Part shown: positions 1 to 64,000 of the stretch, in pieces
How the letters are laid out: each line of letters starts with the position of its first letter
How positions within the stretch are numbered: the first letter of the stretch is position 1
From: Candidatus Bathyarchaeia archaeon
Lineage (GTDB): Archaea; Thermoproteota; Bathyarchaeia; Bathyarchaeales; Bathycorpusculaceae
Assembly: GCA_050012255.1 (NCBI GenBank)
Contig: JBEKHN010000005.1
Location: 53,337 to 117,336 of the forward strand
Reading direction: 5' to 3'
Length of the DNA stretch: 64,000 bases
Translations under genes and position numbers: made by a program
The notes under the pieces: model-generated
What the model was told of the DNA's origin: nothing
Seen by the model: only the letters and a program-made list of their open reading frames with translations
The model's database searches: none

Positions 1-83
1 AAGGACTTGAAACGTTTTTTGTTTTCCAGAGTGTGCAAGAGCATCTGTCTAGTCTCGAGGCTTTGCTTAAGATTCTAGCGCGC

Positions 84-235
84 ATGCCTGTTCCCAAATT
101 CGTTTGCAGAGTATCTTGTGCTTCCGGCTTTACTCCGCCTATGGACAGTGATGGACGTCGGGATACGACGAGCATCGTTCAGAAGGCGCAAATCAACTCT
201 ATCACACTTAAAAATAGGAATTTAGGAACACGCTA
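84..235. mobile_element. MITE-like element 1 (152 bp), flanked on both sides by GCGCGC
   Basis: Ends ATGCCTGTTCCCAAATTC ... GAATTTAGGAACACGCTA are imperfect inverted repeats; GCGCGC at 78-83 and 236-241; same end sequences as elements at 27056 and 60753; no transposase. Confidence 0.75.
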
Positions 236-393
236 GCGCGCGCTATGGCGATTGGGGGTGTTTCAGTCATTAACCACACTTTGAAGTCTTTCGATCAGAA
301 CCATTTCTATCCATTCGTGCGAAGGATTCCGTGCTATAACATTTCTTTCTGCGTAGCCTCTGCCAAGGCTTAGATTCAGCCAAGCTTGTAGTC

Positions 394-3300
394 TTATCTT
401 CCGTCCGGTTTAGCCTTGGGTATGTTTATTGTGAATTGTGCTCCTTTGCCATGCGTGCCTGTTTCGCTGATCGTCCAGCCATAAACCTCCATCATCCTTC
501 TAATCAGGTAAAGCCCGTAGCCTGAGCCTTTGCCAGTAGTGAAACCTTCAGTGAAAAGCTTGGATTTTGCGTCTCGAGATATGCCAACGCCATCATCCTC
601 ATAGATCAGCTTCAGCTTGTCCTCGAATTCCTCATAGCGAACTCTGATTTGAGTTAACTTCTCGCCATACTTGAGCGAGTCATCAATCAAATTGTAGAAA
701 AGCTGTCTCAGGAGCGAATCAGCCAACACGGTCAATCCTCCGCACTCGTTCGTTATTCTGATGCCCTTCAAGTCTGGGAAGAGCGACGCTGCCTCGTCAA
801 CAGCCTTGCCAACGTTCATGTTGACCAGTTGTTCGACGCCCAGCTTCTCGTATGTTCTGGCAAACTCGAAAATGGCTTCCACGTTTCTGACCGCGTTTTC
901 CATGTCGGCCAACTGCTCCAACGCTTCAGGGTTTCCAGCCAGCTTTCGCCTTAGCAGATAAGCGTTTCCAGTTACCGCGCAAAGCTTGTTTCGCACATCA
1001 TGCCTCGTGAGGCTACCAACAACCCGCAGTTTTTCCTCCAGATTCTTCCTTTCCAAAATGTCGCGGAATACCACCAGATCCGCCGGTTTACCTTTATAAT
1101 CGATTTTCGCCGCGTTTATTTCGTACACCAGTTTTCCCCCGTCCTTCTTCAGCATTTCGACTTCGTACGGTTCCACGTGCACTCCCATCATCCTTTCGGC
1201 CAAGTTCTTTATCATTACTGCTTTGGTCCTCGCCCCAAACATTTCTACTTTCAGCAAGTTCTTTCCGACAAGCTCTTCTTTCTTGAACCCAGTTATTTCT
1301 TCCACTTTTTGAGTGACTTCCAAGATTTTTCCTCTTCCATCCACGACAGCCACCGGGTCAGCCATAAGGTCAAACAACATTTGGAAATGCTTTCTCGACT
1401 CTTCCGATTCTTCCTGCGCCCTTTTCAGCTCTGTGATGTCCTTGTACAAAACTATGTCACCTAAATGCTGGCCTTGGAGCACGATTGGGGCAGAGGACAA
1501 GGCCACAGGAATTGGAGAGCCCTTTTTGTTCTTCCTAACAGTCTCATAGTAGACGTATCCTTCCTTGCCTCTCTGGGCTAACATCAACGCCTCTTTTCTC
1601 CTATCCTCTGGCACCACAAAGTCGTCGAGGAATTTTTCCTTGACTTCGTCAAAAGAGTATCCAAAAAGCTCGGTGAAACGCGGATTAACGTTCAAGACTC
1701 TTTCGTTTGGGTCTACGTACACTGCCGCCTCGGGATTACTCATGAATAGCTGTTCAAACTTCTCTTGATTCTCTTGAATCAGCTTTTCTGCGTTCTTTCG
1801 TTCAGAGACATCTCTCATGACTACTTGAACGCCTACAGGCTTGCCATCTTCAATCAATAATCCAGGATGCACTTCTGCCCATCGACTCGTTCCATCTTTC
1901 CGAACATAAAGGAATTCAACTGGTGAAAGTGGTTCTCCATTCATCAGTGAGCTGAGCATCTCTTGAAATTTTGGAATGTCCTCCACTGGAATAGTCTTCA
2001 ACTCCGTGAATGGCTTGCCAACGATTCCTTCGTCAGAGTCATAGCCCACTAGCCTCAGGAAACTACGGTTGGCCGATGTGACTATGCCTTCTGCATTCAC
2101 AGCTACTATGCCGTCGGGAGCCAGCTCAATCAGATTTCTATATTTTTCCTCAGATTCCTTCAACGTTTGTTCTGCTTTCTTGCGTTCGGTGATGTCTCTA
2201 TGTATGACTTCTATACCGATGACCTTGCCTTTCTGTTTATACGTGCTAACACTGAGCTCAAGCGGAATGGATTCTCCTTTCTTGTTCATTCCCCTTATTT
2301 CGTATACGAGGGGAAGTTCCTCTTCTGAGTATTTTGTCTGATATTTTTCTAGAACCATGGCGCGATCGTCAGGGTGGACAAAATCCAAGAACGCTTTGCC
2401 TTTCAGTTCTTCATCAGTGTATCCTGATGATTTCTTGAATGCTGCGTTGTAGTCTATGAGGCGACCTTCTCTTCCAACGAAGATGCCCACAGGGTCTTGT
2501 ATGCTTTCGAACAAGCCCCTAAACCTTTCCTCAGACTCTCTTAACAATTCCTCGCTTTTCTTGCGTTCAGTAATGTCTTCTATTGCACTCACAAAGCCTA
2601 TTGGATTGCCAGAAATGTCTCTTAGAACGCTCGCACTAACTGACAGCGCCCGTCTGCTGCCATCATTGGCGATAATTGTGTATTCTATGCTTCTCATTAG
2701 ACCTTGCTTCAGGACTTTTTCCATGTTCTCCATTGCCCTTTGCCTGTCTTCCTCAGCGATGGGCTCAAGAGCACTTCTTCCGACAGACTCGCTTCTTGAC
2801 GAATACCCAAAAATCTCCTGAGCCCGCCCATTGCACTCCACAATTTTCCCATTCAGATCAATAACGAGAATGGCGTTAGGAGATGCATCGAACAAGCTCT
2901 GCAACCTCCTCTGCCTGTCAGATGACTCGCTTTCGTTTTTCTTGGTTTCAGTGATGTCCAGAACTATGCCGACTGTGCCTGCAAATCGTCCATCGTGATC
3001 AAAAAAAGGGGCACCGGAAATCAGAGCATTCCGAACAGTGCCGTCGCTCCTGCGGAATACGGCTTCATAGCGGCTGGCCTCTCCTTGGCGGCGTCGTTGT
3101 GTCTCATTTTCTATTTTTGCCCAGTTCTCATCGTCGACTATTTTGTGCAGGTTCATGCCTGCAAGCTGGTCTTGTTCGTAACCAACGATGTCAGCGAATG
3201 CTTTGTTGGCATAAACAATGTTCTCTTCAGCATCCACATACGAGATTCCTTCAACCGCGTTCTGATAAATTGTTCGGAGCTTCTGGACTGTCTCCTTCAT

Positions 3301-3759
3301 CTGAGCTTCTGCGGAGTGTTTCTCCACAGTAGACCGCAGACAATGTGCCAGTTCACAATACACTGCTTCAGGATCGCCAGTCTTGTTAACATAGTGGTCA
3401 GCGCCCAGACTCCACGCCTTAACAGCAACTTCCTCTCTTCCTTTTCCAGTGAACATGATAAATGGGATAGTGTTTCCGTTCTTTCTCAGCATTTCCAGAA
3501 ATTCAAGCCCATCTTTCCCAGGCATCTGATAGTCCGAAACGACCGCGTCATAATGCTCTTTCTGAAGCTTCGCTAACGCTTCTTCAACTGAACTCGCGGC
3601 GTCCACTTGGAATAGGCCCTGCAACTCCAAACATTGCTTCGCAACCTTCAGCAAAGCAGGCTCGTCGTCAACATGCAAGACACGAATCTTCGACTTCTCT
3701 GTGGAATCGACAACTATCTCGGCATGTGACTGAACAACAGATTCAACCATGCAAATCAC
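394..3759 (-). CDS. Hybrid sensor histidine kinase: receiver + about six PAS/PAC + HisKA/HATPase
   Basis: VLHVDDE...SDYQMPGKDG receiver; repeated PAS/PAC units ending DITERKK; H-box RHDVRNKL; G-boxes DDGVG, GSGYGL. Confidence 0.92.
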   Translation of the reverse strand: MICMVESVVQSHAEIVVDSTEKSKIRVLHVDDEPALLKVAKQCLELQGLFQVDAASSVEEALAKLQKEHYDAVVSDYQMPGKDGLEFLEMLRKNGNTIPFIMFTGKGREEVAVKAWSLGADHYVNKTGDPEAVYCELAHCLRSTVEKHSAEAQMKETVQKLRTIYQNAVEGISYVDAEENIVYANKAFADIVGYEQDQLAGMNLHKIVDDENWAKIENETQRRRQGEASRYEAVFRRSDGTVRNALISGAPFFDHDGRFAGTVGIVLDITETKKNESESSDRQRRLQSLFDASPNAILVIDLNGKIVECNGRAQEIFGYSSRSESVGRSALEPIAEEDRQRAMENMEKVLKQGLMRSIEYTIIANDGSRRALSVSASVLRDISGNPIGFVSAIEDITERKKSEELLRESEERFRGLFESIQDPVGIFVGREGRLIDYNAAFKKSSGYTDEELKGKAFLDFVHPDDRAMVLEKYQTKYSEEELPLVYEIRGMNKKGESIPLELSVSTYKQKGKVIGIEVIHRDITERKKAEQTLKESEEKYRNLIELAPDGIVAVNAEGIVTSANRSFLRLVGYDSDEGIVGKPFTELKTIPVEDIPKFQEMLSSLMNGEPLSPVEFLYVRKDGTSRWAEVHPGLLIEDGKPVGVQVVMRDVSERKNAEKLIQENQEKFEQLFMSNPEAAVYVDPNERVLNVNPRFTELFGYSFDEVKEKFLDDFVVPEDRRKEALMLAQRGKEGYVYYETVRKNKKGSPIPVALSSAPIVLQGQHLGDIVLYKDITELKRAQEESEESRKHFQMLFDLMADPVAVVDGRGKILEVTQKVEEITGFKKEELVGKNLLKVEMFGARTKAVMIKNLAERMMGVHVEPYEVEMLKKDGGKLVYEINAAKIDYKGKPADLVVFRDILERKNLEEKLRVVGSLTRHDVRNKLCAVTGNAYLLRRKLAGNPEALEQLADMENAVRNVEAIFEFARTYEKLGVEQLVNMNVGKAVDEAASLFPDLKGIRITNECGGLTVLADSLLRQLFYNLIDDSLKYGEKLTQIRVRYEEFEDKLKLIYEDDGVGISRDAKSKLFTEGFTTGKGSGYGLYLIRRMMEVYGWTISETGTHGKGAQFTINIPKAKPDGR

Positions 3760-3942
3760 ACTTTACACTAGTCCACTACACGCACGTGCACCTGTGACGT
3801 TGTTTTGAATGTCCTTCTCCTGATTAAACACTTATGAACACAAAATCAATACTCAATGGCAACCCCTCCAAAACCACACAAACACTCAACACAAGACCAA
3901 CATTCAGCCGTAAAAGCGCGCGTGCAAAGCGTTCAAAACGAA

Positions 3943-3973
3943 GACGAGAGTTCGAATCTCTCCCGGGCTACCA
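3943..3973 (+). other. tRNA 3' fragment (T-arm + acceptor strand + CCA), probably tRNA-Gln; att-like remnant
   Basis: GAC GAGAG TTCGAAT CTCTC CCGGGCT A CCA; GGGCTA-CCA end is typical of archaeal tRNA-Gln; no complementary 5' half (AGCCCGG) upstream. Confidence 0.8.
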
Positions 3974-4383
3974 CTCTCGAGTTTGATTATACTAAATTCT
4001 GCTGAGAGGTTTCGCTCATTTCCCCTCTTTTTCTGTTTCTAGGAGACGATCATCCTTGAATGAGTGTAAAGTCGTTCTTGTTTTCAGAAGGTATGAAGAG
4101 TTTTGGAGGTTCTGTTTTTCAGAGTGCAGAGATTTCAAGCTCGGTTGTGCTAAGTCTTGCAAGTTTAGGAAGGCTCTTGTTATCTCCCATGCTGATCGAT
4201 CCAGCTACTTCTTGCCGTTAATTCATAATACTTGTCGATGGAGAGATGAGCAGCGCGCGCTACCAAAAAAACAACCTGCAATAAATCTATTGCTATCCTG
4301 TGTTTCTCTGTTCTTTAGCTCTTTCAGCTTGACTAGAGCCTTTTCTTTGAGGGGCAATCTGGATTTCTGCGATATTTGAAGAA

Positions 4384-4539
4384 CTAAGTTATACTTGTTC
4401 CTGTTTTCTCTCTACAATACCAACAATAGCCTTCTTCATCCATATTATAGTCTTTACATTTTGGACAAAGTCTTCCTTGTCTTGATTCTTCAAGAAATCG
4501 TTTTCTTGGTTCTTTCGAAGTTTTTTTCTCTTCACTCAT
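4384..4539 (-). CDS. Small zinc-finger protein (51 aa)
   Basis: MSEEKK...CPKC-x9-CWYC; GAGG upstream of ATG at 4539. Confidence 0.55.
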   Translation of the reverse strand: MSEEKKTSKEPRKRFLEESRQGRLCPKCKDYNMDEEGYCWYCREKTGTSIT

Positions 4540-4549
4540 TTTTAAACCT

Positions 4550-4765
4550 CTAGTTTGTCTTCTGTTTACGCGCAGATAATGCGCGCGCCGTGAAAGACAA
4601 TGATTCACCCGTCCTCTCCTTGTAATTATGCATATACTCACGGGCCTTAGTCACGTCAAGCTCAATCAACCCGTAGACCCGATTCTTCACTGCCATGTTA
4701 TCCAGCATCTCAATACCCCAACCGCGATTCTTCCTTACTTCCCGAAAAGTCCCTATGTAATCCAG
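4550..4765 (-). pseudogene. N-terminal fragment of a 2-oxo-acid dehydrogenase E2-like acyltransferase
   Basis: My translation: ...RVYGLIELDVTKAREYMHNYKERTGESLSFTA; resemblance to the family ends in GCGCGCGC at 4581-4588. Confidence 0.7.
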
Positions 4766-4983
4766 CTCTCATCCCAACCCAAGACTATTCGCAGATACTA
4801 TTTGTCAACCTTGGCAGTAAAAGACCTTGCGCAACATAATCTAAGCGCGCGCTACAATGTTGAGACAGCACTGCAGAATATCAGACATAATCAAGGGTGG
4901 CGTTGTCAGGTGGCTACCTCATGAAGAGGCTTGAGAGAACTAAGAGACTAAAGAGAGATAGACTATTGCGCTAATCTCGCGCG

Positions 4984-5115
4984 CTATTTCTTACCTTTAT
5001 CATATTCTGCAGGGAGTTCAACACTCCGTTTCTCTTTCCTTTTCAGTTCCTTCTCTCTCTGCAATTTCATGTGGCGTTTATGATCCATAGCTTTCTCTTT
5101 CTTGCCTTTGGGCAC
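4984..5115 (-). CDS. Tiny basic protein (43 aa) MPKGKKEKAMDHKRHMKLQREKELKRKEKRSVELPAEYDKGKK
   Basis: GTG start after GGAGGGTGA SD; TTTTAATA TATA-like box upstream; TAG stop overlaps the GCGCGC motif. Confidence 0.55.
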   Translation of the reverse strand: MPKGKKEKAMDHKRHMKLQREKELKRKEKRSVELPAEYDKGKK

Positions 5116-5331
5116 AATTCACCCTCCTTAAGATTAGACTATGCTCTCACGTCTATTAAAATTGCGCGTGCTTTGCCGTAGTAGAAACTGATGGATCGAT
5201 CGATCAATGATAGTAGTGGTTGAACAATGATATCGTATCAGAGAGGTTTGCAAAGAACAAAGAGATTGAAAAGAGATTAGTCGTAGTGTGCTCGATAGAG
5301 CACGTTAAGAATGAATGTGAGATAAATGGAA

Positions 5332-5418
5332 CTATTTCTTTAATCGCTTTTCCTTGTGTTTTTTCCTTTTCTCTTCTCGTTCTTTCTTAGTCATCGGTTT
5401 ATTCTTGGCGCTTCCCAT
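5332..5418 (-). CDS. Tiny basic peptide (28 aa) MGSAKNKPMTKKEREEKRKKHKEKRLKK
   Basis: ATG preceded by GGTGA SD-like sequence; very K/R rich. Confidence 0.45.
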   Translation of the reverse strand: MGSAKNKPMTKKEREEKRKKHKEKRLKK

Positions 5419-5556
5419 ACTCAATGCAATCACCACTGAAGAATGGTTAGAACAATGAATAAGGTTTTTGCACATAAAGAACTAAGAGGTTAGAAAGAGG
5501 TAGGCAGTTTTGAGCTCGAAGAGCTCGCTGAGCCATCAAATAGTATGTTCATGAAG

Positions 5557-6144
5557 CTATGTTTCAGATTTCTGGGGCTGCGGAAAGTTTTGTCTCAGGT
5601 ATTGACAATACTTGTCTTCTATGCGGTCATAATACCCAAGTTCCCAGTGTGTTGGGCTCATCAACCCGTACTCAGTACAGCCAAGCATCCATGACATCAC
5701 ATGGGCAATTTCAACTCTCTCACTGGAACCAAAATAGTCGTCCTTCAGCATCTCTATGACCAAACCACTCATCTTGCTGAGAAGACTACAGAATTCTGGA
5801 AACTTGTCGACACCCGACTTGGATATTCTTTTTTCGGTGCCCCAAGCAACATATTTGTTCAACGGGTTCTGTGAGTCAGGATTGACTGCGAACTTGTCGG
5901 GAACAAGAAGTCCGAGTTTGTAGTTCATCTTGCTCTGAACAACTTCGCGGCACTTCTTTTCTGTCAACACGCGAAAGCTGACAACAACCTCGTCTTCAAC
6001 ACGATCTCTGATCAAAAAGTGAACACTCTTAACCCCTACAAGGTCTACCACAAAACCGTAGAATTCAAGAAGAACACTTCTGACATTCTCTGGTGCACAT
6101 TTGAAAACTGCTACAGACCAATCATCATCTGGCATAGCAACCAC
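5557..6144 (-). CDS. Hypothetical protein (195 aa), weak resemblance to lantibiotic dehydratase C-terminal-like domain
   Basis: Clean ORF co-oriented downstream of the TPR gene; W..VF...HFLIRD...VSFRV...HVMSWMLG pattern. Confidence 0.6.
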   Translation of the reverse strand: MVAMPDDDWSVAVFKCAPENVRSVLLEFYGFVVDLVGVKSVHFLIRDRVEDEVVVSFRVLTEKKCREVVQSKMNYKLGLLVPDKFAVNPDSQNPLNKYVAWGTEKRISKSGVDKFPEFCSLLSKMSGLVIEMLKDDYFGSSERVEIAHVMSWMLGCTEYGLMSPTHWELGYYDRIEDKYCQYLRQNFPQPQKSET

Positions 6145-6233
6145 ATTTTCGTGTATTCTTCTTCTGTTCCTCTTATATGAAACTCAAGTATGATGGCAAG
6201 CGCGGGCTACAAGGTTTCCGCAAAACTAGCAGA

Positions 6234-9200
6234 TCATCTTTCCCCTTTCAGCCAGCTCTTTATTCCAAGTTCTCTCACAACAATCAGTACAGGTTCAGGT
6301 TCGTGTGACTTGTACTTGCCATTCTCGTCCAAGTACAGCACTGTTGGCTTCAGTGAAAACATACCTTGTACCGTCGGCTTAAGGGTAATTCTTATTTCTT
6401 CTGTCTTAAGTGGGTCAAGTCTCTTTCCTTTCAGGTTGATGTAGCTGTCCTCTACTCGACAGGTTTCGGGTTTTTCTGTCAGCTCGAAACCTTTTGGGAT
6501 GATTTCCGTGATCTTTGTCAAGAGGGCAGCGCCCTTCCCGGAATTCACAAGTTCGATCTCTATCTCAAGGTTTTCGCCAACCTTCAGGTCCCTTTGACGG
6601 ATTATCAGGTTTGCTTGTATGTCTGCATGCTCAAACCTTTCTAATCCAACTGCTTCTTCGTGCGAAGGCGTTGGAACTGACATGCTGGCGGTGCTGGAGG
6701 CAACAGCTGGCGCTACCAAAACTTTGTCAAGGGATAGTGCAAATTCACGTTTTTCCTTAACTCTCTCGAGGGTTCTGAGAACGTCGCTGGCTTTTTTGGT
6801 GTATCCTGCTTTATTGAACAGCTTGGCCGAACGATCTAAATACCCTTCAACCAGCCCATAGAACTTCGTTTTGTCTTTGTGATCAGCTTCAGTTTCAGCT
6901 TTGCCCATGTAGAAGTAGGCGTCAAACAAAGCCTCAGTCGCGCTGACCCAGGTGGAGGCATTTCCGAATCCAGCATCCATGTAATAGTCGGAGGCGCTCT
7001 CCATGTAGTGTTTGGCTTCATAATAGAGGATCACATTTCTTGTCGACTTGTAATTCGCGCCCAGCTCAAGTGCTTTGCATATGCTGGAGTTGCCGGCCGC
7101 GAACATGGCAGTCCTCTTTTTCACGCTGCTTTCTTTGGCCTTTGCAAACAGTAGAGATGCTTCCGCATAAAGGCTCGCGTCGGCCATTTCATCAGCAACG
7201 CTCATCTTTTGCCAAGCTTGACACATATAAATCATTGAATAAAGCTCCTTAACTTCAGCTTCAATTTCCATCGTTTGGACAATCTTCTCCAGCTCTCTTG
7301 CTGCAAGCGCATATTTTTCTCCGCTCAATGCGCAGTCTCCGGAGGCGTAAAGGTTCTTGGCCTCCTCGATGAGGACTCTCGTAAGACAATAGTCTTCTCT
7401 CAGATTGGAAGCCTTAATCAGTTTGAATGCCAATTCTTTTTCATCCAAGCCTGCAATCTCATTGCGTTTTGTTTCAATAGATTTTCTGGCTTGACGGAAA
7501 AGTCTAGCTGCTTCTTCGAAAGCATGAATGCATTCTTGGCTTTGATCGTTCCTACTCAGGCCTTCCGCTTGTTCAAGACAAGCCCACGCTGAGTAGTTCG
7601 GAGCTATGTAGATCCATGATTTCGATGAGTTGAGATATGCAGCTGCTCTCTCGTAGTTGTCTTTGGACTTACCAAACTCCTCTCTTTCGTGGTTGTATTT
7701 TGCTCTCTCAATGCAACTCCAAGCCTGCATGTACGTCACATAATCCGCGTAAAAACTACTAAGTTGAGGAGTGTTGTGAGCGCCAAGCGTGAACTGCTTT
7801 GAGGCAGACTCAAAGTTGTTTGCAGATTCCAAGTATTCACCAAGACGATCATAGATCACAGCAGTCTGCCAGTAAGCTTCAGCGACCCTAGTAGGGAGAT
7901 CTGCATTCTTGTTAAGCTGAACAGCGCTTTGATAGGTTTCTACTAGTTTCTTCAGGATTTCTTTTTCCGCGGTGGTCTGGTAGAGTTGGTTCAATATGCT
8001 TCCCAATTCCGTCTCAAAACTTCCCAGTAGTGCGAAGAGTTCTCTACGTGAAGGATAGGAAGCTACGTGCTTTTCGAAGAGTCCTATGCAAGTTTCCATG
8101 TTAGAAACCGCCTTTTCAAGGAGCTCTTTTCTGTTCTCTTTTGTTTCCTCTAATCTGCTAAGTTCAAGCAGGATAAGTGCAAGTGCTTCGTAAGGAAGAG
8201 ATCGGGGCAACGCATACTGAGGACGCAGTTGCTCTGTATAGTGAACGGCTTTCTCTCCAAGTGTCATAGCCTCAACCAGTAGCTCTCTTTTCTCAGCCCC
8301 CGTTCTTAGAGTTGACAAGTCATAGAGGGCATGCGACAGTTCAGATGAACTGTGAAAAATCGCATGTGTTGAACCTATGCGTTGTGCATATTCAAGGCCA
8401 TTCTTCCCTAGATTTACGGCTTTCTTAAGTAATTCATGTCTTGCTTCCAATTCCGTCTCTATACTTGCTAGTTCTCTAAGATTCGCGACGTATCCATACC
8501 CATAAGAATGAAAGATCCCGGGACTGTAATTAGCAGGAACACTGTAGGCGATGGCTTTGCCAGCATACTCCTCACATTTCGCTGATGTTTCTTTTATTTC
8601 CTCTAGGTTTTCTTTCCAGGTCAGACTCCATGCCGTTGAAAATGCCAAACCGTCAAACGCCCCAGACATAATACGGTAATCGTTTACTTTGCTGCAATAT
8701 TGGAGTGCTTTGTTGAAGAGGCTTGATCCCACTTCCACTCCAGCGCCAAGATCATTCTCAGCAAATCCTAAACAAACAGTTGATTTGGCTAGAAGGTAGG
8801 TGTCACCGATTTTTTCCGAGATTCTGATTGCTTCTTTCACATATTCGAATGCCCTCTGCTCGCATTCCTTTCTTTTCGTTTCCAACCGTAGAGACATGGC
8901 GGCGTCAACGCAGTTAATGCTTGTTACGTGATATGCTCTCGCGAGTTCGTGCTCATCATCCGCCTCAGAGAATATTCGTATCGCTCTCTCCCCGAGGCTT
9001 ATTGCCTCGTCCAGTATGTTCTCCCTCATCTGCATGTCCAGTTCTAGGTCCAATCGATCAGATAGGATGCAAGCTAGTCTGGTGCAGGTCTTCCCCAACT
9101 CGAGTTGGTCTCTTTTTTCATGATAGACTTTCAAGACTTCCCTCTCAATCCTGCAGCCTTCATCAAGTAGCGTTTTCTTTTCAGACCCTTCTGATGCAAG

Positions 9201-9524
9201 CCAATAGCCCATGTAAGCAATCATTGCATCGCAACGCAAAATACGAGGTGTCTTTTCTGACTCATTCAGTCTTCCATGAAGTTCCTTAGCCTTCTCATAG
9301 CTTAGAATAGCCTGACGCAATCTTTCTCTAAACTCATCATTACTTTCAGCCTGAAATGCAGAGCGGTAAGAAGCATGACCTGACCGCTCATAAATCTCCG
9401 CTATCTTCGAGAAATCATCTTGGGGCAGCAGATTCAGTGCTTTCTCATACGACTCGGCAGCTCCAGACCAATCATATTCCCTCTCTAGTCGTTCTGCCTG
9501 ATGCAGAATTTCCTCCACACTCAA
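6234..9524 (-). CDS. Large TPR/alpha-solenoid protein with C-terminal Ig-like (CARDB/DUF11-like) domain
   Basis: Helical repeats (AAESYEKAL, AEAYWQTA, AARLFRQA) over about 930 aa, then beta-rich LKVGENLEIEIELVNSGKG...LKPTVLY. Confidence 0.8.
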   Translation of the reverse strand: MSVEEILHQAERLEREYDWSGAAESYEKALNLLPQDDFSKIAEIYERSGHASYRSAFQAESNDEFRERLRQAILSYEKAKELHGRLNESEKTPRILRCDAMIAYMGYWLASEGSEKKTLLDEGCRIEREVLKVYHEKRDQLELGKTCTRLACILSDRLDLELDMQMRENILDEAISLGERAIRIFSEADDEHELARAYHVTSINCVDAAMSLRLETKRKECEQRAFEYVKEAIRISEKIGDTYLLAKSTVCLGFAENDLGAGVEVGSSLFNKALQYCSKVNDYRIMSGAFDGLAFSTAWSLTWKENLEEIKETSAKCEEYAGKAIAYSVPANYSPGIFHSYGYGYVANLRELASIETELEARHELLKKAVNLGKNGLEYAQRIGSTHAIFHSSSELSHALYDLSTLRTGAEKRELLVEAMTLGEKAVHYTEQLRPQYALPRSLPYEALALILLELSRLEETKENRKELLEKAVSNMETCIGLFEKHVASYPSRRELFALLGSFETELGSILNQLYQTTAEKEILKKLVETYQSAVQLNKNADLPTRVAEAYWQTAVIYDRLGEYLESANNFESASKQFTLGAHNTPQLSSFYADYVTYMQAWSCIERAKYNHEREEFGKSKDNYERAAAYLNSSKSWIYIAPNYSAWACLEQAEGLSRNDQSQECIHAFEEAARLFRQARKSIETKRNEIAGLDEKELAFKLIKASNLREDYCLTRVLIEEAKNLYASGDCALSGEKYALAARELEKIVQTMEIEAEVKELYSMIYMCQAWQKMSVADEMADASLYAEASLLFAKAKESSVKKRTAMFAAGNSSICKALELGANYKSTRNVILYYEAKHYMESASDYYMDAGFGNASTWVSATEALFDAYFYMGKAETEADHKDKTKFYGLVEGYLDRSAKLFNKAGYTKKASDVLRTLERVKEKREFALSLDKVLVAPAVASSTASMSVPTPSHEEAVGLERFEHADIQANLIIRQRDLKVGENLEIEIELVNSGKGAALLTKITEIIPKGFELTEKPETCRVEDSYINLKGKRLDPLKTEEIRITLKPTVQGMFSLKPTVLYLDENGKYKSHEPEPVLIVVRELGIKSWLKGER

Positions 9525-9811
9525 CGCCTCTGATAACAGTAAACCATTAGAAGTTTAAGAACAAGTATCTGAAAAGTCTTTTCATGAATGAAGCACTCGA
9601 TGGATACGGAGCGATTTTCAGTTTTGCGGATGGTTTTGCGACGTAGATTTCCGCGCGCGCTACAGACAGACACAGAAAACCAACAAAAAACAAAACAAGA
9701 GATGAAGGCTGTTCAATGGAGAAATATCTGACAATGAGTTTCAGAGATTACGTTTGAAAGTATGCCTATTATTCTTGGACTGTTGCACGCTTTTTTTGTG
9801 TGGCGCGCGCT

Positions 9812-9913
9812 ACGGTTCGAGAAGTGGTTCTGATACCATGCTCATACTGCGGCGGGCTCATGCCCCAAACTTCCCTCTTCTGTCCAAACTGTGGAGCAAG
9901 AAGAAGAGCCTGA
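9812..9913 (+). pseudogene. C-terminal fragment of a zinc-ribbon protein
   Basis: My translation TVREVVLIPCSYCGGLMPQTSLFCPNCGARRRA*; the fragment starts directly after GCGCGCGC at 9803-9810. Confidence 0.6.
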
Positions 9914-10147
9914 CGAACTGTATCAACATTCCATGAACATTTTCAAAACCCTGAAAACCCCATATACAGCATACTGCGCTGACCAGCACCTGAACGGGTT
10001 TAGGCTTCTAGGGAATTGAACCCAAAAGGAGGCGGGCTCAAATCTCGTATAATCCTACGGCTTTGGATTTGGGCAAAAATCTGTACGCGCGCTTTCACAT
10101 ATATTCAGATTGTCCAACACGGGTTCTATGCCGATCCAGCCAAGAAT

Positions 10148-10345
10148 TCATAAGGAATTGGCAATTGAAGGGTTACATGAAACAAGGCATCTTGGCGCGC
10201 GCACAGGCATCTTGAGAACACCGACGTAATCGGTCTTTCCATAATGCAAATCGCGGAGCCCATCAAGATTCGAAATGCCTACGGCTTTGAAACTTGTTTT
10301 CCTTGCTTCTTCTTTCACGTTCTCGGTCAATGTCACGATTGGCAC
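10148..10345 (-). pseudogene. N-terminal fragment of a QueG-like (epoxyqueuosine reductase family) Fe-S protein
   Basis: TLTENVKEEARKTSFKAVGIS...LKMP resembles the family N-terminus; plausible sequence ends at GCGCGCGC 10195-10202. Confidence 0.55.
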
Positions 10346-10357
10346 TTCCTACCGGTT

Positions 10358-10699
10358 TCAGAGTACATTACGGATCTTTCGAAGATTCTCTGTCGCCACT
10401 GGTTCATTCGACAGAAATTCCTTCAACTTTCCGCAAGGATAATCATCACAGTGGACACATGTCTCGGCTTTCCTCTGTTCGGCACAGGGTCGTATCTCGC
10501 AGATTTTCCGACACCAACCAGAAAGCACGTCAGATTTGCAGCCCCGGCAGTCAATGTCTTCAGGTTTGAACTGGACTTTCATTCCTTCGGTCCACTGCTC
10601 AGCCAACTGTCTCTTTCGCTCAGCATCTTTCGCTTGGGTTGCCTTGAACGCCTTGCACTGACTGCAGTCTAATCCACAAAAGGCGATCATTTCAGGCAT
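10358..10699 (-). CDS. DUF3795 Cys-rich protein (copy 1)
   Basis: CGLDCSQC...CRGC...CEIRPCA...CVHCDDYPC. Confidence 0.85.
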   Translation of the reverse strand: MPEMIAFCGLDCSQCKAFKATQAKDAERKRQLAEQWTEGMKVQFKPEDIDCRGCKSDVLSGWCRKICEIRPCAEQRKAETCVHCDDYPCGKLKEFLSNEPVATENLRKIRNVL

Positions 10700-10905
10700 G
10701 ATTCTATCCAGCCTCCTTTTGGCAATATTATGATCTGAACAATGGAAGCCCGCAACATAAGCGTTCTACGGTCATATGACGCTACAGGTACCATATGCCA
10801 CCTTCAAACCAGAAGCAGACTCGAAAGACTGGAGAAGTGAGCAAGTTGGCGAGAAGTCGTGAAGTTGCGCATCAAGGCCGAGTCTAACGGGGTTCAAGCA
10901 AGAGG

Positions 10906-11358
10906 CTACATTTCTAAACCAATCAGTATCTCAACAGCTTTTTTCACGAAACCGCAGCATTTTTCATCACGTACATTTGACTTTCGCATTTTTTCGAGTT
11001 CTTCGGGATTAGTCAGATCATAACCAATGAGTTCTCTGCAAAACGGGCTGCCACATTCTTTGGCGAATTGATCGTAGAATTCTAGAGCTATCTCGTATGC
11101 CTTCTCTTTTTCTATCAAGACTGTCTTGTTGGTTCCATGCTTTAGCCCGATGGCCATTATGGCACCCGTTAAGGCTCCGCACAGTGAACCGCGTCTCCCG
11201 ATTCCCCCTCCGAAAGCTGTGGCGATTCTGGGGACTAACCTGCTCCTGCCAATGCCATAGTATTCCTGCATGGCCAACAAGACGCTTTGAGCACAGTTGT
11301 AGTCCCGGCTGAAGTAGTCTGCTGTTTTTCCTGCGAACTGGCTTGTTTGTCGTTTCAT
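10906..11358 (-). CDS. C_GCAxxG_C_C family putative redox-active protein
   Basis: YNCAQSV, AFGGGIG, LCGALTGA, FCRELIG, C-terminal CC; start taken at MKRQ. Confidence 0.88.
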   Translation of the reverse strand: MKRQTSQFAGKTADYFSRDYNCAQSVLLAMQEYYGIGRSRLVPRIATAFGGGIGRRGSLCGALTGAIMAIGLKHGTNKTVLIEKEKAYEIALEFYDQFAKECGSPFCRELIGYDLTNPEELEKMRKSNVRDEKCCGFVKKAVEILIGLEM

Positions 11359-11551
11359 GGTTGGCGTTTCCTTCTCTTGAGCACTATGATTGCCATGTTG
11401 TATGTGTGCTGGCTGCATTTTAATCAGCTCCTTTGCATGAGCGGAAAAGGCAACTCGCGCAGTATACTGAGATTTGAGACGCTTGCGGCCGCGAAACCAG
11501 CTTTGCTCCATTCCTGACGTTTTGGGCAAACGCCATGTCTTGTACTTCCTC

Positions 11552-11899
11552 CTAGACCCGGAGTGTTTTCCGAATCTTTTCAAGATTCTCTGCGGCGCCG
11601 GGGTCGCCCGACAAATACTCTATCAGTTTTTCGCAAAGATAATCGTCACAGTGGGCACAGGTCCTGACTTTCTTCTCTTCCGCGCACGGTCTTATCATGC
11701 AGAGTTTTCGGCAAAAACCAGAAATAAGATCAGACTTACAACCGTGACAATCAACGTCTTCTGGTTTGAACTTGATCTCGCCTTGATCAGACCAGTGTTT
11801 GGCTATCTGCTTTTTCCATTCAACGGCTTTCTCTTGAGTCGCTTTGAACGCTTTACACTCGCTGCAGTCCAGTCCACAATAAGCAATCATTTCAGACAT
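11552..11899 (-). CDS. DUF3795 Cys-rich protein (copy 2)
   Basis: CGLDCSEC...CHGC...CMIRPCA...CAHC; close paralog of 10358-10699. Confidence 0.85.
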   Translation of the reverse strand: MSEMIAYCGLDCSECKAFKATQEKAVEWKKQIAKHWSDQGEIKFKPEDVDCHGCKSDLISGFCRKLCMIRPCAEEKKVRTCAHCDDYLCEKLIEYLSGDPGAAENLEKIRKTLRV

Positions 11900-12452
11900 C
11901 TTTTCTACCTACCTACCTACTTTTTAAAGGCATCGCGTATTGAATGATTGCAGTCAACGGGATAAGCGTTCTACAGGCATGTGATGGTTAGATCAGTGCT
12001 TCGAAGAAGCCTTAGCTATGGCCTGGCGCGCGTAGCACGCCTGGGGGATTTGAGCCCAAACGGTTGAGCCGCAGTTGTCGGAACAGAGATTTAACCTTGG
12101 AACTGGGAGTCAAGCCCAATCCAAAAGCGATTGCAATTGTCTTCGGGAATCGATTCCAGCGGGGCGCACCTAAAATGGGGTGGGCCCAGACTACGTTGAG
12201 CACTTCTGTACCCATCAAAGTTTGTTTTAGGACTACTAAAAAACGCTTAACGGCATACCATTTAACAGAGATCCTTCTGCTGAAGCCAAGCGCGTTATGG
12301 AGCATCAAATACAGATTCTGCTTTCATACATCTTATATCCGATTTTGAAAAACCTCTATTCTGATTCAGATGCATATGAATCAAAAGTCAACGTCGAAAT
12401 TGCTAGACTCCATCAGCGATAACCTTCAACTGGGAAAAGTGGAAAAAACCTT

Positions 12453-14231
12453 ATGAACGCATTCGATTGGCTTTCGCTTGCTGCAAGTGTCGTTTGCATT
12501 TCTTTGGGCGTTGTGGTTTACTCTTTCAACAGAAGAGCTTTGTTGAACAAGCTTTTCGTAATGACCAGTTTTTTTGCGTTTTTTTATGCGTTCACTGAGG
12601 TTATGATGTGGCAGGCAAGTAGTTTTGAAAGCGCTTATTTCTGGAATAAGATGGGTTCTGTATGGCCTTTCTTCGTGGTTTCAGTTGCTCATTTTGCCCT
12701 AGCCTTTACCGGTAGTAAATGGCTAAGAAACAAGCTAGCCTATCTGCTTCTGTACTTGCCCGCCGTGCTGTTTTGCATTATCGAAGTGTTTACCGACATG
12801 ATAAACGGGCCCCCAATTATGAAGTATTGGGGGTACAATGATACTGCATCAAACACATTGGTTTACGGCATAAGCACTCTTTGGTCCGCAGCTTTGCCGA
12901 TTTTGGCGTTTGTTTTGTGCTTTAGATCCTACCGCAGGACAGACGAAGAAGCCTTGAAACAGCAGAGAAAGTCTGTGACAATCGGCTTCGCTGTTCCTAT
13001 TGCCGCTTTCGTGGTTACTAACATGCTGTTTCGGTCAGTCGGTATTGACATTCCAAATTTGGGGATTGTTGCTGTCTTGTTTTTTGGCGGTTTTGTTGGG
13101 TATGGAATCTTGAAATATGAGTTGTTTTCTTTTGACGCTGCTGTTGCCGCAGAGAACATCGTTTCCACGATGCCAGACTCGCTTGTCTTGGCGGATATGA
13201 AGGGAAAAATGTTTAGGGTCAATAATCGTTTGGTGGAATTCTTGAGCTATGGCAAAGATGAATTGATTGGAGAGTCGATTTCCAAATTATTTGTGGAAGA
13301 GATGCGATGTGCAAGTGTTTTGAAGGAGTTGGCGGAAAAGAGAGTCATCCGTAATTATGAACTAGCGTACAAGACTAAATTTGGTGAGGAGAAGCATGTT
13401 CTGTTTTCGGGTTCAGTTGTTCGGAGCAAAACAGGTCGAGATATTGGAATTACATGCGTTATTCGCGATATTACAGAGCGCAAGGAGATGGAACAAAGAC
13501 TTGTTAAGGCAGAAAGGCTTGCCTCGATTGGAGAATTGGCAGGACAAATTGGGCACGACCTTCGAAACCCCTTAACAGGCATCAAAGGTGGTGTTTACTT
13601 CCTGAGAACGAAAGGTGACAAAGTCAATAATGCAGACAGGGAAATGATTTTGGAAACGATGGATAGAGCGATTGAGGATTCCAACAGGATCATTAACAGC
13701 CTTGTAGATTACTCAAGCGAACTGCGTCTGCAACTCGCCAAGTGCACGCCCAAGTCGCTTCTTCTAAATTGTCTGTCTAAGATTCATGTCCCAGAGCGCA
13801 TAAGCATTTTAGACCACACCTTAGATGACCTCGAAATGTTTTTAGATGCTCCCAGAATGGAAAAAGTCTTCGCCAGCATGATACAAAATGCAATTGATGC
13901 CACTCCTGAAAAAGGCACCATAGAAATACGAAGTGCCCAGGTGGGTTCCGATGTGGAAATCACCTTTGCTGATTCGGGAACGGGCATACCCGAGAATGTT
14001 CTGCCAAAGATTTTCTCGCCTCTAATAACCACCAAGGCGAAAGGAATGGGCATGAGCCTGGCAATTTGCAAACGGATCGTAGACGCGCACGGCGGCAAAG
14101 TCGCAGTCGAAAGTACGGTGGGGAAAGGAACAACGTTTACCATTACCTTGCCAATTAAGCCGAAAACCGAATTCGCCGTCGAAAATACTTGGATGATAAC
14201 TATGAAACCCACTATCATTGGAGAAAGTTAG
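12453..14231 (+). CDS. 7TM (HisKA_7TM-like) + PAS sensor histidine kinase
   Basis: About seven hydrophobic segments, PAS, GHDLRNPL H-box, NAIDA, DSGTG, GMGMSL. Confidence 0.92.
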   Translation: MNAFDWLSLAASVVCISLGVVVYSFNRRALLNKLFVMTSFFAFFYAFTEVMMWQASSFESAYFWNKMGSVWPFFVVSVAHFALAFTGSKWLRNKLAYLLLYLPAVLFCIIEVFTDMINGPPIMKYWGYNDTASNTLVYGISTLWSAALPILAFVLCFRSYRRTDEEALKQQRKSVTIGFAVPIAAFVVTNMLFRSVGIDIPNLGIVAVLFFGGFVGYGILKYELFSFDAAVAAENIVSTMPDSLVLADMKGKMFRVNNRLVEFLSYGKDELIGESISKLFVEEMRCASVLKELAEKRVIRNYELAYKTKFGEEKHVLFSGSVVRSKTGRDIGITCVIRDITERKEMEQRLVKAERLASIGELAGQIGHDLRNPLTGIKGGVYFLRTKGDKVNNADREMILETMDRAIEDSNRIINSLVDYSSELRLQLAKCTPKSLLLNCLSKIHVPERISILDHTLDDLEMFLDAPRMEKVFASMIQNAIDATPEKGTIEIRSAQVGSDVEITFADSGTGIPENVLPKIFSPLITTKAKGMGMSLAICKRIVDAHGGKVAVESTVGKGTTFTITLPIKPKTEFAVENTWMITMKPTIIGES

Positions 14232-14345
14232 CCGATCCTCTTGCGAATTTACCGGTAAGAAAGCGTTGCAGAATCCGGATTTCTCACAGACAAAAGAAAA
14301 TTATAACCATCTGAAAGCTTAACGCGCGCTGAAGGATTTTCGTTT

Positions 14346-14436
14346 TCTTGCTCAACCACCTTTGTAAGCGCTCAACACCGTTGAGCAAGTTTTCTGCTCA
14401 ATACTATTGAGCATTTATATAGGGCATTGAGCAAGA
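14346..14436. promoter_or_regulatory. Symmetric array of GCTCAA-N5-TTGAGC sites
   Basis: Full palindromes at 14370-14386 and 14396-14412, half sites at 14350 and 14427; outer TCTTGCTCAA / TTGAGCAAGA; TTTATATA at about 14414. Confidence 0.65.
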
Positions 14437-14612
14437 TTCCACTACAGCCTTCTCCAAAAAAACAATTCTCTTTTGATTTTCGTATTTCTCTCAAGCAGAT
14501 ATTTCATCAGAGTTCGGTCTGATTGGCGCGCGCGCAGAGTTTGAGAAAGAAACATAAGATACTAGCGTGTTTTGAGGAGAGAGGAACAAGCGCCTTACGG
14601 TGAGATGTCAAA

Positions 14613-15065
14613 ATGGCACAGACTACAGATGGATCATCCGCGCAGGATGAAGTCAGGAGTGTTATAGTTAATCGGCTCGACGCCATGAAGAACAAGAACG
14701 AGGGTGCGGTTAAAGCACTTGTTGATGAGCACTACAACAAGTTTGACGACTGGCCCCCCTTTGAGAGGCAGGAAGGCCTGAAAGCCTTGGAGAACGAGTT
14801 CGGGGCGTTCAAGGTGATGTCCAGCTACAGTTACGAGTTGAGGGATTTTCAAGCGAACATTCTCGGGAACACGGCGATTGCCACGTTCATCATACATTAT
14901 CAGGCAGTGATGAGAAACAGGGCGTTCGACGTGACTTCACGCGTCACATCCGTCCTCAACAAACAAGATTCAGGATGGAAGGTGGTCCACGAACACTACT
15001 CCAGGTTTCCTGACCCGACAACGCAACAACAACGATTCATGCCCCGCCGAACGATGCAACCCTAA
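14613..15065 (+). CDS. NTF2/SnoaL-like (DUF4440) protein
   Basis: GNTAIATF...RVTSVL...WKVVHEHYS motif. Confidence 0.85.
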   Translation: MAQTTDGSSAQDEVRSVIVNRLDAMKNKNEGAVKALVDEHYNKFDDWPPFERQEGLKALENEFGAFKVMSSYSYELRDFQANILGNTAIATFIIHYQAVMRNRAFDVTSRVTSVLNKQDSGWKVVHEHYSRFPDPTTQQQRFMPRRTMQP

Positions 15066-15137
15066 CCAGCGCGTGCGTCGATCAATGACTGAGGAATTGA
15101 CTATTTTTTAATTTTCCGATTATCTTTTTTAGTTTGT

Positions 15138-18100
15138 TCAAGAAGAACCATTGTGACTTTCGATAAGCTGCCTTTCTTCAGCTCCCACCGCGTACAACTC
15201 GTAGACGAGTTCATCAATTTTTTCTTCGTAAACTGCTGCCTCACGTTTAAGCAATTCAATACGCGACGAATCTGAAATCGTATTTATGGCTTGGTTTAAC
15301 CTCATAATTTTCAAGGAAAGTGCAGCTATTTGATCTTTCAAACCATTTTGGCTATCGTCTCTAGGGCGTATTATGGGCAAAGATTGAATGTATTGCTTGT
15401 TGTACGCGAAGAACCCACCACTGAAACGAGTGCTAATCTTCTTCGTCAAATAATCCAGTAACTTGCTGTTCAGCAAACCAACTAAATAGAACGGATCTAT
15501 ATTCGATTTTTCATTAATTGAAAGCCCGTAACCCCCACCACCTCCTCCTCCACTACCGAGGAAATAGTACGAACCATTTTCATCGTAAGCAAACGCGGCT
15601 TTCTTAGCAATAGATGGTGTCAGTATCTTTTCTTTGCTACATTGCACCAAGTTCTGATTTCTTGAATATGCATACCATTCAGAGCATTTCCATTTCCCAT
15701 GCTCACGTTCTTCCAAGATTCTCTTATTTAGCTGAAGATAACTTGCACAATTTGGAAACTTATCTTCAAGTTCACGGAATAGAATTAGCTTTGCTGTTGC
15801 GCCCTTAACATAATATGGAAAAATAACGTATTTTTGGGGACTAACAATTCTGTAGCGACGAATGTCAAGGGAACCTTTCAACAGAGGTCGCAATAATTTT
15901 CTTTCAATTTTGACGTTCCGTTCAATTGTCTTTGAATACAGCTCAACTATTTCTTTTCCAATTCCGCCCTTGAGTTCTAGAACAAATACCTTATCTGCTC
16001 CTGTGATTATTCCCTGAAAGATTTTATCACAAACATCTGATAAGACTGGCTTGATCAAAGACAGTTTGTTCAGTAACTTTGACTCATCGCCAAAACTAAA
16101 TTGCCAAGGCTGTTCGCAAATATTACTTAAGGGCAATGTAGTTACGAAAAGTGAAGAGTTGCGGTATTCAATATTCTTCGCTACAAAAGATAGTTGACTC
16201 GCGGGATTTTCAATTCTCTTAATCTCAGTATACTTGAACGTCTTCCTCTCAGATTTGCTTAGAAATAATAGGTTAGTGTATGTGGTAACTTTTTCGAAAA
16301 CCTGTTGGTCTCCGAAGTTGACTATTTCTCGCAAGTACTTGTTGCTGGATATTAACTGGCGCAGGTTCTTGCCATATTCAGCTTGGAAGAATTTGTTGGG
16401 AAGAATAAATCCAAATAATCCATTTTCGTCCAACAGTTGCATTGCTTTTTCTACGAAAACAACGTAAATGTCATAGTTGCCACTTTCAGCTGTTTTGTAC
16501 TTATGAGAAAAATATTCGACTTCTTTGGAAGCCCATTCCTTCATTGTTTGAATGCGGATATAGGGTGGATTGCCGATAATCGCGTCGAATCCGCGTGTCT
16601 GATTGATTATGTTCCCGAATCCAGTCTTTTTTGAATACCAGTCAAAACAATTTACCTTTTCTTTTTCAACGTCTTCGATAAGTGTCTTTTGTTCAAGAAA
16701 ATCGAACCCAACTAGCGAGTTTCCACAACGGATGTTTTTTGAAAGCGATGGCAAAAGTTCCTTATTATGGGGTAGGGCTCGTTCGCCCTCAAGAATTTTG
16801 ATGTATAAACTCATCATGGTTATTTCTACGGCTTGTGGGTCTAAGTCAATGCCAAAGATGTTGTTTTTCAGCATCTCGCCTTTCTTGTAAATACTCAAAC
16901 GAGGAATCGGGTTTCCATCTTCATCGTAAGAAACGATAACATTAGGGAACAACTCACCGCGTTTTGCTTCTTTGGGATATGATTCATAATACTTCAAATG
17001 ATATTCGAATAGACGGTTAATCGCCTCAATGAGAAAACTGCCACTTCCACACGCAGGATCAAGTATGTGAATGCTTTCGATTTGTTTAGGAGATTTGCCT
17101 TCAATAAGTTTGCCAACAGTGTTTTCAACTATGTAACTGACGACCCATCTAGGCGTGTAAAAAACTCCGCCTGCCTTGCGCACTTCTGGTTTTTCTTCTA
17201 CCTTAACTCTTTTCTCAGTTAACCGTATTGTCTTGCCCAAATATTTTTCATAGATTGTTCCAAGAAGTTCTACGCCGATTACTGCAAAGTTATAAGGGCT
17301 CTTAGGGGAATATAATCCGTCGATTATTTCAGCCACTATAGGCGATCCATAAGAGATTTTCTCACAAGAATGATCTTTGAAAATCTCACCGTTAAAATCA
17401 TTGTTGAGTTGCTTAAATAGCAGATTTAATTGGGCTTGAATGTCTCTATGTCTTCCTTCTTTCCAAGTGTCAGCGATTTCCTTCAAGGTCTTGAAATCAA
17501 TTATTTTCCTGTCTTCAAGAAGACGTATGAAGATAAGCCTGTCTAATAGCCGCTGGACAACGTCGTTGAGCTCCCTGACTGTTATTGCGGGATTGCGCTT
17601 GTGAACCTCTTTCGCCAACTCTTCGCGCCATAGAGTCATCTGGTCAATTAACGCTGCGTCAACAGGTATGCGTAGGCGTTTTGCTGAAGGGTCTTTAGAA
17701 CTCAATTGATCAAGCGAACCACTGACTACTTTCTCTTTAGAGAAAAGCCAAAGCCGATCAAAATCAGTAGTTCCAAACTCTTCAAACTTCAGTTCAAAAA
17801 TCAAACCAAGCTGTGGTTGCTTTAGATCTGGTTTTATTGTTGTGTCAAAAACCTTGAACGACTTAAAATCAGTTAAGACTGCGATGTTCACGCTGGTTGT
17901 GTTCCAGCCGTAACGCTTAGCTTGAAAGATATCTTCTGACTTATCAGTGCCTTTGGCTGGTGCTTTAGTTTCAACAAAAAACCTGTCTTGACCATTTATG
18001 CGAAATGAGTAGTCTGGGCGACCTGTTGTATCGCCCTTCTCTACGAGGACTTCCCGTTGAAGCCTAGAAAGCTTGTTCTTGTTAACGATGTCCCAGCCGA

Positions 18101-18245
18101 GTGCTTTAAACAGCTCGTCAACAAAATCAGTGCGGAGTTGACTCTCTAAGTATCCGCTGGATTCGTATTCAGGTTGGTTGGACGTAAATCGGTCTATGAG
18201 TTCCTGAATTGTTCCTTTCGCATATTTGGCGTCTGGATCCGTCAA
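15138..18245 (-). CDS. Type IIG (Eco57I/TaqI-like) restriction endonuclease-methyltransferase fusion
   Basis: N-terminal PD...ETK nuclease (RPDY...VETK); GVFYTP, LDPACGSG, GNPPY; C-terminal TRD; visibly AT-richer than flanks. Confidence 0.92.
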   Translation of the reverse strand: MTDPDAKYAKGTIQELIDRFTSNQPEYESSGYLESQLRTDFVDELFKALGWDIVNKNKLSRLQREVLVEKGDTTGRPDYSFRINGQDRFFVETKAPAKGTDKSEDIFQAKRYGWNTTSVNIAVLTDFKSFKVFDTTIKPDLKQPQLGLIFELKFEEFGTTDFDRLWLFSKEKVVSGSLDQLSSKDPSAKRLRIPVDAALIDQMTLWREELAKEVHKRNPAITVRELNDVVQRLLDRLIFIRLLEDRKIIDFKTLKEIADTWKEGRHRDIQAQLNLLFKQLNNDFNGEIFKDHSCEKISYGSPIVAEIIDGLYSPKSPYNFAVIGVELLGTIYEKYLGKTIRLTEKRVKVEEKPEVRKAGGVFYTPRWVVSYIVENTVGKLIEGKSPKQIESIHILDPACGSGSFLIEAINRLFEYHLKYYESYPKEAKRGELFPNVIVSYDEDGNPIPRLSIYKKGEMLKNNIFGIDLDPQAVEITMMSLYIKILEGERALPHNKELLPSLSKNIRCGNSLVGFDFLEQKTLIEDVEKEKVNCFDWYSKKTGFGNIINQTRGFDAIIGNPPYIRIQTMKEWASKEVEYFSHKYKTAESGNYDIYVVFVEKAMQLLDENGLFGFILPNKFFQAEYGKNLRQLISSNKYLREIVNFGDQQVFEKVTTYTNLLFLSKSERKTFKYTEIKRIENPASQLSFVAKNIEYRNSSLFVTTLPLSNICEQPWQFSFGDESKLLNKLSLIKPVLSDVCDKIFQGIITGADKVFVLELKGGIGKEIVELYSKTIERNVKIERKLLRPLLKGSLDIRRYRIVSPQKYVIFPYYVKGATAKLILFRELEDKFPNCASYLQLNKRILEEREHGKWKCSEWYAYSRNQNLVQCSKEKILTPSIAKKAAFAYDENGSYYFLGSGGGGGGGYGLSINEKSNIDPFYLVGLLNSKLLDYLTKKISTRFSGGFFAYNKQYIQSLPIIRPRDDSQNGLKDQIAALSLKIMRLNQAINTISDSSRIELLKREAAVYEEKIDELVYELYAVGAEERQLIESHNGSS

Positions 18246-18266
18246 GGTAATCTGCTAAGCATATGT

Positions 18267-19028
18267 TTAATAGCATTTAATATTTTGTTGTTCCCCAGCG
18301 TTTGTCTTGCGCGCGCGCTTTTGTATTCTCGTTATTAGGCACGCTTTGATGCAGAGGCCGCATACGTCCCCGCCGAACACGATTTGAATGTATTCGTGAC
18401 ATTTCTCCTTGTTTATCAGCCATCCTTCAGAAGCATCGTAGACTGGGTTTTCCAAGGCTCCGGCAGGACATGCCTTGACGCATTTTAGGCACTTCTCCAT
18501 GAGGCAAATGTCCTCGGTCAAGGGTCTATCAGGTCTAAGCGCGGCGCTTGTTATGACTGTGACAAAACGTACGTAAGGCCCGTAATCTGGTGTCAAGACC
18601 AGATTGTTCATTCCAAATCTGCCTAGGCCAGCTGCGACGGCCGCGTGCTTGTGCGACATATCCCCGAAATTCTTCTTCTTATCGTACGGTGAGCTGGCTG
18701 GAATCGCTAAAGCTTCGTATCCAAGGTCTTCGAGAAATCTGGCTGTCTCCCATGCCAGGCTGTTAAGCTTGAGGTTTGCCACGTCATAGTTTATCTTGTA
18801 CTCTCTCATGGTTTTTGGAAGTTGAAGAATTGAAGACCTGTTTATTCTTAGACCTATGGAGATGACACTTTTGGCGTTCGGCAAGAGGTCTCTCGGACGA
18901 TGGCCTTTCGGCGCTCTTGAGAATCTTTTGGTGGTTGCAACTCCTACGAGTGTTGCTCCCTTCTTTTTGACGAAATCTTTGACCTTCCCCGTGAGACCAG
19001 CCAAGTTTTCACCTTGGGAACTGCTCAT
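18267..19028 (-). CDS. QueG-like cobalamin/Fe-S reductase
   Basis: SHKHAAVAAGLG, GPYVRF, CxxxxCxxCxxxCP and CGLCIKAC; (GC)5 run in the C-terminal tail. Confidence 0.85.
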   Translation of the reverse strand: MSSSQGENLAGLTGKVKDFVKKKGATLVGVATTKRFSRAPKGHRPRDLLPNAKSVISIGLRINRSSILQLPKTMREYKINYDVANLKLNSLAWETARFLEDLGYEALAIPASSPYDKKKNFGDMSHKHAAVAAGLGRFGMNNLVLTPDYGPYVRFVTVITSAALRPDRPLTEDICLMEKCLKCVKACPAGALENPVYDASEGWLINKEKCHEYIQIVFGGDVCGLCIKACLITRIQKRARKTNAGEQQNIKCY

Positions 19029-19032
19029 TTTG

Positions 19033-21966
19033 TTATGAGCTATCAAAACTGCGGAATTCTTTGCGATTTTCTTTTTCTTCCCAGAATTCGCGGGTTCGCA
19101 GGTACTGGATCTTCGCCTTGAGAAGGTCCATGAAGAACTCTTCTTCTTTCGGATGCATTTTTCCAAGAATTCTTGAGGCAGTTTCAGGGCCTACGCCCTT
19201 GACTTCAAGGGCTATGAGCGCTTTTCTTCCGTAGCTCAGCACCAGGTCCGCGGCTCGTCTTGCCTGAGTTAACTCCTTCAGCTCTTCCTCCGTCAGCGAG
19301 CTGCCTTCGCGTCTTCTTCTAAGCAGTTCGCCCAAATGGCTTGCGTCTTGGCTTCTGTACAGAACCGTCAGAAGCTTCGATCCGCATTTCCTGCAAGAAG
19401 GTTGTTCAGGCACATCTCTGATTTTTTCATCCCCTGCGAATTCGCCGCAGGATATGCAGAGCATCCTTGCTGTTCTGGCCTCTATCGCCATTTTCATCCT
19501 GTCTATGTTGCTTACCAAGACCTGTTCTGGTGCCATCAGCTCTGACATGTCTGAAAACTTTGCGAGTATGTGATAAGCCAACGGTGTTGGTTTCTCCAAG
19601 CTGCGCACAGTGCTGACCTTTATGATGCCGCTCTTAACTCGTCGCATGATCTCTTTGGCTCTCTTTTTGTCGACTTTCTCTATCATCGCCTCTCGCAGTG
19701 TTTCATCATAAATCGGGGTATCGCCGAATCTACTCGGAAGCTGGCTCAACCTTTCATAGCTCATGGTTTTTCCACGTGGCAAGACACCGAACCTTTCAGC
19801 AACAAACTTCATCTTGTAAGAGAAGGGAAACTTTGCCTCCAAATAATCCTCGAAAGCCTTGTCAACCTCTTTGCTTGTTAATGCAAACAGTGTTTCAGAC
19901 AGTTTTTCAGTCTCTATCGGGTTCAGTTTTCGGGGCGTCTCGATGAGTATTCGGTAACCGTCGTTCCACCAGCCGACTATCACTTCCCGCTCAGAGAGCA
20001 CAGAGTCAAAAACGCAGCCCAAAGTGCGATTCACCAGTTCACCGAAGCAAGCGTGAATTATCAAGTACTTGTCGAAAGATTCGAGAACGATATGATTATG
20101 CGTGGGCAGTGGCGCTCCCCTTTTCACGTGCTCATCAACCTCTCTGATTGTTGCAAGCAACGCAGACCTGTCGGTTGAGAGTCTTGATGCAAGTGTTTCC
20201 GCTGCGGCCTCCGCGTTTTTCGTCTTCTTCAGTTGATCTGCAATTTCTTCTCGAAGTTTGCCCGTTGCCTGTGCGAGGTCAAAAGGGACGGGAAGCATCT
20301 CGCCGTCCCATCCTGGGATCGCGGCCAGAGGGTCTTCCGAGGGAACAACGTAGACAATCCCGGTTTCCTGCTCGATCTGGACAATTCGCCACACTCTGCC
20401 CTTGACGATGATGTTCAAGCCTACTCTGGCTTTCAAGGCCATGAACTCGTCGCCCAAGGTTCCGATTTTTCTATCAGAAATCACGTTCACGATCGGATAA
20501 CGTCTCTCGTCCGGAATCATGGATAAGTTCTCATAATAGTAGCTTCTAGTCTTCCGAGCCTTTCGCAAAACCTTGCCTTCTTCCCCTATTCTTATGTTGC
20601 CCAAGCGCTCTAAAAAGTATACCACTTCATAAAAAGTGCTTTGAGAAATCTTCCTGTACGGATAAGCTCGCCGGAAAATTGACAATATATCCTTCGACTC
20701 TACCATCCCTTTATCCATCACTGCTCCAACGATTTGATGAGCCAAAACGTCCAAGGCACCTTCATGGATCACGACGGGTTCAAGCTTGTTCTTACAAGCG
20801 TTCCTTACCGCTGCAATCGACTCCAAAGTGTCGTCTGGAAACGCGGTTACAATGACGCCTTCTGACAGCATGTCCAATCGGTGGCCACTTCTTCCAACCC
20901 TCTGAATCAAGCTGCTGACCTGTCTGGGCGAAAGATACTGAATAACCAAGTCAATGCTTCCAATGTCTATGCCCAGCTCCAAGGTGCTCGTGCAGATTAT
21001 CGCTTTCAAGACACCTGCTTTAAACTCGTCTTCAACTTGGGCTCGCTCTTCCTTGGACAAAGACCCATGATGAACAGCAACGTCACTGCGCCCGAGCTGA
21101 TTAAACCTGTAGCCCAGCATCTCAGCAATCGTTCGAGCGTTTACAAAAATCAGGGTTGACTTGTGACTGTCAACAAGCTCAGTTACGCGTCTTATTCTTG
21201 CGGCCGCTTCAGGTGCCGTGTTGAGCTTCGCGGCTAGGTCGAAGTCTGACTCGATTGGGCTCGGGTTTTCAACATGATACATGTAGCCCTTGAGAAACGA
21301 GGCTTCTACCACCTTGATGCTTCTGCCTGTTCCAGCGATGAACTGGGCCACTTCGTCGGAGTTGCCAACAGTGGCTGACAAGCCTATCCTTTGAAACTCT
21401 TTTCCAACGATTTCGTGAAGCCTTTCTAAGGAAACCGCAAGCTGAACACCACGCTTGCTTGACGCAAGTTCGTGCACCTCGTCAACGACAACGTACCTTA
21501 CGTTGGCCAAGTGCTGTTTCATGCGTGAGCCCGGCAGAATGGCCTGAAGCGTTTCGGGGGTTGTCACAAGCACTTCAGGCGGAAAAATGGCTTGTCTTCT
21601 TCGAAGCTTCAGTTCGGTGTCTCCGTGTCTCACCTCGATTGAAATGCCCAATCTTGATGACCAGAATGATAGGCGCTTCAGTAGGTCACGATTCAACGCC
21701 CTCAAAGGTGTGATGTAAATCACGGCTATGCCCTTCCTTGTTTCCTGTTGAATCAAGTTTGAGAAGATCGGGAGCAGAACGGCCTCTGTTTTGCCGCTTC
21801 CCGTGGGAGCAATCAGGAGGACGTTTTCGCCTTTTGCTACGTGAGGAATGGCCATTTTCTGGGGTAAAGTGGGCTCAGTGAAGCCTAGCTCGGACAAGGA
21901 GTCACGAATGGGTTTCGCAAGCTGGTTGAACACCTCTGAGTTCTCTTGGCGTTTAGGCATTCTCAC
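19033..21966 (-). CDS. lhr: Lhr-like DEAD/DEAH helicase
   Basis: APTGSGKT, DEVH, SAT, HHGSL, QRVGRSGH; C-terminal Zn ribbon and HhH. Confidence 0.92.
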   Translation of the reverse strand: MRMPKRQENSEVFNQLAKPIRDSLSELGFTEPTLPQKMAIPHVAKGENVLLIAPTGSGKTEAVLLPIFSNLIQQETRKGIAVIYITPLRALNRDLLKRLSFWSSRLGISIEVRHGDTELKLRRRQAIFPPEVLVTTPETLQAILPGSRMKQHLANVRYVVVDEVHELASSKRGVQLAVSLERLHEIVGKEFQRIGLSATVGNSDEVAQFIAGTGRSIKVVEASFLKGYMYHVENPSPIESDFDLAAKLNTAPEAAARIRRVTELVDSHKSTLIFVNARTIAEMLGYRFNQLGRSDVAVHHGSLSKEERAQVEDEFKAGVLKAIICTSTLELGIDIGSIDLVIQYLSPRQVSSLIQRVGRSGHRLDMLSEGVIVTAFPDDTLESIAAVRNACKNKLEPVVIHEGALDVLAHQIVGAVMDKGMVESKDILSIFRRAYPYRKISQSTFYEVVYFLERLGNIRIGEEGKVLRKARKTRSYYYENLSMIPDERRYPIVNVISDRKIGTLGDEFMALKARVGLNIIVKGRVWRIVQIEQETGIVYVVPSEDPLAAIPGWDGEMLPVPFDLAQATGKLREEIADQLKKTKNAEAAAETLASRLSTDRSALLATIREVDEHVKRGAPLPTHNHIVLESFDKYLIIHACFGELVNRTLGCVFDSVLSEREVIVGWWNDGYRILIETPRKLNPIETEKLSETLFALTSKEVDKAFEDYLEAKFPFSYKMKFVAERFGVLPRGKTMSYERLSQLPSRFGDTPIYDETLREAMIEKVDKKRAKEIMRRVKSGIIKVSTVRSLEKPTPLAYHILAKFSDMSELMAPEQVLVSNIDRMKMAIEARTARMLCISCGEFAGDEKIRDVPEQPSCRKCGSKLLTVLYRSQDASHLGELLRRRREGSSLTEEELKELTQARRAADLVLSYGRKALIALEVKGVGPETASRILGKMHPKEEEFFMDLLKAKIQYLRTREFWEEKENRKEFRSFDSS

Positions 21967-22001
21967 AAGCTGAAACGATGGGTGATCGAAAGTTTTATTC
22001 T

Positions 22002-22787
22002 TTATCTTTGCGGCAACGGGTAGGATAGTATTAGCCCAACGCTTTCGCGGTACGGTATTGATACTGTCTCTCTGAACTTTCCCGTTTCAAGTGTTTTCCC
22101 GAATTCCTCTACTAACGGTGGTTTCCTTGAGCAGAAGATTACCTCGCCTTTTTCGCTGGTCCAGACCGTTAGTCCCCTCGTTTTTCCTTTGTGAACAATG
22201 TGCAGGAATGAGTTCTCTTCTCCCAGTTGCAGCATGGCCACCGCGTTTGAGCCCTGCAAAGCACAGAAAAACCCGTAAAGGGCTTCAGTAACGTCTCCTT
22301 TTTCGCTGAGCATCTCTTCGAAAAAATGCGGAATGACCTCTGAATCGATGAGTTCAAACTTCTCGGATTCGAAAACGTGTCCGGCACCGAACTTTTTTCT
22401 GATCTCTTCATAATTTTCCATTTTCCCGTTGTGGACTGAGGCTACTGTTAACCCTGGGTCGCGTTCAACGACGTAGGGCTGTGCAGTCTCTTTGAACTTG
22501 GCTGTGCTCATGAACTCTGGGCTCGGCATCCTTACATGTCCAAGCAAGACGGAGGCGTTCTTGACATTGACGATTTCAGGCAGGTGGCAAGCAGGAGATC
22601 CATCGATCTTTCCAACTTTTTCGAGTAGGAGGTTGCCATCTTCCAGGAGCACGGCGACGCCGGCACCGTAACCGCCGACGGGCCGTGGCTCTTGCGGAAG
22701 CTGATGGATCTCCAGTTTTTGAAGAACTTTGAAGACTTTGTTCATGGACACAGGTTTTCTGAGTGAAAAACCGAATATTCCACACAT
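22002..22787 (-). CDS. Class II glutamine amidotransferase-like (Ntn hydrolase) protein
   Basis: MCGIFG start, GHVR, QPY, HNG, DSE motifs. Confidence 0.82.
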   Translation of the reverse strand: MCGIFGFSLRKPVSMNKVFKVLQKLEIHQLPQEPRPVGGYGAGVAVLLEDGNLLLEKVGKIDGSPACHLPEIVNVKNASVLLGHVRMPSPEFMSTAKFKETAQPYVVERDPGLTVASVHNGKMENYEEIRKKFGAGHVFESEKFELIDSEVIPHFFEEMLSEKGDVTEALYGFFCALQGSNAVAMLQLGEENSFLHIVHKGKTRGLTVWTSEKGEVIFCSRKPPLVEEFGKTLETGKFRETVSIPYRESVGLILSYPLPQR

Positions 22788-23009
22788 TTTTCTACCATCC
22801 CTCAATCGGAGCTTTGGATCAGTGCCAGTTGATCTGGAGAATCAACCTGTTTCACTGATTTGCCTACTTGCTTCTTAAATCTCTTTTTATCTTCGGTTCT
22901 GTCAACTCTTCGGTTGATACGGGCCCTTGTCAAAAATCGGTTGATGCAACTTCTAAGGGATTTAGTCTGAGTTTTCGTTGACAGTCGTTCTGAGAGCCCG
23001 TTTCTTGGC

Positions 23010-23246
23010 CTACTCTGTCTCAATCTTATAAAGAACTTTTAGACCTTTCAACGTGTGATGAATCTTGTCGGTGAGTTGAAGTATATCCCCGAGGTCAACA
23101 TTCCTCTTCCAATCGTAAACGTGGTCATGAACCCCTCTTAAGGGTTCAAAGCCTAAAGAACGAAGTCTTTCAACAATCTCAACAGGGCCAGAGCCCTCAC
23201 TGTTAAACCATATCGTCAAGTACGTCTTCACAACGTAACACCCCAA
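23010..23246 (-). CDS. Conserved small archaeal hypothetical protein
   Basis: KTYLTIWFNSEG...LGFEPLRG.HD.VYDW...YKIETE; start uncertain. Confidence 0.7.
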   Translation of the reverse strand: MGCYVVKTYLTIWFNSEGSGPVEIVERLRSLGFEPLRGVHDHVYDWKRNVDLGDILQLTDKIHHTLKGLKVLYKIETE

Positions 23247-23980
23247 ACTTCTCTAAGAAATGACGCACATCAATTAATCCTTTTCCATTGCAGGATAACT
23301 GTAAACTTATTTGTCATGGCTAAAAGGGGCCCATGTGAACTTTCGAGTTTTTGAAACGGGTCCTAGCTGCCAAAAGCATAGACTTCAACTCTGAATCGTC
23401 GCTTCATAACTCTTTTCTAGCATAAGCGTTCTGATTATGCACAAGTGAGAAAATGAAAGTACACTCTTACAGACGAGCCAAACCAGGCAACAAGCACAAG
23501 ACAGTACACGTTAAGGGTTACGTAAGAAGAAAGTAGGAAAAGCCAATTCTTCCTGCAGTGCCCAGCGCAACTCGCTATTCTCGAAGACCAAAGGCTTATC
23601 GTAGACTAGCACATTTGCAGCAGTAAACATTCATAGCATCAAATGGTTTGACCCTTAAACCGAAGCCGTTGGACTCGGCCTTCTAGGAAGCCAGGTACTC
23701 GGCGGATTCTTTCTTTTCCCATTTCGTTAGCTCATCCTGCGACTTCAAGTTGAATCTGAGCAGGTCTATCACGTCACTTTTCCACTGATCTGGCGAAGCG
23801 TGTATCGCTCTTCCAATTTACAGGCTTCTGAGCAATTGTAGCGTCGCGCGCGCTCCAGAGAATAGTAGAAAAAGAGCACCCGCGATTCTGGCAGATTACA
23901 TCCTGTCGTTTCTTGCCAAATAGCGCACTATCGTTAAATAAGCATGCAACGAAGATTCTCATGTGAGGAGAGATACAGGT

Positions 23981-25036
23981 TTGGTCGATGAGGTTTATGA
24001 TCAACTTGCGGAAGCTTTGGACCATCTTCCGAACGGTTTTCCGAGAACACCCTCAAACGTTGAGATTCGAGTCCTGAAGAAGATATTCTCACCTGAAGAA
24101 GCAACGATCGCAGGTCAGCTAAGCGGTTCCCAAGAACCAGTCGAATCGATCGCCAAGAGAGTCGGGCTCTCGGTTAAAGAGGCTGGAGAAAAGTTGACCA
24201 AAATGACCAGGAAGGGTCTCGTGTGGCGTGATGACGAAGAGGGAAGACCAACCTTCAGACTTGCGCCCTTCGTCGTTGGAATCTACGAGTCACAACTGGA
24301 AACCATGGACCATGAACTAGCTCACCTCGTCGAAGAATACTTCGCGAATGGAGGTGCAGTCGGCATAATGAAGCCTCAGCCGGCCCTTCACCGTGTTATT
24401 CCCGCGCAGAAAGCCATGAAATCCGAACTTATTCTTCCATACGACGATGTCAAATCAATACTGTTAAAGTCCAAATCGTTCGGCCTGCGTGATTGCGTCT
24501 GCAGGGTACAGCAGAAACAACTCGGCCACGAATGCACGTTTCCACTAACGACCTGTCTGTTCTTCTCGTCCTACGAGCGCCCTCCACACAGATACACCAT
24601 CTCCAAAGAAAAGGCATTGGCTTTCCTCGACAAGGCCGAGGAAATAGGCTTGGTTCACACCGTTAGCAACGTGATGAAGGGTGTGGGTTACGTGTGCAAC
24701 TGTTGCGGCTGCTGCTGCGGCATACTCAGAGGCATCAACGAGTGGGGCATAGAAAACTCCGTTGCTCATGCTAACTACTACGCCGCAATAGACCCAAACG
24801 AATGCCTAAACTGCGGAACATGCAGAACCAGATGCCAAGTACACGCAATTACTGAACAAGACGGCGTATCCGTTGTGGATAAGAAAAGATGCATCGGCTG
24901 CGGACTATGCGCAACCGGCTGCCCAAACAACGCAGCACAACTCAAACGCAAACCCGACAACCAGATCATCAGCCCACCACAAGACTTTGGAACATGGGAA
25001 CACGAACGCCTACATAGCCGAGGACTAACGGAATAG
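23981..25036 (+). CDS. 4Fe-4S dicluster protein with N-terminal HTH-like region
   Basis: CVCR, CNCCGCCC, two CxxCxxCxxxC motifs; GAGGAG SD before TTG. Confidence 0.88.
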   Translation: MVDEVYDQLAEALDHLPNGFPRTPSNVEIRVLKKIFSPEEATIAGQLSGSQEPVESIAKRVGLSVKEAGEKLTKMTRKGLVWRDDEEGRPTFRLAPFVVGIYESQLETMDHELAHLVEEYFANGGAVGIMKPQPALHRVIPAQKAMKSELILPYDDVKSILLKSKSFGLRDCVCRVQQKQLGHECTFPLTTCLFFSSYERPPHRYTISKEKALAFLDKAEEIGLVHTVSNVMKGVGYVCNCCGCCCGILRGINEWGIENSVAHANYYAAIDPNECLNCGTCRTRCQVHAITEQDGVSVVDKKRCIGCGLCATGCPNNAAQLKRKPDNQIISPPQDFGTWEHERLHSRGLTE

Positions 25037-25083
25037 AGCTCATGCAACCACTATTCAGGAGTAGATAGGAAAAGAGAATTCGC

Positions 25084-25130
25084 GGGGGACATCTCCACTT
25101 CTAATGCGGTTACGACCAACATGCCAGCCT
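25084..25130. repeat. 47-bp dispersed repeat, copy A
   Basis: 37/47 ungapped identity (manual count) to 30057-30103; shared ATCTCCACT and GGTTACGACCAACA. Confidence 0.7.
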
Positions 25131-25196
25131 TTTGGAATGTCACGCATGCCTCTTTTTTGCGAGCTGCTACAATTGCATCTAAACAACAGACTATGA

Positions 25197-25757
25197 TTAG
25201 CCAATGTGGCAGCAGGGATTACTCTTTGGGGTCTCGTAGTTTATAATCGAGAATACTTCATACTTGTCTCCAAGGGATTCCCTCCCGTGAAGATACGCTA
25301 GTTCAATTAGAAAGCCCATGCCAACGATCTTTCCGCCCAGTTCTTCAACTAATTCAGCGTTTGCCTTGATGGTGCCACCTGTCGCCAGCAAATCATCAAC
25401 AAGCAGAACGTTCTGACCAGGTTCGACAGCATCTTCATGAATCTCGACGGTGTCGGACTCATATTCCTTCTGGTAAGTGAGGCTCACGGTTTTTGAAGGC
25501 AGTTTTCCTTTCTTTCTGATAGGAACAAAACCAGCTTCAAGTTCATAGGCTAACGCTGCTCCCAATATGAAACCTCTGGCCTCACTTGATACTACAACGT
25601 CCACTTCTTTGTCCCGAAAATGGTCAGCCAACTGTTTGACGCATTCTCGAAAAGCGTGCTTATCTTTCAAAAGCGGGGTTATGTCCCAGAAAACTACGCC
25701 CTTGAATTCGGGTATTCGCCTTATCTTCGACCTGAGATCCATGTTTTCAATCTTCAT
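25197..25757 (-). CDS. apt: Adenine phosphoribosyltransferase
   Basis: DITPLL, EARGF, RKKGKLP, VDDLLATGGT. Confidence 0.93.
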   Translation of the reverse strand: MKIENMDLRSKIRRIPEFKGVVFWDITPLLKDKHAFRECVKQLADHFRDKEVDVVVSSEARGFILGAALAYELEAGFVPIRKKGKLPSKTVSLTYQKEYESDTVEIHEDAVEPGQNVLLVDDLLATGGTIKANAELVEELGGKIVGMGFLIELAYLHGRESLGDKYEVFSIINYETPKSNPCCHIG

Positions 25758-25777
25758 TCCTTTGTTGCGAGGCCCAT

Positions 25778-26563
25778 TCAGATCAGAGCACTTTTCAACG
25801 CGCTCTTGCACTCGCATCGTCTTTCTCTCGGTATGTTTGGAATTGCCTCAGCAATTATGCTCTTGACTTTTTCCACGTTCGCCCTCATAGTCTTCAAAAC
25901 TTCATTCGCCGTGACAGGCTGGTCTTTCCACGCGTCGTAGTCAGTTACAGTCGCAATTGAAGAATAGCATATCTCCGCTTCTCGAGCAAGAACGCACTCT
26001 GGAACAAGAGTCATACCAACGACGTCTGCTCCCCACGTCCTGAACAATCTGGATTCCGCTCTCGTCGAGAATCTCGGCCCTTCTATACAAACATACGTGC
26101 CAACGTTATGAGTGCTGACGTTCATGTCCTCAGCCGCTTCTATCAAAGTTCGCCTTAACTCCGGACACATAGGTTCGGCCACTGATATATGGCACACGCG
26201 CCTTCGCGTATAAAATGACTGTTCTCGTTTGGTCGTTCTATCTATAAACTGGTCGATGAACACCACGTCTCCAGGCTTGCACTCTTCCCTCAGAGAGCCG
26301 ACCGTTGAAGGCGCAAGTATCCTTTGAACACCGAGTTTTTTCAAAGCAAAAATGTTTGCTCTCGAATTCACGTCAGTTGGCCTTATCGTATGTTTCCTTG
26401 AGTGCCTCGGCAAAAATGCCACGCGTCTACCTCTCAACTCTCCAACCGCAATCGAATCAGAAGGCGCCCCATAGGGCGTGCGCACCCTTATTTCCTCAAC
26501 GTTCCTGAGGAGTTTCGGATCGTAGAAACCCGTTCCGCCGATGATTCCGATCTCTGCCCGCAT
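25778..26563 (-). CDS. mtnP: S-methyl-5'-thioadenosine phosphorylase
   Basis: [30 protein letters not shown]. Confidence 0.93.
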
Positions 26564-26663
26564 GAGAATTCATTTTCATTCTCAATTTATAAGAATAGCG
26601 ACGGCAACATCAACAGTTCCCTATTAGACACCGATGTGCCTGAACAGACTAAGAATATAGACA

Positions 26664-27044
26664 CTACAATCGAGGCGAGAGTGATCTCGAAAACTCTTTG
26701 GCGACAATGAACACGATGCTGCAAACAACGTCACAGTCAAGGTCGTTCTCCTTGACAATGTCCTCCGAACTCTTTCTCACAGAAAAAACTACCCTTATAG
26801 CCGCGCTTTCGCAAGCAGGATCATTCGTCAACTGATGCACAAGGGTACTCATTCGTTTTGAAGCGTTCTGCAATTGCTTCTTGGTCACCAGATTACATTT
26901 CATCTCAAGGCGCTTCATCAAGTATTCTTGGATTTCCGCTTCTCTTGTCTTCCGCATATAATCCCCGAACACTCTCACTAAGGAACGCCATTCTGCACTA
27001 GTACATCCCACGCATTTCGACGTGTGTGGCGCGTTCCAAAGCAT
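26664..27044 (-). CDS. Hypothetical protein, possibly decayed or truncated by the adjacent MITE
   Basis: ORF only; its 5' end abuts the element at 27056. Confidence 0.25.
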   Translation of the reverse strand: MLWNAPHTSKCVGCTSAEWRSLVRVFGDYMRKTREAEIQEYLMKRLEMKCNLVTKKQLQNASKRMSTLVHQLTNDPACESAAIRVVFSVRKSSEDIVKENDLDCDVVCSIVFIVAKEFSRSLSPRL

Positions 27045-27055
27045 TGTTAGCGCGC

Positions 27056-27244
27056 ATGCTTGTTCCTAAATTCCGTTCAAGAGGGAGGCATGGCGTTTTC
27101 CAATGGTCGATGGTTACTGTCACGGTTCGAGTGGGTGCTTGCGTGCTCACACCCTCCCCCCGGGGATCCTATATGACCCAAATATGATTGAAGAGCAAAA
27201 TGAGCAGCACAAGGTACTTCCCGAAAGAATTCAGGAATACGCTA
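27056..27244. mobile_element. MITE-like element 2 (189 bp)
   Basis: ATGCTTGTTCCTAAATTC ... GAATTCAGGAATACGCTA; GCGCGC at 27050-27055 and 27245-27250; homologous over its length to 60753-60918. Confidence 0.85.
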
Positions 27245-27464
27245 GCGCGCCAGCTTTTGGATTGTGCACGCCAACTGAACAGAAAAATGGGGTTTGCGGG
27301 AGAACACGGAAATTGAATTTCCGAAATCTCGACTCGGAATATGGATTCTGGGTTCTGAAATGCCTTATCCAGAAGGTGAAAATGTATGAATATGGCAAAA
27401 GTGAAAGACTGGCTTTCTGCAATTCGGCGCGCGCCATATTGGTATACTACAAGAGGTGATATCG

Positions 27465-29996
27465 ATGCGGCGGCTTGATCGATTGCGATCCTCTTACTTC
27501 GTAATAGTTATCTTGATCTTTGGCTCCCTTTCAGCAAGCTCATCTTCGTACCAAACCTCCCCACTCGCATTGGCACAGCCACCTCAACCCCCCTCTATTG
27601 GCGTGAACCTCGTGAACACTACGTACAGAATAGCTCCGTCCAACCGTAGTGGATGGCTGTCTACAGGTCAGTCAGCGGAGATAATGCTGTCAGGAATCGA
27701 TTTCAACAATACAGGGGGACCCCTGCTCTTCAACCATCCTGCCGGGATAGCCACCGACGGACAGCACTTGTTAGTTGTTGACAGGAACAACAACAGAATA
27801 CTCATGTGGAACACGATCCCCGCGTCCAACTCCCCGCCAGACCTAGTCCTCGGCCAGAAAAACTTCTACGCCAACAACCCGGGGCACGGGCTGGACGGGC
27901 TGAACTGGCCCAGCCAAGTCTCAACCGGCGGGGGAAAGGTGGTTGTGGCCGATTCCTACAACAGCCGCATCCTGATCTGGAACACCTTTCCTACCGAGAA
28001 CGGCCAGCCGGCGGACCTGGAGCTGGTCGGCCAAGGCGACCAAAACAAACTTGCCGACATTAACTGGCCGTGGGGCGCTTGGACTGACGGGACGAAGCTG
28101 GTCGTGTCCAGCACGGGCAGGAGCCTCGTCCTGATCTGGAACGCCTTTCCCACCCGGAACAACCAATCCGCCGACATCTACCTCACGGCGTTGGGAAAGT
28201 TTGGGACGCCCAGAATGATAACCAGCGACGGCGAGCACTTGATGGTCGGCGATCACAACGCCAAGGTTTCATCGCCAGATGTTGGCGGGACATTCGTCTG
28301 GAACACTTTCCCAACCGAGAACGACCAACCCTACGATTACTTTGCAGCCGCCTCTTCCGCGTGGGGGGCAATGAACGGGTTCAGTTTTGCACGTGGTGTC
28401 ATCCTCCCCGACGGGCGGACTATTCTGCTCGGGGAGGTCCTTTACATCTTCAACTCGTTCCCGCAGAATGACAGCGTCACGCCGGATGTGATGATTAGCG
28501 GGGCGGCGGACACAAGTTTCAGCGGGGGGGATGGCTCCGATGTTGCCGTCGTGGGCACGAGCCTCTTCCTTTCACTGTACAACCCTAACAAGATAGTCGT
28601 GTTCAACAGCATCCCAACAAGCGCAGATGCGTCACCAGATTTCGTGATCGGCGCCCCCGACCTTTCCGTCAACACCCTCGCCGCCAACTACTTCTTCACG
28701 AATCCGGAACCGGCAACGGACGGCAGAAGCCTGTTCGTCGCATCGGATTTCGACAGCAAACTGTACGTGTACAGGCACCTGCCAGACCAGTCCAACGCCT
28801 ACCCCGACGTTGTCTACGATTTCAGGGGCGTTAACTTCCCGCCTTGGGCCATCTGCCTTTACAATGGGACGTTGGCGCTCGCAGGAAGGCAGGACGTGTA
28901 CATCTGGACCGAAACACCCTTGGACGGACAACTTCCCAACATTCACTTCTCAGGGGGCATCGGCAACGCGACCTTCCAAGACCTGAGAGGCGTGGCGCTA
29001 GACTCAGAGCATTTCTACCTAGCCGACAAAGGAGCTGGGAAAATCTATGTCTGGAACAGCATCCCATCGAACGATAGCGTAAGCCCAGCCATCACACTGT
29101 CCACCGACGGACCAACGAGGCTTTCGAGCGATGGAGAGTACTTGGCAGTCGCTGCGACGGAGAGCGGGCCCAGGGGATCAGTCAGGATATACAACCTCTC
29201 AACCTTCGGCACCGACTCGCAACCAGTGAACCTAGGGGGAATAAACCAGCCGCAGCTGGCCACGTTCAACCTTCCACAGGAGGCAGTCGTCGCTCAGGGG
29301 CATCTTTTCGTTGCGGACACGGGCTTCAACCGGGTTCTGGTGTGGAGCAACATCACAAGCGCGCTCGGCGGCGCCGGCGCTGACATCGTCCTGGGCTGCA
29401 CTGGGGACACCTCAACCTGCAGAAACGACCCGGAGATCGGGAGGGACAGGTTGTTCTGGCCCGCGGGCATCACGTTTGACGGCAACTATCTTTGGATAGG
29501 CGAGTTCAAGTTCTCGGGCAGATTGCTGAGGTTGGGCGTTGGTGCCACCCCGTCGTCCGTGCCGAGAACCGAGCTCTACAACATTCAAACGGGAGCCCAA
29601 TCTTTCATTGCGAGCTTGGAAACGAACTCAAGTACCTCTGCGTTGGAGTTCTCGTTTTCGACCAAAAGCATTAACGTGAACAGTTCGTCCCCGGCGGTCT
29701 CTTACGTTAACGCAACGTTCCCATCAAGCCTCTTGGGTGGAACGCTTGCCGCGTACGTGGATGGATCTTCCGTAACCCCCGCTATTTGTCAAGGTAGCAC
29801 TGACACATCCGTATACCTAACCGTCCCATCCGGGGATCACACTATGCGAATCACCGGTACTGAGGCTGTTCCCGAGTTCACGGGGCCCGTCCTGGTTTGC
29901 ATACTGCTCGTGTCAACCGTCTTGGGGGCGATTTTTTCAATATTATTCAAGACGAAATCGGTTCAGAAAGATAGAAGAAGACACGAAAAAGACTGA
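27465..29996 (+). CDS. Secreted NHL-repeat/beta-propeller surface protein with PEF-CTERM-like sorting signal
   Basis: Signal peptide; repeats VADSYNSRILIWN, ADLxLG; C-terminal VPEF + TM + basic tail; GC-richer than flanks. Confidence 0.85.
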   Translation: MRRLDRLRSSYFVIVILIFGSLSASSSSYQTSPLALAQPPQPPSIGVNLVNTTYRIAPSNRSGWLSTGQSAEIMLSGIDFNNTGGPLLFNHPAGIATDGQHLLVVDRNNNRILMWNTIPASNSPPDLVLGQKNFYANNPGHGLDGLNWPSQVSTGGGKVVVADSYNSRILIWNTFPTENGQPADLELVGQGDQNKLADINWPWGAWTDGTKLVVSSTGRSLVLIWNAFPTRNNQSADIYLTALGKFGTPRMITSDGEHLMVGDHNAKVSSPDVGGTFVWNTFPTENDQPYDYFAAASSAWGAMNGFSFARGVILPDGRTILLGEVLYIFNSFPQNDSVTPDVMISGAADTSFSGGDGSDVAVVGTSLFLSLYNPNKIVVFNSIPTSADASPDFVIGAPDLSVNTLAANYFFTNPEPATDGRSLFVASDFDSKLYVYRHLPDQSNAYPDVVYDFRGVNFPPWAICLYNGTLALAGRQDVYIWTETPLDGQLPNIHFSGGIGNATFQDLRGVALDSEHFYLADKGAGKIYVWNSIPSNDSVSPAITLSTDGPTRLSSDGEYLAVAATESGPRGSVRIYNLSTFGTDSQPVNLGGINQPQLATFNLPQEAVVAQGHLFVADTGFNRVLVWSNITSALGGAGADIVLGCTGDTSTCRNDPEIGRDRLFWPAGITFDGNYLWIGEFKFSGRLLRLGVGATPSSVPRTELYNIQTGAQSFIASLETNSSTSALEFSFSTKSINVNSSSPAVSYVNATFPSSLLGGTLAAYVDGSSVTPAICQGSTDTSVYLTVPSGDHTMRITGTEAVPEFTGPVLVCILLVSTVLGAIFSILFKTKSVQKDRRRHEKD

Positions 29997-30056
29997 TGCT
30001 GAGACTGATAACCTTGGACCAGAGAAAAAGAACTCAGCAATCCAATTTCGTTGTTC

Positions 30057-30103
30057 GGGAGATATCTCCACTGCTTGCGGGGTTACGACCAACACATCAG
30101 CCT
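30057..30103. repeat. 47-bp dispersed repeat, copy B
   Basis: Matches 25084-25130. Confidence 0.7.
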
Positions 30104-30169
30104 GCCAGAAGGACGAGCGCGTTCTTGTTTGTTCTTCTCGAATTCGGTGGGATTCGTTCGAATCGATGG

Positions 30170-30937
30170 TTAAGGTTTGACTCGTCTGAAGGCGACTGTC
30201 GCGGCTGCGAAGGCGATGAGACTCTCAACTATGAGTGCTGCTATCTCGATGGGCAGAAGGGGGACGTAAACCTGCAGAAGTCCGGCTCTGAGCATGTCTG
30301 CAGCGTAGGTTAGAGGATTAGCCAATGAAACGGCTTGAATCGCGAGCGGCGCTTTTTCCAGAGGGTAGTAGACTGAACTCAGAAACATCAGAGGAGTGAA
30401 CAACACGTTGAGAATCGCGTTGAACGCCTCGTTGGATTTTATGAACACAGAAATGGCCAGCGTCAGAGAACCGAAGAAGAGAGCCCCCAACAGAAGCGAG
30501 CCGGCAATGTAGAGCACACCCTCGAATGAGATTTTTAGCCCTGCAAGCAACGGAGAGGCGATGAGAAAAACCAAGAACGCGTTCAGCATTCCCTGAAGCA
30601 TGATAGAAACCAGCTTGCTGAGTATGTACTGCCACCTGCTGAACGGCCCCACAACTATCTGCGAGAACATCGCCAGCCTTTTGTCAACCCAAAGCATCGC
30701 TCCGGCCATAGACGCGGCAAACATTATCTGCATGACCACCACTCCTGGGGCAAGAAAGAGGACGTAGCTGATCGCTCCGCTGGCAGCAATCGTTTTTGGA
30801 TCGATGATAGCTCCATAGACAAACCCGGCGACGAAGATGTAGAACAATGGGGTTACAAGCTGGACGGCCATGATGGATTTGGTTGACCAAAGGCCAGCCC
30901 TCAGGTCCCTGTACAACAGTCTAAGAAAACTGTTCAT
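30170..30937 (-). CDS. ABC-2 type permease
   Basis: YVLFLAPG, FLSSVYYP, NPLTYAAD; six TM. Confidence 0.9.
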   Translation of the reverse strand: MNSFLRLLYRDLRAGLWSTKSIMAVQLVTPLFYIFVAGFVYGAIIDPKTIAASGAISYVLFLAPGVVVMQIMFAASMAGAMLWVDKRLAMFSQIVVGPFSRWQYILSKLVSIMLQGMLNAFLVFLIASPLLAGLKISFEGVLYIAGSLLLGALFFGSLTLAISVFIKSNEAFNAILNVLFTPLMFLSSVYYPLEKAPLAIQAVSLANPLTYAADMLRAGLLQVYVPLLPIEIAALIVESLIAFAAATVAFRRVKP

Positions 30938-31889
30938 TGCGTTTCACTCCCTTCGAATTCACCATCTGAACGAACACGTCATCCAGTGATGGTTCCTCTA
31001 TCCTGAGTTCTGTTATACGCGCTCCGAGGGTCGTTGCAGCATCGATTATTCTGGGCATCACCACGTTCGCATCTTCTGCATACAACTTCAACGGCTCGTC
31101 CCTCTGCTGCGGAGGGACAATTTTCTGAACGCCAGGCAAACTCTGCAGTTTTCGGTCCAAATCGCTAGTGTACTCAGCGAAACGCAGATGAATAACGCTT
31201 ACCGCTCCAAATCTGTGCTTAACATTCTTTATCGTGTCCAAGGCCAGGATCTGTCCGTGGTTGATTATGGCGATTCTGTCACAAACGTACTCGGCTTCCT
31301 CCATTATGTGCGTCGTGAAGAAAACGGTCACACCGTTTCTCACCTTCTCGCGCACGAATTCCAAGGTTACTCTTCTGGCCTGAGGGTCCAAGCCGGTCGT
31401 GGGTTCGTCTAGAAACATGAGCCCAGAATCGTGCATGAACTCTCTCGCAACCTGCAGACGCCTTCTCTGCCCAATTGACAGTTCAGGCGCATGCGTCTTC
31501 CGCGCCTCCTCCAAACCAAACTTGTCGAGAAGAAGCTCGATCCTCTCCTTTCTCTCCTTCTTGGGCACGTTCCACAAAAGCCCGTACAGGTCAAGATTTC
31601 CTTCCACACTCAGCGCATGCTCGTAGCTCGGCTCCTGCTGCACGACGCCTATCCTAGGCCTAATCTTGCCTCCTTCAGAAACAACGTCAAACCCAAGGAC
31701 AGTGGCCTTACCGCTCGTGGGTCGCAAGAGCGTGGTCAACATCTTTATAGTCGTTGATTTGCCCGCGCCGTTTGGGCCCAGAAAACCGAAAACCTCACCC
31801 TTCTCAACGTTGAAAGAAACGTGGTCAACAGCCACAAGGCTACCATAACGCATCGTCAGTTCGCTTGTTTCAATGCAAACCTGTGGCAA
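30921..31889 (-). CDS. ABC transporter ATP-binding protein (DrrA-like)
   Basis: GPNGAGKST, LSIGQ, LDEPTTGLD, EPSLDDVF. Confidence 0.93.
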   Translation of the reverse strand: MPQVCIETSELTMRYGSLVAVDHVSFNVEKGEVFGFLGPNGAGKSTTIKMLTTLLRPTSGKATVLGFDVVSEGGKIRPRIGVVQQEPSYEHALSVEGNLDLYGLLWNVPKKERKERIELLLDKFGLEEARKTHAPELSIGQRRRLQVAREFMHDSGLMFLDEPTTGLDPQARRVTLEFVREKVRNGVTVFFTTHIMEEAEYVCDRIAIINHGQILALDTIKNVKHRFGAVSVIHLRFAEYTSDLDRKLQSLPGVQKIVPPQQRDEPLKLYAEDANVVMPRIIDAATTLGARITELRIEEPSLDDVFVQMVNSKGVKRNEQFS

Positions 31890-32185
31890 TCTACTCCACC
31901 GATGAAATCAGACTGTGGTCAGTGCTCAATAGCGTTGTGGAAAGAAGTGGTCACCGCCCATGAGGAATCGGACGAGATGTGGTCACTGGAACTACTCCAG
32001 CGTTGACTCTGCTTTGTGCCCGGAATCTAGCAGGTTGCACGTGATGATGGCCAGGTTTTTCGATGGGGCTGGTTTTGAGCTGCCGAAGGGCGGAATATTC
32101 CACTTTTTGATACATATCGGGATTTGAAAGAAATGTTATCTTGAGATTCGCGATATAAGTCCATGATGACACAGGTGTCGACGGC

Positions 32186-32422
32186 ATGAAGAAACAGAAA
32201 AAGGCCACACTGCGCAACGTTGAAACCATCGATAGTATGAAGCTCGGCTGGAAAGTCGAAAGACAAGTCCAACAGGAAATTCTACAAAAGAAGCTAATGC
32301 AATGTTTCTTAGAGCCAAGCGAGGGGCACGCGTGCATCGCCCGATACCCAGAAGCTATGCAGCCGATGATTGAGGATTTCATGCGAAAGGCAGAGAAGCA
32401 AACCAGACTCAACGGAACATAG
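32186..32422 (+). CDS. Hypothetical protein
   Basis: ORF with GGTG upstream; ends 14 bp before a GCGCGC motif. Confidence 0.35.
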   Translation: MKKQKKATLRNVETIDSMKLGWKVERQVQQEILQKKLMQCFLEPSEGHACIARYPEAMQPMIEDFMRKAEKQTRLNGT

Positions 32423-32625
32423 CGTAGTCTAGCAAGCGCGCACAACTCCTTGGCAAAACTAGTTCCTGAAGTTTTCAGATTTTTGACAGACTGCTAGGTC
32501 TTTGCTGGTTGTCGTTCTCTCTTCTTCATCTTATTGTAGAGGTGTTCAAACGACCCGTGGAGTTGTAGCCCACGACGAGTGAAAACGCGACACAGGAAAC
32601 ATTAACACGCGCGCTTTCAGTGCTT

Positions 32626-33582
32626 CTAAAGCCCTAAGGAACGGACAACGTTCTTCACGATCGTGGCGGATTCTCGGAATTCTGTCTTCTCCTTCTCGTC
32701 TAAGGGGAGTTCTATGACCTCCTTCACGCCTTCTCGGCTCAGGACCACTGGGACGCTTAGGCAGACGTCGCTGACACCGTGATAGTCTTCCAAGAGACAG
32801 GACACCGTCACCACCGCGTTCTCGTTTCGAAGTATGCTTTCCACGATCTTCGTCATTCCCAGGGCGACCGCGTAGAACGTTCTGCCCTTCCGCCTTATGA
32901 TCTCGACCCCGGCGCTTCTCACCTTCAAGAAAAGGCTGTTGAAATCTTCCATGTTGTACGGAACTTTACATATCGGGCAATAGTCTTTCAGCCTGATTCC
33001 CGCAACGTTTGCCAGGCTCCACACTGGCACTTCGCTGTCGCCGTGTTCACCGATGATGTAAGCGTGCACGTTCCTAGGGTCGACTTGAAGGTACTCGCCG
33101 AGCAGGTAGCGAAGCCGCGCCGTGTCCAAGATCGTCCCAGACCCGATCACCCTGTTCTTGGGCAGCCCGGACAGTTTGAGAGCCGCGTAAGTCATAACGT
33201 CCAGCGGGTTGGTCACCACGAGCAGGATGCACTCCTTGTTGTACCTCGTGATGCTTGGAACTATCTGCTTCAAAACCTGAAAGTTGCCGTCGGCCAGCTC
33301 TAGCCTTGACTGTTCAATCTTCTGTCCCTTGTCCACTGCGATGACCACTATGTCAGCGCCCTCACAGTCAGAATAGTCGCCTGCCCAAATCCTAGTCGGG
33401 TACGCGAAGGGTAGACCATGGTTCAGATCCATAACCTCCCCCTCAGCTCGCTCCCTGTTAACGTCTATGACCGCGATCTGAGAAGCCAACCCTCGAATCA
33501 ACAGGGAGTAGGCAAACGTCGACCCCACGAAACCCGCGCCAACAACCACGATTTTCGGACCATCAACATGCTGGGTTACCAA
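32626..33582 (-). CDS. ldh: L-lactate dehydrogenase
   Basis: GAGFVG, DLNHG, mobile loop GQKIEQSRLEL (Gln), NPLD, LDTARLR, GEHGDS. Confidence 0.85.
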   Translation of the reverse strand: MVTQHVDGPKIVVVGAGFVGSTFAYSLLIRGLASQIAVIDVNRERAEGEVMDLNHGLPFAYPTRIWAGDYSDCEGADIVVIAVDKGQKIEQSRLELADGNFQVLKQIVPSITRYNKECILLVVTNPLDVMTYAALKLSGLPKNRVIGSGTILDTARLRYLLGEYLQVDPRNVHAYIIGEHGDSEVPVWSLANVAGIRLKDYCPICKVPYNMEDFNSLFLKVRSAGVEIIRRKGRTFYAVALGMTKIVESILRNENAVVTVSCLLEDYHGVSDVCLSVPVVLSREGVKEVIELPLDEKEKTEFRESATIVKNVVRSLGL

Positions 33583-33665
33583 CCTCAACTCCTCCACTTT
33601 TCTTAAACCATCTGTCACTCTAACAGGATATCGTTGGCTGCACCTTATAAATCGACGCAAAACTC

Positions 33666-34331
33666 TCAAGCGAAGGTGAAGGCAGATCTACACAGCTTGT
33701 TTAAAACGCACAATTCACACTTAGGCTTCTTCGCATTGCAGACTCTTCTTCCAAGAAAGATAAGCAGGTCCGTTATCCTCATCCACTTCTCCCTCGGCAC
33801 AATGGTCATCAAGTCCTGTTCTATCTTCTCCGGGTCCTCATTGGCCGTAAGTCCAAGTCTTGCTGCAACTCTTCGCACGTGAGTGTCAACGGCTATTCCT
33901 TCAACAACACCGTACGCGTTCTGAAGAACTATGTTAGCCGTTTTCCTAGCAACACCGGGCAACTCAAGAATCTCCTCCATCGTCTTCGGAACGTGAGAGT
34001 TGAACATTTGAACCAGCATTTCCCCAGCGTTCTTGATGTTTCTCGCCTTGTTCCTGTAGAAGCCCGTCGACCTTATCTCCCTTTCAAGCTCAGCTAAGTC
34101 GGCTTTTGCATAGTCCTCTGCTTTCCTGTACTTCTTGAAAAGCGACTCTGTCACAATGTTAACCCTTTCATCTGTGCATTGCGCGGAAAGAATGGTAGCG
34201 ACCAGAAGCTCAATAGGGTTAGTGTAGTTCAGAGCTATCTTGGCGTCGGGAAACTCCTTCTCCAGAAGACCGATTATCCTCAACGCTCTGCGCTTGTTTT
34301 CCTTCTCCGTAAACTTTGTCTTATCCTTCAT
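33666..34331 (-). CDS. nth: Endonuclease III
   Basis: LSAQCTD, LPGVARKTA, VDTHV, C-x6-C-x2-C-x5-C. Confidence 0.95.
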   Translation of the reverse strand: MKDKTKFTEKENKRRALRIIGLLEKEFPDAKIALNYTNPIELLVATILSAQCTDERVNIVTESLFKKYRKAEDYAKADLAELEREIRSTGFYRNKARNIKNAGEMLVQMFNSHVPKTMEEILELPGVARKTANIVLQNAYGVVEGIAVDTHVRRVAARLGLTANEDPEKIEQDLMTIVPREKWMRITDLLIFLGRRVCNAKKPKCELCVLNKLCRSAFTFA

Positions 34332-34424
34332 CTTCTTGCCACTTTTCAGTGGTCTGCCTTGCCTAAAAGGTTTACAGAAAACTTTTACACTTAACTCGCT
34401 AACCTAGCTTAGAGGTGATGGCCC

Positions 34425-34574
34425 ATGGAAACCAAGCTCTCGGTTGACGGTGAAGAGATCGCCCTGAACGAATTCGTCAGCAAGATTCTCGGCGGAACCG
34501 TTGTGGGCGCAGTGACGTCCCTGCGAGGGATAAACAAAGCCTGGAAAAGAATCGAAATAAGAGTCACAAAGTGA
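34425..34574 (+). CDS. Small protein (49 aa) resembling the archaeal MobB C-terminal domain
   Basis: My translation METKLSVDGEEIALNEFVSKILGGTVVGAVTSLRGINKAWKRIEIRVTK; GAGGTGA SD. Confidence 0.7.
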   Translation: METKLSVDGEEIALNEFVSKILGGTVVGAVTSLRGINKAWKRIEIRVTK

Positions 34575-34594
34575 ACGATGATTCCTGTTTTGTC

Positions 34595-35149
34595 CTACCC
34601 GCTTGGGCTGATCTCTATTCTTGCAAACATCTCTCTCTTGGCCTTGCATATCGGGCAAACGTAGGGCGGGTCTTCGCGAAACACCACGTAACCGCACTGC
34701 CTGCAATACCATAGTTTCTTCTTCACCTCAACAGACTGGCCCTCAGCCTTCACCACAGGCGTCTTTTCAGCCGCCGTTCCCGTAGCTGCCTCTCCAGTTG
34801 CAGTTGCAGCATAGGCTCTGGCCTGCTTGTCCGCGGGTCTGCGTTCTGGAATCGGAAGGATGGGGGTCTTGCCTTCGTACAAATCCTTTCGGACGTAGAG
34901 GGCGCAGTAGCAGCATCCGTGTTCTGCAACGTCGGGGTCTCGATAGTCGCATGGACAGATTATGTCTCTGTCCAACTCGAACTTTCCCGAGGCGCGCCTG
35001 CAGGGACACGATGGGTAACCGTATCTCTCCTCGTTTCGCTTCAACCCTTCCAGCAGATCTTTGAGGAACTCAGGGTCAGGGTTTAGGTAGTAGCCGTATG
35101 TCTTGGCGTCAGCCTCGGCTCTCTGCCGGACTTTCTCAACGGTGATCAA
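34595..35149 (-). CDS. Ferredoxin:thioredoxin reductase catalytic subunit fused to rubredoxin (FDR-like)
   Basis: CPC, CPC, CYC motifs plus C-terminal CRQC...CPIC. Confidence 0.92.
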   Translation of the reverse strand: MITVEKVRQRAEADAKTYGYYLNPDPEFLKDLLEGLKRNEERYGYPSCPCRRASGKFELDRDIICPCDYRDPDVAEHGCCYCALYVRKDLYEGKTPILPIPERRPADKQARAYAATATGEAATGTAAEKTPVVKAEGQSVEVKKKLWYCRQCGYVVFREDPPYVCPICKAKREMFARIEISPSG

Positions 35150-35445
35150 AGATCCAAGGCCTCTTTTATTTTGTCTTTGCGAAAACCAGTGATCACAGTT
35201 TTATCATCAACGATCAGCGTCGGATAGCTAGGTTCTCCTCCTTTGCTGACGATGTCTTTTCTGATCTTCTCGTGGTCCTCGTCACTGGTCAGGTCAACGT
35301 CAACGTACTCGTACTCCACGTTGTTTTCATTCAGGAATCTCTTCGTCATCTTACACCAGGCACACGTGCTTATCGCGTACATCAACACCTTGTGCGTGTT
35401 GTTCTTGCCTGCGACTTTGACCTTGCTCACGTTATCACCTACCAT
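35146..35445 (-). CDS. Glutaredoxin/NrdH-like redoxin
   Basis: STCAWC, YPT, ITGF; overlaps the FTR start. Confidence 0.9.
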   Translation of the reverse strand: MVGDNVSKVKVAGKNNTHKVLMYAISTCAWCKMTKRFLNENNVEYEYVDVDLTSDEDHEKIRKDIVSKGGEPSYPTLIVDDKTVITGFRKDKIKEALDL

Positions 35446-35603
35446 TTTGCATTGAGCGTTATCATTGCCCTAGATATAACAATTTAGCTTCCTTGAATGA
35501 AGCATCGTAGATGCATACAAGATTCTCGGAAGCTTGTTTTCAGAACGCGGATGCTATCGCAGACCTTGAGAGTCTTTTCTGCCTCGAAACAATAGTTATC
35601 TTG

Positions 35604-36977
35604 CTAGGGCTGTTTCAGGTTGCTGAACGCGTTTTGAACGACTTCAGTCATTGAGGGATGAATGTGTAATCCTCTGAAGATCGGAACGAAAGTCCCGTCT
35701 CCTGAAGCCATCGCGTTGATGACTTCCTGAATCAGCATAGAAGCAAAGGGGCCGATTATGTGTGCGCCGAGGATTCTTCCAGTTTTCTGTTCAACGATGA
35801 CTTTCACGAACCCTCTTGTTTCAGCCATTGCAGCTCCCTGTGCTGTGTCTTTGTAAAAGGCTCTTCCAACCAAAATCTTGTATCCTGACTGCGAAGCCTC
35901 GGCCTCCTTCATGCCTACTGAAGCGACTTGCGGATGCGTGAAAACAGCGTGAGGCGCTGCGCCGTAATCGACCTTCACCTTGTGATTGTGCACGGAGTTG
36001 TGCCAAGCAACTTGGGCTTCATAGTTTGCAACGTGTTTGAACATTTGCTTGCCGATGGCGTCGCCGAACGCAAATATGTTCTTCTTGCGGGTTTCGAGAA
36101 ACTCGTTCACTCTCACAAATCCCATCTTGTCCAGTTCGACTCCTGTTCTTTCTGGCTTCAGCATGTCGGAGTTGGGAACTCGTCCAGCGGCTATCAGTAT
36201 AGCGTCTCCAGAAAATTCCTTGATCTGCCCACTGACTAGGCTTTTAGCTACCACTGCCTTGGTGCTGCCTTTTTCCATAACTTCAACGGCCTCGTAGTTC
36301 GTGAAAATCTCCATCCTTTTTCCCATCTCCTCTGTGAATAGCTGTGAGACCTCCGGTTCTTCGTCAGGCAAAATTCTCGAGTTTCTCTGAATCATTATTA
36401 CCTTGGTTCCTAAGCTGGAGAAGAAGTGCCCGTACTCTGCGGCGATGTACCCTCCTCCGATGACAACCATGCTCTTGGGCAGCGCCTCAAGGCTCAGCAC
36501 CGTATCGCTTGTCAAAAAGCTCACATTCTCTATTCCTTTGAGCGGAGGAACATCCGGCCTGGCCCCTGAAACGATGAAGACCTTGTCTGCTTTCACCACG
36601 TCTTCTCCCGTTTTCACCGTGTAATCCGAAACAAACTCGCCATCGCCTTTGAACCACCTGATCCTAGGGTCTTCCTCTACGGCTCTTGTCTGCCGTTCAA
36701 CATCTTCTTCAACAAGCTTGTGCATTCTCTTCATAATTCCATCAAAGTCGATGGTGTCGATCATCGCTCTTATCCCCAGTTTTTCCGCTTCATGAATCAC
36801 GCTCGCAACATCTGCAGGATAGATCAGCATCTTCGAAGGTACGCACCCACGGTTCATGCATGTTCCCCCGATCGGTCCAGACTCAACCAACGCTGTTTTC
36901 AGACCGTTTGCAACCGCGTTCGCGGCCACTATCATTCCAGAGCCTGCACCAATTACGAGAACGTCAAACTTTTCCAT
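35604..36977 (-). CDS. Pyridine nucleotide-disulfide oxidoreductase (dihydrolipoamide dehydrogenase/mycothione reductase-like)
   Basis: GAGSG, GGTCMNRGCVPSK, GGGYIAAE, HIHPSMTE. Confidence 0.9.
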   Translation of the reverse strand: MEKFDVLVIGAGSGMIVAANAVANGLKTALVESGPIGGTCMNRGCVPSKMLIYPADVASVIHEAEKLGIRAMIDTIDFDGIMKRMHKLVEEDVERQTRAVEEDPRIRWFKGDGEFVSDYTVKTGEDVVKADKVFIVSGARPDVPPLKGIENVSFLTSDTVLSLEALPKSMVVIGGGYIAAEYGHFFSSLGTKVIMIQRNSRILPDEEPEVSQLFTEEMGKRMEIFTNYEAVEVMEKGSTKAVVAKSLVSGQIKEFSGDAILIAAGRVPNSDMLKPERTGVELDKMGFVRVNEFLETRKKNIFAFGDAIGKQMFKHVANYEAQVAWHNSVHNHKVKVDYGAAPHAVFTHPQVASVGMKEAEASQSGYKILVGRAFYKDTAQGAAMAETRGFVKVIVEQKTGRILGAHIIGPFASMLIQEVINAMASGDGTFVPIFRGLHIHPSMTEVVQNAFSNLKQP

Positions 36978-37181
36978 AAAAAATCCTCAGACCACGCGTG
37001 AAAACTATCAGTGTGATGGGGCGCAGTCGTTTTTAAGGTTTCTCCGAGTCCAAACGGCGATTGACGACGCCAAAGAAAAGACGCATAGGAACAGTGTTCG
37101 CTGCAACCAGTGAAAGGCCAGCGTTTCCGAAAAGACTTTATAAAGCGTTGAACACTAGACAGAAACGCAGGTTGAAGGCGT

Positions 37182-38138
37182 ATGGAACGTGAACAGGTTT
37201 TCAAGAAGATTCTGTTTCTAACAGACGGTTCGGATCGAGCGCGCTCTGCTCAGGAACTGGCGATTCTGCTAGCTAAGAAGCTGGGTTCAGAAGTAACGGT
37301 TTTTCACGTCGTTACTCATGAACTGATGAGACCTCGCTTTAGAAACTTCTTGATGCAGGGCCGTGGCCTTTCAGACTCTGCCGACTCAGAGCCTGCTATT
37401 GTGGCTGAGAGAGAGATGCTTCATGCGCAGGGACCATCGTCTGCTGGTGCACACTATTCGGAAAGAATAGAAGATGAGCTTACCAGTATTTATCGCCAGC
37501 AGGGAGAAGATATCGTTGCTGACGCTGCGCTTGCGTTCAAAGAGGATGGTGTACATGCTGAACGGAAGGTTGTTGAACATAAGAGCGTGGCCGAAGCGGT
37601 GATAGAGGAAGTTAACAGAGAAGATTATGACTTGATAGTGATGGGACGGAACGAGCAAGAAGGGAAGGAAGCGCACTTGGGAAGTGTAGCTTATAAGGTG
37701 TCACGCCAAGCGGATATACCTGTGCTGGTCGGGGGAGAAAAACAGTCAATTTCAACGGTGCTTGTGCCACTCGACGGCTCAAAGGGTTCCGAAAACGCGC
37801 TAATGTGTGCTGCTGCTTTGTCCAAGAAACTCAACGCGAAGCTAACGTTACTTCACGTCCAAGAATCGCACCTGTTCGGCGTGCGGCCTGAAGTTTCCAA
37901 GGCTATTGGAAGAGGCATTCTAGCCGACGCTGCTGGAAAGCTTAGTGGGATGAGTTTTGAACAGAAACTAGAGTCTGGAGACCCTGCTAGAAAAATCTCA
38001 GAGATCGCCGAGAAAGAAGACTTTGATATCATAGTCATGGGGGGCAAAGGTCATAGCGATGCAAGCGGATCACTGCTTGGCAGTGTAAGCAACCATGTTT
38101 TGCATTATACGAAGCACCCAGTCCTCATCGTAAAATGA
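37182..38138 (+). CDS. Tandem universal stress protein
   Basis: Two Usp domains (TDGS/LDGS; DLIVMG; LGSV). Confidence 0.92.
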   Translation: MEREQVFKKILFLTDGSDRARSAQELAILLAKKLGSEVTVFHVVTHELMRPRFRNFLMQGRGLSDSADSEPAIVAEREMLHAQGPSSAGAHYSERIEDELTSIYRQQGEDIVADAALAFKEDGVHAERKVVEHKSVAEAVIEEVNREDYDLIVMGRNEQEGKEAHLGSVAYKVSRQADIPVLVGGEKQSISTVLVPLDGSKGSENALMCAAALSKKLNAKLTLLHVQESHLFGVRPEVSKAIGRGILADAAGKLSGMSFEQKLESGDPARKISEIAEKEDFDIIVMGGKGHSDASGSLLGSVSNHVLHYTKHPVLIVK

Positions 38139-38317
38139 GCTTAGAGTGGCGAGTAGATTAGAACTAAATAACGCTTCGCACATCAGCGCTGCATTTTGCT
38201 ACAACCAGAATATTCCGGCTGTAGAATGAGTTCGCAAAAAGTGAAATTGACAAGGGGACGACCATTAATAAACGGTTTCAGAGCAATTGTTTCGGTGCCA
38301 AGAGCCTAGAGGCGTGA

Positions 38318-38689
38318 TCAGCCTCCGTAACGCCCCAGGATGTAGAAGAGCACAAGTACCCCAGCCGCGTACGCGGTTATGAACCCAATGAACACGCCTA
38401 ATTGCGGCGCCACGTAATCTTGTGCGTACCAAGCTATCACTCCGAGGCCCGTTAGAGCTATGATGCCTGCGAGGTACTTCAAGTTCGTTTTGATTCTGAA
38501 TTTGAGCCTGCTCAGAACAAGAATAGCGGCGGCGTATCCTATCATGCAATAAAAGAACCCACCCACCTGCTGGACGCCGATCATATCCTGAAGGACATAT
38601 TGCTGTGTCCACCACACTAATACTCCTAGGCCCGCCAGAACTATGATGCCTGCGAGGTACTTCAAGTTCGCTCCAAATCCAGTACTCAT
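38318..38689 (-). CDS. Small 4-TM membrane protein made of an internal duplication
   Basis: NLKYLAGII twice; 30-bp exact DNA repeat at 38458-38487 and 38641-38670. Confidence 0.7.
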   Translation of the reverse strand: MSTGFGANLKYLAGIIVLAGLGVLVWWTQQYVLQDMIGVQQVGGFFYCMIGYAAAILVLSRLKFRIKTNLKYLAGIIALTGLGVIAWYAQDYVAPQLGVFIGFITAYAAGVLVLFYILGRYGG

Positions 38690-38817
38690 CTTCCAACCCC
38701 TTTTCATGGTATATCCATTCGCTTTCAACTAATATTTTTGACGGTTCGATCTCTGTTCCACGATTGAACCACCAAGTTCAGTGTTCTTACCGAGACAATG
38801 AAAGCGCAACGGTCGTT

Positions 38818-39432
38818 TCACTTCAGCACTGCTTCCAGTCTCTTGCTTACTTCGTTCCAGTTCACGATGCTCCAGAATGCCTCTACGAACTTCGTTCTGT
38901 CGTTTTTGTAGTCGATGTAGTACGCGTGCTCGAACACGTCGAGAACCATGAGAACCTTGTACGTGGGATAAACGTTCGTGTTGTGTTTCTCTATCTGCAT
39001 GATTAGCGGCCTGCTCGTCTGAGTGCACCTTGAAAGAGCCGCCCATCCGGAGCCTTCCACGCTGGTCGCCGTCTGCGTGAACTCCTTCTTGAATCGGTCG
39101 AAGCTTCCGAACTCTTTCTCCAACCAATCGCTTAATTTGCCCCCCGGTTTTCCTCCTGCCTTGCTCGGTGGCGCTAGGTTGCCCCAGAACAGGGAATGCA
39201 ACAGGTGTCCGCCTATGTTCCATGACAACTCTTTCAAAGTGGACTTGACGTCCAAGTCGGCGTTCTCTTTCCTCGCCTTGTCAAGCTTCTGAAGTATCGC
39301 GTTTGCGCCGTTTACGTATGCTTGATGATGTTTGTCGTGGTGTATCGTTAACTGTTCCTTGGACATGTGCGGTTCAAGGTCTGCGTAATCGTAAGGCAGT
39401 TTTGGCAAAGCGTAAAACTTGTCCTGTTCCAT
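38818..39432 (-). CDS. sod: Fe/Mn superoxide dismutase
   Basis: [31 protein letters not shown]. Confidence 0.95.
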
Positions 39433-39572
39433 GTCTGTTTCGCCTTTGTTACAACACTTGCTTTCCTGCAAATCTTAAATCTTTCGCCTGTTGAGCCAAC
39501 GCCAACTGCTCACTTGATGGCAGCAAAAGGGTTATATTTTCACCAGTTATCCTGTTGAATGGTGAAAAAGTT

Positions 39573-39884
39573 TTGCCGATAGACCCAGATTTTCAGAAAA
39601 ATCGCAAGGTCGTCAGTCAGCATCAGGGTCACAACGTTTGGGGGCCTGTTGAACCTCCCAAGAAGCTCGGTGTGCATGGAACAACTGTTGCAGTTGATTG
39701 GGACGTTTGCACTGGAGACGGCGTCTGCTTGGAAGTCTGCCCCGTGACAGTGTTCGATTGGGGGGACGCGTCTGGACACCCTGTTTCTGAAAAGAAGTCT
39801 GACCCTGCGAGAGAACAAGACTGCATAAAATGCATGGCATGCGAAACTCAATGCCCTACTCAAGCGATAAAGATAACTGAGTGA
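39573..39884 (+). CDS. zfx: Zinc-containing 7Fe ferredoxin (Zfx type)
   Basis: PIDPDF...HQGH...GVHG N-terminal Zn domain; CTGDGVC and CIKCMAC; GGTGA SD before TTG. Confidence 0.88.
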   Translation: MPIDPDFQKNRKVVSQHQGHNVWGPVEPPKKLGVHGTTVAVDWDVCTGDGVCLEVCPVTVFDWGDASGHPVSEKKSDPAREQDCIKCMACETQCPTQAIKITE

Positions 39885-40008
39885 ACATGGAACAACAGCA
39901 AACACTCGTTGCATTTCCTTTTTTTGGACCAAGGCCGCGGTTAACGCTGATGGTTGTACGAAAGGCTTTTTACTTTTCTCTTTAAGCTGTAGTGCATGAG
40001 GGGAAGTC

Positions 40009-40245
40009 ATGAAAGAAAAGGCTGACAGAACGTTGGATTGCTTAGGTTTGTACTGTCCTGAACCTGTTTTCAAGACGAGAATGGAACTGGATGAGTTGAA
40101 GGTCGGCGAGACGCTGGAGGTCTTGGCAGATGACCCGGCCGCAGAGTCAGACATTAGGAGCCTCGTGAAAAACTTGGAGCAAAAACTTGTAAGCGTGACC
40201 AAGAAAGGAAACGAAGTTCAAATAGTGATTAGAAAGGTTAAGTAA
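40009..40245 (+). CDS. tusA: TusA family sulfur carrier
   Basis: LDCLGLYCPEP, LADDP. Confidence 0.9.
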   Translation: MKEKADRTLDCLGLYCPEPVFKTRMELDELKVGETLEVLADDPAAESDIRSLVKNLEQKLVSVTKKGNEVQIVIRKVK

Positions 40246-40278
40246 GTAGCAGCTAAACGCGTGTCAAGTGAAAAATGC

Positions 40279-41463
40279 ATGTCGACGACGCAGCGAGTTT
40301 ACATGGACCATGCGGCTGGAAAACCTGTAGAGCCTCGGGTCACAGAGGCCATGCTGCCTTATATGGAATCGTCTTTCGGCAACGCTTCATCCTTGCACGT
40401 GTTCGGCCAAGAGGCTAAGCGCGCACTTGAAGACGCGCGGGCAAAAGTTGCTGCGTTGATTAACGCTGAAAAAAGGGAGTCTATAATTTTCACTTCAGGA
40501 GCCACCGAGAGCAACAACATGGCAATAAAAGGAGTTGCAAACCGGAACAAGGACCATGGAACACGAATAATAACGTCAGCGATTGAGCACATGTCAGTGG
40601 TCAACTCGTTCAAGTTCTTGACCACAAGAGGATTCGAATCCGTCTTCGTTCCAGTTGACAAGTACGGTTTTGTGATTCTCGAGAACCTGGAAAAAGTATT
40701 GACCGATAAGACAATCTTCGTTTCTATTGTATACGCAAACGGCGAAATAGGAACAGTTGAACACATAAGGGAAATCAGCAAAATTGTGCACAGCAAGAAT
40801 GCTTACTTCCATGTAGATGCCACAGCCGCTTGTGGGCAGGTTCCGATAGACGTGAAAAACGAGAACATAGACCTGCTCACGATCTCCTCCAACGACATGT
40901 ATGGCCCTAAGGGTGTCGGTGCCCTGTACATCAAGGCAGGAGTGCCGGTGGAACCATTGTTACATGGCGGTGGACAGGAACGTGGGTTAAGGTCGGGAAC
41001 AGAAAACCTGCCCGGCATAGTTGGTTTCGGAAAGGCTGCTGAAATAGCCAAGAGGGAAATGCAGACTAATAGTGTCCAGCTGACAAAGTTGAGAGACAGA
41101 TTCATTGATGGTTTGTTGAAGCCAATTCCATATTCATTCTTGAATGGGCATCCGACAGAACGACTGCCTGACAACGTTTCCGTTAGGTACAGTTTCATAG
41201 AGGGTGAATCGATGCTGCTGAGCCTTGACATGATCGGCGTTTATGCGTCGTCAGGTTCAGCCTGCACAGCAAAAACCTTGGAACCCTCGCACGTGCTGTT
41301 AGCAATTGGACTTAAACATGAGGAAGCACATGGTTCCCTGATGTTCACTCTGGGGAAGGAGAACACTGCGGAACAGGTTGACTACGTAATAGGCTTGATG
41401 CCTGCCATAGTAAAAAGGTTAAGAGCGATATCGCCGTTAACTCCGAAGGAGCTGAACGTTTGA
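40279..41463 (+). CDS. iscS: IscS/NifS-family protein with the PLP-binding Lys replaced by Asp
   Basis: TSGATESNN, HVDA, SSNDMYGPKG, SSGSAC. Confidence 0.9.
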   Translation: MSTTQRVYMDHAAGKPVEPRVTEAMLPYMESSFGNASSLHVFGQEAKRALEDARAKVAALINAEKRESIIFTSGATESNNMAIKGVANRNKDHGTRIITSAIEHMSVVNSFKFLTTRGFESVFVPVDKYGFVILENLEKVLTDKTIFVSIVYANGEIGTVEHIREISKIVHSKNAYFHVDATAACGQVPIDVKNENIDLLTISSNDMYGPKGVGALYIKAGVPVEPLLHGGGQERGLRSGTENLPGIVGFGKAAEIAKREMQTNSVQLTKLRDRFIDGLLKPIPYSFLNGHPTERLPDNVSVRYSFIEGESMLLSLDMIGVYASSGSACTAKTLEPSHVLLAIGLKHEEAHGSLMFTLGKENTAEQVDYVIGLMPAIVKRLRAISPLTPKELNV

Positions 41464-41849
41464 TGTACACCGAGAAAGTGATGGAGCATTTCAGAAACCC
41501 ACGGAACATGGGCGAGATCCCGGATGCGGATGGTATAGGCACGGTGGGTAACCCTGTTTGCGGAGACCTCATGACCATCTACATCAAGGTCAAGGACGGT
41601 CGTCTCGAAGACATCAAGTTCAAGACTTTCGGCTGCGGGTCAGCGATCGCGACGAGCAGCATGATCACGGAGCTGGCCAAGGGGAAAACGTTGGAGGAAG
41701 GAATGAAGATCACCCGCGCAAACGTCGCAGACTCTCTCGGCGGCTTGCCACCTGTCAAGATGCACTGTTCAAACCTCGCGGCTGACGCGCTGCACGCTGC
41801 CATAGAGGACTATTTTAAGAGACAGAAGGCCAAAGAGGTGAAAGGATGA
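41460..41849 (+). CDS. iscU: Fe-S scaffold IscU/NifU
   Basis: NPVCGD, FGCGSAIA, KMHCSNLA. Confidence 0.95.
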   Translation: MMYTEKVMEHFRNPRNMGEIPDADGIGTVGNPVCGDLMTIYIKVKDGRLEDIKFKTFGCGSAIATSSMITELAKGKTLEEGMKITRANVADSLGGLPPVKMHCSNLAADALHAAIEDYFKRQKAKEVKG

Positions 41850-42007
41850 AGCCCAAATTCGTCAGATGCGAATACTGCAAGGCTGAGATACAGCAAGAAA
41901 CGTGCAGACTCGCGGCCTACACGACCACGATAGACGGAAAAGAGTACGCCTTCTGCTGCGTCAGATGCGCCGAGCGGTACGAGCAAAAGAAAGCAAAGGC
42001 AAAATAG
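41846..42007 (+). CDS. TRASH/YHS-like small metal-binding protein (53 aa)
   Basis: My translation: CEYC...IDGKEYAFCCVRC; ATGA overlap with the iscU stop. Confidence 0.8.
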   Translation: MKPKFVRCEYCKAEIQQETCRLAAYTTTIDGKEYAFCCVRCAERYEQKKAKAK

Positions 42008-42065
42008 CTGAGAACAAAGTTTTAAGCATTGAACGCGTGACTTCTGTGTTGAAAGGTGATGTGCG

Positions 42066-42284
42066 TTGGCTTGCTGGAAATGGTTTAACGACGTGCTGAA
42101 GGAGGCAGGTGTCAAGGTGACCGACAAGAACAAGGGCAAGGTTGACGAGGTTATTCACAAGTACATCGGTGAGCAGTCGAGCTACGGAAGTTGCTCCGCA
42201 GACTGGCGAAAGGCCAGAACGCAGATTCAGGGAAACGAAAAGATGAAGAAGGAACTGATCGCAAAGCTCAAAGCCTTGACTTAA
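42066..42284 (+). CDS. Small hypothetical protein
   Basis: GGTGA SD; MACWKWF...CSADW. Confidence 0.7.
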   Translation: MACWKWFNDVLKEAGVKVTDKNKGKVDEVIHKYIGEQSSYGSCSADWRKARTQIQGNEKMKKELIAKLKALT

Positions 42285-42435
42285 GATTTTTTCAACCACA
42301 TTCCAATTCTAGACAAACTTCCATTTTTGTTTGATCCTGGCGGTAGTTGAGTGCGGCCTCTCCTGCAGAGGCCTCGCGGCGTTTTTCACAGGTTTCCAAC
42401 GCATGATGCTGAAGACCCGTCTTGGTCAACGGTTT

Positions 42436-43230
42436 TCACTTTGTCCGCAGGGACACATCTCCGGCGAAAACATGTTTGAGGGCTCCGTTCTCAAGCATGA
42501 GAATCAGGACTCCGTCCCTGTCCACGTCATAGGCCAACCCTGTGATCTTTTCGTTTCTGTCTGTCACTTCGACCTGTTGGCCGAGGAAGCCAGCGTACCT
42601 TTTCCATTGCTTAAGAATCGAGCTGAAGCCTCTTCTGGTGTAGAGTACATACGTTGCTTCCAGCTTCTCGAGCAGTCTGTTGAAAAGTTCTTCCAGCTGA
42701 ATTCTTCTGTTAAGCTCGGTTTCCAACGATGTGGCCCTTGCCCTGATCGATTCTGGTAAGACTCGTTCAGCGAAGTTAGCGTTTATTCCGATTCCCAAGA
42801 CGACGGCGTTGATTTCTTTGCCCGTTGAGGTCGTCTCTCCGAGTATGCCGCAGATTTTGCGTCCGTTCACGAGTACGTCGTTGGGCCACTTGGTCTGAGT
42901 CCTCAGGCCGTACTGTTCATGCAGAGTCTCGGCGACTGCGATCCCGGCCACGAATGTGAGTTTGGCAGCCTCCGCCAAGCCTTGTCTAGGCCTGAGAATC
43001 AACGAGAACCACAGCCCCCCAAGAGGTGAGATCCATTCGCGGTCGAGTCTTCCCCGCCCGTGGGTTTGAGTTTCTGCGATCACGACCCATCCCTCTGGGG
43101 CGCCTTGGCTCGCCAGCTTCTTGGCCCACTCGTTTGTTGAGGCGACTTCCTTTGAGAAGAAGATGCTTTTGCCCAGGAGTCTGGTTCTTGAGCCTTTTTG
43201 GAGCTTGCTGGGGTTCAGCCTTTTTGCCAT
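42436..43230 (-). CDS. birA: Biotin-protein ligase
   Basis: STN, QTHGRGR, KWPND, KICGIL, GIGIN. Confidence 0.93.
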   Translation of the reverse strand: MAKRLNPSKLQKGSRTRLLGKSIFFSKEVASTNEWAKKLASQGAPEGWVVIAETQTHGRGRLDREWISPLGGLWFSLILRPRQGLAEAAKLTFVAGIAVAETLHEQYGLRTQTKWPNDVLVNGRKICGILGETTSTGKEINAVVLGIGINANFAERVLPESIRARATSLETELNRRIQLEELFNRLLEKLEATYVLYTRRGFSSILKQWKRYAGFLGQQVEVTDRNEKITGLAYDVDRDGVLILMLENGALKHVFAGDVSLRTK

Positions 43231-43343
43231 GTTAGGTCGCCGTTGGCTGGTTTCATGCGGTCAAACGCATTACCTTTTTTCTGGGTAAGGGTAGCCAAGG
43301 TTGAGTGTGAGGTTCGTCAAGGATTTAAGTTTGGTCTTCGTCT

Positions 43344-44231
43344 ATGCTATTGTTGAAGCAGGTGCGGCGAGTGTTCAACCTTTTTCCCGTGGAGGTTTCA
43401 CTGCTCGCATCATCCTTGGTTCTAACTGCGATGGGTTGTGCTGCGCTGGTCTTTTCGTTGGCGTTAGGCAGGAAATCGCGTGCTCTTGGAAGGCTTTCGA
43501 AGAACTTGTCGGTTGGAGTTTTCAGCAAGACTTTCAACGTTTTCGACCCGAACATGGAGCATAGGAGGATAATAAGCAGCCACACGGGGCTGATTGTTTT
43601 TCTTGCTATTTACGGTTCTTGGTTTGCTGTCACCATCGGTGTTTTCACGACTCTTGCGGCTGGAGGCTTGATGGCCAGCGTTATTTTCCTAGTCTGTGCT
43701 GGACTGCTGATGATTGATGAGACTCACGAGCTGAACAAGAATGCAGGCATCTTCGTTAAAGCGATCAGAGGTGGGACTCGTCTGGGTGTGGGCGATCTGC
43801 ACGCTTTGTTTGTGATGAGGAGGACGTTGCCGAAGTTAAGCCTGTACCATCTGGTCTTGGCAGTCGTGTTTTTCGTTTCTGCGTTTGCGGTTCCGTACCT
43901 TTCAACCATACTCTTTCTGGCATGTGCCGGTGCGGCATCGGTGTTCTTTGCGTTGAGCTCTCTTCTGATGGCTGTTCCCTTGCTGTCCATTCTTGCTGTT
44001 GCAGGTCTTCTCGGCGCGGTTATCGCGATGATCGTGATAGGGAGCAATGAGGTTAGCAGAGTGTTTTTCGGTTTCCCGCGGTCTATACGGTTGGATGTGT
44101 TGGACAGTCAGCTTGACCGGATGAAGATTTACGTGCGTTTCCAGCATCATCGTCCGGGGCTTGGTGTGCCCGAGCCTGAGGAGACCGAGAAATTCAACAG
44201 GAGAGAGCTTGAGGAGCACGGCGGGTCTTAG
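43344..44231 (+). CDS. Membrane protein of unknown function
   Basis: Multiple hydrophobic segments; start uncertain. Confidence 0.65.
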   Translation: MLLLKQVRRVFNLFPVEVSLLASSLVLTAMGCAALVFSLALGRKSRALGRLSKNLSVGVFSKTFNVFDPNMEHRRIISSHTGLIVFLAIYGSWFAVTIGVFTTLAAGGLMASVIFLVCAGLLMIDETHELNKNAGIFVKAIRGGTRLGVGDLHALFVMRRTLPKLSLYHLVLAVVFFVSAFAVPYLSTILFLACAGAASVFFALSSLLMAVPLLSILAVAGLLGAVIAMIVIGSNEVSRVFFGFPRSIRLDVLDSQLDRMKIYVRFQHHRPGLGVPEPEETEKFNRRELEEHGGS

Positions 44232-44537
44232 TCGACGTTTTGAACTGCACCAGCGAGAGAGCCCATGCGCGTTGCACCAGTGTCTTCTTCGTTGCGGTTA
44301 GCCCATGCGTATGGTTAGACCGTGAGAAGTTACAGCATTCCCTGTTTCGCGTTCTCACCCGTCCAACACACCCTACCTCCCTCCCCCTAGGTTTTTTCCG
44401 CAGCAAGCACTGTTAACGAGTCTCTAGCGGGCACTACTTGAGTTTTGTTGATGGTTGCGGCGCGGTTTTCAACATAGAGTTTGGAGCGTGCGCCCCAGAG
44501 AAATCGATTTAAACTGGTGCAGTTGGATATCTCGACT

Positions 44538-45095
44538 ATGAGTGCTCCGGTTAACATGTTGGGTTTTGCTGGAAGTCTCCGCAAGAACTCATACAATAAG
44601 GCGTTGCTGCGCGCAGCTGATGAACTAGTCCCCACGAATGCGAAGCTCGGGATTTTTGACCTTCTTGGAATTCCGCCGTTCAATCAAGACCTAGAGACTC
44701 AGCCGCCTCAGAAGGTCAAGGAGTTCAAGGCCAGAATCAGAGGGGCAGACGCGATACTGATTGCGACGCCCGAATACAACTATTCGATACCTGGCGTGCT
44801 CAAAAACGCGATCGATTGGGCTTCAAGACCTCCAGCTGATAATGCTTGGGAGGGCAAACCTGTGGCCATAATGGGCGCGTCTACAGGAAGATTTGGCACA
44901 GCGAGGGCGCAGTATCATCTGCGGCAATGTTTCGTTGGGCTTGACATGCACGCCGTCAACTATCCGGAGGTTATGATAGCTCATGCAGCACAGTGTTTTG
45001 ACGACCCGGGCAGGCTGAAGGATGAGAAAGCAAGAGAGCTGATCGCCGAACTGCTGCAAAACCTGGTCGACTTAACCAGAAAATTCCAGAGCTAA
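44538..45095 (+). CDS. NADPH-dependent FMN reductase
   Basis: GSLRKNSYN, TPEYNYSIPGVLKNAIDW, GKPV. Confidence 0.93.
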   Translation: MSAPVNMLGFAGSLRKNSYNKALLRAADELVPTNAKLGIFDLLGIPPFNQDLETQPPQKVKEFKARIRGADAILIATPEYNYSIPGVLKNAIDWASRPPADNAWEGKPVAIMGASTGRFGTARAQYHLRQCFVGLDMHAVNYPEVMIAHAAQCFDDPGRLKDEKARELIAELLQNLVDLTRKFQS

Positions 45096-45151
45096 CACGG
45101 CCTTCAAGCGTTTGTGAGCACGAGAGCCAAAGTTTGATCCTCAACTAGTCT

Positions 45152-45538
45152 TCACACGATGTAGGTAGGCCTCAGCTCTGTGCTCTGACTTAGACAGCCT
45201 TTGTACCTTGCAAGCATGTCGTTTAATCCCCTCTCCAAGTCTTCTTTAGACATTAGGCCAACAGCCTGTCCCACTGGTCTTCCCCTGCACAGGAACAGCA
45301 ACGTAGGAGTGCTCATCACACCGAAATTGTTCGCTATCTCCTGATTAGATGAGCTTGCAAGCACGTTCAGCTTCGCAAACTTTACCTTCCCTCTGTACTC
45401 TTCTGCGACCTCCTCGAGAATGGGGTTGAACCTAAAACACCATGGACATCGCTCATGCCAGAAGTAAACAATCGTCAGAATAGTGGACTTTGAAATTTCC
45501 GGTTCCCAGTTGCTCGCATCCACGTCCGAAGTCTCCAT
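45152..45538 (-). CDS. Thioredoxin
   Basis: FWHERCPWC, GVMSTPT. Confidence 0.9.
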   Translation of the reverse strand: METSDVDASNWEPEISKSTILTIVYFWHERCPWCFRFNPILEEVAEEYRGKVKFAKLNVLASSSNQEIANNFGVMSTPTLLFLCRGRPVGQAVGLMSKEDLERGLNDMLARYKGCLSQSTELRPTYIV

Positions 45539-45583
45539 GACAATCACGCCTTGGATAACGCGAGAAAAGATGTATTAAATGTT

Positions 45584-46165
45584 TCAGCTAGGAACCATAG
45601 GTAAACTTTCGATTTCTTGCCGCCGCCTCAGTTTTCCTCGGATTCTTTGAATCAAAAATGCCAGCATGGTGACCCATGCGACTATTGCAAGCAGGCTCGT
45701 AATAGCGATCACCGTGGGGTCGGCAGTGTCTATCAAGAAGGCTGTCGAAATTGCCGCAAGAAAAACAGCCAGATAAAAGCCGCCTCGACTGCTTGAGAAT
45801 TCCTTGAACTCCTTCAGGACCGTCCTTGAATATCTGTTCAGTAGAACGAGTATCGATGCTGAAGCCAAGAATATTATTATGAACGTGTAGCTTGCTCCAG
45901 CCCAGTAGTTGTTACTCTCAAGTGTCAGCAAAATTCCCGCTTCATCGCCTATTAGTCCACCTCCAGCCCCAAAGATTATCGCAGCAAGTCGATCAACCCG
46001 CGGATCATTGTAGCTGATGCCAAGCCAACCGCCTACAGCGAGCATGATTATGCCGTACCAAAAATGGTGAACGTGGAAACCAGAAGGAGAAAGAATCACG
46101 TTCGGGCTCAGAGCCGTGAACGTTCTGGCTGCAGCAAACGAGAGAGCAAAGGATACCAAGGCCAC
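45584..46165 (-). CDS. Membrane protein (HVHHFWYG...GLIGDE family)
   Basis: His-rich motif, several TM; start uncertain. Confidence 0.75.
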   Translation of the reverse strand: MALVSFALSFAAARTFTALSPNVILSPSGFHVHHFWYGIIMLAVGGWLGISYNDPRVDRLAAIIFGAGGGLIGDEAGILLTLESNNYWAGASYTFIIIFLASASILVLLNRYSRTVLKEFKEFSSSRGGFYLAVFLAAISTAFLIDTADPTVIAITSLLAIVAWVTMLAFLIQRIRGKLRRRQEIESLPMVPS

Positions 46166-46306
46166 GGCGGACAGGTTAGGCCGTCTCTCTATGTTCTCTA
46201 TTTCTTCCCTGATCTTCTGTACACTCCTACCAGCTTATGAGGGCGCGGTTCACGCTGATCGAATGATAATGATTGTTACATCATCTGATCAGCACGTTTG
46301 TTCATG

Positions 46307-46852
46307 TTAGAAAGTTCTGAATTTGTCTTTTGAAGCGTTGCAGATTGGACATTTTTCTGGCGCATCGCCCTCGACCGTGTAGCCGCATACAGTGCATACC
46401 TGCACAGGTTGCAAAGTTACGTCTTTTTTCTGGTCTACAGCTGCCTTCGCTTTCTTGTACAAGCTCAAGTGGATCTTTTCAGCTTCTAAGGCCCATGTGA
46501 AGCTTGTCTCAGCCGACTTCTCGCCTTGAAACTGGGCTACAGCCTTGTATGCCGGGTACATCTCGTTGATCTCAAAGCTTTCCCCGTCGATGCCTGCTTG
46601 CAGATCTTCTGAAGTGCTTGTGGACCCGAAAACTGCGGCTGAAACTGTTGTTGCTCCCCCCTTGGTGAGTATGTGCCTGAAATGGTTACCTGCATGAACT
46701 CTCTCGGCGAAGGCCACGGCATCAAAAAGTCTAGCTATGTTGAGAAAGCCCAGGTTCTTGGCTCTCTCTGCAAAGATCTTGTATCTCATGTGAGCTTGGC
46801 TTTCACCTGCGTACGCGCTTCGAAGGTTCGTTTCAGTCATTTCTCTAACCAT
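46307..46852 (-). CDS. rbr: Rubrerythrin
   Basis: AGESQA, ERVHA, EKIH, CTVCGY...CPIC. Confidence 0.95.
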   Translation of the reverse strand: MVREMTETNLRSAYAGESQAHMRYKIFAERAKNLGFLNIARLFDAVAFAERVHAGNHFRHILTKGGATTVSAAVFGSTSTSEDLQAGIDGESFEINEMYPAYKAVAQFQGEKSAETSFTWALEAEKIHLSLYKKAKAAVDQKKDVTLQPVQVCTVCGYTVEGDAPEKCPICNASKDKFRTF

Positions 46853-46954
46853 TTACGTCACACTTCCACCTAGTCTTGTGCGCAGCTTCTTTTAAGGAGA
46901 AGCCAGAGCACGCATATATATCTTCATCGACCTAGGTTAACCTGAGGCCTGGAA

Positions 46955-47299
46955 TTGGACGAGCAGGTTGATTTTAATCTAGCCTCCCCGTGTGGTAGCT
47001 ACTGTGGCGAGTGTAACTCTTACAAGAAGAATTGCAGTGGCTGCGGCTACGTGAAGGGAAAGCCTTTCTGGGGCGAATGCCGCTTCTACTCCTGCGTCAG
47101 AGAGAAGAAAGTTGAACACTGCGGCCTGTGTCGTGACTTTCCATGCGACTATTTCCTTTCAACGTACGACCCGAGCGAAGGAAAATGGCGCGTCTTCTAC
47201 AGGGCTGGTCAACTAGCCTACAGAAAAAAGGTCGGAACCAACGCTTGGATAGAAGAGAAGGCAAGAGGCGGAAACCCAGACCCGAAGTACAAAGAATGA
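46955..47299 (+). CDS. DUF3795 Cys-rich protein (divergent copy 3)
   Basis: PCGSYCGEC...CSGC...CGLCRDFPC. Confidence 0.82.
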   Translation: MDEQVDFNLASPCGSYCGECNSYKKNCSGCGYVKGKPFWGECRFYSCVREKKVEHCGLCRDFPCDYFLSTYDPSEGKWRVFYRAGQLAYRKKVGTNAWIEEKARGGNPDPKYKE

Positions 47300-48235
47300 C
47301 TATGGCATTTTGCTCAAAGTCACTTCGAAGAACTGCTCGAAACCTCTGCGGAAGACTGTTGTTCTCACTTTTTCGCTGACCCTTCTCTTGTGAATATCGT
47401 TCAACAGGTCCTCGATGGTGTCGATCTTCACGTTGTCCATTCTCAGGATTATGTCGCCCATAATCAGACCTGCTTGCTGTGCTGGGCTTCCGTCAGTGAC
47501 CTTGGATATGAGAACACCATGCTCTAACGGCAGATTGTAGTATTGAGCTATGTCCTCGTTAAGGCTTAGGCCTACTATCCCGAGCCAAGGTCTGACAGAA
47601 ACCCCGTCCCTTATCATTTCGCCCGTGCACTTCTTCGCCATGTTTATTGGAATAGCAAACCCTATCCCTTGAGCATACGGAATTATCGCGGTGTTTATCG
47701 CGATGACCTTTCCCTCAAGGTCCACGAGAGGGCCGCCGCTGTTTCCAGGGTTTATCGGCGCGTCAGTTTGGACCAGGTTTTCCACTAGCCCTCTCTGAGA
47801 TTCTATCGTTCTCTTGGTTGCGCTGATCACTCCAGACGTAACTGTGGGCCCCCCAGCCAATCCGAACGGGTTTCCGATTGCATAGACTCTCTGGCCAACC
47901 CTCAGCTTTTCCGAATCTCCCAACTCTGCGGCTTCCAAGCCTTGTTTTTTGACTCGCACGATTGCAGTGTCGTGTACGGCGCACGCCCCCACTATCGTCC
48001 CCTCCAATACTTCCCCATTCCACAGCGTCACACCTATCTTCTTAGCGCCTCCGACAACGTGGTTGTTAGTCAATATATCCCCTTTCGGGTCTATTATCGT
48101 CCCAGAACCCATGCCCTCCACGGGGACCGCCTGATAAAACATTCCACTGACAAGCTTAACCGTGCTTATGTTCACAACGCTTTTGCTCACTCTTTCCAGA
48201 ATATCAAGAACAACCTTCTCATCGAAGGAAGACAT
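47300..48235 (-). CDS. HtrA/DegP-like serine protease with PDZ domain
   Basis: TNNHV, GNPFG, INPGNSGGP, C-terminal PDZ; no signal peptide. Confidence 0.93.
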   Translation of the reverse strand: MSSFDEKVVLDILERVSKSVVNISTVKLVSGMFYQAVPVEGMGSGTIIDPKGDILTNNHVVGGAKKIGVTLWNGEVLEGTIVGACAVHDTAIVRVKKQGLEAAELGDSEKLRVGQRVYAIGNPFGLAGGPTVTSGVISATKRTIESQRGLVENLVQTDAPINPGNSGGPLVDLEGKVIAINTAIIPYAQGIGFAIPINMAKKCTGEMIRDGVSVRPWLGIVGLSLNEDIAQYYNLPLEHGVLISKVTDGSPAQQAGLIMGDIILRMDNVKIDTIEDLLNDIHKRRVSEKVRTTVFRRGFEQFFEVTLSKMP

Positions 48236-48239
48236 CCTT

Positions 48240-48644
48240 CTACCTTCTGTTTTTGTCCAACCTCAGCTCCATGCAGAAGCCGCACTCTTCTATTTTGATT
48301 TTCGGGTCTGACTTCCTGCAGAATCGGCACACCATACCTGTTTTCCGTATGGTTGCACACGTCTCGCAGAAGAGCTGCAGGAACTCTGCCCTCTGGTGCT
48401 CTCCGTTCACGACCATTATCACCATGCTGGTAATGAGAGGTCGGGCTTCCTGCACTTTGTCAACTTCTATGACGTGTCCTCTGACCTTTCTGAAGTACTT
48501 GCTCACTGCAGACTGCGATATCCCAAGGACTTCTGCCACTTGTTCCTGGTTCATGCCATGCTCTTCGACTAGTTGTTGTGCCATTAACGCCTTCACTGCT
48601 GGCACGACTGATTTTACAGCGACTTCGCACGGAAGTATCAACAA
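48240..48644 (-). CDS. HTH transcriptional regulator with Cys-rich C-terminus
   Basis: PCE, QEQVAEVLGISQSAVSKY, CETC/CRFC/CGFC. Confidence 0.85.
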   Translation of the reverse strand: MLILPCEVAVKSVVPAVKALMAQQLVEEHGMNQEQVAEVLGISQSAVSKYFRKVRGHVIEVDKVQEARPLITSMVIMVVNGEHQRAEFLQLFCETCATIRKTGMVCRFCRKSDPKIKIEECGFCMELRLDKNRR

Positions 48645-48686
48645 GTATTCACCGTTTGATTTAGGATGGTGGAAAAGTATATAAAG

Positions 48687-48721
48687 ATGACGTATGTCAT
48701 ACTGTTTATGACGTATGTCAT
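48687..48721. promoter_or_regulatory. Tandem operator ATGACGTATGTCAT x2
   Basis: Identical ATGAC-N4-GTCAT at 48687-48700 and 48708-48721, next to TATATAAA; partial third copy at 48785. Confidence 0.75.
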
Positions 48722-48812
48722 GACAGGTTTAGCATCCCCGGAATCTGGTTTTGAGCGCAAATCCGACTCCTTTCTCAGCCTGCCATGACGTACGCCTGAA
48801 GGTAATCGACAG

Positions 48813-49853
48813 ATGGAAACTCAAAATCACTCAAGCTCGGCTTTGGATGCGGAAAAGTATGCAAGCCTGGTAGACATCCTGAAGAGTTTGGAAGAGAAGT
48901 GTAAGAACTGTAAACCTCTCAGCCCCATCACATGCATAACGGATTGTAAGACTTGGAGGCTGAAAAACCAGCTTAGAAAGATAAACGAAAAAATGCAGAG
49001 ACCAAATTTTGTGGAACAGTTGCTGAACACGCTGAAGAACGGCAGACGACTGCAAATACTCGACCTGATTTCAAGACAGGGCTATTCCCTATCTCAACTT
49101 CAGCAGAAGCTGACATCACTTGGCTATCACCATAGTCAGCAAACTATAGTTGAGGAATACGTCAACCCGTTGGTCGAGGTCGGGCTTGTACAAGAAGCCC
49201 AGAATCCCTTTCACGCAACTGTGCTTGGCTGCAAAGTCAACGAGTTCGTAAAGAATTTCCAGGATTTGGAAAACGTTCTGCCTCCTCACTCCGAATGCTA
49301 CGAAGAAACAATATTGGATGCTCTCATAGAAAGACCTAGAACCTACCAAGACGCGAGAATGATGATTCCAGCCAAGAGTGTTGCGCGAGTCCTCAGCCGA
49401 CTGCAGAGGACAGGATTAATCGAGACGAGCAAGGAAAAAAACTACATATTCATATTCAAAACAAGAAGAGATTCAAATCTAGAAAAGTTCTCGCCGACTG
49501 AGAGAAGAGTGTACCAGAACATTCCTGCGGACGGGGTCTCTGCAAGGAAACTATCGGAGAAGACGGGAATCTCACTGAGAAGAACGTACAAGTATCTGAG
49601 AAAGTTGAAGGGAAAGAAGCTGGTCTTCACGAGAAAAGAACCGCTAGCCTACTCCCTGACCGCCAAGGGTGCCGAAGTAGCTACGATGTTGAGAGCAATA
49701 CGTAACCTAGCAAAGGAAACACAAGCAATAACAGCAAAACTTCTAAGAAACGAGGAGACGACTGAGCCTCTAGCGCAAAAGACCGATTTCGCACGGAAGA
49801 AAGACGAAGAAATCATAACATTGACGGGTGCACCCTACACTCGACATTATTAG
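48813..49853 (+). CDS. Multi-winged-helix DNA-binding protein with N-terminal 4-Cys motif
   Basis: CKNC-x7-CITDC, then several wHTH-like units (RRLQILDLI; ARKLSEKTGISLRRTYKYL). Confidence 0.75.
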   Translation: METQNHSSSALDAEKYASLVDILKSLEEKCKNCKPLSPITCITDCKTWRLKNQLRKINEKMQRPNFVEQLLNTLKNGRRLQILDLISRQGYSLSQLQQKLTSLGYHHSQQTIVEEYVNPLVEVGLVQEAQNPFHATVLGCKVNEFVKNFQDLENVLPPHSECYEETILDALIERPRTYQDARMMIPAKSVARVLSRLQRTGLIETSKEKNYIFIFKTRRDSNLEKFSPTERRVYQNIPADGVSARKLSEKTGISLRRTYKYLRKLKGKKLVFTRKEPLAYSLTAKGAEVATMLRAIRNLAKETQAITAKLLRNEETTEPLAQKTDFARKKDEEIITLTGAPYTRHY

Positions 49854-50133
49854 CCCCGTTCGCCCAAATCGATTGTCAGCTTCCTAAGCGTGCACGTCAC
49901 GATTCTTGCAAAGTGGCGCGATAATCATTTTTCCCCTTCTCTAACCAGCCTTCGACGCCTATCCTTTGACTGGTAGGTCTGTAGGTTCTGGTTCTTGGGA
50001 AAAAGCACGGTCAAAAAAGAGTGGCAAAATGCATTGTCTACAGTGCCCCACCAGACAGAAAGGCTTAAGGAATTTCAAGCACATACTCTTTAGAAGTGCC
50101 TCGAAGTCTTTCAAAGACCGAGAGTGAGAAGGT

Positions 50134-50997
50134 TTGAAGGTAAACATAGTTTCTTTGACGTGTTGTGCTGGTTGCGTCTCGTCGTTCTTGAATGCTGGTG
50201 ACGCGCTGGTTGAAATTCTCGCGGGAGACTTCGACATCGTCTACTCCCCAACCTTCATTGACTTGAAGGAGATTCCAAACGTTGACTTGGCAATCGTTGA
50301 AGGGGGAGTCAGGACCAAGGATGATGAGACGTTGATAAGAGAAGTGAGAGCGAAGTGTCGGATACTCGTAGGTTTGGGACTGTGTGCGACCCATGGTGGA
50401 ATAACTAGCCTGGGAAACATGCTTTCCCTCAAGAACCTGTTGGAGAAAGAATATTCCTTGATCGACACGACGAAACTTCCGGAACTTGAGGATCTCATGT
50501 ATCCCATATGCAACTTTGTTGATGTTGACTACTATGTTCCAGGCTGCCCGCCAATGCCTTTCCTGATAGTTCACACGCTGAAAAGCATTGTGAGTGGTAA
50601 GCAGCCAGAACGCCATCAAAGCGTGGTGTGCACCGAATGTCACAGAAAAATAGTTGCAGCGAAGCTCGACCGTTTGTACGGCATATACGAAAAACCAGCA
50701 GACCCTGTGCTCTGCATGGTCAGTCAGGGCTTCGTGTGCTTGGGTTCCTTAACGCGTGAGGGTTGCGGAGCGCCGTGCCCCAGAGCTGGCTTCACGTGCT
50801 TCGGATGCAGGGGTCCGCCTGACTCGATGATGTACAGGTCAAGGGACATGTACGCCTTCTTGGTCAAAGTCATAGCGAGCAGAACGAGCATTCCTGAAGA
50901 AACGATTAAGGAGGAACTCTACCGCAACCCCTTCGTTTTCCATACTTTCATCTTTTCAAGGTTTGAGCGTGCCAAAGCGAGGGACAGGGTCGTTTGA
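50134..50997 (+). CDS. Group 3 NiFe hydrogenase small subunit (MvhG-like)
   Basis: CCAGC, VEGG, GLCATHGG, PGCPP, CTEC, CLGS...CGAPCP...CFGCRGP. Confidence 0.9.
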   Translation: MKVNIVSLTCCAGCVSSFLNAGDALVEILAGDFDIVYSPTFIDLKEIPNVDLAIVEGGVRTKDDETLIREVRAKCRILVGLGLCATHGGITSLGNMLSLKNLLEKEYSLIDTTKLPELEDLMYPICNFVDVDYYVPGCPPMPFLIVHTLKSIVSGKQPERHQSVVCTECHRKIVAAKLDRLYGIYEKPADPVLCMVSQGFVCLGSLTREGCGAPCPRAGFTCFGCRGPPDSMMYRSRDMYAFLVKVIASRTSIPEETIKEELYRNPFVFHTFIFSRFERAKARDRVV

Positions 50998-52403
50998 GCA
51001 GCAAAGAGATAACGATATCGCCGACGACGAGGATTGAGGGGCACGGCAAAGTCACGATAATGCTTGATGAGTCTGGAAACGTTGCGGACGCTCATTTCTA
51101 CGCCACAGAAATTCGTGGCTTCGAATATTTCCTGAGGGGGATGGAGGCGGACAGGCTTCCATTCATAATCTCGAGGATATGCGGCGTATGCTCAACGGCC
51201 CACATAATGGCGTCTGTGGAAGCCATAGAAAGCATTTACCAAACAGAGATAACTGATACAGCCCGGAAACTCCGTGAGCTTCTGCTCATGGGACAAATAG
51301 TCAGCAATCATTCTCTGGTCATTTATTTTCTCACACTTCCCGATTTCTGGTTTCCCCTAGAAGAGGACCCCTCGAAGAGAAACATATTCCAGATTATGCG
51401 AGAAAGACCTGACGTGGGCAAAAGGGCTATAGCCCTCAGAAGCTTCGGTGCTAAAATATTAGATGTCGTTGGAAAGCGTGAAGTGCATATTCTTTCGGTG
51501 ATTCCTGGGGGTCTAATCACTCCTCTCAGGGAAAGAGAGCGCGAAGAGCTGCTCAAGGAGGCTGAAAACTCGATCGCCATTGCTGGAGAAGCTCTGGCCA
51601 CGGGCAAGGAGCTTTTCGAGAAGAACTGGGCAGACTTCAAGAGAGCTGGAGACTACAGGACTCATTACATGGCGTTAACGCAAGATGACGCCATAAACTT
51701 CTACCGCGGAAACATCCGAATCATCAATCCTGAAGGCGGAAACGTGGCGGAATTTGCAGCCCAAGACTACATGGAGCACGTCGAAGAAAAAATCTATCCT
51801 TGGACATTCGCAAAATTTGGTTACCTGAAGGCTTTAGGATGGCTTGAGGGCATCGTGCAGGTGGGTCCGACAGCAAGAATCAACGTGAACAGCAAAACTA
51901 CAACTGAGCTTGCCAACGCGGAGCTACGTGAGTTCAAAAGAAAATTTGGAACCCCTGCTCACACTACCATTCTCCTCGATTACGCCCGTCTGATTGACCT
52001 GATGTACGCGGTTGAGAAAGCGAAGGAACTTCTGGAGGACAAGACCCTGACACGATCAGACACCAGAGTCAAAGTCGAACCGAAAGGTGGCAGAGGAATT
52101 GGAGTAGTCGAAGCACCAAGAGGCACCCTTGCACACGAATACGTTTTGTCCAACGACGGCCGGCTGGAACAGTTGAAACTGATAATACCCACGCAGATCA
52201 ACAATCAGGCGATAAACCTGAACGTGAAAGACGCTGCAACAGAGTTCATACACAACGGCGAGATCAAGCCAGGACTCTTGAACAGAATCGAAATGGTGAT
52301 AAGAGCTTACGACCCCTGCATAAAATGCGCCACGAGAACCACTGGCGAAAGACTAAGAGTTGAAATAAAAAATCATTGGGGCAGGCTGCTTACAATTCTG
52401 TAG
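50994..52403 (+). CDS. Group 3 NiFe hydrogenase large subunit (MvhA-like)
   Basis: TRIEGH, RICGVC, EAPRG, YDPCIKC. Confidence 0.92.
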   Translation: MSSKEITISPTTRIEGHGKVTIMLDESGNVADAHFYATEIRGFEYFLRGMEADRLPFIISRICGVCSTAHIMASVEAIESIYQTEITDTARKLRELLLMGQIVSNHSLVIYFLTLPDFWFPLEEDPSKRNIFQIMRERPDVGKRAIALRSFGAKILDVVGKREVHILSVIPGGLITPLREREREELLKEAENSIAIAGEALATGKELFEKNWADFKRAGDYRTHYMALTQDDAINFYRGNIRIINPEGGNVAEFAAQDYMEHVEEKIYPWTFAKFGYLKALGWLEGIVQVGPTARINVNSKTTTELANAELREFKRKFGTPAHTTILLDYARLIDLMYAVEKAKELLEDKTLTRSDTRVKVEPKGGRGIGVVEAPRGTLAHEYVLSNDGRLEQLKLIIPTQINNQAINLNVKDAATEFIHNGEIKPGLLNRIEMVIRAYDPCIKCATRTTGERLRVEIKNHWGRLLTIL

Positions 52404-52409
52404 AGCCTT

Positions 52410-52601
52410 TCAAACCAAGATATCTATTGCCTGACCTGGACAGTTGACGATGCAGGTTCTGCACATTATACAGTTCTCCACGTTGACAATCTCTACTCTT
52501 TCTGTTTTTCCTTCGCGGAAAACTGAAAATGGGCATATCTCCACGCAGATCTTTTCTTTTTCTCTCAAGCACTTGGCGCTATCGACTTTGACCTTGGCCA
52601 T
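52410..52601 (-). CDS. Small ferredoxin
   Basis: CVEICP and CIMCRTCIVNCP. Confidence 0.85.
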   Translation of the reverse strand: MAKVKVDSAKCLREKEKICVEICPFSVFREGKTERVEIVNVENCIMCRTCIVNCPGQAIDILV

Positions 52602-52730
52602 GTTTCCGCCTTTGAGGACTCAGGTCTCTTTGCATATCACTTTACGATTTTATCATTTAAACCAATCGTTTCAAGCTAGCACACCCTAAAAATGAAGGAA
52701 AGCAGGCGTGTTTCACGAACGCGTTGATGT

Positions 52731-53210
52731 TTAGCCTCCGGGTGCTCCGTGGAATGGCACGTCTTTCCAGAGAACGTCCCACCAGTCTGCTTCTGTTATG
52801 GTCTCTCCTTTGACAAGGATTTCCAGGACTTGTTTCAAGAGACCATGATGTCTTTTCTCATCCGCCAGTATCGCGTTCAGCAACAGCTTGACCTTGTTAT
52901 CCTTGACTGAGGGAAGTACGTTGCTTATTTTCTTGATAAGCTCTGCCTCCATCTGAATGTGTTTTTCTACGAGGTCCTTCTGTTTGTCAAGGTTTTCTTG
53001 CGTCAGAGCTTTCGAGACGGTTGTCATCAGCATGACTGCCGAGGCGTACATTTCTGCGTGTTTCACAGAGTCCAAGGATACTCCTTTCAAAACACCTTTG
53101 ACCGCGGGGTTTCCAATTTCGGGCAAGGACTTGTTTAGTGATTCCACAATTTTGTTCTCAACTTTGACTTGGTCCTTCAAGAATCTTATCAATTCTTCTT
53201 TCGAGCTCAA
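52731..53210 (-). CDS. Ferritin-like (rubrerythrin-fold) protein
   Basis: DSVKHA, HIQME, DEKRHH. Confidence 0.8.
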   Translation of the reverse strand: MSSKEELIRFLKDQVKVENKIVESLNKSLPEIGNPAVKGVLKGVSLDSVKHAEMYASAVMLMTTVSKALTQENLDKQKDLVEKHIQMEAELIKKISNVLPSVKDNKVKLLLNAILADEKRHHGLLKQVLEILVKGETITEADWWDVLWKDVPFHGAPGG

Positions 53211-53238
53211 ACCTTCGCCTCCTAGTCGTAAACACAGG

Positions 53239-53682
53239 TCAAGCTTTATGAATAAGGCTTTCGGCAACCCTTTTACCTAAAGCAAAGCACTTTTCCAGAC
53301 TAGCTTGGTCCGGCGCATATGCCACTGATAACGGAGGCTCAGTCACTTCCATGCCAAATCTGTTCCTCAATATCTCAAGAACCAGTCTAGGAGCTTCGCC
53401 ACTCCACCCGTATGAACCGAACGCCGCTCCAACTTTGCCGTTCAGCATCACGTTTTTCACAGCCGCCTCCTCAAAATAGTTCTTAAAGGTAACCGGCATG
53501 TCATGATGATAGGTTGCCGCCCCGACAAGTATAGCGTCGAAACCCATGAGCTCCTCTTGGGGCACGTAGTAGTTCAGTTCTACTTGAGTTCCCAGCACGC
53601 TTTTGGCTCCATCTGCAACGGCCCAAGCCATTTTCTCAGTGTTTCCGGTTCTGCTGTAATAAAGGACAAGAATTCTTGGCAT
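53239..53682 (-). CDS. Flavodoxin
   Basis: YYSRTGNTEKMA, FGSYGWSGEA. Confidence 0.92.
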   Translation of the reverse strand: MPRILVLYYSRTGNTEKMAWAVADGAKSVLGTQVELNYYVPQEELMGFDAILVGAATYHHDMPVTFKNYFEEAAVKNVMLNGKVGAAFGSYGWSGEAPRLVLEILRNRFGMEVTEPPLSVAYAPDQASLEKCFALGKRVAESLIHKA

Positions 53683-53770
53683 TCACTCACACTTCGCTCC
53701 ATACTAGAATACGGCACTTATACAAATTCTCTTACTCCCCGAGTTGCTCAAACGAAGGTGAAGAACTGCG

Positions 53771-54178
53771 CTACCAGTTGCCGACAAGAAAAATCCTGGT
53801 CTTCTTGAATCCAACCTTCTTCCAAAATTTCAAGCTTTTATCAGTGACAGTCACGGAAACTGTCGGTGCTCCCATCTTCTGAAACCTCTCAACCATTTCC
53901 TTGACAAGAGCCGTTCCCATGCCTTGCCTCTGATAACCTGGATGAACAGACAGCTGATGGATCATCGCTCTTGAACCATCATAGTTGCCCCTCACCACCC
54001 CGACAACCTTGCCCTTGACTTCACAAACGAGGAACTGTGCTGCGCTACAAGCCTTGACCCTCTTCATGGCTTCCGGCCCATCAACTTCAGGAAAACTGTA
54101 CTGGTCGTTGAGCTTCAGAACTTCGACTATCTCATCCGCGTCAGCCAATTGAAAATCTCTCAACAATGCAGCCACCAA
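53771..54178 (-). CDS. GNAT acetyltransferase
   Basis: VHPGYQRQGMG, FWKKVGF. Confidence 0.88.
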   Translation of the reverse strand: MVAALLRDFQLADADEIVEVLKLNDQYSFPEVDGPEAMKRVKACSAAQFLVCEVKGKVVGVVRGNYDGSRAMIHQLSVHPGYQRQGMGTALVKEMVERFQKMGAPTVSVTVTDKSLKFWKKVGFKKTRIFLVGNW

Positions 54179-54359
54179 GGACCATCCGCACCGAACAGCG
54201 TTTTATCATGCTTTTCCTCGGGCCCGCCTCTCATAAGCGTGTCTATGGGCTGCCGAAGTGGAGTTAACGCGTGCTATTGATCCTTCAAGTGGGCTATCAC
54301 AAAAAGTTTAAGGGCTAACGGGCTTAAATTGAGTCGGCAAGAGAGGAGAAGGCTAGACA

Positions 54360-54656
54360 ATGGAAGAATTTGAGGAGAAATTCATAAAACCGATCATTAA
54401 TGCTTCATATCCTGGAACGTTGGCCGCACTGAGTTTGGCGGTCCTGCAGGTCACAGGTATCCATGGCGAGCAAACTCCCTTTATGTTAAAGTTTGCGTTG
54501 CTAGTGAGCGCAGTGACATTTCTCCTGTCAGCGTTTTCGATATTCTTTTATAGCATCTATCCGACTCGAAAGAAACTTTGGACAAGCGCTGCTATGATGT
54601 TCCTTGTTGGATTGTTCTGCCTATTTGCATCAGTGTTCCTACTGTTTATCGTCTGA
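54360..54656 (+). CDS. Small membrane protein
   Basis: Three hydrophobic segments; GAGGAG upstream. Confidence 0.7.
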   Translation: MEEFEEKFIKPIINASYPGTLAALSLAVLQVTGIHGEQTPFMLKFALLVSAVTFLLSAFSIFFYSIYPTRKKLWTSAAMMFLVGLFCLFASVFLLFIV

Positions 54657-54762
54657 AATGGGCATTGACGATCGACTGAAGCTTTTGAGCAATCTTTGAA
54701 CGGAGAAATGGGAGTAAAAATGTTACGCGCACTAAGGGACGCTTCCCAAGTTTTCGGTTAAA

Positions 54763-55875
54763 CTAGTCTTGCGTGGCTGCGAAGGTGAGGGTGTCAAGAA
54801 GCACAATCCCATAGTACTGTGCCCTTGCGTAGACTTCAAAGGTCCCAACGTACGCAGGATCAGGCGGTACTCGAAAGGTCACGTTTACTATTCCTGAAGA
54901 GTTCGTCGCCTGAGCTAGATAGGCAAAGTCTGTTCCGTTAGGTTGTTTGATGTAAAACCCTACTACTTGATTGGACACTGTCTGGTTGAGCTCATCTCGA
55001 ACTTCGGCGTAGAGAATCACACTTTCATTAAGTGCGAAGTTTCCCCCTGACGTGTTCGGTCCAACGCCGCCCTTTTGGGTGAAAACGTCTATTACCCGCG
55101 GCTGCAAGAAACATTCAAAGCTTATCGTGGCGTTCAAGGCCTGTCCATACACTTCGCTTGAAGCTGATGTTTGCCAGATTCCTAGGGAGAAGGCTGAGGG
55201 CCACGGAATGCGGAAGGTAACGTTCGCTGTTCCAAGGCTGTTCGTGGTCACTGTTTGCAGGGAAAAGAATTCAGTGTCATTTGGAGTTTTAACATCAAAG
55301 GTAACCGGGGTTCCAGCAATTGAGGCATTTTTGTATGACAATTGGGCCTCAAGGAGAACTGTTTCGTTTGGGAGAAAGGAGATGCTGGGAACCCCGTTCC
55401 TTTTAGAAAAGAGGTCAATTCGAGCGCTTTGCGACTCGCATTTGAAGTCAAGGGTATCATTCACTGCTTCATTGTCTACCGTCGCGTTTGCGAGGGCGTG
55501 CCATGTTCCTATGACGTGGCCCTCAGAAGGAAGAAGGGAGAGGTCTGTTTCAGCAAGACCTAAGTCGTTTGTTGAAGCTGTCCTAATTATCTGAGCGTCA
55601 TCTGGCTTTTGTATCGAAAATGTCACTGGGCGGTTTTTTAATTTGATGCCTCCCTGAGTGAGATAAGCATAGATAGAAACATTGTCGAAAGGCTCAAAGT
55701 TACCATCGGAAACGTTGATTCCTATGCCGCCTTTCTGCATGAAAGCATCCAGTACGGTCTCAAGCTTTGTAGGAGTTGGAGTTTCAGAGAATAAGCCGTA
55801 GCTTATTGTCCCAAGCCCGAGTGCTAGGCTGATTGCGAGGATTGATGCTGCGAGCACTTCTTTCTTAGAGTTCAT
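54763..55875 (-). CDS. Membrane-anchored surface protein with three Ig-like repeats
   Basis: N-terminal TM; repeats D.F.QKGG...V.F....P......TN..G. Confidence 0.8.
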   Translation of the reverse strand: MNSKKEVLAASILAISLALGLGTISYGLFSETPTPTKLETVLDAFMQKGGIGINVSDGNFEPFDNVSIYAYLTQGGIKLKNRPVTFSIQKPDDAQIIRTASTNDLGLAETDLSLLPSEGHVIGTWHALANATVDNEAVNDTLDFKCESQSARIDLFSKRNGVPSISFLPNETVLLEAQLSYKNASIAGTPVTFDVKTPNDTEFFSLQTVTTNSLGTANVTFRIPWPSAFSLGIWQTSASSEVYGQALNATISFECFLQPRVIDVFTQKGGVGPNTSGGNFALNESVILYAEVRDELNQTVSNQVVGFYIKQPNGTDFAYLAQATNSSGIVNVTFRVPPDPAYVGTFEVYARAQYYGIVLLDTLTFAATQD

Positions 55876-55922
55876 GAGGCATCAACAGAATGAATAGTCA
55901 GTGAAAAATTTAATTCTACGTT

Positions 55923-55940
55923 TTTGTACATGTGTACAAA
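55923..55940. promoter_or_regulatory. Palindrome TTTGTACA-TG-TGTACAAA between divergent genes
   Basis: Perfect 8-2-8 inverted repeat. Confidence 0.55.
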
Positions 55941-56006
55941 TAGTTTGAACAGCGATATTTCAAATAGTGTGATACGATTGCTTTCTCATATGGAGACGGA
56001 AAAGCT

Positions 56007-56423
56007 GTGAGCGAATCGAAGGACGTTCTGAGAGGGCTCACGCTAAAGGTTTACAAGTTTATATTGAAAAGCGATAGGCCGATCGGAATCCGCGAAGTTC
56101 AGCGGGCGCTGAATCTGAGCAGTCCGACCCTGGCGCTTTATCACATGAACAAGCTGGAAGAGGCAGGCTTAGTAAAAAAGGAATTAGGCGGTTATGTTGC
56201 GGATCGAATAGTCCTTGAGAACCTCGTTCGTTTTAGAAGGTTTTTGATCCCGAGAAATTTCTTCTATACAATATTCTTAGTAACTTCATTGATATTCATG
56301 GTAGTTTTTCTTAGACCGCCCATCCTTACAAGAGAATACGTATTCGCTTTGGGAGTTGTCAGCGTTGCGACGGCAACATCAGTCTACGAAACAATCAGAG
56401 TCCTTTCTAAGAAAGCGCTGTAA
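56007..56423 (+). CDS. Membrane-bound winged-helix transcription regulator
   Basis: GIREVQRALNLSSPTLALYHMNKL + two C-terminal TM. Confidence 0.82.
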   Translation: MSESKDVLRGLTLKVYKFILKSDRPIGIREVQRALNLSSPTLALYHMNKLEEAGLVKKELGGYVADRIVLENLVRFRRFLIPRNFFYTIFLVTSLIFMVVFLRPPILTREYVFALGVVSVATATSVYETIRVLSKKAL

Positions 56424-56569
56424 CCATGAGCCCATCTTGTGGAAGAAAATCGCGCCATTGGACGACCTCCTTCGAGCATCACAACACAACGGCATCATAC
56501 GCGAAGTGAAAATGCTTGAACATGAGAGCATGAAGAAGATATTGGCTCACGCTCAGTAGGAATGACCTG

Positions 56570-57373
56570 CTAGTCCAGGTAGTTAACTGTGAAGGAGGAG
56601 CCGTTGGAAGTTAAGGGTGAAACACTCACCAGTTATGTGTTTTGACGATTGTACATTATGATTTGGATGTGAGGAAAACTGCTTGCCGTTCCAACTGTGC
56701 TGCTTATGGTCGCTGTGCAACCTGTGTATGTTACTTGACCAAAGTCAGCTAGAGTCATAAGACGGTTGTTTATTGTTGGTCTCTCCACAATCCATTCTGC
56801 AGAGAGCATCGAGGAAGGATAGGAGACATTTTTCTGGAACGATTGTTCATTTGTGGCATCATGAATTTCAATCGACCAGATGCTCGTGGCTGGGTCCAAA
56901 ATCGATATTGAAGCCGTGATTCTGTCCCCTGGCATCACGCTCAATGAATCCAACGTCACCGCATTGCTATTCAACAGCTCATACCAGGCCGAGTATGTCC
57001 CTTGTCCGCTTGTTGAGTCTTGTTCAGTTTCTGCTTGGATCAAAGTACCGTCAAATTGTCCACCAATACCAATCCACGCCGCTGAGAAAGAGTCTCTCAG
57101 TGAAACGTCGACTGAGGGAACCGTCCAAGACCCATTGACGCTCGTGACTCTCGGTTGCGGGTAATTCAAGTCTGAGGCGACAGTATAGCCCGACCAGTCG
57201 GAGCTGATTAAGTGCTGATTCCGCGAATTTGTAAGAAGCGGAAAGACAAGGACCAGAGCAAGGAGCAGCAAAGAAGCCAGCAAGACAATCAGTAGAACCC
57301 GGTAGGCGGTCCTTCGCCTCTCCGTAGGAGGCTGTTCTGAAGGCTGTTCTGAAGGCGCAGCCAAAACGTTCAT
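56570..57373 (-). pseudogene. G1 glutamic peptidase (eqolisin) with premature stop
   Basis: SSDWSGY, AWIGIGG, IQAETEQ, AEWIVERP; TAA at 56633 followed in frame by LVSVSPLTSNGSSFTVNYLD*. Confidence 0.78.
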
Positions 57374-57782
57374 CCACGTCTCTCCACTTGTGATTTGACG
57401 TTTTGCGATGTTAAAGCACTTGTGGCTCTCATGCCACAGCAACAACATGCCTAATCCTTGGCGTTGACAGACTCGTTCTTGCTAAAACCTAGGCTCCTGT
57501 TCATTGTCTCCTATCGAGTTTGTAGTCGAAACATTCCAAGAAGAACTGCAAGCACCGCAATCTCGCTTCTCGTCACTGCGCCTAGTCAGCCTAAGAAGTG
57601 TTAGAAGTTTTATGATTTTATGCAAGGAGCCAGAGACGGGAGTTGAATCCAAGGCTAATGGAGACATCACTGCGATCCCTTTGTTTTGTAGTCACAGTTT
57701 GTGATTGCTGAGAGTGAGTCAGCCTTTATAGCCAAGACTAAATGATCTTACGCAAAGGACCGGTTCCAAGAAGTGTGAGAGC

Positions 57783-59186
57783 GTGGATGAAAGCAAGGAA
57801 TCTGACTTGCAGAGAATCCTCAACAAGGCTACTGCCCTCGGAGCGTCATACGCGGATACCCGTTATCAACGTTTTGATGATGAACAAATCACCGTGGAAA
57901 ACAAGGAATTGAAGAGTTATTCTGCCAGAAGACTCAGCGGAATAGGGATAAGGACCGTCGTCAACGGAGGGGTTGGCTATGCATCAACCAGCGACTTTAG
58001 CCAAGACCGCCTCGCGGCAACTCTTCGAAATGCTGTCAAAGCTGCCAGATCTGTGAAAGGCCAGAAACACGCTTTTGCAGAGACTAAAATCAAGAAAGCA
58101 ACGGTGAAATCGCCGCGGAAAATTGATCCTGACGATGTTCCTCCGGAAGAAAAGGTCTCGTTGGTGCTGGACGCAAACAAAACTGCCTGGGTTGACACCA
58201 ACGTGAAAACCTGCCTGACAAGGCTCGGACTTACGAAAGATTCTAGACTCTTCATGTCGACAGAGGGAGCACGCGTAGAAGTTGAAACCACGCTGGTTGG
58301 ACTTGCGCACTCAACCGTCGCAAAAGTCAACGGAGTCATGGAAAACGTCAACGATATAGGTGAATCAAGATGTGCAGGGTTTGAATTTATCAAGTCTCAA
58401 GACTGGAATTCTTACACTGCCGGCGTGTCAAGACTTGCGGTAGAGGCAGCGGGCTCTGGAACTCCGCCTCCGGGCACGTACACCGTCGTGGTCGGCCCTT
58501 TGATCTTGGGGCTTGTCCTCCATGAAGCGTTCGGACACGCTTCCGAGGGTGACATCGTAGCGTCCGGCGAATCTGTGCTTCAAAACAAGCTGGGTGAAAA
58601 ACTGGCCAGCGACGACGTAACGATAATCGACGAGGGCATCGTTGAGGGAGGCTACTTCTACCCGTTCGATGATGAGGGAACGGAAAAGGAGAAGACGGTC
58701 ATCGTTGAAAACGGAGTCCTCAAGAATTTCCTCCAAAGCAGAAACACAGCGCACGAGATCGGAGTCAAGACGACTGGCAACGCAAGAGCGCAGGACTTTG
58801 ACAACCTGCCAATAGTGAGGCAGACCAACTACTACCTGCAGCCGAGAGACGCAACGTTTGAAGAGATGATCGAGGAAGTCGACTTTGGAATATACGTTAG
58901 GGGAAAGGGTGGCGGAGGGGGAGAGGTCGAGCCAGGTTTGGGAACGTTCACTTTCGGCGTTGGACCTTCAAAAGTGATAAGAAAGGGCGAGCTGGCTGAG
59001 ACGGTTAAGGGCGTGGTTATCAGCGGCTCTATCCTTGAAACGCTAAAAACGGTTGATGCCGCCGGAAAAGATCTTAAAATCATTACGAGTGTTTTCGGCG
59101 GCTGCGGGAAGGATGGGCAGAGAGCCACTGTCGGTTTTGGAGGACCGCACGTCAGAGTTCGCAAGATGATTGTGGGAGGAAGGTGA
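57783..59186 (+). CDS. tldD: TldD metalloprotease
   Basis: HEAFGH, FDDEG, GNAR, GCGKDGQ. Confidence 0.93.
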   Translation: MDESKESDLQRILNKATALGASYADTRYQRFDDEQITVENKELKSYSARRLSGIGIRTVVNGGVGYASTSDFSQDRLAATLRNAVKAARSVKGQKHAFAETKIKKATVKSPRKIDPDDVPPEEKVSLVLDANKTAWVDTNVKTCLTRLGLTKDSRLFMSTEGARVEVETTLVGLAHSTVAKVNGVMENVNDIGESRCAGFEFIKSQDWNSYTAGVSRLAVEAAGSGTPPPGTYTVVVGPLILGLVLHEAFGHASEGDIVASGESVLQNKLGEKLASDDVTIIDEGIVEGGYFYPFDDEGTEKEKTVIVENGVLKNFLQSRNTAHEIGVKTTGNARAQDFDNLPIVRQTNYYLQPRDATFEEMIEEVDFGIYVRGKGGGGGEVEPGLGTFTFGVGPSKVIRKGELAETVKGVVISGSILETLKTVDAAGKDLKIITSVFGGCGKDGQRATVGFGGPHVRVRKMIVGGR

Positions 59187-60546
59187 AACCGTGGAGTTGG
59201 CTGATTCAGCAGTGAAAAAAGCACTCAGTGCAGGAGCGACTGAGGCGGAGGCCTACGTGCAAAGGATCAACAACGTATCCGTGACTTTCCAAGACAAGAT
59301 TGAGAACATAAGAACCGTGGAATCCACTGGAATAGGCTTGAGCGTGGCAGTGGGGAAGAAGACCGCCGTTTACTCCACCTCCATTCTGGACGAAAAGGAA
59401 ATTGACGAAGCAGCCAAGAAGGCGGTCAAAATAGCCAAGGTGGCCTCTGAAGATTCACGCTGGAAACACTTCAACAAGCAATTTGGCAAGACAAGTGTCG
59501 AAGGGTGCTACGACAAAAAACTGGAAAACCCTGACTACAAGGAAATCACGGAAACGCTGATTTCAGCCGTGAGCTGCATGAAGGCTTTTGACAAGAGGGT
59601 CAGACCTACCCGCAGCTTCCTCTTTACTGCACTAGAAAACGTGTCTGTCGGGAACAGCTACAGGGAAAGCATCGAGAGAAAGGCAACAGAAGTGGCTGTG
59701 TATTTGACGACGAAGGTCGAAGAAGCCGGGATGAACAGCACTGGAGCAGAGCATCAGCAAGCTAGAACTTGGAAAGAGATCAAGTTCGACGATTTGGCCA
59801 CCAAGGCAGCCGAAAAAGCCGTGAAGTACTTGAAGGCAAAGGTTATCCCCAGCACCAAAATGCCCGTGATCATCAGGAATCAGATCTTTGCAAACCTTCT
59901 CGGAATCTTTCTCAGCGGGCCGATAAACGCTGATTGGGTGCAGAAAGGAAGATCACCGATGACGGGCAAACTTGGAAAGCAAGTCGCCTCCCAGAACGTT
60001 GAACTCATCGACGACGGCACTATGCCCGGAGGGTTCAGTACAAGGCCCTTCGACGACGAGGGACATCCGACCCAAAGAACACCAATCATCGAGAAGGGCG
60101 TCCTCAAGAACTATCTTTACGACACCTACACTGCGCTGCAGGACAACGTAGAATCGACGGGAAACGCCACTAAAAGCATCGGCTACTGGACCAGACCGCA
60201 ACCGACCCCGAGCAACCTAGTTCTGAAACCAGAGAAAACATCGTTAGAAGAAATCGTGCAGCAGACTGAGAAAGGACTGTACGTCGAACAGACGATCGGA
60301 GAATGGCTCTCAAACCCCGTCAGCGGCAACCTCAACGCGACGGTGACCCATGGTTTCCTCATCGAAAACGGCAGAGAAACCCAGCCAGTCAACGGAGTAA
60401 TAATCGCAGCAAACTTCCACGAACTCCTCATGAGCGGAATACAAATGATAGGCAACGATCCCAGAAGCAGCATGGGACTCGGCGCTGGCGCAACCGTCTA
60501 CTCACCAACGATCAAACTCGCCGAACTAACGATAGCTGGAAAGTAA
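59170..60546 (+). CDS. pmbA: PmbA/TldE
   Basis: FDDEG, STGNA, no HExxH; follows tldD; true start may be 59191. Confidence 0.9.
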   Translation: MWEEGETVELADSAVKKALSAGATEAEAYVQRINNVSVTFQDKIENIRTVESTGIGLSVAVGKKTAVYSTSILDEKEIDEAAKKAVKIAKVASEDSRWKHFNKQFGKTSVEGCYDKKLENPDYKEITETLISAVSCMKAFDKRVRPTRSFLFTALENVSVGNSYRESIERKATEVAVYLTTKVEEAGMNSTGAEHQQARTWKEIKFDDLATKAAEKAVKYLKAKVIPSTKMPVIIRNQIFANLLGIFLSGPINADWVQKGRSPMTGKLGKQVASQNVELIDDGTMPGGFSTRPFDDEGHPTQRTPIIEKGVLKNYLYDTYTALQDNVESTGNATKSIGYWTRPQPTPSNLVLKPEKTSLEEIVQQTEKGLYVEQTIGEWLSNPVSGNLNATVTHGFLIENGRETQPVNGVIIAANFHELLMSGIQMIGNDPRSSMGLGAGATVYSPTIKLAELTIAGK

Positions 60547-60752
60547 ATCGTCGCACGGCTTGAGCCAAACATCCGTGAATCGTCATTAACACAGAGAAGC
60601 GAAAGATTGGCTCAAGAAAAAACAAATGCGCGAAGACGATGACCGCGCGTGCATTGCAGCCACAAACATCAAGGAAGCTACGGAGCCCATCGAAGCAGGA
60701 TACGAATGCGTCTGCGACATGGAAAACGACAAGCTGTTCAGAAAACGCGCGC

Positions 60753-60918
60753 ATGCTTGTTCCTAAATCCCGTTGAACAGGGAGGCATGGCGTTACTGTC
60801 ACGGTTCGAGTTGGTGCTTGCTCACACCCTCCCCCCGGGTATGCTATATGGCCCAAATATGGCTGAAGAGCAAATGAGCAGCACAAGCCACTTCCCAAAA
60901 GAATTTAGGAACGCGCTA
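60753..60918. mobile_element. MITE-like element 3 (166 bp)
   Basis: ATGCTTGTTCCTAAATCC ... GAATTTAGGAACGCGCTA; GCGCGC at 60747-60752 and 60919-60924; equals element 2 minus 18, 4 and 1 bp indels plus substitutions. Confidence 0.85.
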
Positions 60919-60948
60919 GCGCGCTACCTTAGACGTCTGGGGTGAGGC

Positions 60949-61125
60949 AGAGCGAAGAAACGAGTAGAATGTAAGCTCGAAGAGGAGCTGGTTGATCGGC
61001 ATCGATAGAGTAGCTGAGCTTCTAAAGACAAACAGGACAGACATCATCAGAAGCGCATGCATCGCATATTTGAAAAACATGGAGATGGGTGTTAAGAAGG
61101 GCTCCAAGGTTGGAGCGTCATTGTG
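60949..61125 (+). pseudogene. Frameshifted ribbon-helix-helix (CopG-like) gene remnant
   Basis: KKRVECKLE.ELVDR / IDRVAELLKTNRTDIIRSACIAYL with one extra base near 61000; no in-frame start. Confidence 0.5.
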
Positions 61126-61307
61126 ATTTCTCTGGAGTTGATTGCACCCGATATAACATCATCCTGCTTTGACTCTGCTATTTCAGCAAAAAGGTAGCGC
61201 GTGGCGCGCTAAATTACTGAGAATTTTCCCTTGAAGAGGGGCGACGAGATTTGTCTAGGTAATCGTGCCTTACTTACCTTTGACCTGGAATTTCTTGGAG
61301 GCGGGAA

Positions 61308-62495
61308 TTAATCGTGTAAGAGAAGGGAGACCGGTATCAAGATGGCGAAACCTGCACCTGTAAGAAAAAAAGTGTTCTTGATGCCCACAAACCCCATCAA
61401 CGTGCCAGCCGCCAATGGTCCAATCGTGTAGCCCAAGTCCTTGAACGTAGCGATTGCTCCAGTCATCGTGGTTTTGCGCTCACCCATTATGTCTGACATT
61501 CTTGAGTATAATGCAATGAAAATAATCGTGTAACCAATCGTGAAAGTCGTTACGGTGGCTAGTACGCAATATATGTTGTTTGAGACCGGTATCAAGACTC
61601 CAGTTAAGGCCGTTAAGGAAGCGGCTGATGCCAGTGTCTTCTTTATTCCATGTTTGTCTATCACGTTTCCAATCGGTACCTCAAGGGCGACAGCAGGCAG
61701 CAAAGCTATTGTAAGCACAACGCCTATCAGAGGAATAGACATTCCCTCACTGTTAAGAAATACCGAGAGGAATGAGTAGTATATGTTGATCAGAGCGTAA
61801 AACGCTATGATGAGATACACCGTCTTAACGAATCGCTTGTCGTGCATGTAGCTTGACAACGTGTTCATCTGGTCGTGTAAGGATGCTCTTTCGGGCCTAG
61901 GTGTCTCCTTCACATAGACTGATACCACAAAGAATGTGGCTAAACTCGTTAAACTGAGTGCGTAGAAGGGCAGGAAGAAGGAAAGAAGTGAAACAAAGCC
62001 TCCCACAACAGGGGACAAAGCCGAAGCGAGGTCATTCATGTCGGAGAAGAACCCAACTTCTTTCCCTTTTACGCTCCTTTCAGCATAAGCGAAGACGTAA
62101 GCCCACGAGGTTAGCCAGAGAAAAGACGATGCAACTCCTCTCGTAATGCTTGCCAAGAGCAGAGGGAAGAAAGTGTCTGCAACAGGATATAGCAGAGCGA
62201 GAGCAGAGTAGATGAGTAACACTATCTGCAGAACCCTTTTGATGTTCATCTTGCCCTCTATTATACTGAAGGGAATGTTGAGGAATATCCCCATCATCGT
62301 TGTCAATGAAAGAATAACGCCCGTCAAGAACAGGTTTCCAGTGACTTTTTCTACGTATATCGAAAAAACAGGGGAGGTAATTCCCCAACCGAAGGTGTAG
62401 ATGAAGAACGCGATCGAGATTGGGAAGATTACCCTTTTGAAATTGGTAATGTGCCGTAAGTCACTGAACTCCTTAAACATCTGCATCCACCACAA
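61308..62495 (-). CDS. MFS transporter
   Basis: About twelve TM; GNVIDKHGIKK motif; GYTIGP. Confidence 0.9.
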   Translation of the reverse strand: MWWMQMFKEFSDLRHITNFKRVIFPISIAFFIYTFGWGITSPVFSIYVEKVTGNLFLTGVILSLTTMMGIFLNIPFSIIEGKMNIKRVLQIVLLIYSALALLYPVADTFFPLLLASITRGVASSFLWLTSWAYVFAYAERSVKGKEVGFFSDMNDLASALSPVVGGFVSLLSFFLPFYALSLTSLATFFVVSVYVKETPRPERASLHDQMNTLSSYMHDKRFVKTVYLIIAFYALINIYYSFLSVFLNSEGMSIPLIGVVLTIALLPAVALEVPIGNVIDKHGIKKTLASAASLTALTGVLIPVSNNIYCVLATVTTFTIGYTIIFIALYSRMSDIMGERKTTMTGAIATFKDLGYTIGPLAAGTLMGFVGIKNTFFLTGAGFAILIPVSLLLHD

Positions 62496-62549
62496 TTTGA
62501 TGCTCTGTGTGAAAAAAAGATTTTCGAGACTTAGCGCGTGCAGCTCTAT

Positions 62550-62966
62550 TTATGGCGCTAGAGCGGCAACCTTCACCTGTTTTACTCCCTTCTTAGTCAT
62601 TAGGATTTGAGTGAGACTTCTTATTTCGCGAGTGTCTCCTTTGATGGCGATCATTTCAAGACACTTGTCCTCTTCCAGATGGATGTGCGTAGTTGAAGAG
62701 ATTACGTTCCTAAATTGATGCTGAGTTCTCGCGATTTCATCCAGAAGACCGGGTTTGTCCAGGTAGTACAGCACTAAGATGGCCCCTGTTATTTGTCCGG
62801 TCTCCTTTTGCATCCACTCAAACTCGCTGATGAAGCCCCTTACTGCATCATGAATTGCTTTGGAGCGGTCCTCATAATGCATTTTCTTCCAGCTTTCATC
62901 CAGTTTCTTCAGCAATGGGGGCGGAAGTGAAACACTGAACCTTGTCACCTTCATTTTCTGAGGCAA
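62550..62966 (-). CDS. nikR: NikR-family nickel-responsive regulator
   Basis: RFSVSLP...RSKAIHDAVR RHH; THIHL...CLE. Confidence 0.88.
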   Translation of the reverse strand: MPQKMKVTRFSVSLPPPLLKKLDESWKKMHYEDRSKAIHDAVRGFISEFEWMQKETGQITGAILVLYYLDKPGLLDEIARTQHQFRNVISSTTHIHLEEDKCLEMIAIKGDTREIRSLTQILMTKKGVKQVKVAALAP

Positions 62967-63016
62967 TCAATCACCTTATCGAATATTCCATCAGTTGCAG
63001 AAGGCTTTTATATGTG

Positions 63017-63044
63017 GTGTTACGAATTGGCATAATCGTAACAC
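63017..63044. promoter_or_regulatory. Putative NikR operator GTGTTACGA-N10-TCGTAACAC
   Basis: Perfect 9-10-9 (6-16-6, 28 bp) palindrome just downstream of TTTTATAT. Confidence 0.75.
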
Positions 63045-63062
63045 GTGCACCAGTGAAATATC

Positions 63063-63614
63063 ATGCCTTACTATTCAAGTCGAGAAATAGCCGCTATAGC
63101 CCTTTTTGCGGCCCTTTGGGGCGTGCTAAACTCCATCTTTTCCCCAATCGTCTTCAGAATGTTCGGGTTACCTATTCTCTGCGACATGATCGGCTTTTCA
63201 GTGCTTTCCATGACCGTGTGGTGGGTCAGAAAACCCGGAGCCACAACTCTCGTCGGGCTTATCGCGACAGCGATAAACTTCATATTCAACCCTGGCGGCG
63301 TGTTCTTTCTGGGTTTCACTGTTGCCAGTCTAGTCTTTGACGCCGTCGCTTGGATCGCGAGATACGATTCCTATTTCACGAAGGCATCTTTGACAGCGAT
63401 CTCATTGCTGTTCACTTCAGTGCTGTCAGCTGCTGTTGCGGGTCTCATTATCGGCAACTATTTCATGGCGCCGTCTGCCTTAGTCAGTTGGAGCGGGATT
63501 CTAGGATGGGCTGGGCTCCACGCAATTGGTGGTATCATAGGCGGATTCATCGGAGCAATGGTGGTTACAAGTTTGGTCGCTAGAGGTTTTCGAACAATGG
63601 GTGCAAGGAAATAG
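63063..63614 (+). CDS. ECF transporter S-component-like membrane protein
   Basis: About six TM; SSREIAAIALFAALWGVL, VRKPGA. Confidence 0.75.
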   Translation: MPYYSSREIAAIALFAALWGVLNSIFSPIVFRMFGLPILCDMIGFSVLSMTVWWVRKPGATTLVGLIATAINFIFNPGGVFFLGFTVASLVFDAVAWIARYDSYFTKASLTAISLLFTSVLSAAVAGLIIGNYFMAPSALVSWSGILGWAGLHAIGGIIGGFIGAMVVTSLVARGFRTMGARK

Positions 63615-63688
63615 AGCGCGCGTTAAGCATATAAGGGGCTCAAGATTTACTCCCAGAACCAAGGAATAACGTCTGAAAGGTGGGCATT

Positions 63689-64000
63689 TTGAGCATCCGG
63701 CTAAATCCGATAGGCTTTGTAAAAACGAGATTTGCTGGTGAAGAGATGAGAAATCAGCCGGTTGAGGAACTGGAAGCGGATATTGAAATTCTCGACGAAT
63801 ACGCCGATGGTCTGGAAGCCATTGATGGTTTTTCTCATCTGCTAATTCTCTTTTACATGCACAACATCACTGCGGAAAACAGAAAACGGCTCAAGATCAA
63901 GCCTAGAATCGTTGTCAGGTATGGACTGAACCTGGAAGAGGTCCCCTTGGTTGGAGTGTTCTGCTTGGACTCGCCTAACAGACCGAATCCTATAGGCTTG
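63689..64000 (+). CDS. trmO: TrmO/TsaA tRNA methyltransferase family (partial, runs off the window)
   Basis: My translation: LNPIGFV, GLEAIDGFSHL, GVFCLDSPNRPNPIGL. Confidence 0.88.
   Translation, partial: MSIRLNPIGFVKTRFAGEEMRNQPVEELEADIEILDEYADGLEAIDGFSHLLILFYMHNITAENRKRLKIKPRIVVRYGLNLEEVPLVGVFCLDSPNRPNPIGL

Follow-up and report, generated by a model that had tools for sequence, protein, structure and literature searches.

IS5-group elements insert at a short, CTAG-like palindrome and duplicate 3–4 bases, and we know of no IS5 member reported to leave genome-wide scars. Footprints of Tc1/mariner elements have the form TA + tip + tip + TA, and excision footprints are rarely seen in prokaryotes. 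IS1272, an IS1182-family element of Staphylococcus, targets and replaces palindromes with no target duplication (PMC5678879), and a preprint (bioRxiv 10.1101/2024.06.02.596822) reports large deletions without duplications coupled to IS insertions. The DNA studied here, a 64-kb stretch (the window) of a 2.35-Mb Bathyarchaeia MAG (G000), contains many short runs of alternating GC, and more than one in three of the indels between this genome and its sister species have such a run. We propose that the runs are probably the footprint and re-used landing site of an IS5/IS1182-like transposon clade.

The transposase of this clade has the DUF772 + DDE_Tnp_1 architecture of the IS1182 family. Its best NCBIfam match is the IS1182 model (140 bits; equivalog cut-off 270), and the IS5_4 model aligns over its full length (positions 14–281 of 285) at 99 bits, with a cut-off of 140. 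As for the IS1182 family and IS1272, the sites are palindromic and no target duplication is visible outside the palindrome. However, the protein is shorter (341 aa vs. a 488-position model), the element is smaller (1.09 kb) and the host is an archaeon. In addition, there is one fixed short palindrome, (GC)3–4, whereas IS1272 has varied stem-loops of 21–85 bp (PMC5678879), and we know of no description for it of the hundreds of solitary palindromes and the deletion scars that we see. The clade resembles the IS5 family (and PIF/Harbinger and Tourist-type MITEs) in its single DDE transposase, its many MITE derivatives and its short inverted repeats, which have a TGTT core, but its target, if the GC run is the target, is a GC-only palindrome of 6–8 bases. 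Short palindromes at empty sites, probably remnants of element tips, also recall Tc1/mariner and hAT excision footprints, and TA(GC)nTA formally matches the Tc1/mariner shape; here, however, the transposase belongs to another superfamily, the host is a prokaryote and the scars mark kilobase deletions too. REP elements are likewise short intergenic palindromes in hundreds of copies, but they are imperfect hairpins of 20–40 bases, whereas the runs have 6–10 bases and the elements they go with are of the DDE type and have inverted repeats; no Y1 transposase domain (RAYT) was found in G000 (98.5% complete).

GC runs in the window and across the genome

All 30 GCGCGC positions listed in an earlier note on this DNA, 25 as junction and five as coding sites, are (GC)3 to (GC)5 runs, of which the window holds 30 (Table 1). 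Overlapping matches to GCGCGC number 43, compared with 13.95 ± 4.29 in 100 dinucleotide-preserving shuffles, none of which reaches 43. The whole genome contains 919 runs; GCGCGCGC is its commonest 8-mer (434 copies), and GCGCGC has the top observed/expected ratio among all hexamers (1353 vs. 878). On a crude ORF map (greedy choice of ORFs of at least 80 aa, covering 84% of bases; not a gene caller), run density is 1.43 per kb outside ORFs and 0.20 per kb inside, a ~7–8-fold difference, and the outside/inside ratio is 8.45 for GCGCGC vs. 0.5–2.0 for other G3C3 hexamers. The GC-run observation is real and genome-wide, and the intergenic enrichment is the one that the note had named beforehand as a check. 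Its statement that TA often follows is fairly worded but not the rule, with TA immediately 3' of the run on the + strand in 8 of 30 cases (236, 4253, 4845, 4979, 9653, 9803, 60919 and 61204). The variants claimed at 5164, 15069, 60645 and 62534 are present as GCGCGTGC, which also occurs at 3918; since 6 of 100 shuffles reach these five matches (1.8 expected), the enrichment of GCGCGTGC is weak alone.

The strong intergenic bias, a slight excess of runs within 40 bases after stop codons and the ability of alternating GC to form Z-DNA could all be taken to mean that the runs are functional host signals under selection in spacers, such as Z-DNA-forming or protein-binding sites, terminators, or methylation/restriction sites (we take GCGCGC to be a BssHII-type site). 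We regard this as improbable in the extreme. Tandem, divergent and convergent spacers hardly differ in run density (1.38, 1.29 and 1.54 per kb), which argues that the runs are not promoters or terminators, and an Rfam search of the window gave no match. Moreover, the runs are not conserved in place among sister genomes, as they might be on the grounds that the earlier note gave for doubting mobility: their density is 0.41 per kb in aligned non-coding DNA and 1.4–3.0 per kb at boundaries and where the DNA is unaligned, and each intergenic run of the window either marks the edge of a homology block or is situated in DNA that lacks a counterpart in the fetched syntenic sister regions. Of the in-gene hexamers, those at 34992, 37239 and 40419 can be compared in both G001 and G002 (29359 and 44609, in DNA unaligned to these two sister genomes, were excluded); GCGCGC is kept in neither, so that these three are ordinary coding sequence and probably lie outside the system.

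Table 1 Window features that carry or adjoin GC runs, in window positions.
Feature	Coordinates	Strand	Details
MITE, 7-copy family	78..243		GCGCGC left, (GC)4 right; ends GCGCGC-ATGCCTGTTCCCAAATTC ... GAATTTAGGAACACGCTA-GCGCGCGC
Five solitary runs	3916..4984		(GC)3 at 3916 and 4979; (GC)4 at 4253, 4581 and 4845
Four solitary runs	9653..10202		(GC)4 at 9653, 9803 and 10195; (GC)3 at 10087; same variable region as 3916..4984
Solitary (GC)3	12026..12031		Upstream of 7TM histidine kinase gene (12453–14231)
Solitary (GC)3	14324..14329		Downstream of 7TM histidine kinase gene
(GC)5	14526..14535		Exact homology boundary; match to three sister genomes begins directly 3'
530-bp segment	14536..15068	+	SnoaL-like ORF (14613–15065); bounded by GC runs
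GCGCGTGC	15069..15076		One-transition variant of (GC)4; right edge of SnoaL segment; GCGCGCGC in L001
Strain-specific segment	15077..18308	-	Eco57I/MmeI-like restriction-modification (RM) fusion gene (15138–18245)
(GC)5	18309..18318		Exact homology boundary
(GC)4	23846..23853		Stands where G001 and G002 have differing DNA
MITE, ~200 bp	27050..27250		11-copy family in G000; GCGCGC both sides
Solitary (GC)4	27427..27434		Just upstream of strain-specific NHL-repeat gene (27456–29996)
Five in-gene (GC)3 hexamers	29359..44614		29359, 34992, 37239, 40419, 44609
Two (GC)3 runs	32436..32614		At 32436 and 32609, around 167 bp; both block boundaries vs. G001
1.47-kb stretch	43630..45103 (C5:96966-98439)	+	3' two-thirds of 295-aa gene and FMN-reductase gene; absent in G002
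MITE	60747..60924		Family of 27050–27250; GCGCGC both sides
Solitary (GC)3, then TA	61204..61209		Downstream of MFS transporter gene (61308–62495, minus strand)
Solitary (GC)3	63616..63621		2 bases past stop codon of ORF 63063–63614

Within the window, GCGCGC bounds all three MITEs (78–243, 27050–27250 and 60747–60924), the runs at 12026 and 14324 bracket the 7TM kinase gene, and 15069 and 18309 bracket the RM gene, all as previously described. The five runs at 3916..4984 are spaced by 130–330 bp of unique DNA, in a variable region to which nothing corresponds in the syntenic DNA fetched from two sister genomes. The SnoaL segment is also GC-bounded in L001, where the junction sequence was read; homology in G001 and G002 ends at its edges, all four block ends vs. 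G002 lie near a run, and the neighbouring DNA varies between genomes. In sister genomes the slot of the RM segment holds 5.3, 10 and 26 kb of different DNA. At 18309, G001 and G002 have no GC run and different sequence onward, and L001 has GCGCGC with yet another left-hand neighbour. Compared with two sister genomes, this run takes the place of the 3' end of a Fer4-type ORF (18267–19166), which bears out one of three truncated genes claimed earlier; the other run-adjacent genes scanned have full-length Pfam matches or none. At 23846, G002 has 1.47 kb (an msrA-like gene and another ORF) with ACGCGC on either flank, and in G001 the place is taken by 2.4 kb of unrelated DNA that is free of GC runs. 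The segment from ~26645 to 30053 has no counterpart at the same place in G001 or G002, and at the positions of the 32436 and 32609 runs G002 reads GTCCGC and CTGCGC.

Element ends, transposase and empty sites

A 1.09-kb IS5/IS1182-like insertion sequence has GCGCGC as the outermost six bases of its ends, mostly with A or TA in front; its 341-aa DDE transposase is degenerate in G000 and intact in sister genomes. The same GC-tipped ends are found on at least four MITE families, all three window MITEs among them, and the family of the 27050–27250 MITE has many copies in sister genomes. The insertion-sequence ends read (T)AGCGCGC-ATGCnTGTTCCTAAAT, identical to the window MITE ends, and in this genus the family-specific inverted repeat after (T)A-GCGCGC is ATGC/TAGC-nTGTTCCTAAAT. 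The enzyme that the earlier note had expected to lie outside the window is thus an IS5/IS1182-like transposase sharing the ends of the window MITEs. In G000, MITE ends accompany broken DUF772 and DDE_Tnp_1 ORFs at C24:15256-16324; two contigs end inside the element and several more at its ends. G006 has an intact 341-aa transposase gene between the same ends, and further same-ended copies are present in G012 (329 aa, contig end), G030 (292-aa ORF), G004 (broken) and G029 (broken). G037, from another genus, has a 37% identical transposase and ends reading GCGCGC-TAGCCTGTTTAGAAATT; the GC tip is kept while the remaining repeat has diverged.

Directly outside 121 strict inverted-repeat ends in 3.95 Mb lies exactly (GC)3 in 82 cases and (GC)4 in 5; the remaining 34 mostly carry a point-mutated 6-mer among the examples listed. 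Where the run is (GC)3 or longer, A precedes it at 74 of 87 ends and TA at 49 of 87. No target duplication outside the run was found at six IS copies of this genus or at two in G037, and with these eight copies the GCGCGC at the ends may be either the element's own bases or duplicated target. A recognisable inverted repeat adjoins 97 of 1838 run sides and is lacking at the other ~95%, so that most runs are tied to elements only because we infer it.

Occupied and empty alleles of one site are seen at C9:93085, C12:25820 and C4:77055, where (GC)3-MITE-(GC)3 in a sister genome corresponds to an 8-base run in G000. At C9:93085 and C12:25820 a MITE is present in G002 as well as in G001, which sequence identity places as the outgroup; those at C12:25820 come from two different families. 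At three other occupied sites (C22:25996, C23:10769 and C12:61124) the empty alleles lack any GC run, and the runs there seem to arrive together with the element. At three sites, a few other bases stand in the empty allele instead of the element, resembling the 'replacing' mode described for IS1272 (PMC5678879).

Two different MITE families in one run mean that the run is a re-used target, and this could also be the case if the runs were made by the host, as self-complementary (GC)n filler at the joining of broken DNA, through which any pair of ends could anneal, with the IS/MITE clade merely targeting these palindromes and duplicating 4–6 bases. At element ends, (GC)3 and (GC)4 flanks stand in a ratio of 88:9, which fits a 4-base duplication within targets that are (GC)4 for the most part and (GC)5 less often (307 vs. 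57 solitary runs), and palindrome targeting has been reported for IS1182-family elements (PMC5678879). We nevertheless consider a host origin unlikely: it does not account readily for the three run-free empty alleles or for a GC tip that is conserved between such distant transposases.

Indels, deletion scars and the origin of the runs

A GC run stands at the short-allele joint of 29 of 76 distinct indel junctions between sister genomes (38%), vs. a background of 1.7% in any DNA and 4.9% in non-coding DNA (binomial P about 8e-19); the other 47 have no run. Synteny breakpoints thus coincide with the motif, as the earlier note had proposed to check. In 22 of the 29 scarred indels the long allele is run-free at both ends. 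Two are polarised as new deletions (C5:96966-98439 and C4:49508-50069), since G000 and the outgroup G001 have the long allele and the scar is in G002. At the former, G002 has the 10-base filler AGCGCGCGCT (TAGCGCGCGCTT and two flanking T's), and since the 295-aa gene is intact in G000 and in the more distant G001, the deletion is derived and the scar in G002 is new. At C4:11903, G001 and G002 share the scar and 1267 bp are present in G000; on the identity-based tree, such a pattern would require an insertion erasing a run or recombination between lineages. No single-step event (element, then scar) was caught between near-identical strains (contigs of other samples).

The 22 joints with a new run, where the undeleted allele has neither run nor element, are what host filler would produce. 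Yet the flanks of the scars are A...T or TA...TA, as at element ends, which points to element-derived bases, and to our knowledge no polymerase adds strictly alternating GC. The same joints speak against GCGCGC as the core site of an integron-like or Xer-like site-specific recombinase, by which cassettes would move and two-site recombination would delete the DNA between, since such an enzyme would have to find runs on both sides of the DNA before deleting it. The segments 14536–15068 and C28:387-975, run-bounded on both sides with neighbours that differ between genomes, and the three different contents of slot 23846 in three genomes are in line with cassettes. However, among 887 homology blocks of 330–6000 bp only 2 have runs at all four ends, and the enzyme found with these ends is a DDE transposase, making a recombinase very improbable. 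The block counts suggest that the mosaic reflects hot spots where insertion, loss and deletion recur, more than it reflects cassette shuffling. Of the earlier proposals, the target site or excision/deletion footprint fares well, all three of the tests named against it having come out in its favour, and the motif-bounded cassette mosaic is the weaker part.

Under the transposon reading, the host genus, together with a small number of further genera in its family, carries cut-and-paste IS5/IS1182-like insertion sequences of ~1.1–1.2 kb, each with one DDE transposase of about 325–341 aa with an N-terminal DUF772 domain, and several non-autonomous MITE families have the same ends. Every element end consists of (T)A-GCGCGC and then a family-specific inverted repeat, and solitary A(GC)3–5T runs are sites holding no element, probably remaining after element loss and also serving as palindromic sites that are entered again. 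Loss may leave the tips behind through staggered transposase cuts and joining of the self-complementary GC ends or, alternatively, through replication slippage between two GCGCGC tips, which are also direct repeats because they are palindromic. The kilobase scarred deletions would be multi-step, with an element inserting with loss of target DNA and then being lost, or with two elements bracketing a segment before one or both are lost. Selection would clear runs from genes and so give rise to the intergenic bias.

Distribution across genomes

Run-rich genomes are patchy, comprising 10 of 10 other genomes of the genus and a few from other genera; most related genera have almost no runs, which also argues against a host signal. 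The presence of a Ku homologue in G000, Ku being rare in archaea, would suit end-joining filler, but its distribution does not follow that of the runs: no Ku was found in run-rich G030, G037 and G027 (98, 91 and 94% complete), and run-poor G019, G029 and G055 have one. Neither the end pattern nor the transposase was found in G007 or in G027 (227 GCGCGCGC), a run-rich genome that in this respect favours host filler, and G011 has two end-pattern hits only. MAGs often lose repeats, so the lack or scarcity of elements in these three genomes is weak evidence against the transposon reading. Genomes with at least 16 copies of the end pattern are all run-rich; a point against the transposon reading is G029, in which the element is present together with only 6 GCGCGCGC.

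Distribution of GC runs in the window and the genome

All 30 GCGCGC positions that the earlier note had counted by hand in the window are runs of (GC)3 to (GC)5. With overlaps counted, the hexamer occurs 43 times in the window against an expectation of 13.95 +/- 4.29, a count reached by none of 100 dinucleotide-preserving shuffles. The one-transition variants GCGCGTGC that had been listed alongside are present at their places, but their enrichment is weak on its own (5 vs. 1.8 expected). In G000, the metagenome-assembled genome that holds the window as C5:53337-117336 (2,351,129 bases in 38 contigs, numbered C1 onwards), GCGCGC ranks first among all hexamers by observed/expected ratio (1353 vs. 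878 under a maximal-order Markov model), and GCGCGCGC is the commonest 8-mer, with 434 copies. The 919 runs of this genome, a run being (GC)3 or longer, comprise 551 (GC)3, 307 (GC)4, 57 (GC)5, three (GC)6 and one (GC)7. The ORF map used was crude rather than the output of a gene caller (ORFs of at least 80 aa, greedy choice, 84% of bases covered). On it, 523 runs fall outside ORFs or on an ORF edge and 396 inside, i.e. 1.43 vs. 0.20 per kb, and the intergenic bias proposed from the window therefore holds genome-wide in G000. The outside/inside density ratio is 8.45 for GCGCGC vs. 0.5–2.0 for other G3C3 hexamers. One cluster of 'coding' runs is unrelated to the transposon described below and stems from genes for beta-propeller-type repeat proteins (motif YALNA..G..W, named by eye; C7:98669-99274, C4:120853-120981 and C5:22423-22788), which carry an in-frame GCGCGC per 120-bp repeat.

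T is the next base after 44–47% of runs, and for 164 and 162 of the 919 sides the next two bases are TA. At solitary non-coding runs the share of T is 54–68%, climbing with run length, vs. 34% at coding (GC)3. A Tc1-like target duplication of TA is unsupported, TA being present on both sides at only 30 of the 919 runs and the flanks of IS copies having no common duplication. A promoter or terminator role can be rejected because run density is alike whatever the spacer type (1.38 per kb in tandem, 1.29 in divergent and 1.54 in convergent spacers). Scans of the 64-kb window for tRNAs and against Rfam gave no match.

MITE families and a transposon sharing their ends

Gaps of at most 400 bp between consecutive runs are frequent in G000 (293 of 883, vs. 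123 expected), with a peak at 100–200 bp. Clustering of these 293 inter-run segments yielded MITE families of 15, 11, 9 and 7 copies, 135–230 bp long, together with smaller families, a 6-member cluster that is a repeat protein, and 230 singletons. The families have common ends of the form GCGCGC-(AT/TA)GC-nTGTTCCTAAAT, one family having GCGCGC-TGCCTTGTCCCT, and the three MITEs of the window fall in two of them. As expected for MITEs, the family members are shorter than ~300 bp, non-coding and multi-copy, and have inverted repeats in common with an autonomous IS; their presence or absence varies among sister genomes. In a census of G000 and a further 1.6 Mb from sister genomes, 121 ends match a strict inverted-repeat pattern; exactly (GC)3 stands directly outside 82 ends and (GC)4 outside 5, while the other 34 have, judging from printed examples, mostly a point-mutated 6-mer. 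Where the run is (GC)3 or longer (87 ends), the base before it is A in 74 cases, and TA precedes it in 49.

A search for inverted end pairs 450–4000 bp apart led to C24:15256-16324 of G000, where two broken ORFs match DUF772 (38 bits) and DDE_Tnp_1 (PF01609; 45.7 bits, 46.3 in a second scan). Homologues of this degenerate transposase, 62–71% identical over a 141-aa query, lie between the same ends in five compared genomes (G012, G006, G004, G030 and G029), and at the fetched loci L124–L129 terminal inverted repeats flank a single transposase gene. The copy in G006 (L126, ORF 991-2013) is intact and encodes 341 aa, with an N-terminal DUF772 domain (PF05598; 41.4 bits, cut-off 23.1, residues 47-117) followed by DDE_Tnp_1 (PF01609; 73.4 bits, cut-off 23, residues 134-317). 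The signature of the IS5/IS1182 supergroup is a catalytic D, D, E with Y-2-R-3-E-6-K; read by eye, AMDST, VADPQY and AYRKRVAVERVFSRLK in the translation appear to fit this pattern. The score against the IS1182 equivalog (NCBIfam NF033551) is 140.3 bits vs. a cut-off of 270, the best stretch covering model positions 31-152 of 488, and the protein stays below the cut-offs (110–275 bits) of all IS5 equivalogs, NF033578-NF033581; the best of these, NF033581 (IS5_4), matches over nearly its full length (14-281 of 285) with 98.9 bits vs. a cut-off of 140. Domain matches combined with sub-cut-off family scores point to a divergent member of the IS5/IS1182 supergroup that belongs to no named group's equivalog.

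Self-comparison of G000 revealed no IS copies above ~83% identity over at least 500 bp. The genome also has a C-terminal transposase fragment (C10:60554-60748), contigs C3 and C34 stop inside the element and several further contigs stop at element ends, so that intact copies may have dropped out in assembly. In G037, which belongs to another genus, two intact transposases that are only 37% identical reside in 1.2-kb elements with ends GCGCGC-TAGCCTGTTTAGAAATT and inverted repeats of 23 and 34 nt (96% and 88% complementary). The comparison indicates a GC tip kept across genera while the inner repeat diverged. At eight IS copies, including the two in G037, there is no direct repeat beyond the GC runs. 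The flanking GCGCGC pair could itself be a target duplication, and the 88:9 ratio of (GC)3 to (GC)4 flanks at element ends is equally compatible with fixed tips and with a 4-base duplication in targets of (GC)4 or (GC)5. REP/RAYT systems differ in having a Y1 (IS200-like) transposase gene, which a PF01797 search did not find in G000 (98.5% complete); a control search with the same family matched 6 of 14 known genomes.

Homology boundaries, deletion joints and empty sites

Two sister genomes were compared. G002 and G004 denote one genome, a complete chromosome, of which 1.2 Mb out of 2.35 Mb were used; from G001, likewise one genome with G010, the comparison drew on 0.4 Mb out of 2.4 Mb. Run density in both equals that of G000 (0.37–0.40 per kb). 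Mean identities are 92–93% between G000 and G002, 90.5% between G000 and G001, and 91% between G001 and G002, which by identity alone would make G001 the outgroup of the three. Homology blocks begin or end exactly at window runs 14526, 18309 and 23846, and runs 32436 and 32609 are block boundaries against G001; the remaining intergenic runs of the window lie in DNA without counterpart in the fetched syntenic regions. As for the coding hexamers, those at 34992, 37239 and 40419 lie within aligned blocks with GCGCGC kept in neither sister, and those at 29359 and 44609 are in DNA unaligned to both. Across syntenic spans, density rises from 0.11 runs per kb in aligned coding DNA to 0.41 in aligned non-coding DNA, 1.43 in unaligned non-coding DNA and 1.8–3.0 at most 15 bases from a block boundary. 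Conservation in place, which had been named as an observation that would speak against mobility, is thus not what we see, and a conserved regulatory site is rejected because aligned DNA is the poorest in runs of the non-coding classes.

The window has a hot spot to the right of its SnoaL segment, where G000 has 3.2 kb with a restriction-modification gene and three sisters have other DNA, 5.3, 10 and 26 kb long. The strain-specific gene (15138-18245, minus strand) encodes a 1035-aa single-chain protein with Eco57I, N6_Mtase, MmeI_Mtase and TaqI_C domains and an HSDR_N end, and the content of the slot differs in each of four genomes. The mosaic described in the earlier note is real, but a movement of gene cassettes between runs finds little support: among 887 homology blocks of 330–6000 bp, only two (the SnoaL segment and C28:387-975) have a run no more than 14 bases from each of their four ends, and cassette mobility was set aside on this count. 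In integron-like systems, cassettes are bounded by recombination sites and there is a site-specific recombinase. In assembled contigs of other samples (four public runs, compared with window 12001-32000), a low-depth joint of 26610 to 30088 (side 26 letters) has a filler with CGCGCG, and two loose contig ends have GC runs near their departure from the window; both observations are too weak to count. Elsewhere in the window, the variable, run-rich left part holds a 1096-aa ORF without Pfam match (6234-9524, minus strand), a 432-bp stretch of which matches G002 at another position with 69% identity. The hybrid sensor kinase at 394-3759 (minus strand; 1121 aa) has a receiver domain, 5–6 PAS domains and internal DNA repeats with a period of ~384 bp. 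At 38412-38670, two 76-nt direct repeats, 80% identical and 183 bp apart, lie within overlapping small ORFs, and ~290 bp are missing from G002 at these repeats.

Collinear block pairs with one allele of at most 40 bp and the other of at least 100 bp gave 81 indels at 76 distinct places of G000. A GC run lies at the joint of the short allele in 29 of the 76 (38%), vs. 1.7% of random windows of the same lengths and 4.9% of fully non-coding ones (binomial P ~8e-19), in agreement with the proposal that synteny breakpoints map to the motif. For 22 of these 29, both ends of the long allele are free of runs. The other 47 indels are without a run; they include a clean G001 deletion (window 35544-36894, 10-base overlap) that accounts for the absence from that genome of a Pyr_redox_2-type oxidoreductase gene (35604-36977). 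When polarised, the joints at C5:96966-98439 and C4:49508-50069 (see table) read as derived deletions with a newly made run, the former cutting a 295-aa gene of which G000 and G001 have intact copies. One case conflicts, C4:11903-13171, where recombination is possible because the left flank is unusually divergent (84–86% identity). GCGC as a duplicated 4-base target was discarded for the deletion scars, since GCGC is absent from the breakpoints of the undeleted alleles in those cases that were read.

Sites compared between G000 and its sister genomes (C numbers are contigs of G000 unless marked; L numbers are fetched loci)
Site	Kind	Long or occupied allele	Short or empty allele
C5:96966-98439 (window 43630-45103)	indel joint	1472 bp in G000	G002: AGCGCGCGCT (TAGCGCGCGCTT with two flanking T's)
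C4:49508-50069	indel joint	long in G000, G001 too	G002: CGCGCGCGCTGGGAG
C4:27062-28539	indel joint inside 469-aa gene		G001: CGCGC (with flanks reads TGCGCGCGCTT)
C9:28855-29615	indel joint	long in G000, G002 too	G001: GCGCGCG
C4:11903-13171	indel joint, conflicting	1267 bp with two small genes in G000	G001 and G002: TGCGCGCGCT
C9:93085	full/empty site	MITE with (GC)3 each side in G001 and G002	G000: GCGTGCGC
C12:25820	full/empty site	MITE with (GC)3 each side in G001 and G002, different families	G000: GCGCACGC
C4:77055	full/empty site	MITE in G001	G000: GCGCGCGC
C22:25996	full/empty site		GCT, no GC run
C23:10769	full/empty site	605 bp	CCTAA, no GC run
C12:61124	full/empty site		23 other bases, no GC run
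G002:C1 ~2251983-2253520 (L088)	G002-specific insertion		
G002:C1 ~2007252-2008764 (L097)	G002-specific insertion		
G002:C1 ~2116194-2117634 (L081)	G002-specific insertion		

At C9:93085, C12:25820 and C4:77055 a bare 8-base run therefore occupies the place of an absent element, and one run has seen repeated use. At the three sites whose empty allele has no run, the runs appear to come with the element, with a few target bases replaced rather than duplicated. Four further insertions of ~1.5 kb are specific to G002. The three in the table have target duplications (two of 9 bp, one of 8 bp), inverted repeats of type GGTACTGTTAAGTT..GACCC in two cases and GGTTCCGTTAACTC in one, and non-transposase cargo (an NYN/LabA-like and a methyltransferase-like ORF, both named by eye); they represent another type of non-autonomous element, without relation to the GC runs. 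The fourth is an ACGCGC-flanked msrA-type segment at the window-23846 slot.

Origin and meaning of the runs

In a transposon clade the runs form the constant outermost bases; they also occur at its unoccupied and re-occupied sites, and they arise anew at deletion joints. We consider it probable that this IS5/IS1182-like clade causes them, and the earlier reading of the motif as target or footprint of a transposase or recombinase has come through the comparisons of intergenic enrichment, breakpoints and conservation in place. The main rival is that the host makes the runs as joining filler and the elements merely target them, which seems to us quite unlikely. Ku is rare in archaea; G000 has a homologue (C10:12429-12968; PF02735, 141 bits; 306-aa open frame), and within the genus 8 of 11 genomes have a Ku match, as do 4 of the 50 other relatives. 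Searches of the run-rich genomes G030, G037 and G027 detected no Ku, and the run-poor genomes G019, G029 and G055 each have it; this phyletic pattern rejects Ku as a correlate of the runs.

Counts of GCGCGCGC in 61 genomes show that all 10 other genomes of the genus are rich in it (26–202 per Mb) and that in the family and order most of the remaining genera have 0–14 copies per genome; run-rich genomes outside the genus are G030 (439 copies), G037 (389) and G027 (227). The genus-type end pattern is most frequent in G000 (67), followed by G004 (34), G006 (29), G030 (28) and G010 (16), with 0–6 elsewhere, and G037 carries the variant element. With the queries used, neither end pattern nor transposase was found in G027 and G007, and G011 gave two end-pattern matches only and no transposase. 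G029 has the element, yet only 6 copies of GCGCGCGC.

Returning to the transposon clade as the source, we infer two routes by which runs could be left behind. The transposase may cut a few bases inside the tips, after which the self-complementary GC ends would anneal in different registers to give (GC)3, (GC)4 or (GC)5. Alternatively, replication could slip between the two tips, which are also direct repeats because they are palindromic, at the base of a hairpin-forming element. A kilobase deletion with a scar would need an extra step, either insertion with loss of target DNA or two elements bracketing a segment. There are published precedents for both: IS1272, of the IS1182 family, is reported to replace palindromic targets and make no duplication (PMC5678879), and IS insertions coupled to large duplication-free deletions are reported in a preprint (bioRxiv 10.1101/2024.06.02.596822).

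The elements are best filed as a new, divergent archaeal IS5/IS1182-like branch with a fixed GC palindrome at its tips. Its solitary remnants are the mark of a large part of the rearrangements in genomes of the genus. A search of the accessible literature gave no account of the motif, nor any of IS or MITE elements from Bathyarchaeia, and the present data identify a branch that is so far undescribed. A more far-reaching and rather doubtful idea is that the bare 8-base palindrome is both a working transposon end and a landing pad, so that each visit of an element seeds a permanent, orientation-free recombination site and the transposase, or slippage between sites, could later delete, replace or move the DNA between two of them. 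If true, this single IS clade would be chiefly responsible for the loss and replacement of genes in the genus, with over a third of all indels and, in a genome of 2.35 Mb, ~500 sites involved. Were the runs true excision scars, this would be a rare case of a prokaryote with transposon footprints across its genome, and the runs would naturally document earlier element activity; were they made by the host instead, they would be the signature of an unknown end joining.

Bathyarchaeia are abundant uncultured archaea of sediment and peat, and to our knowledge almost nothing is known on how their genomes change. A short mark that is readable from sequence alone and sits at more than a third of sister-species indels flags DNA that was inserted, lost or replaced. 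For annotation, runs and MITEs explain contig breaks in these assemblies and mark likely pseudogene boundaries. The IS/MITE repeat family is a main cause of assembly breaks in G000, its copy number there is probably underestimated, and many contigs stop in or at IS or MITE ends at C3 177866-177991, C34 8786-8911, C8 1-118, C9 93-109, C16 245-261 and C20 112-128.
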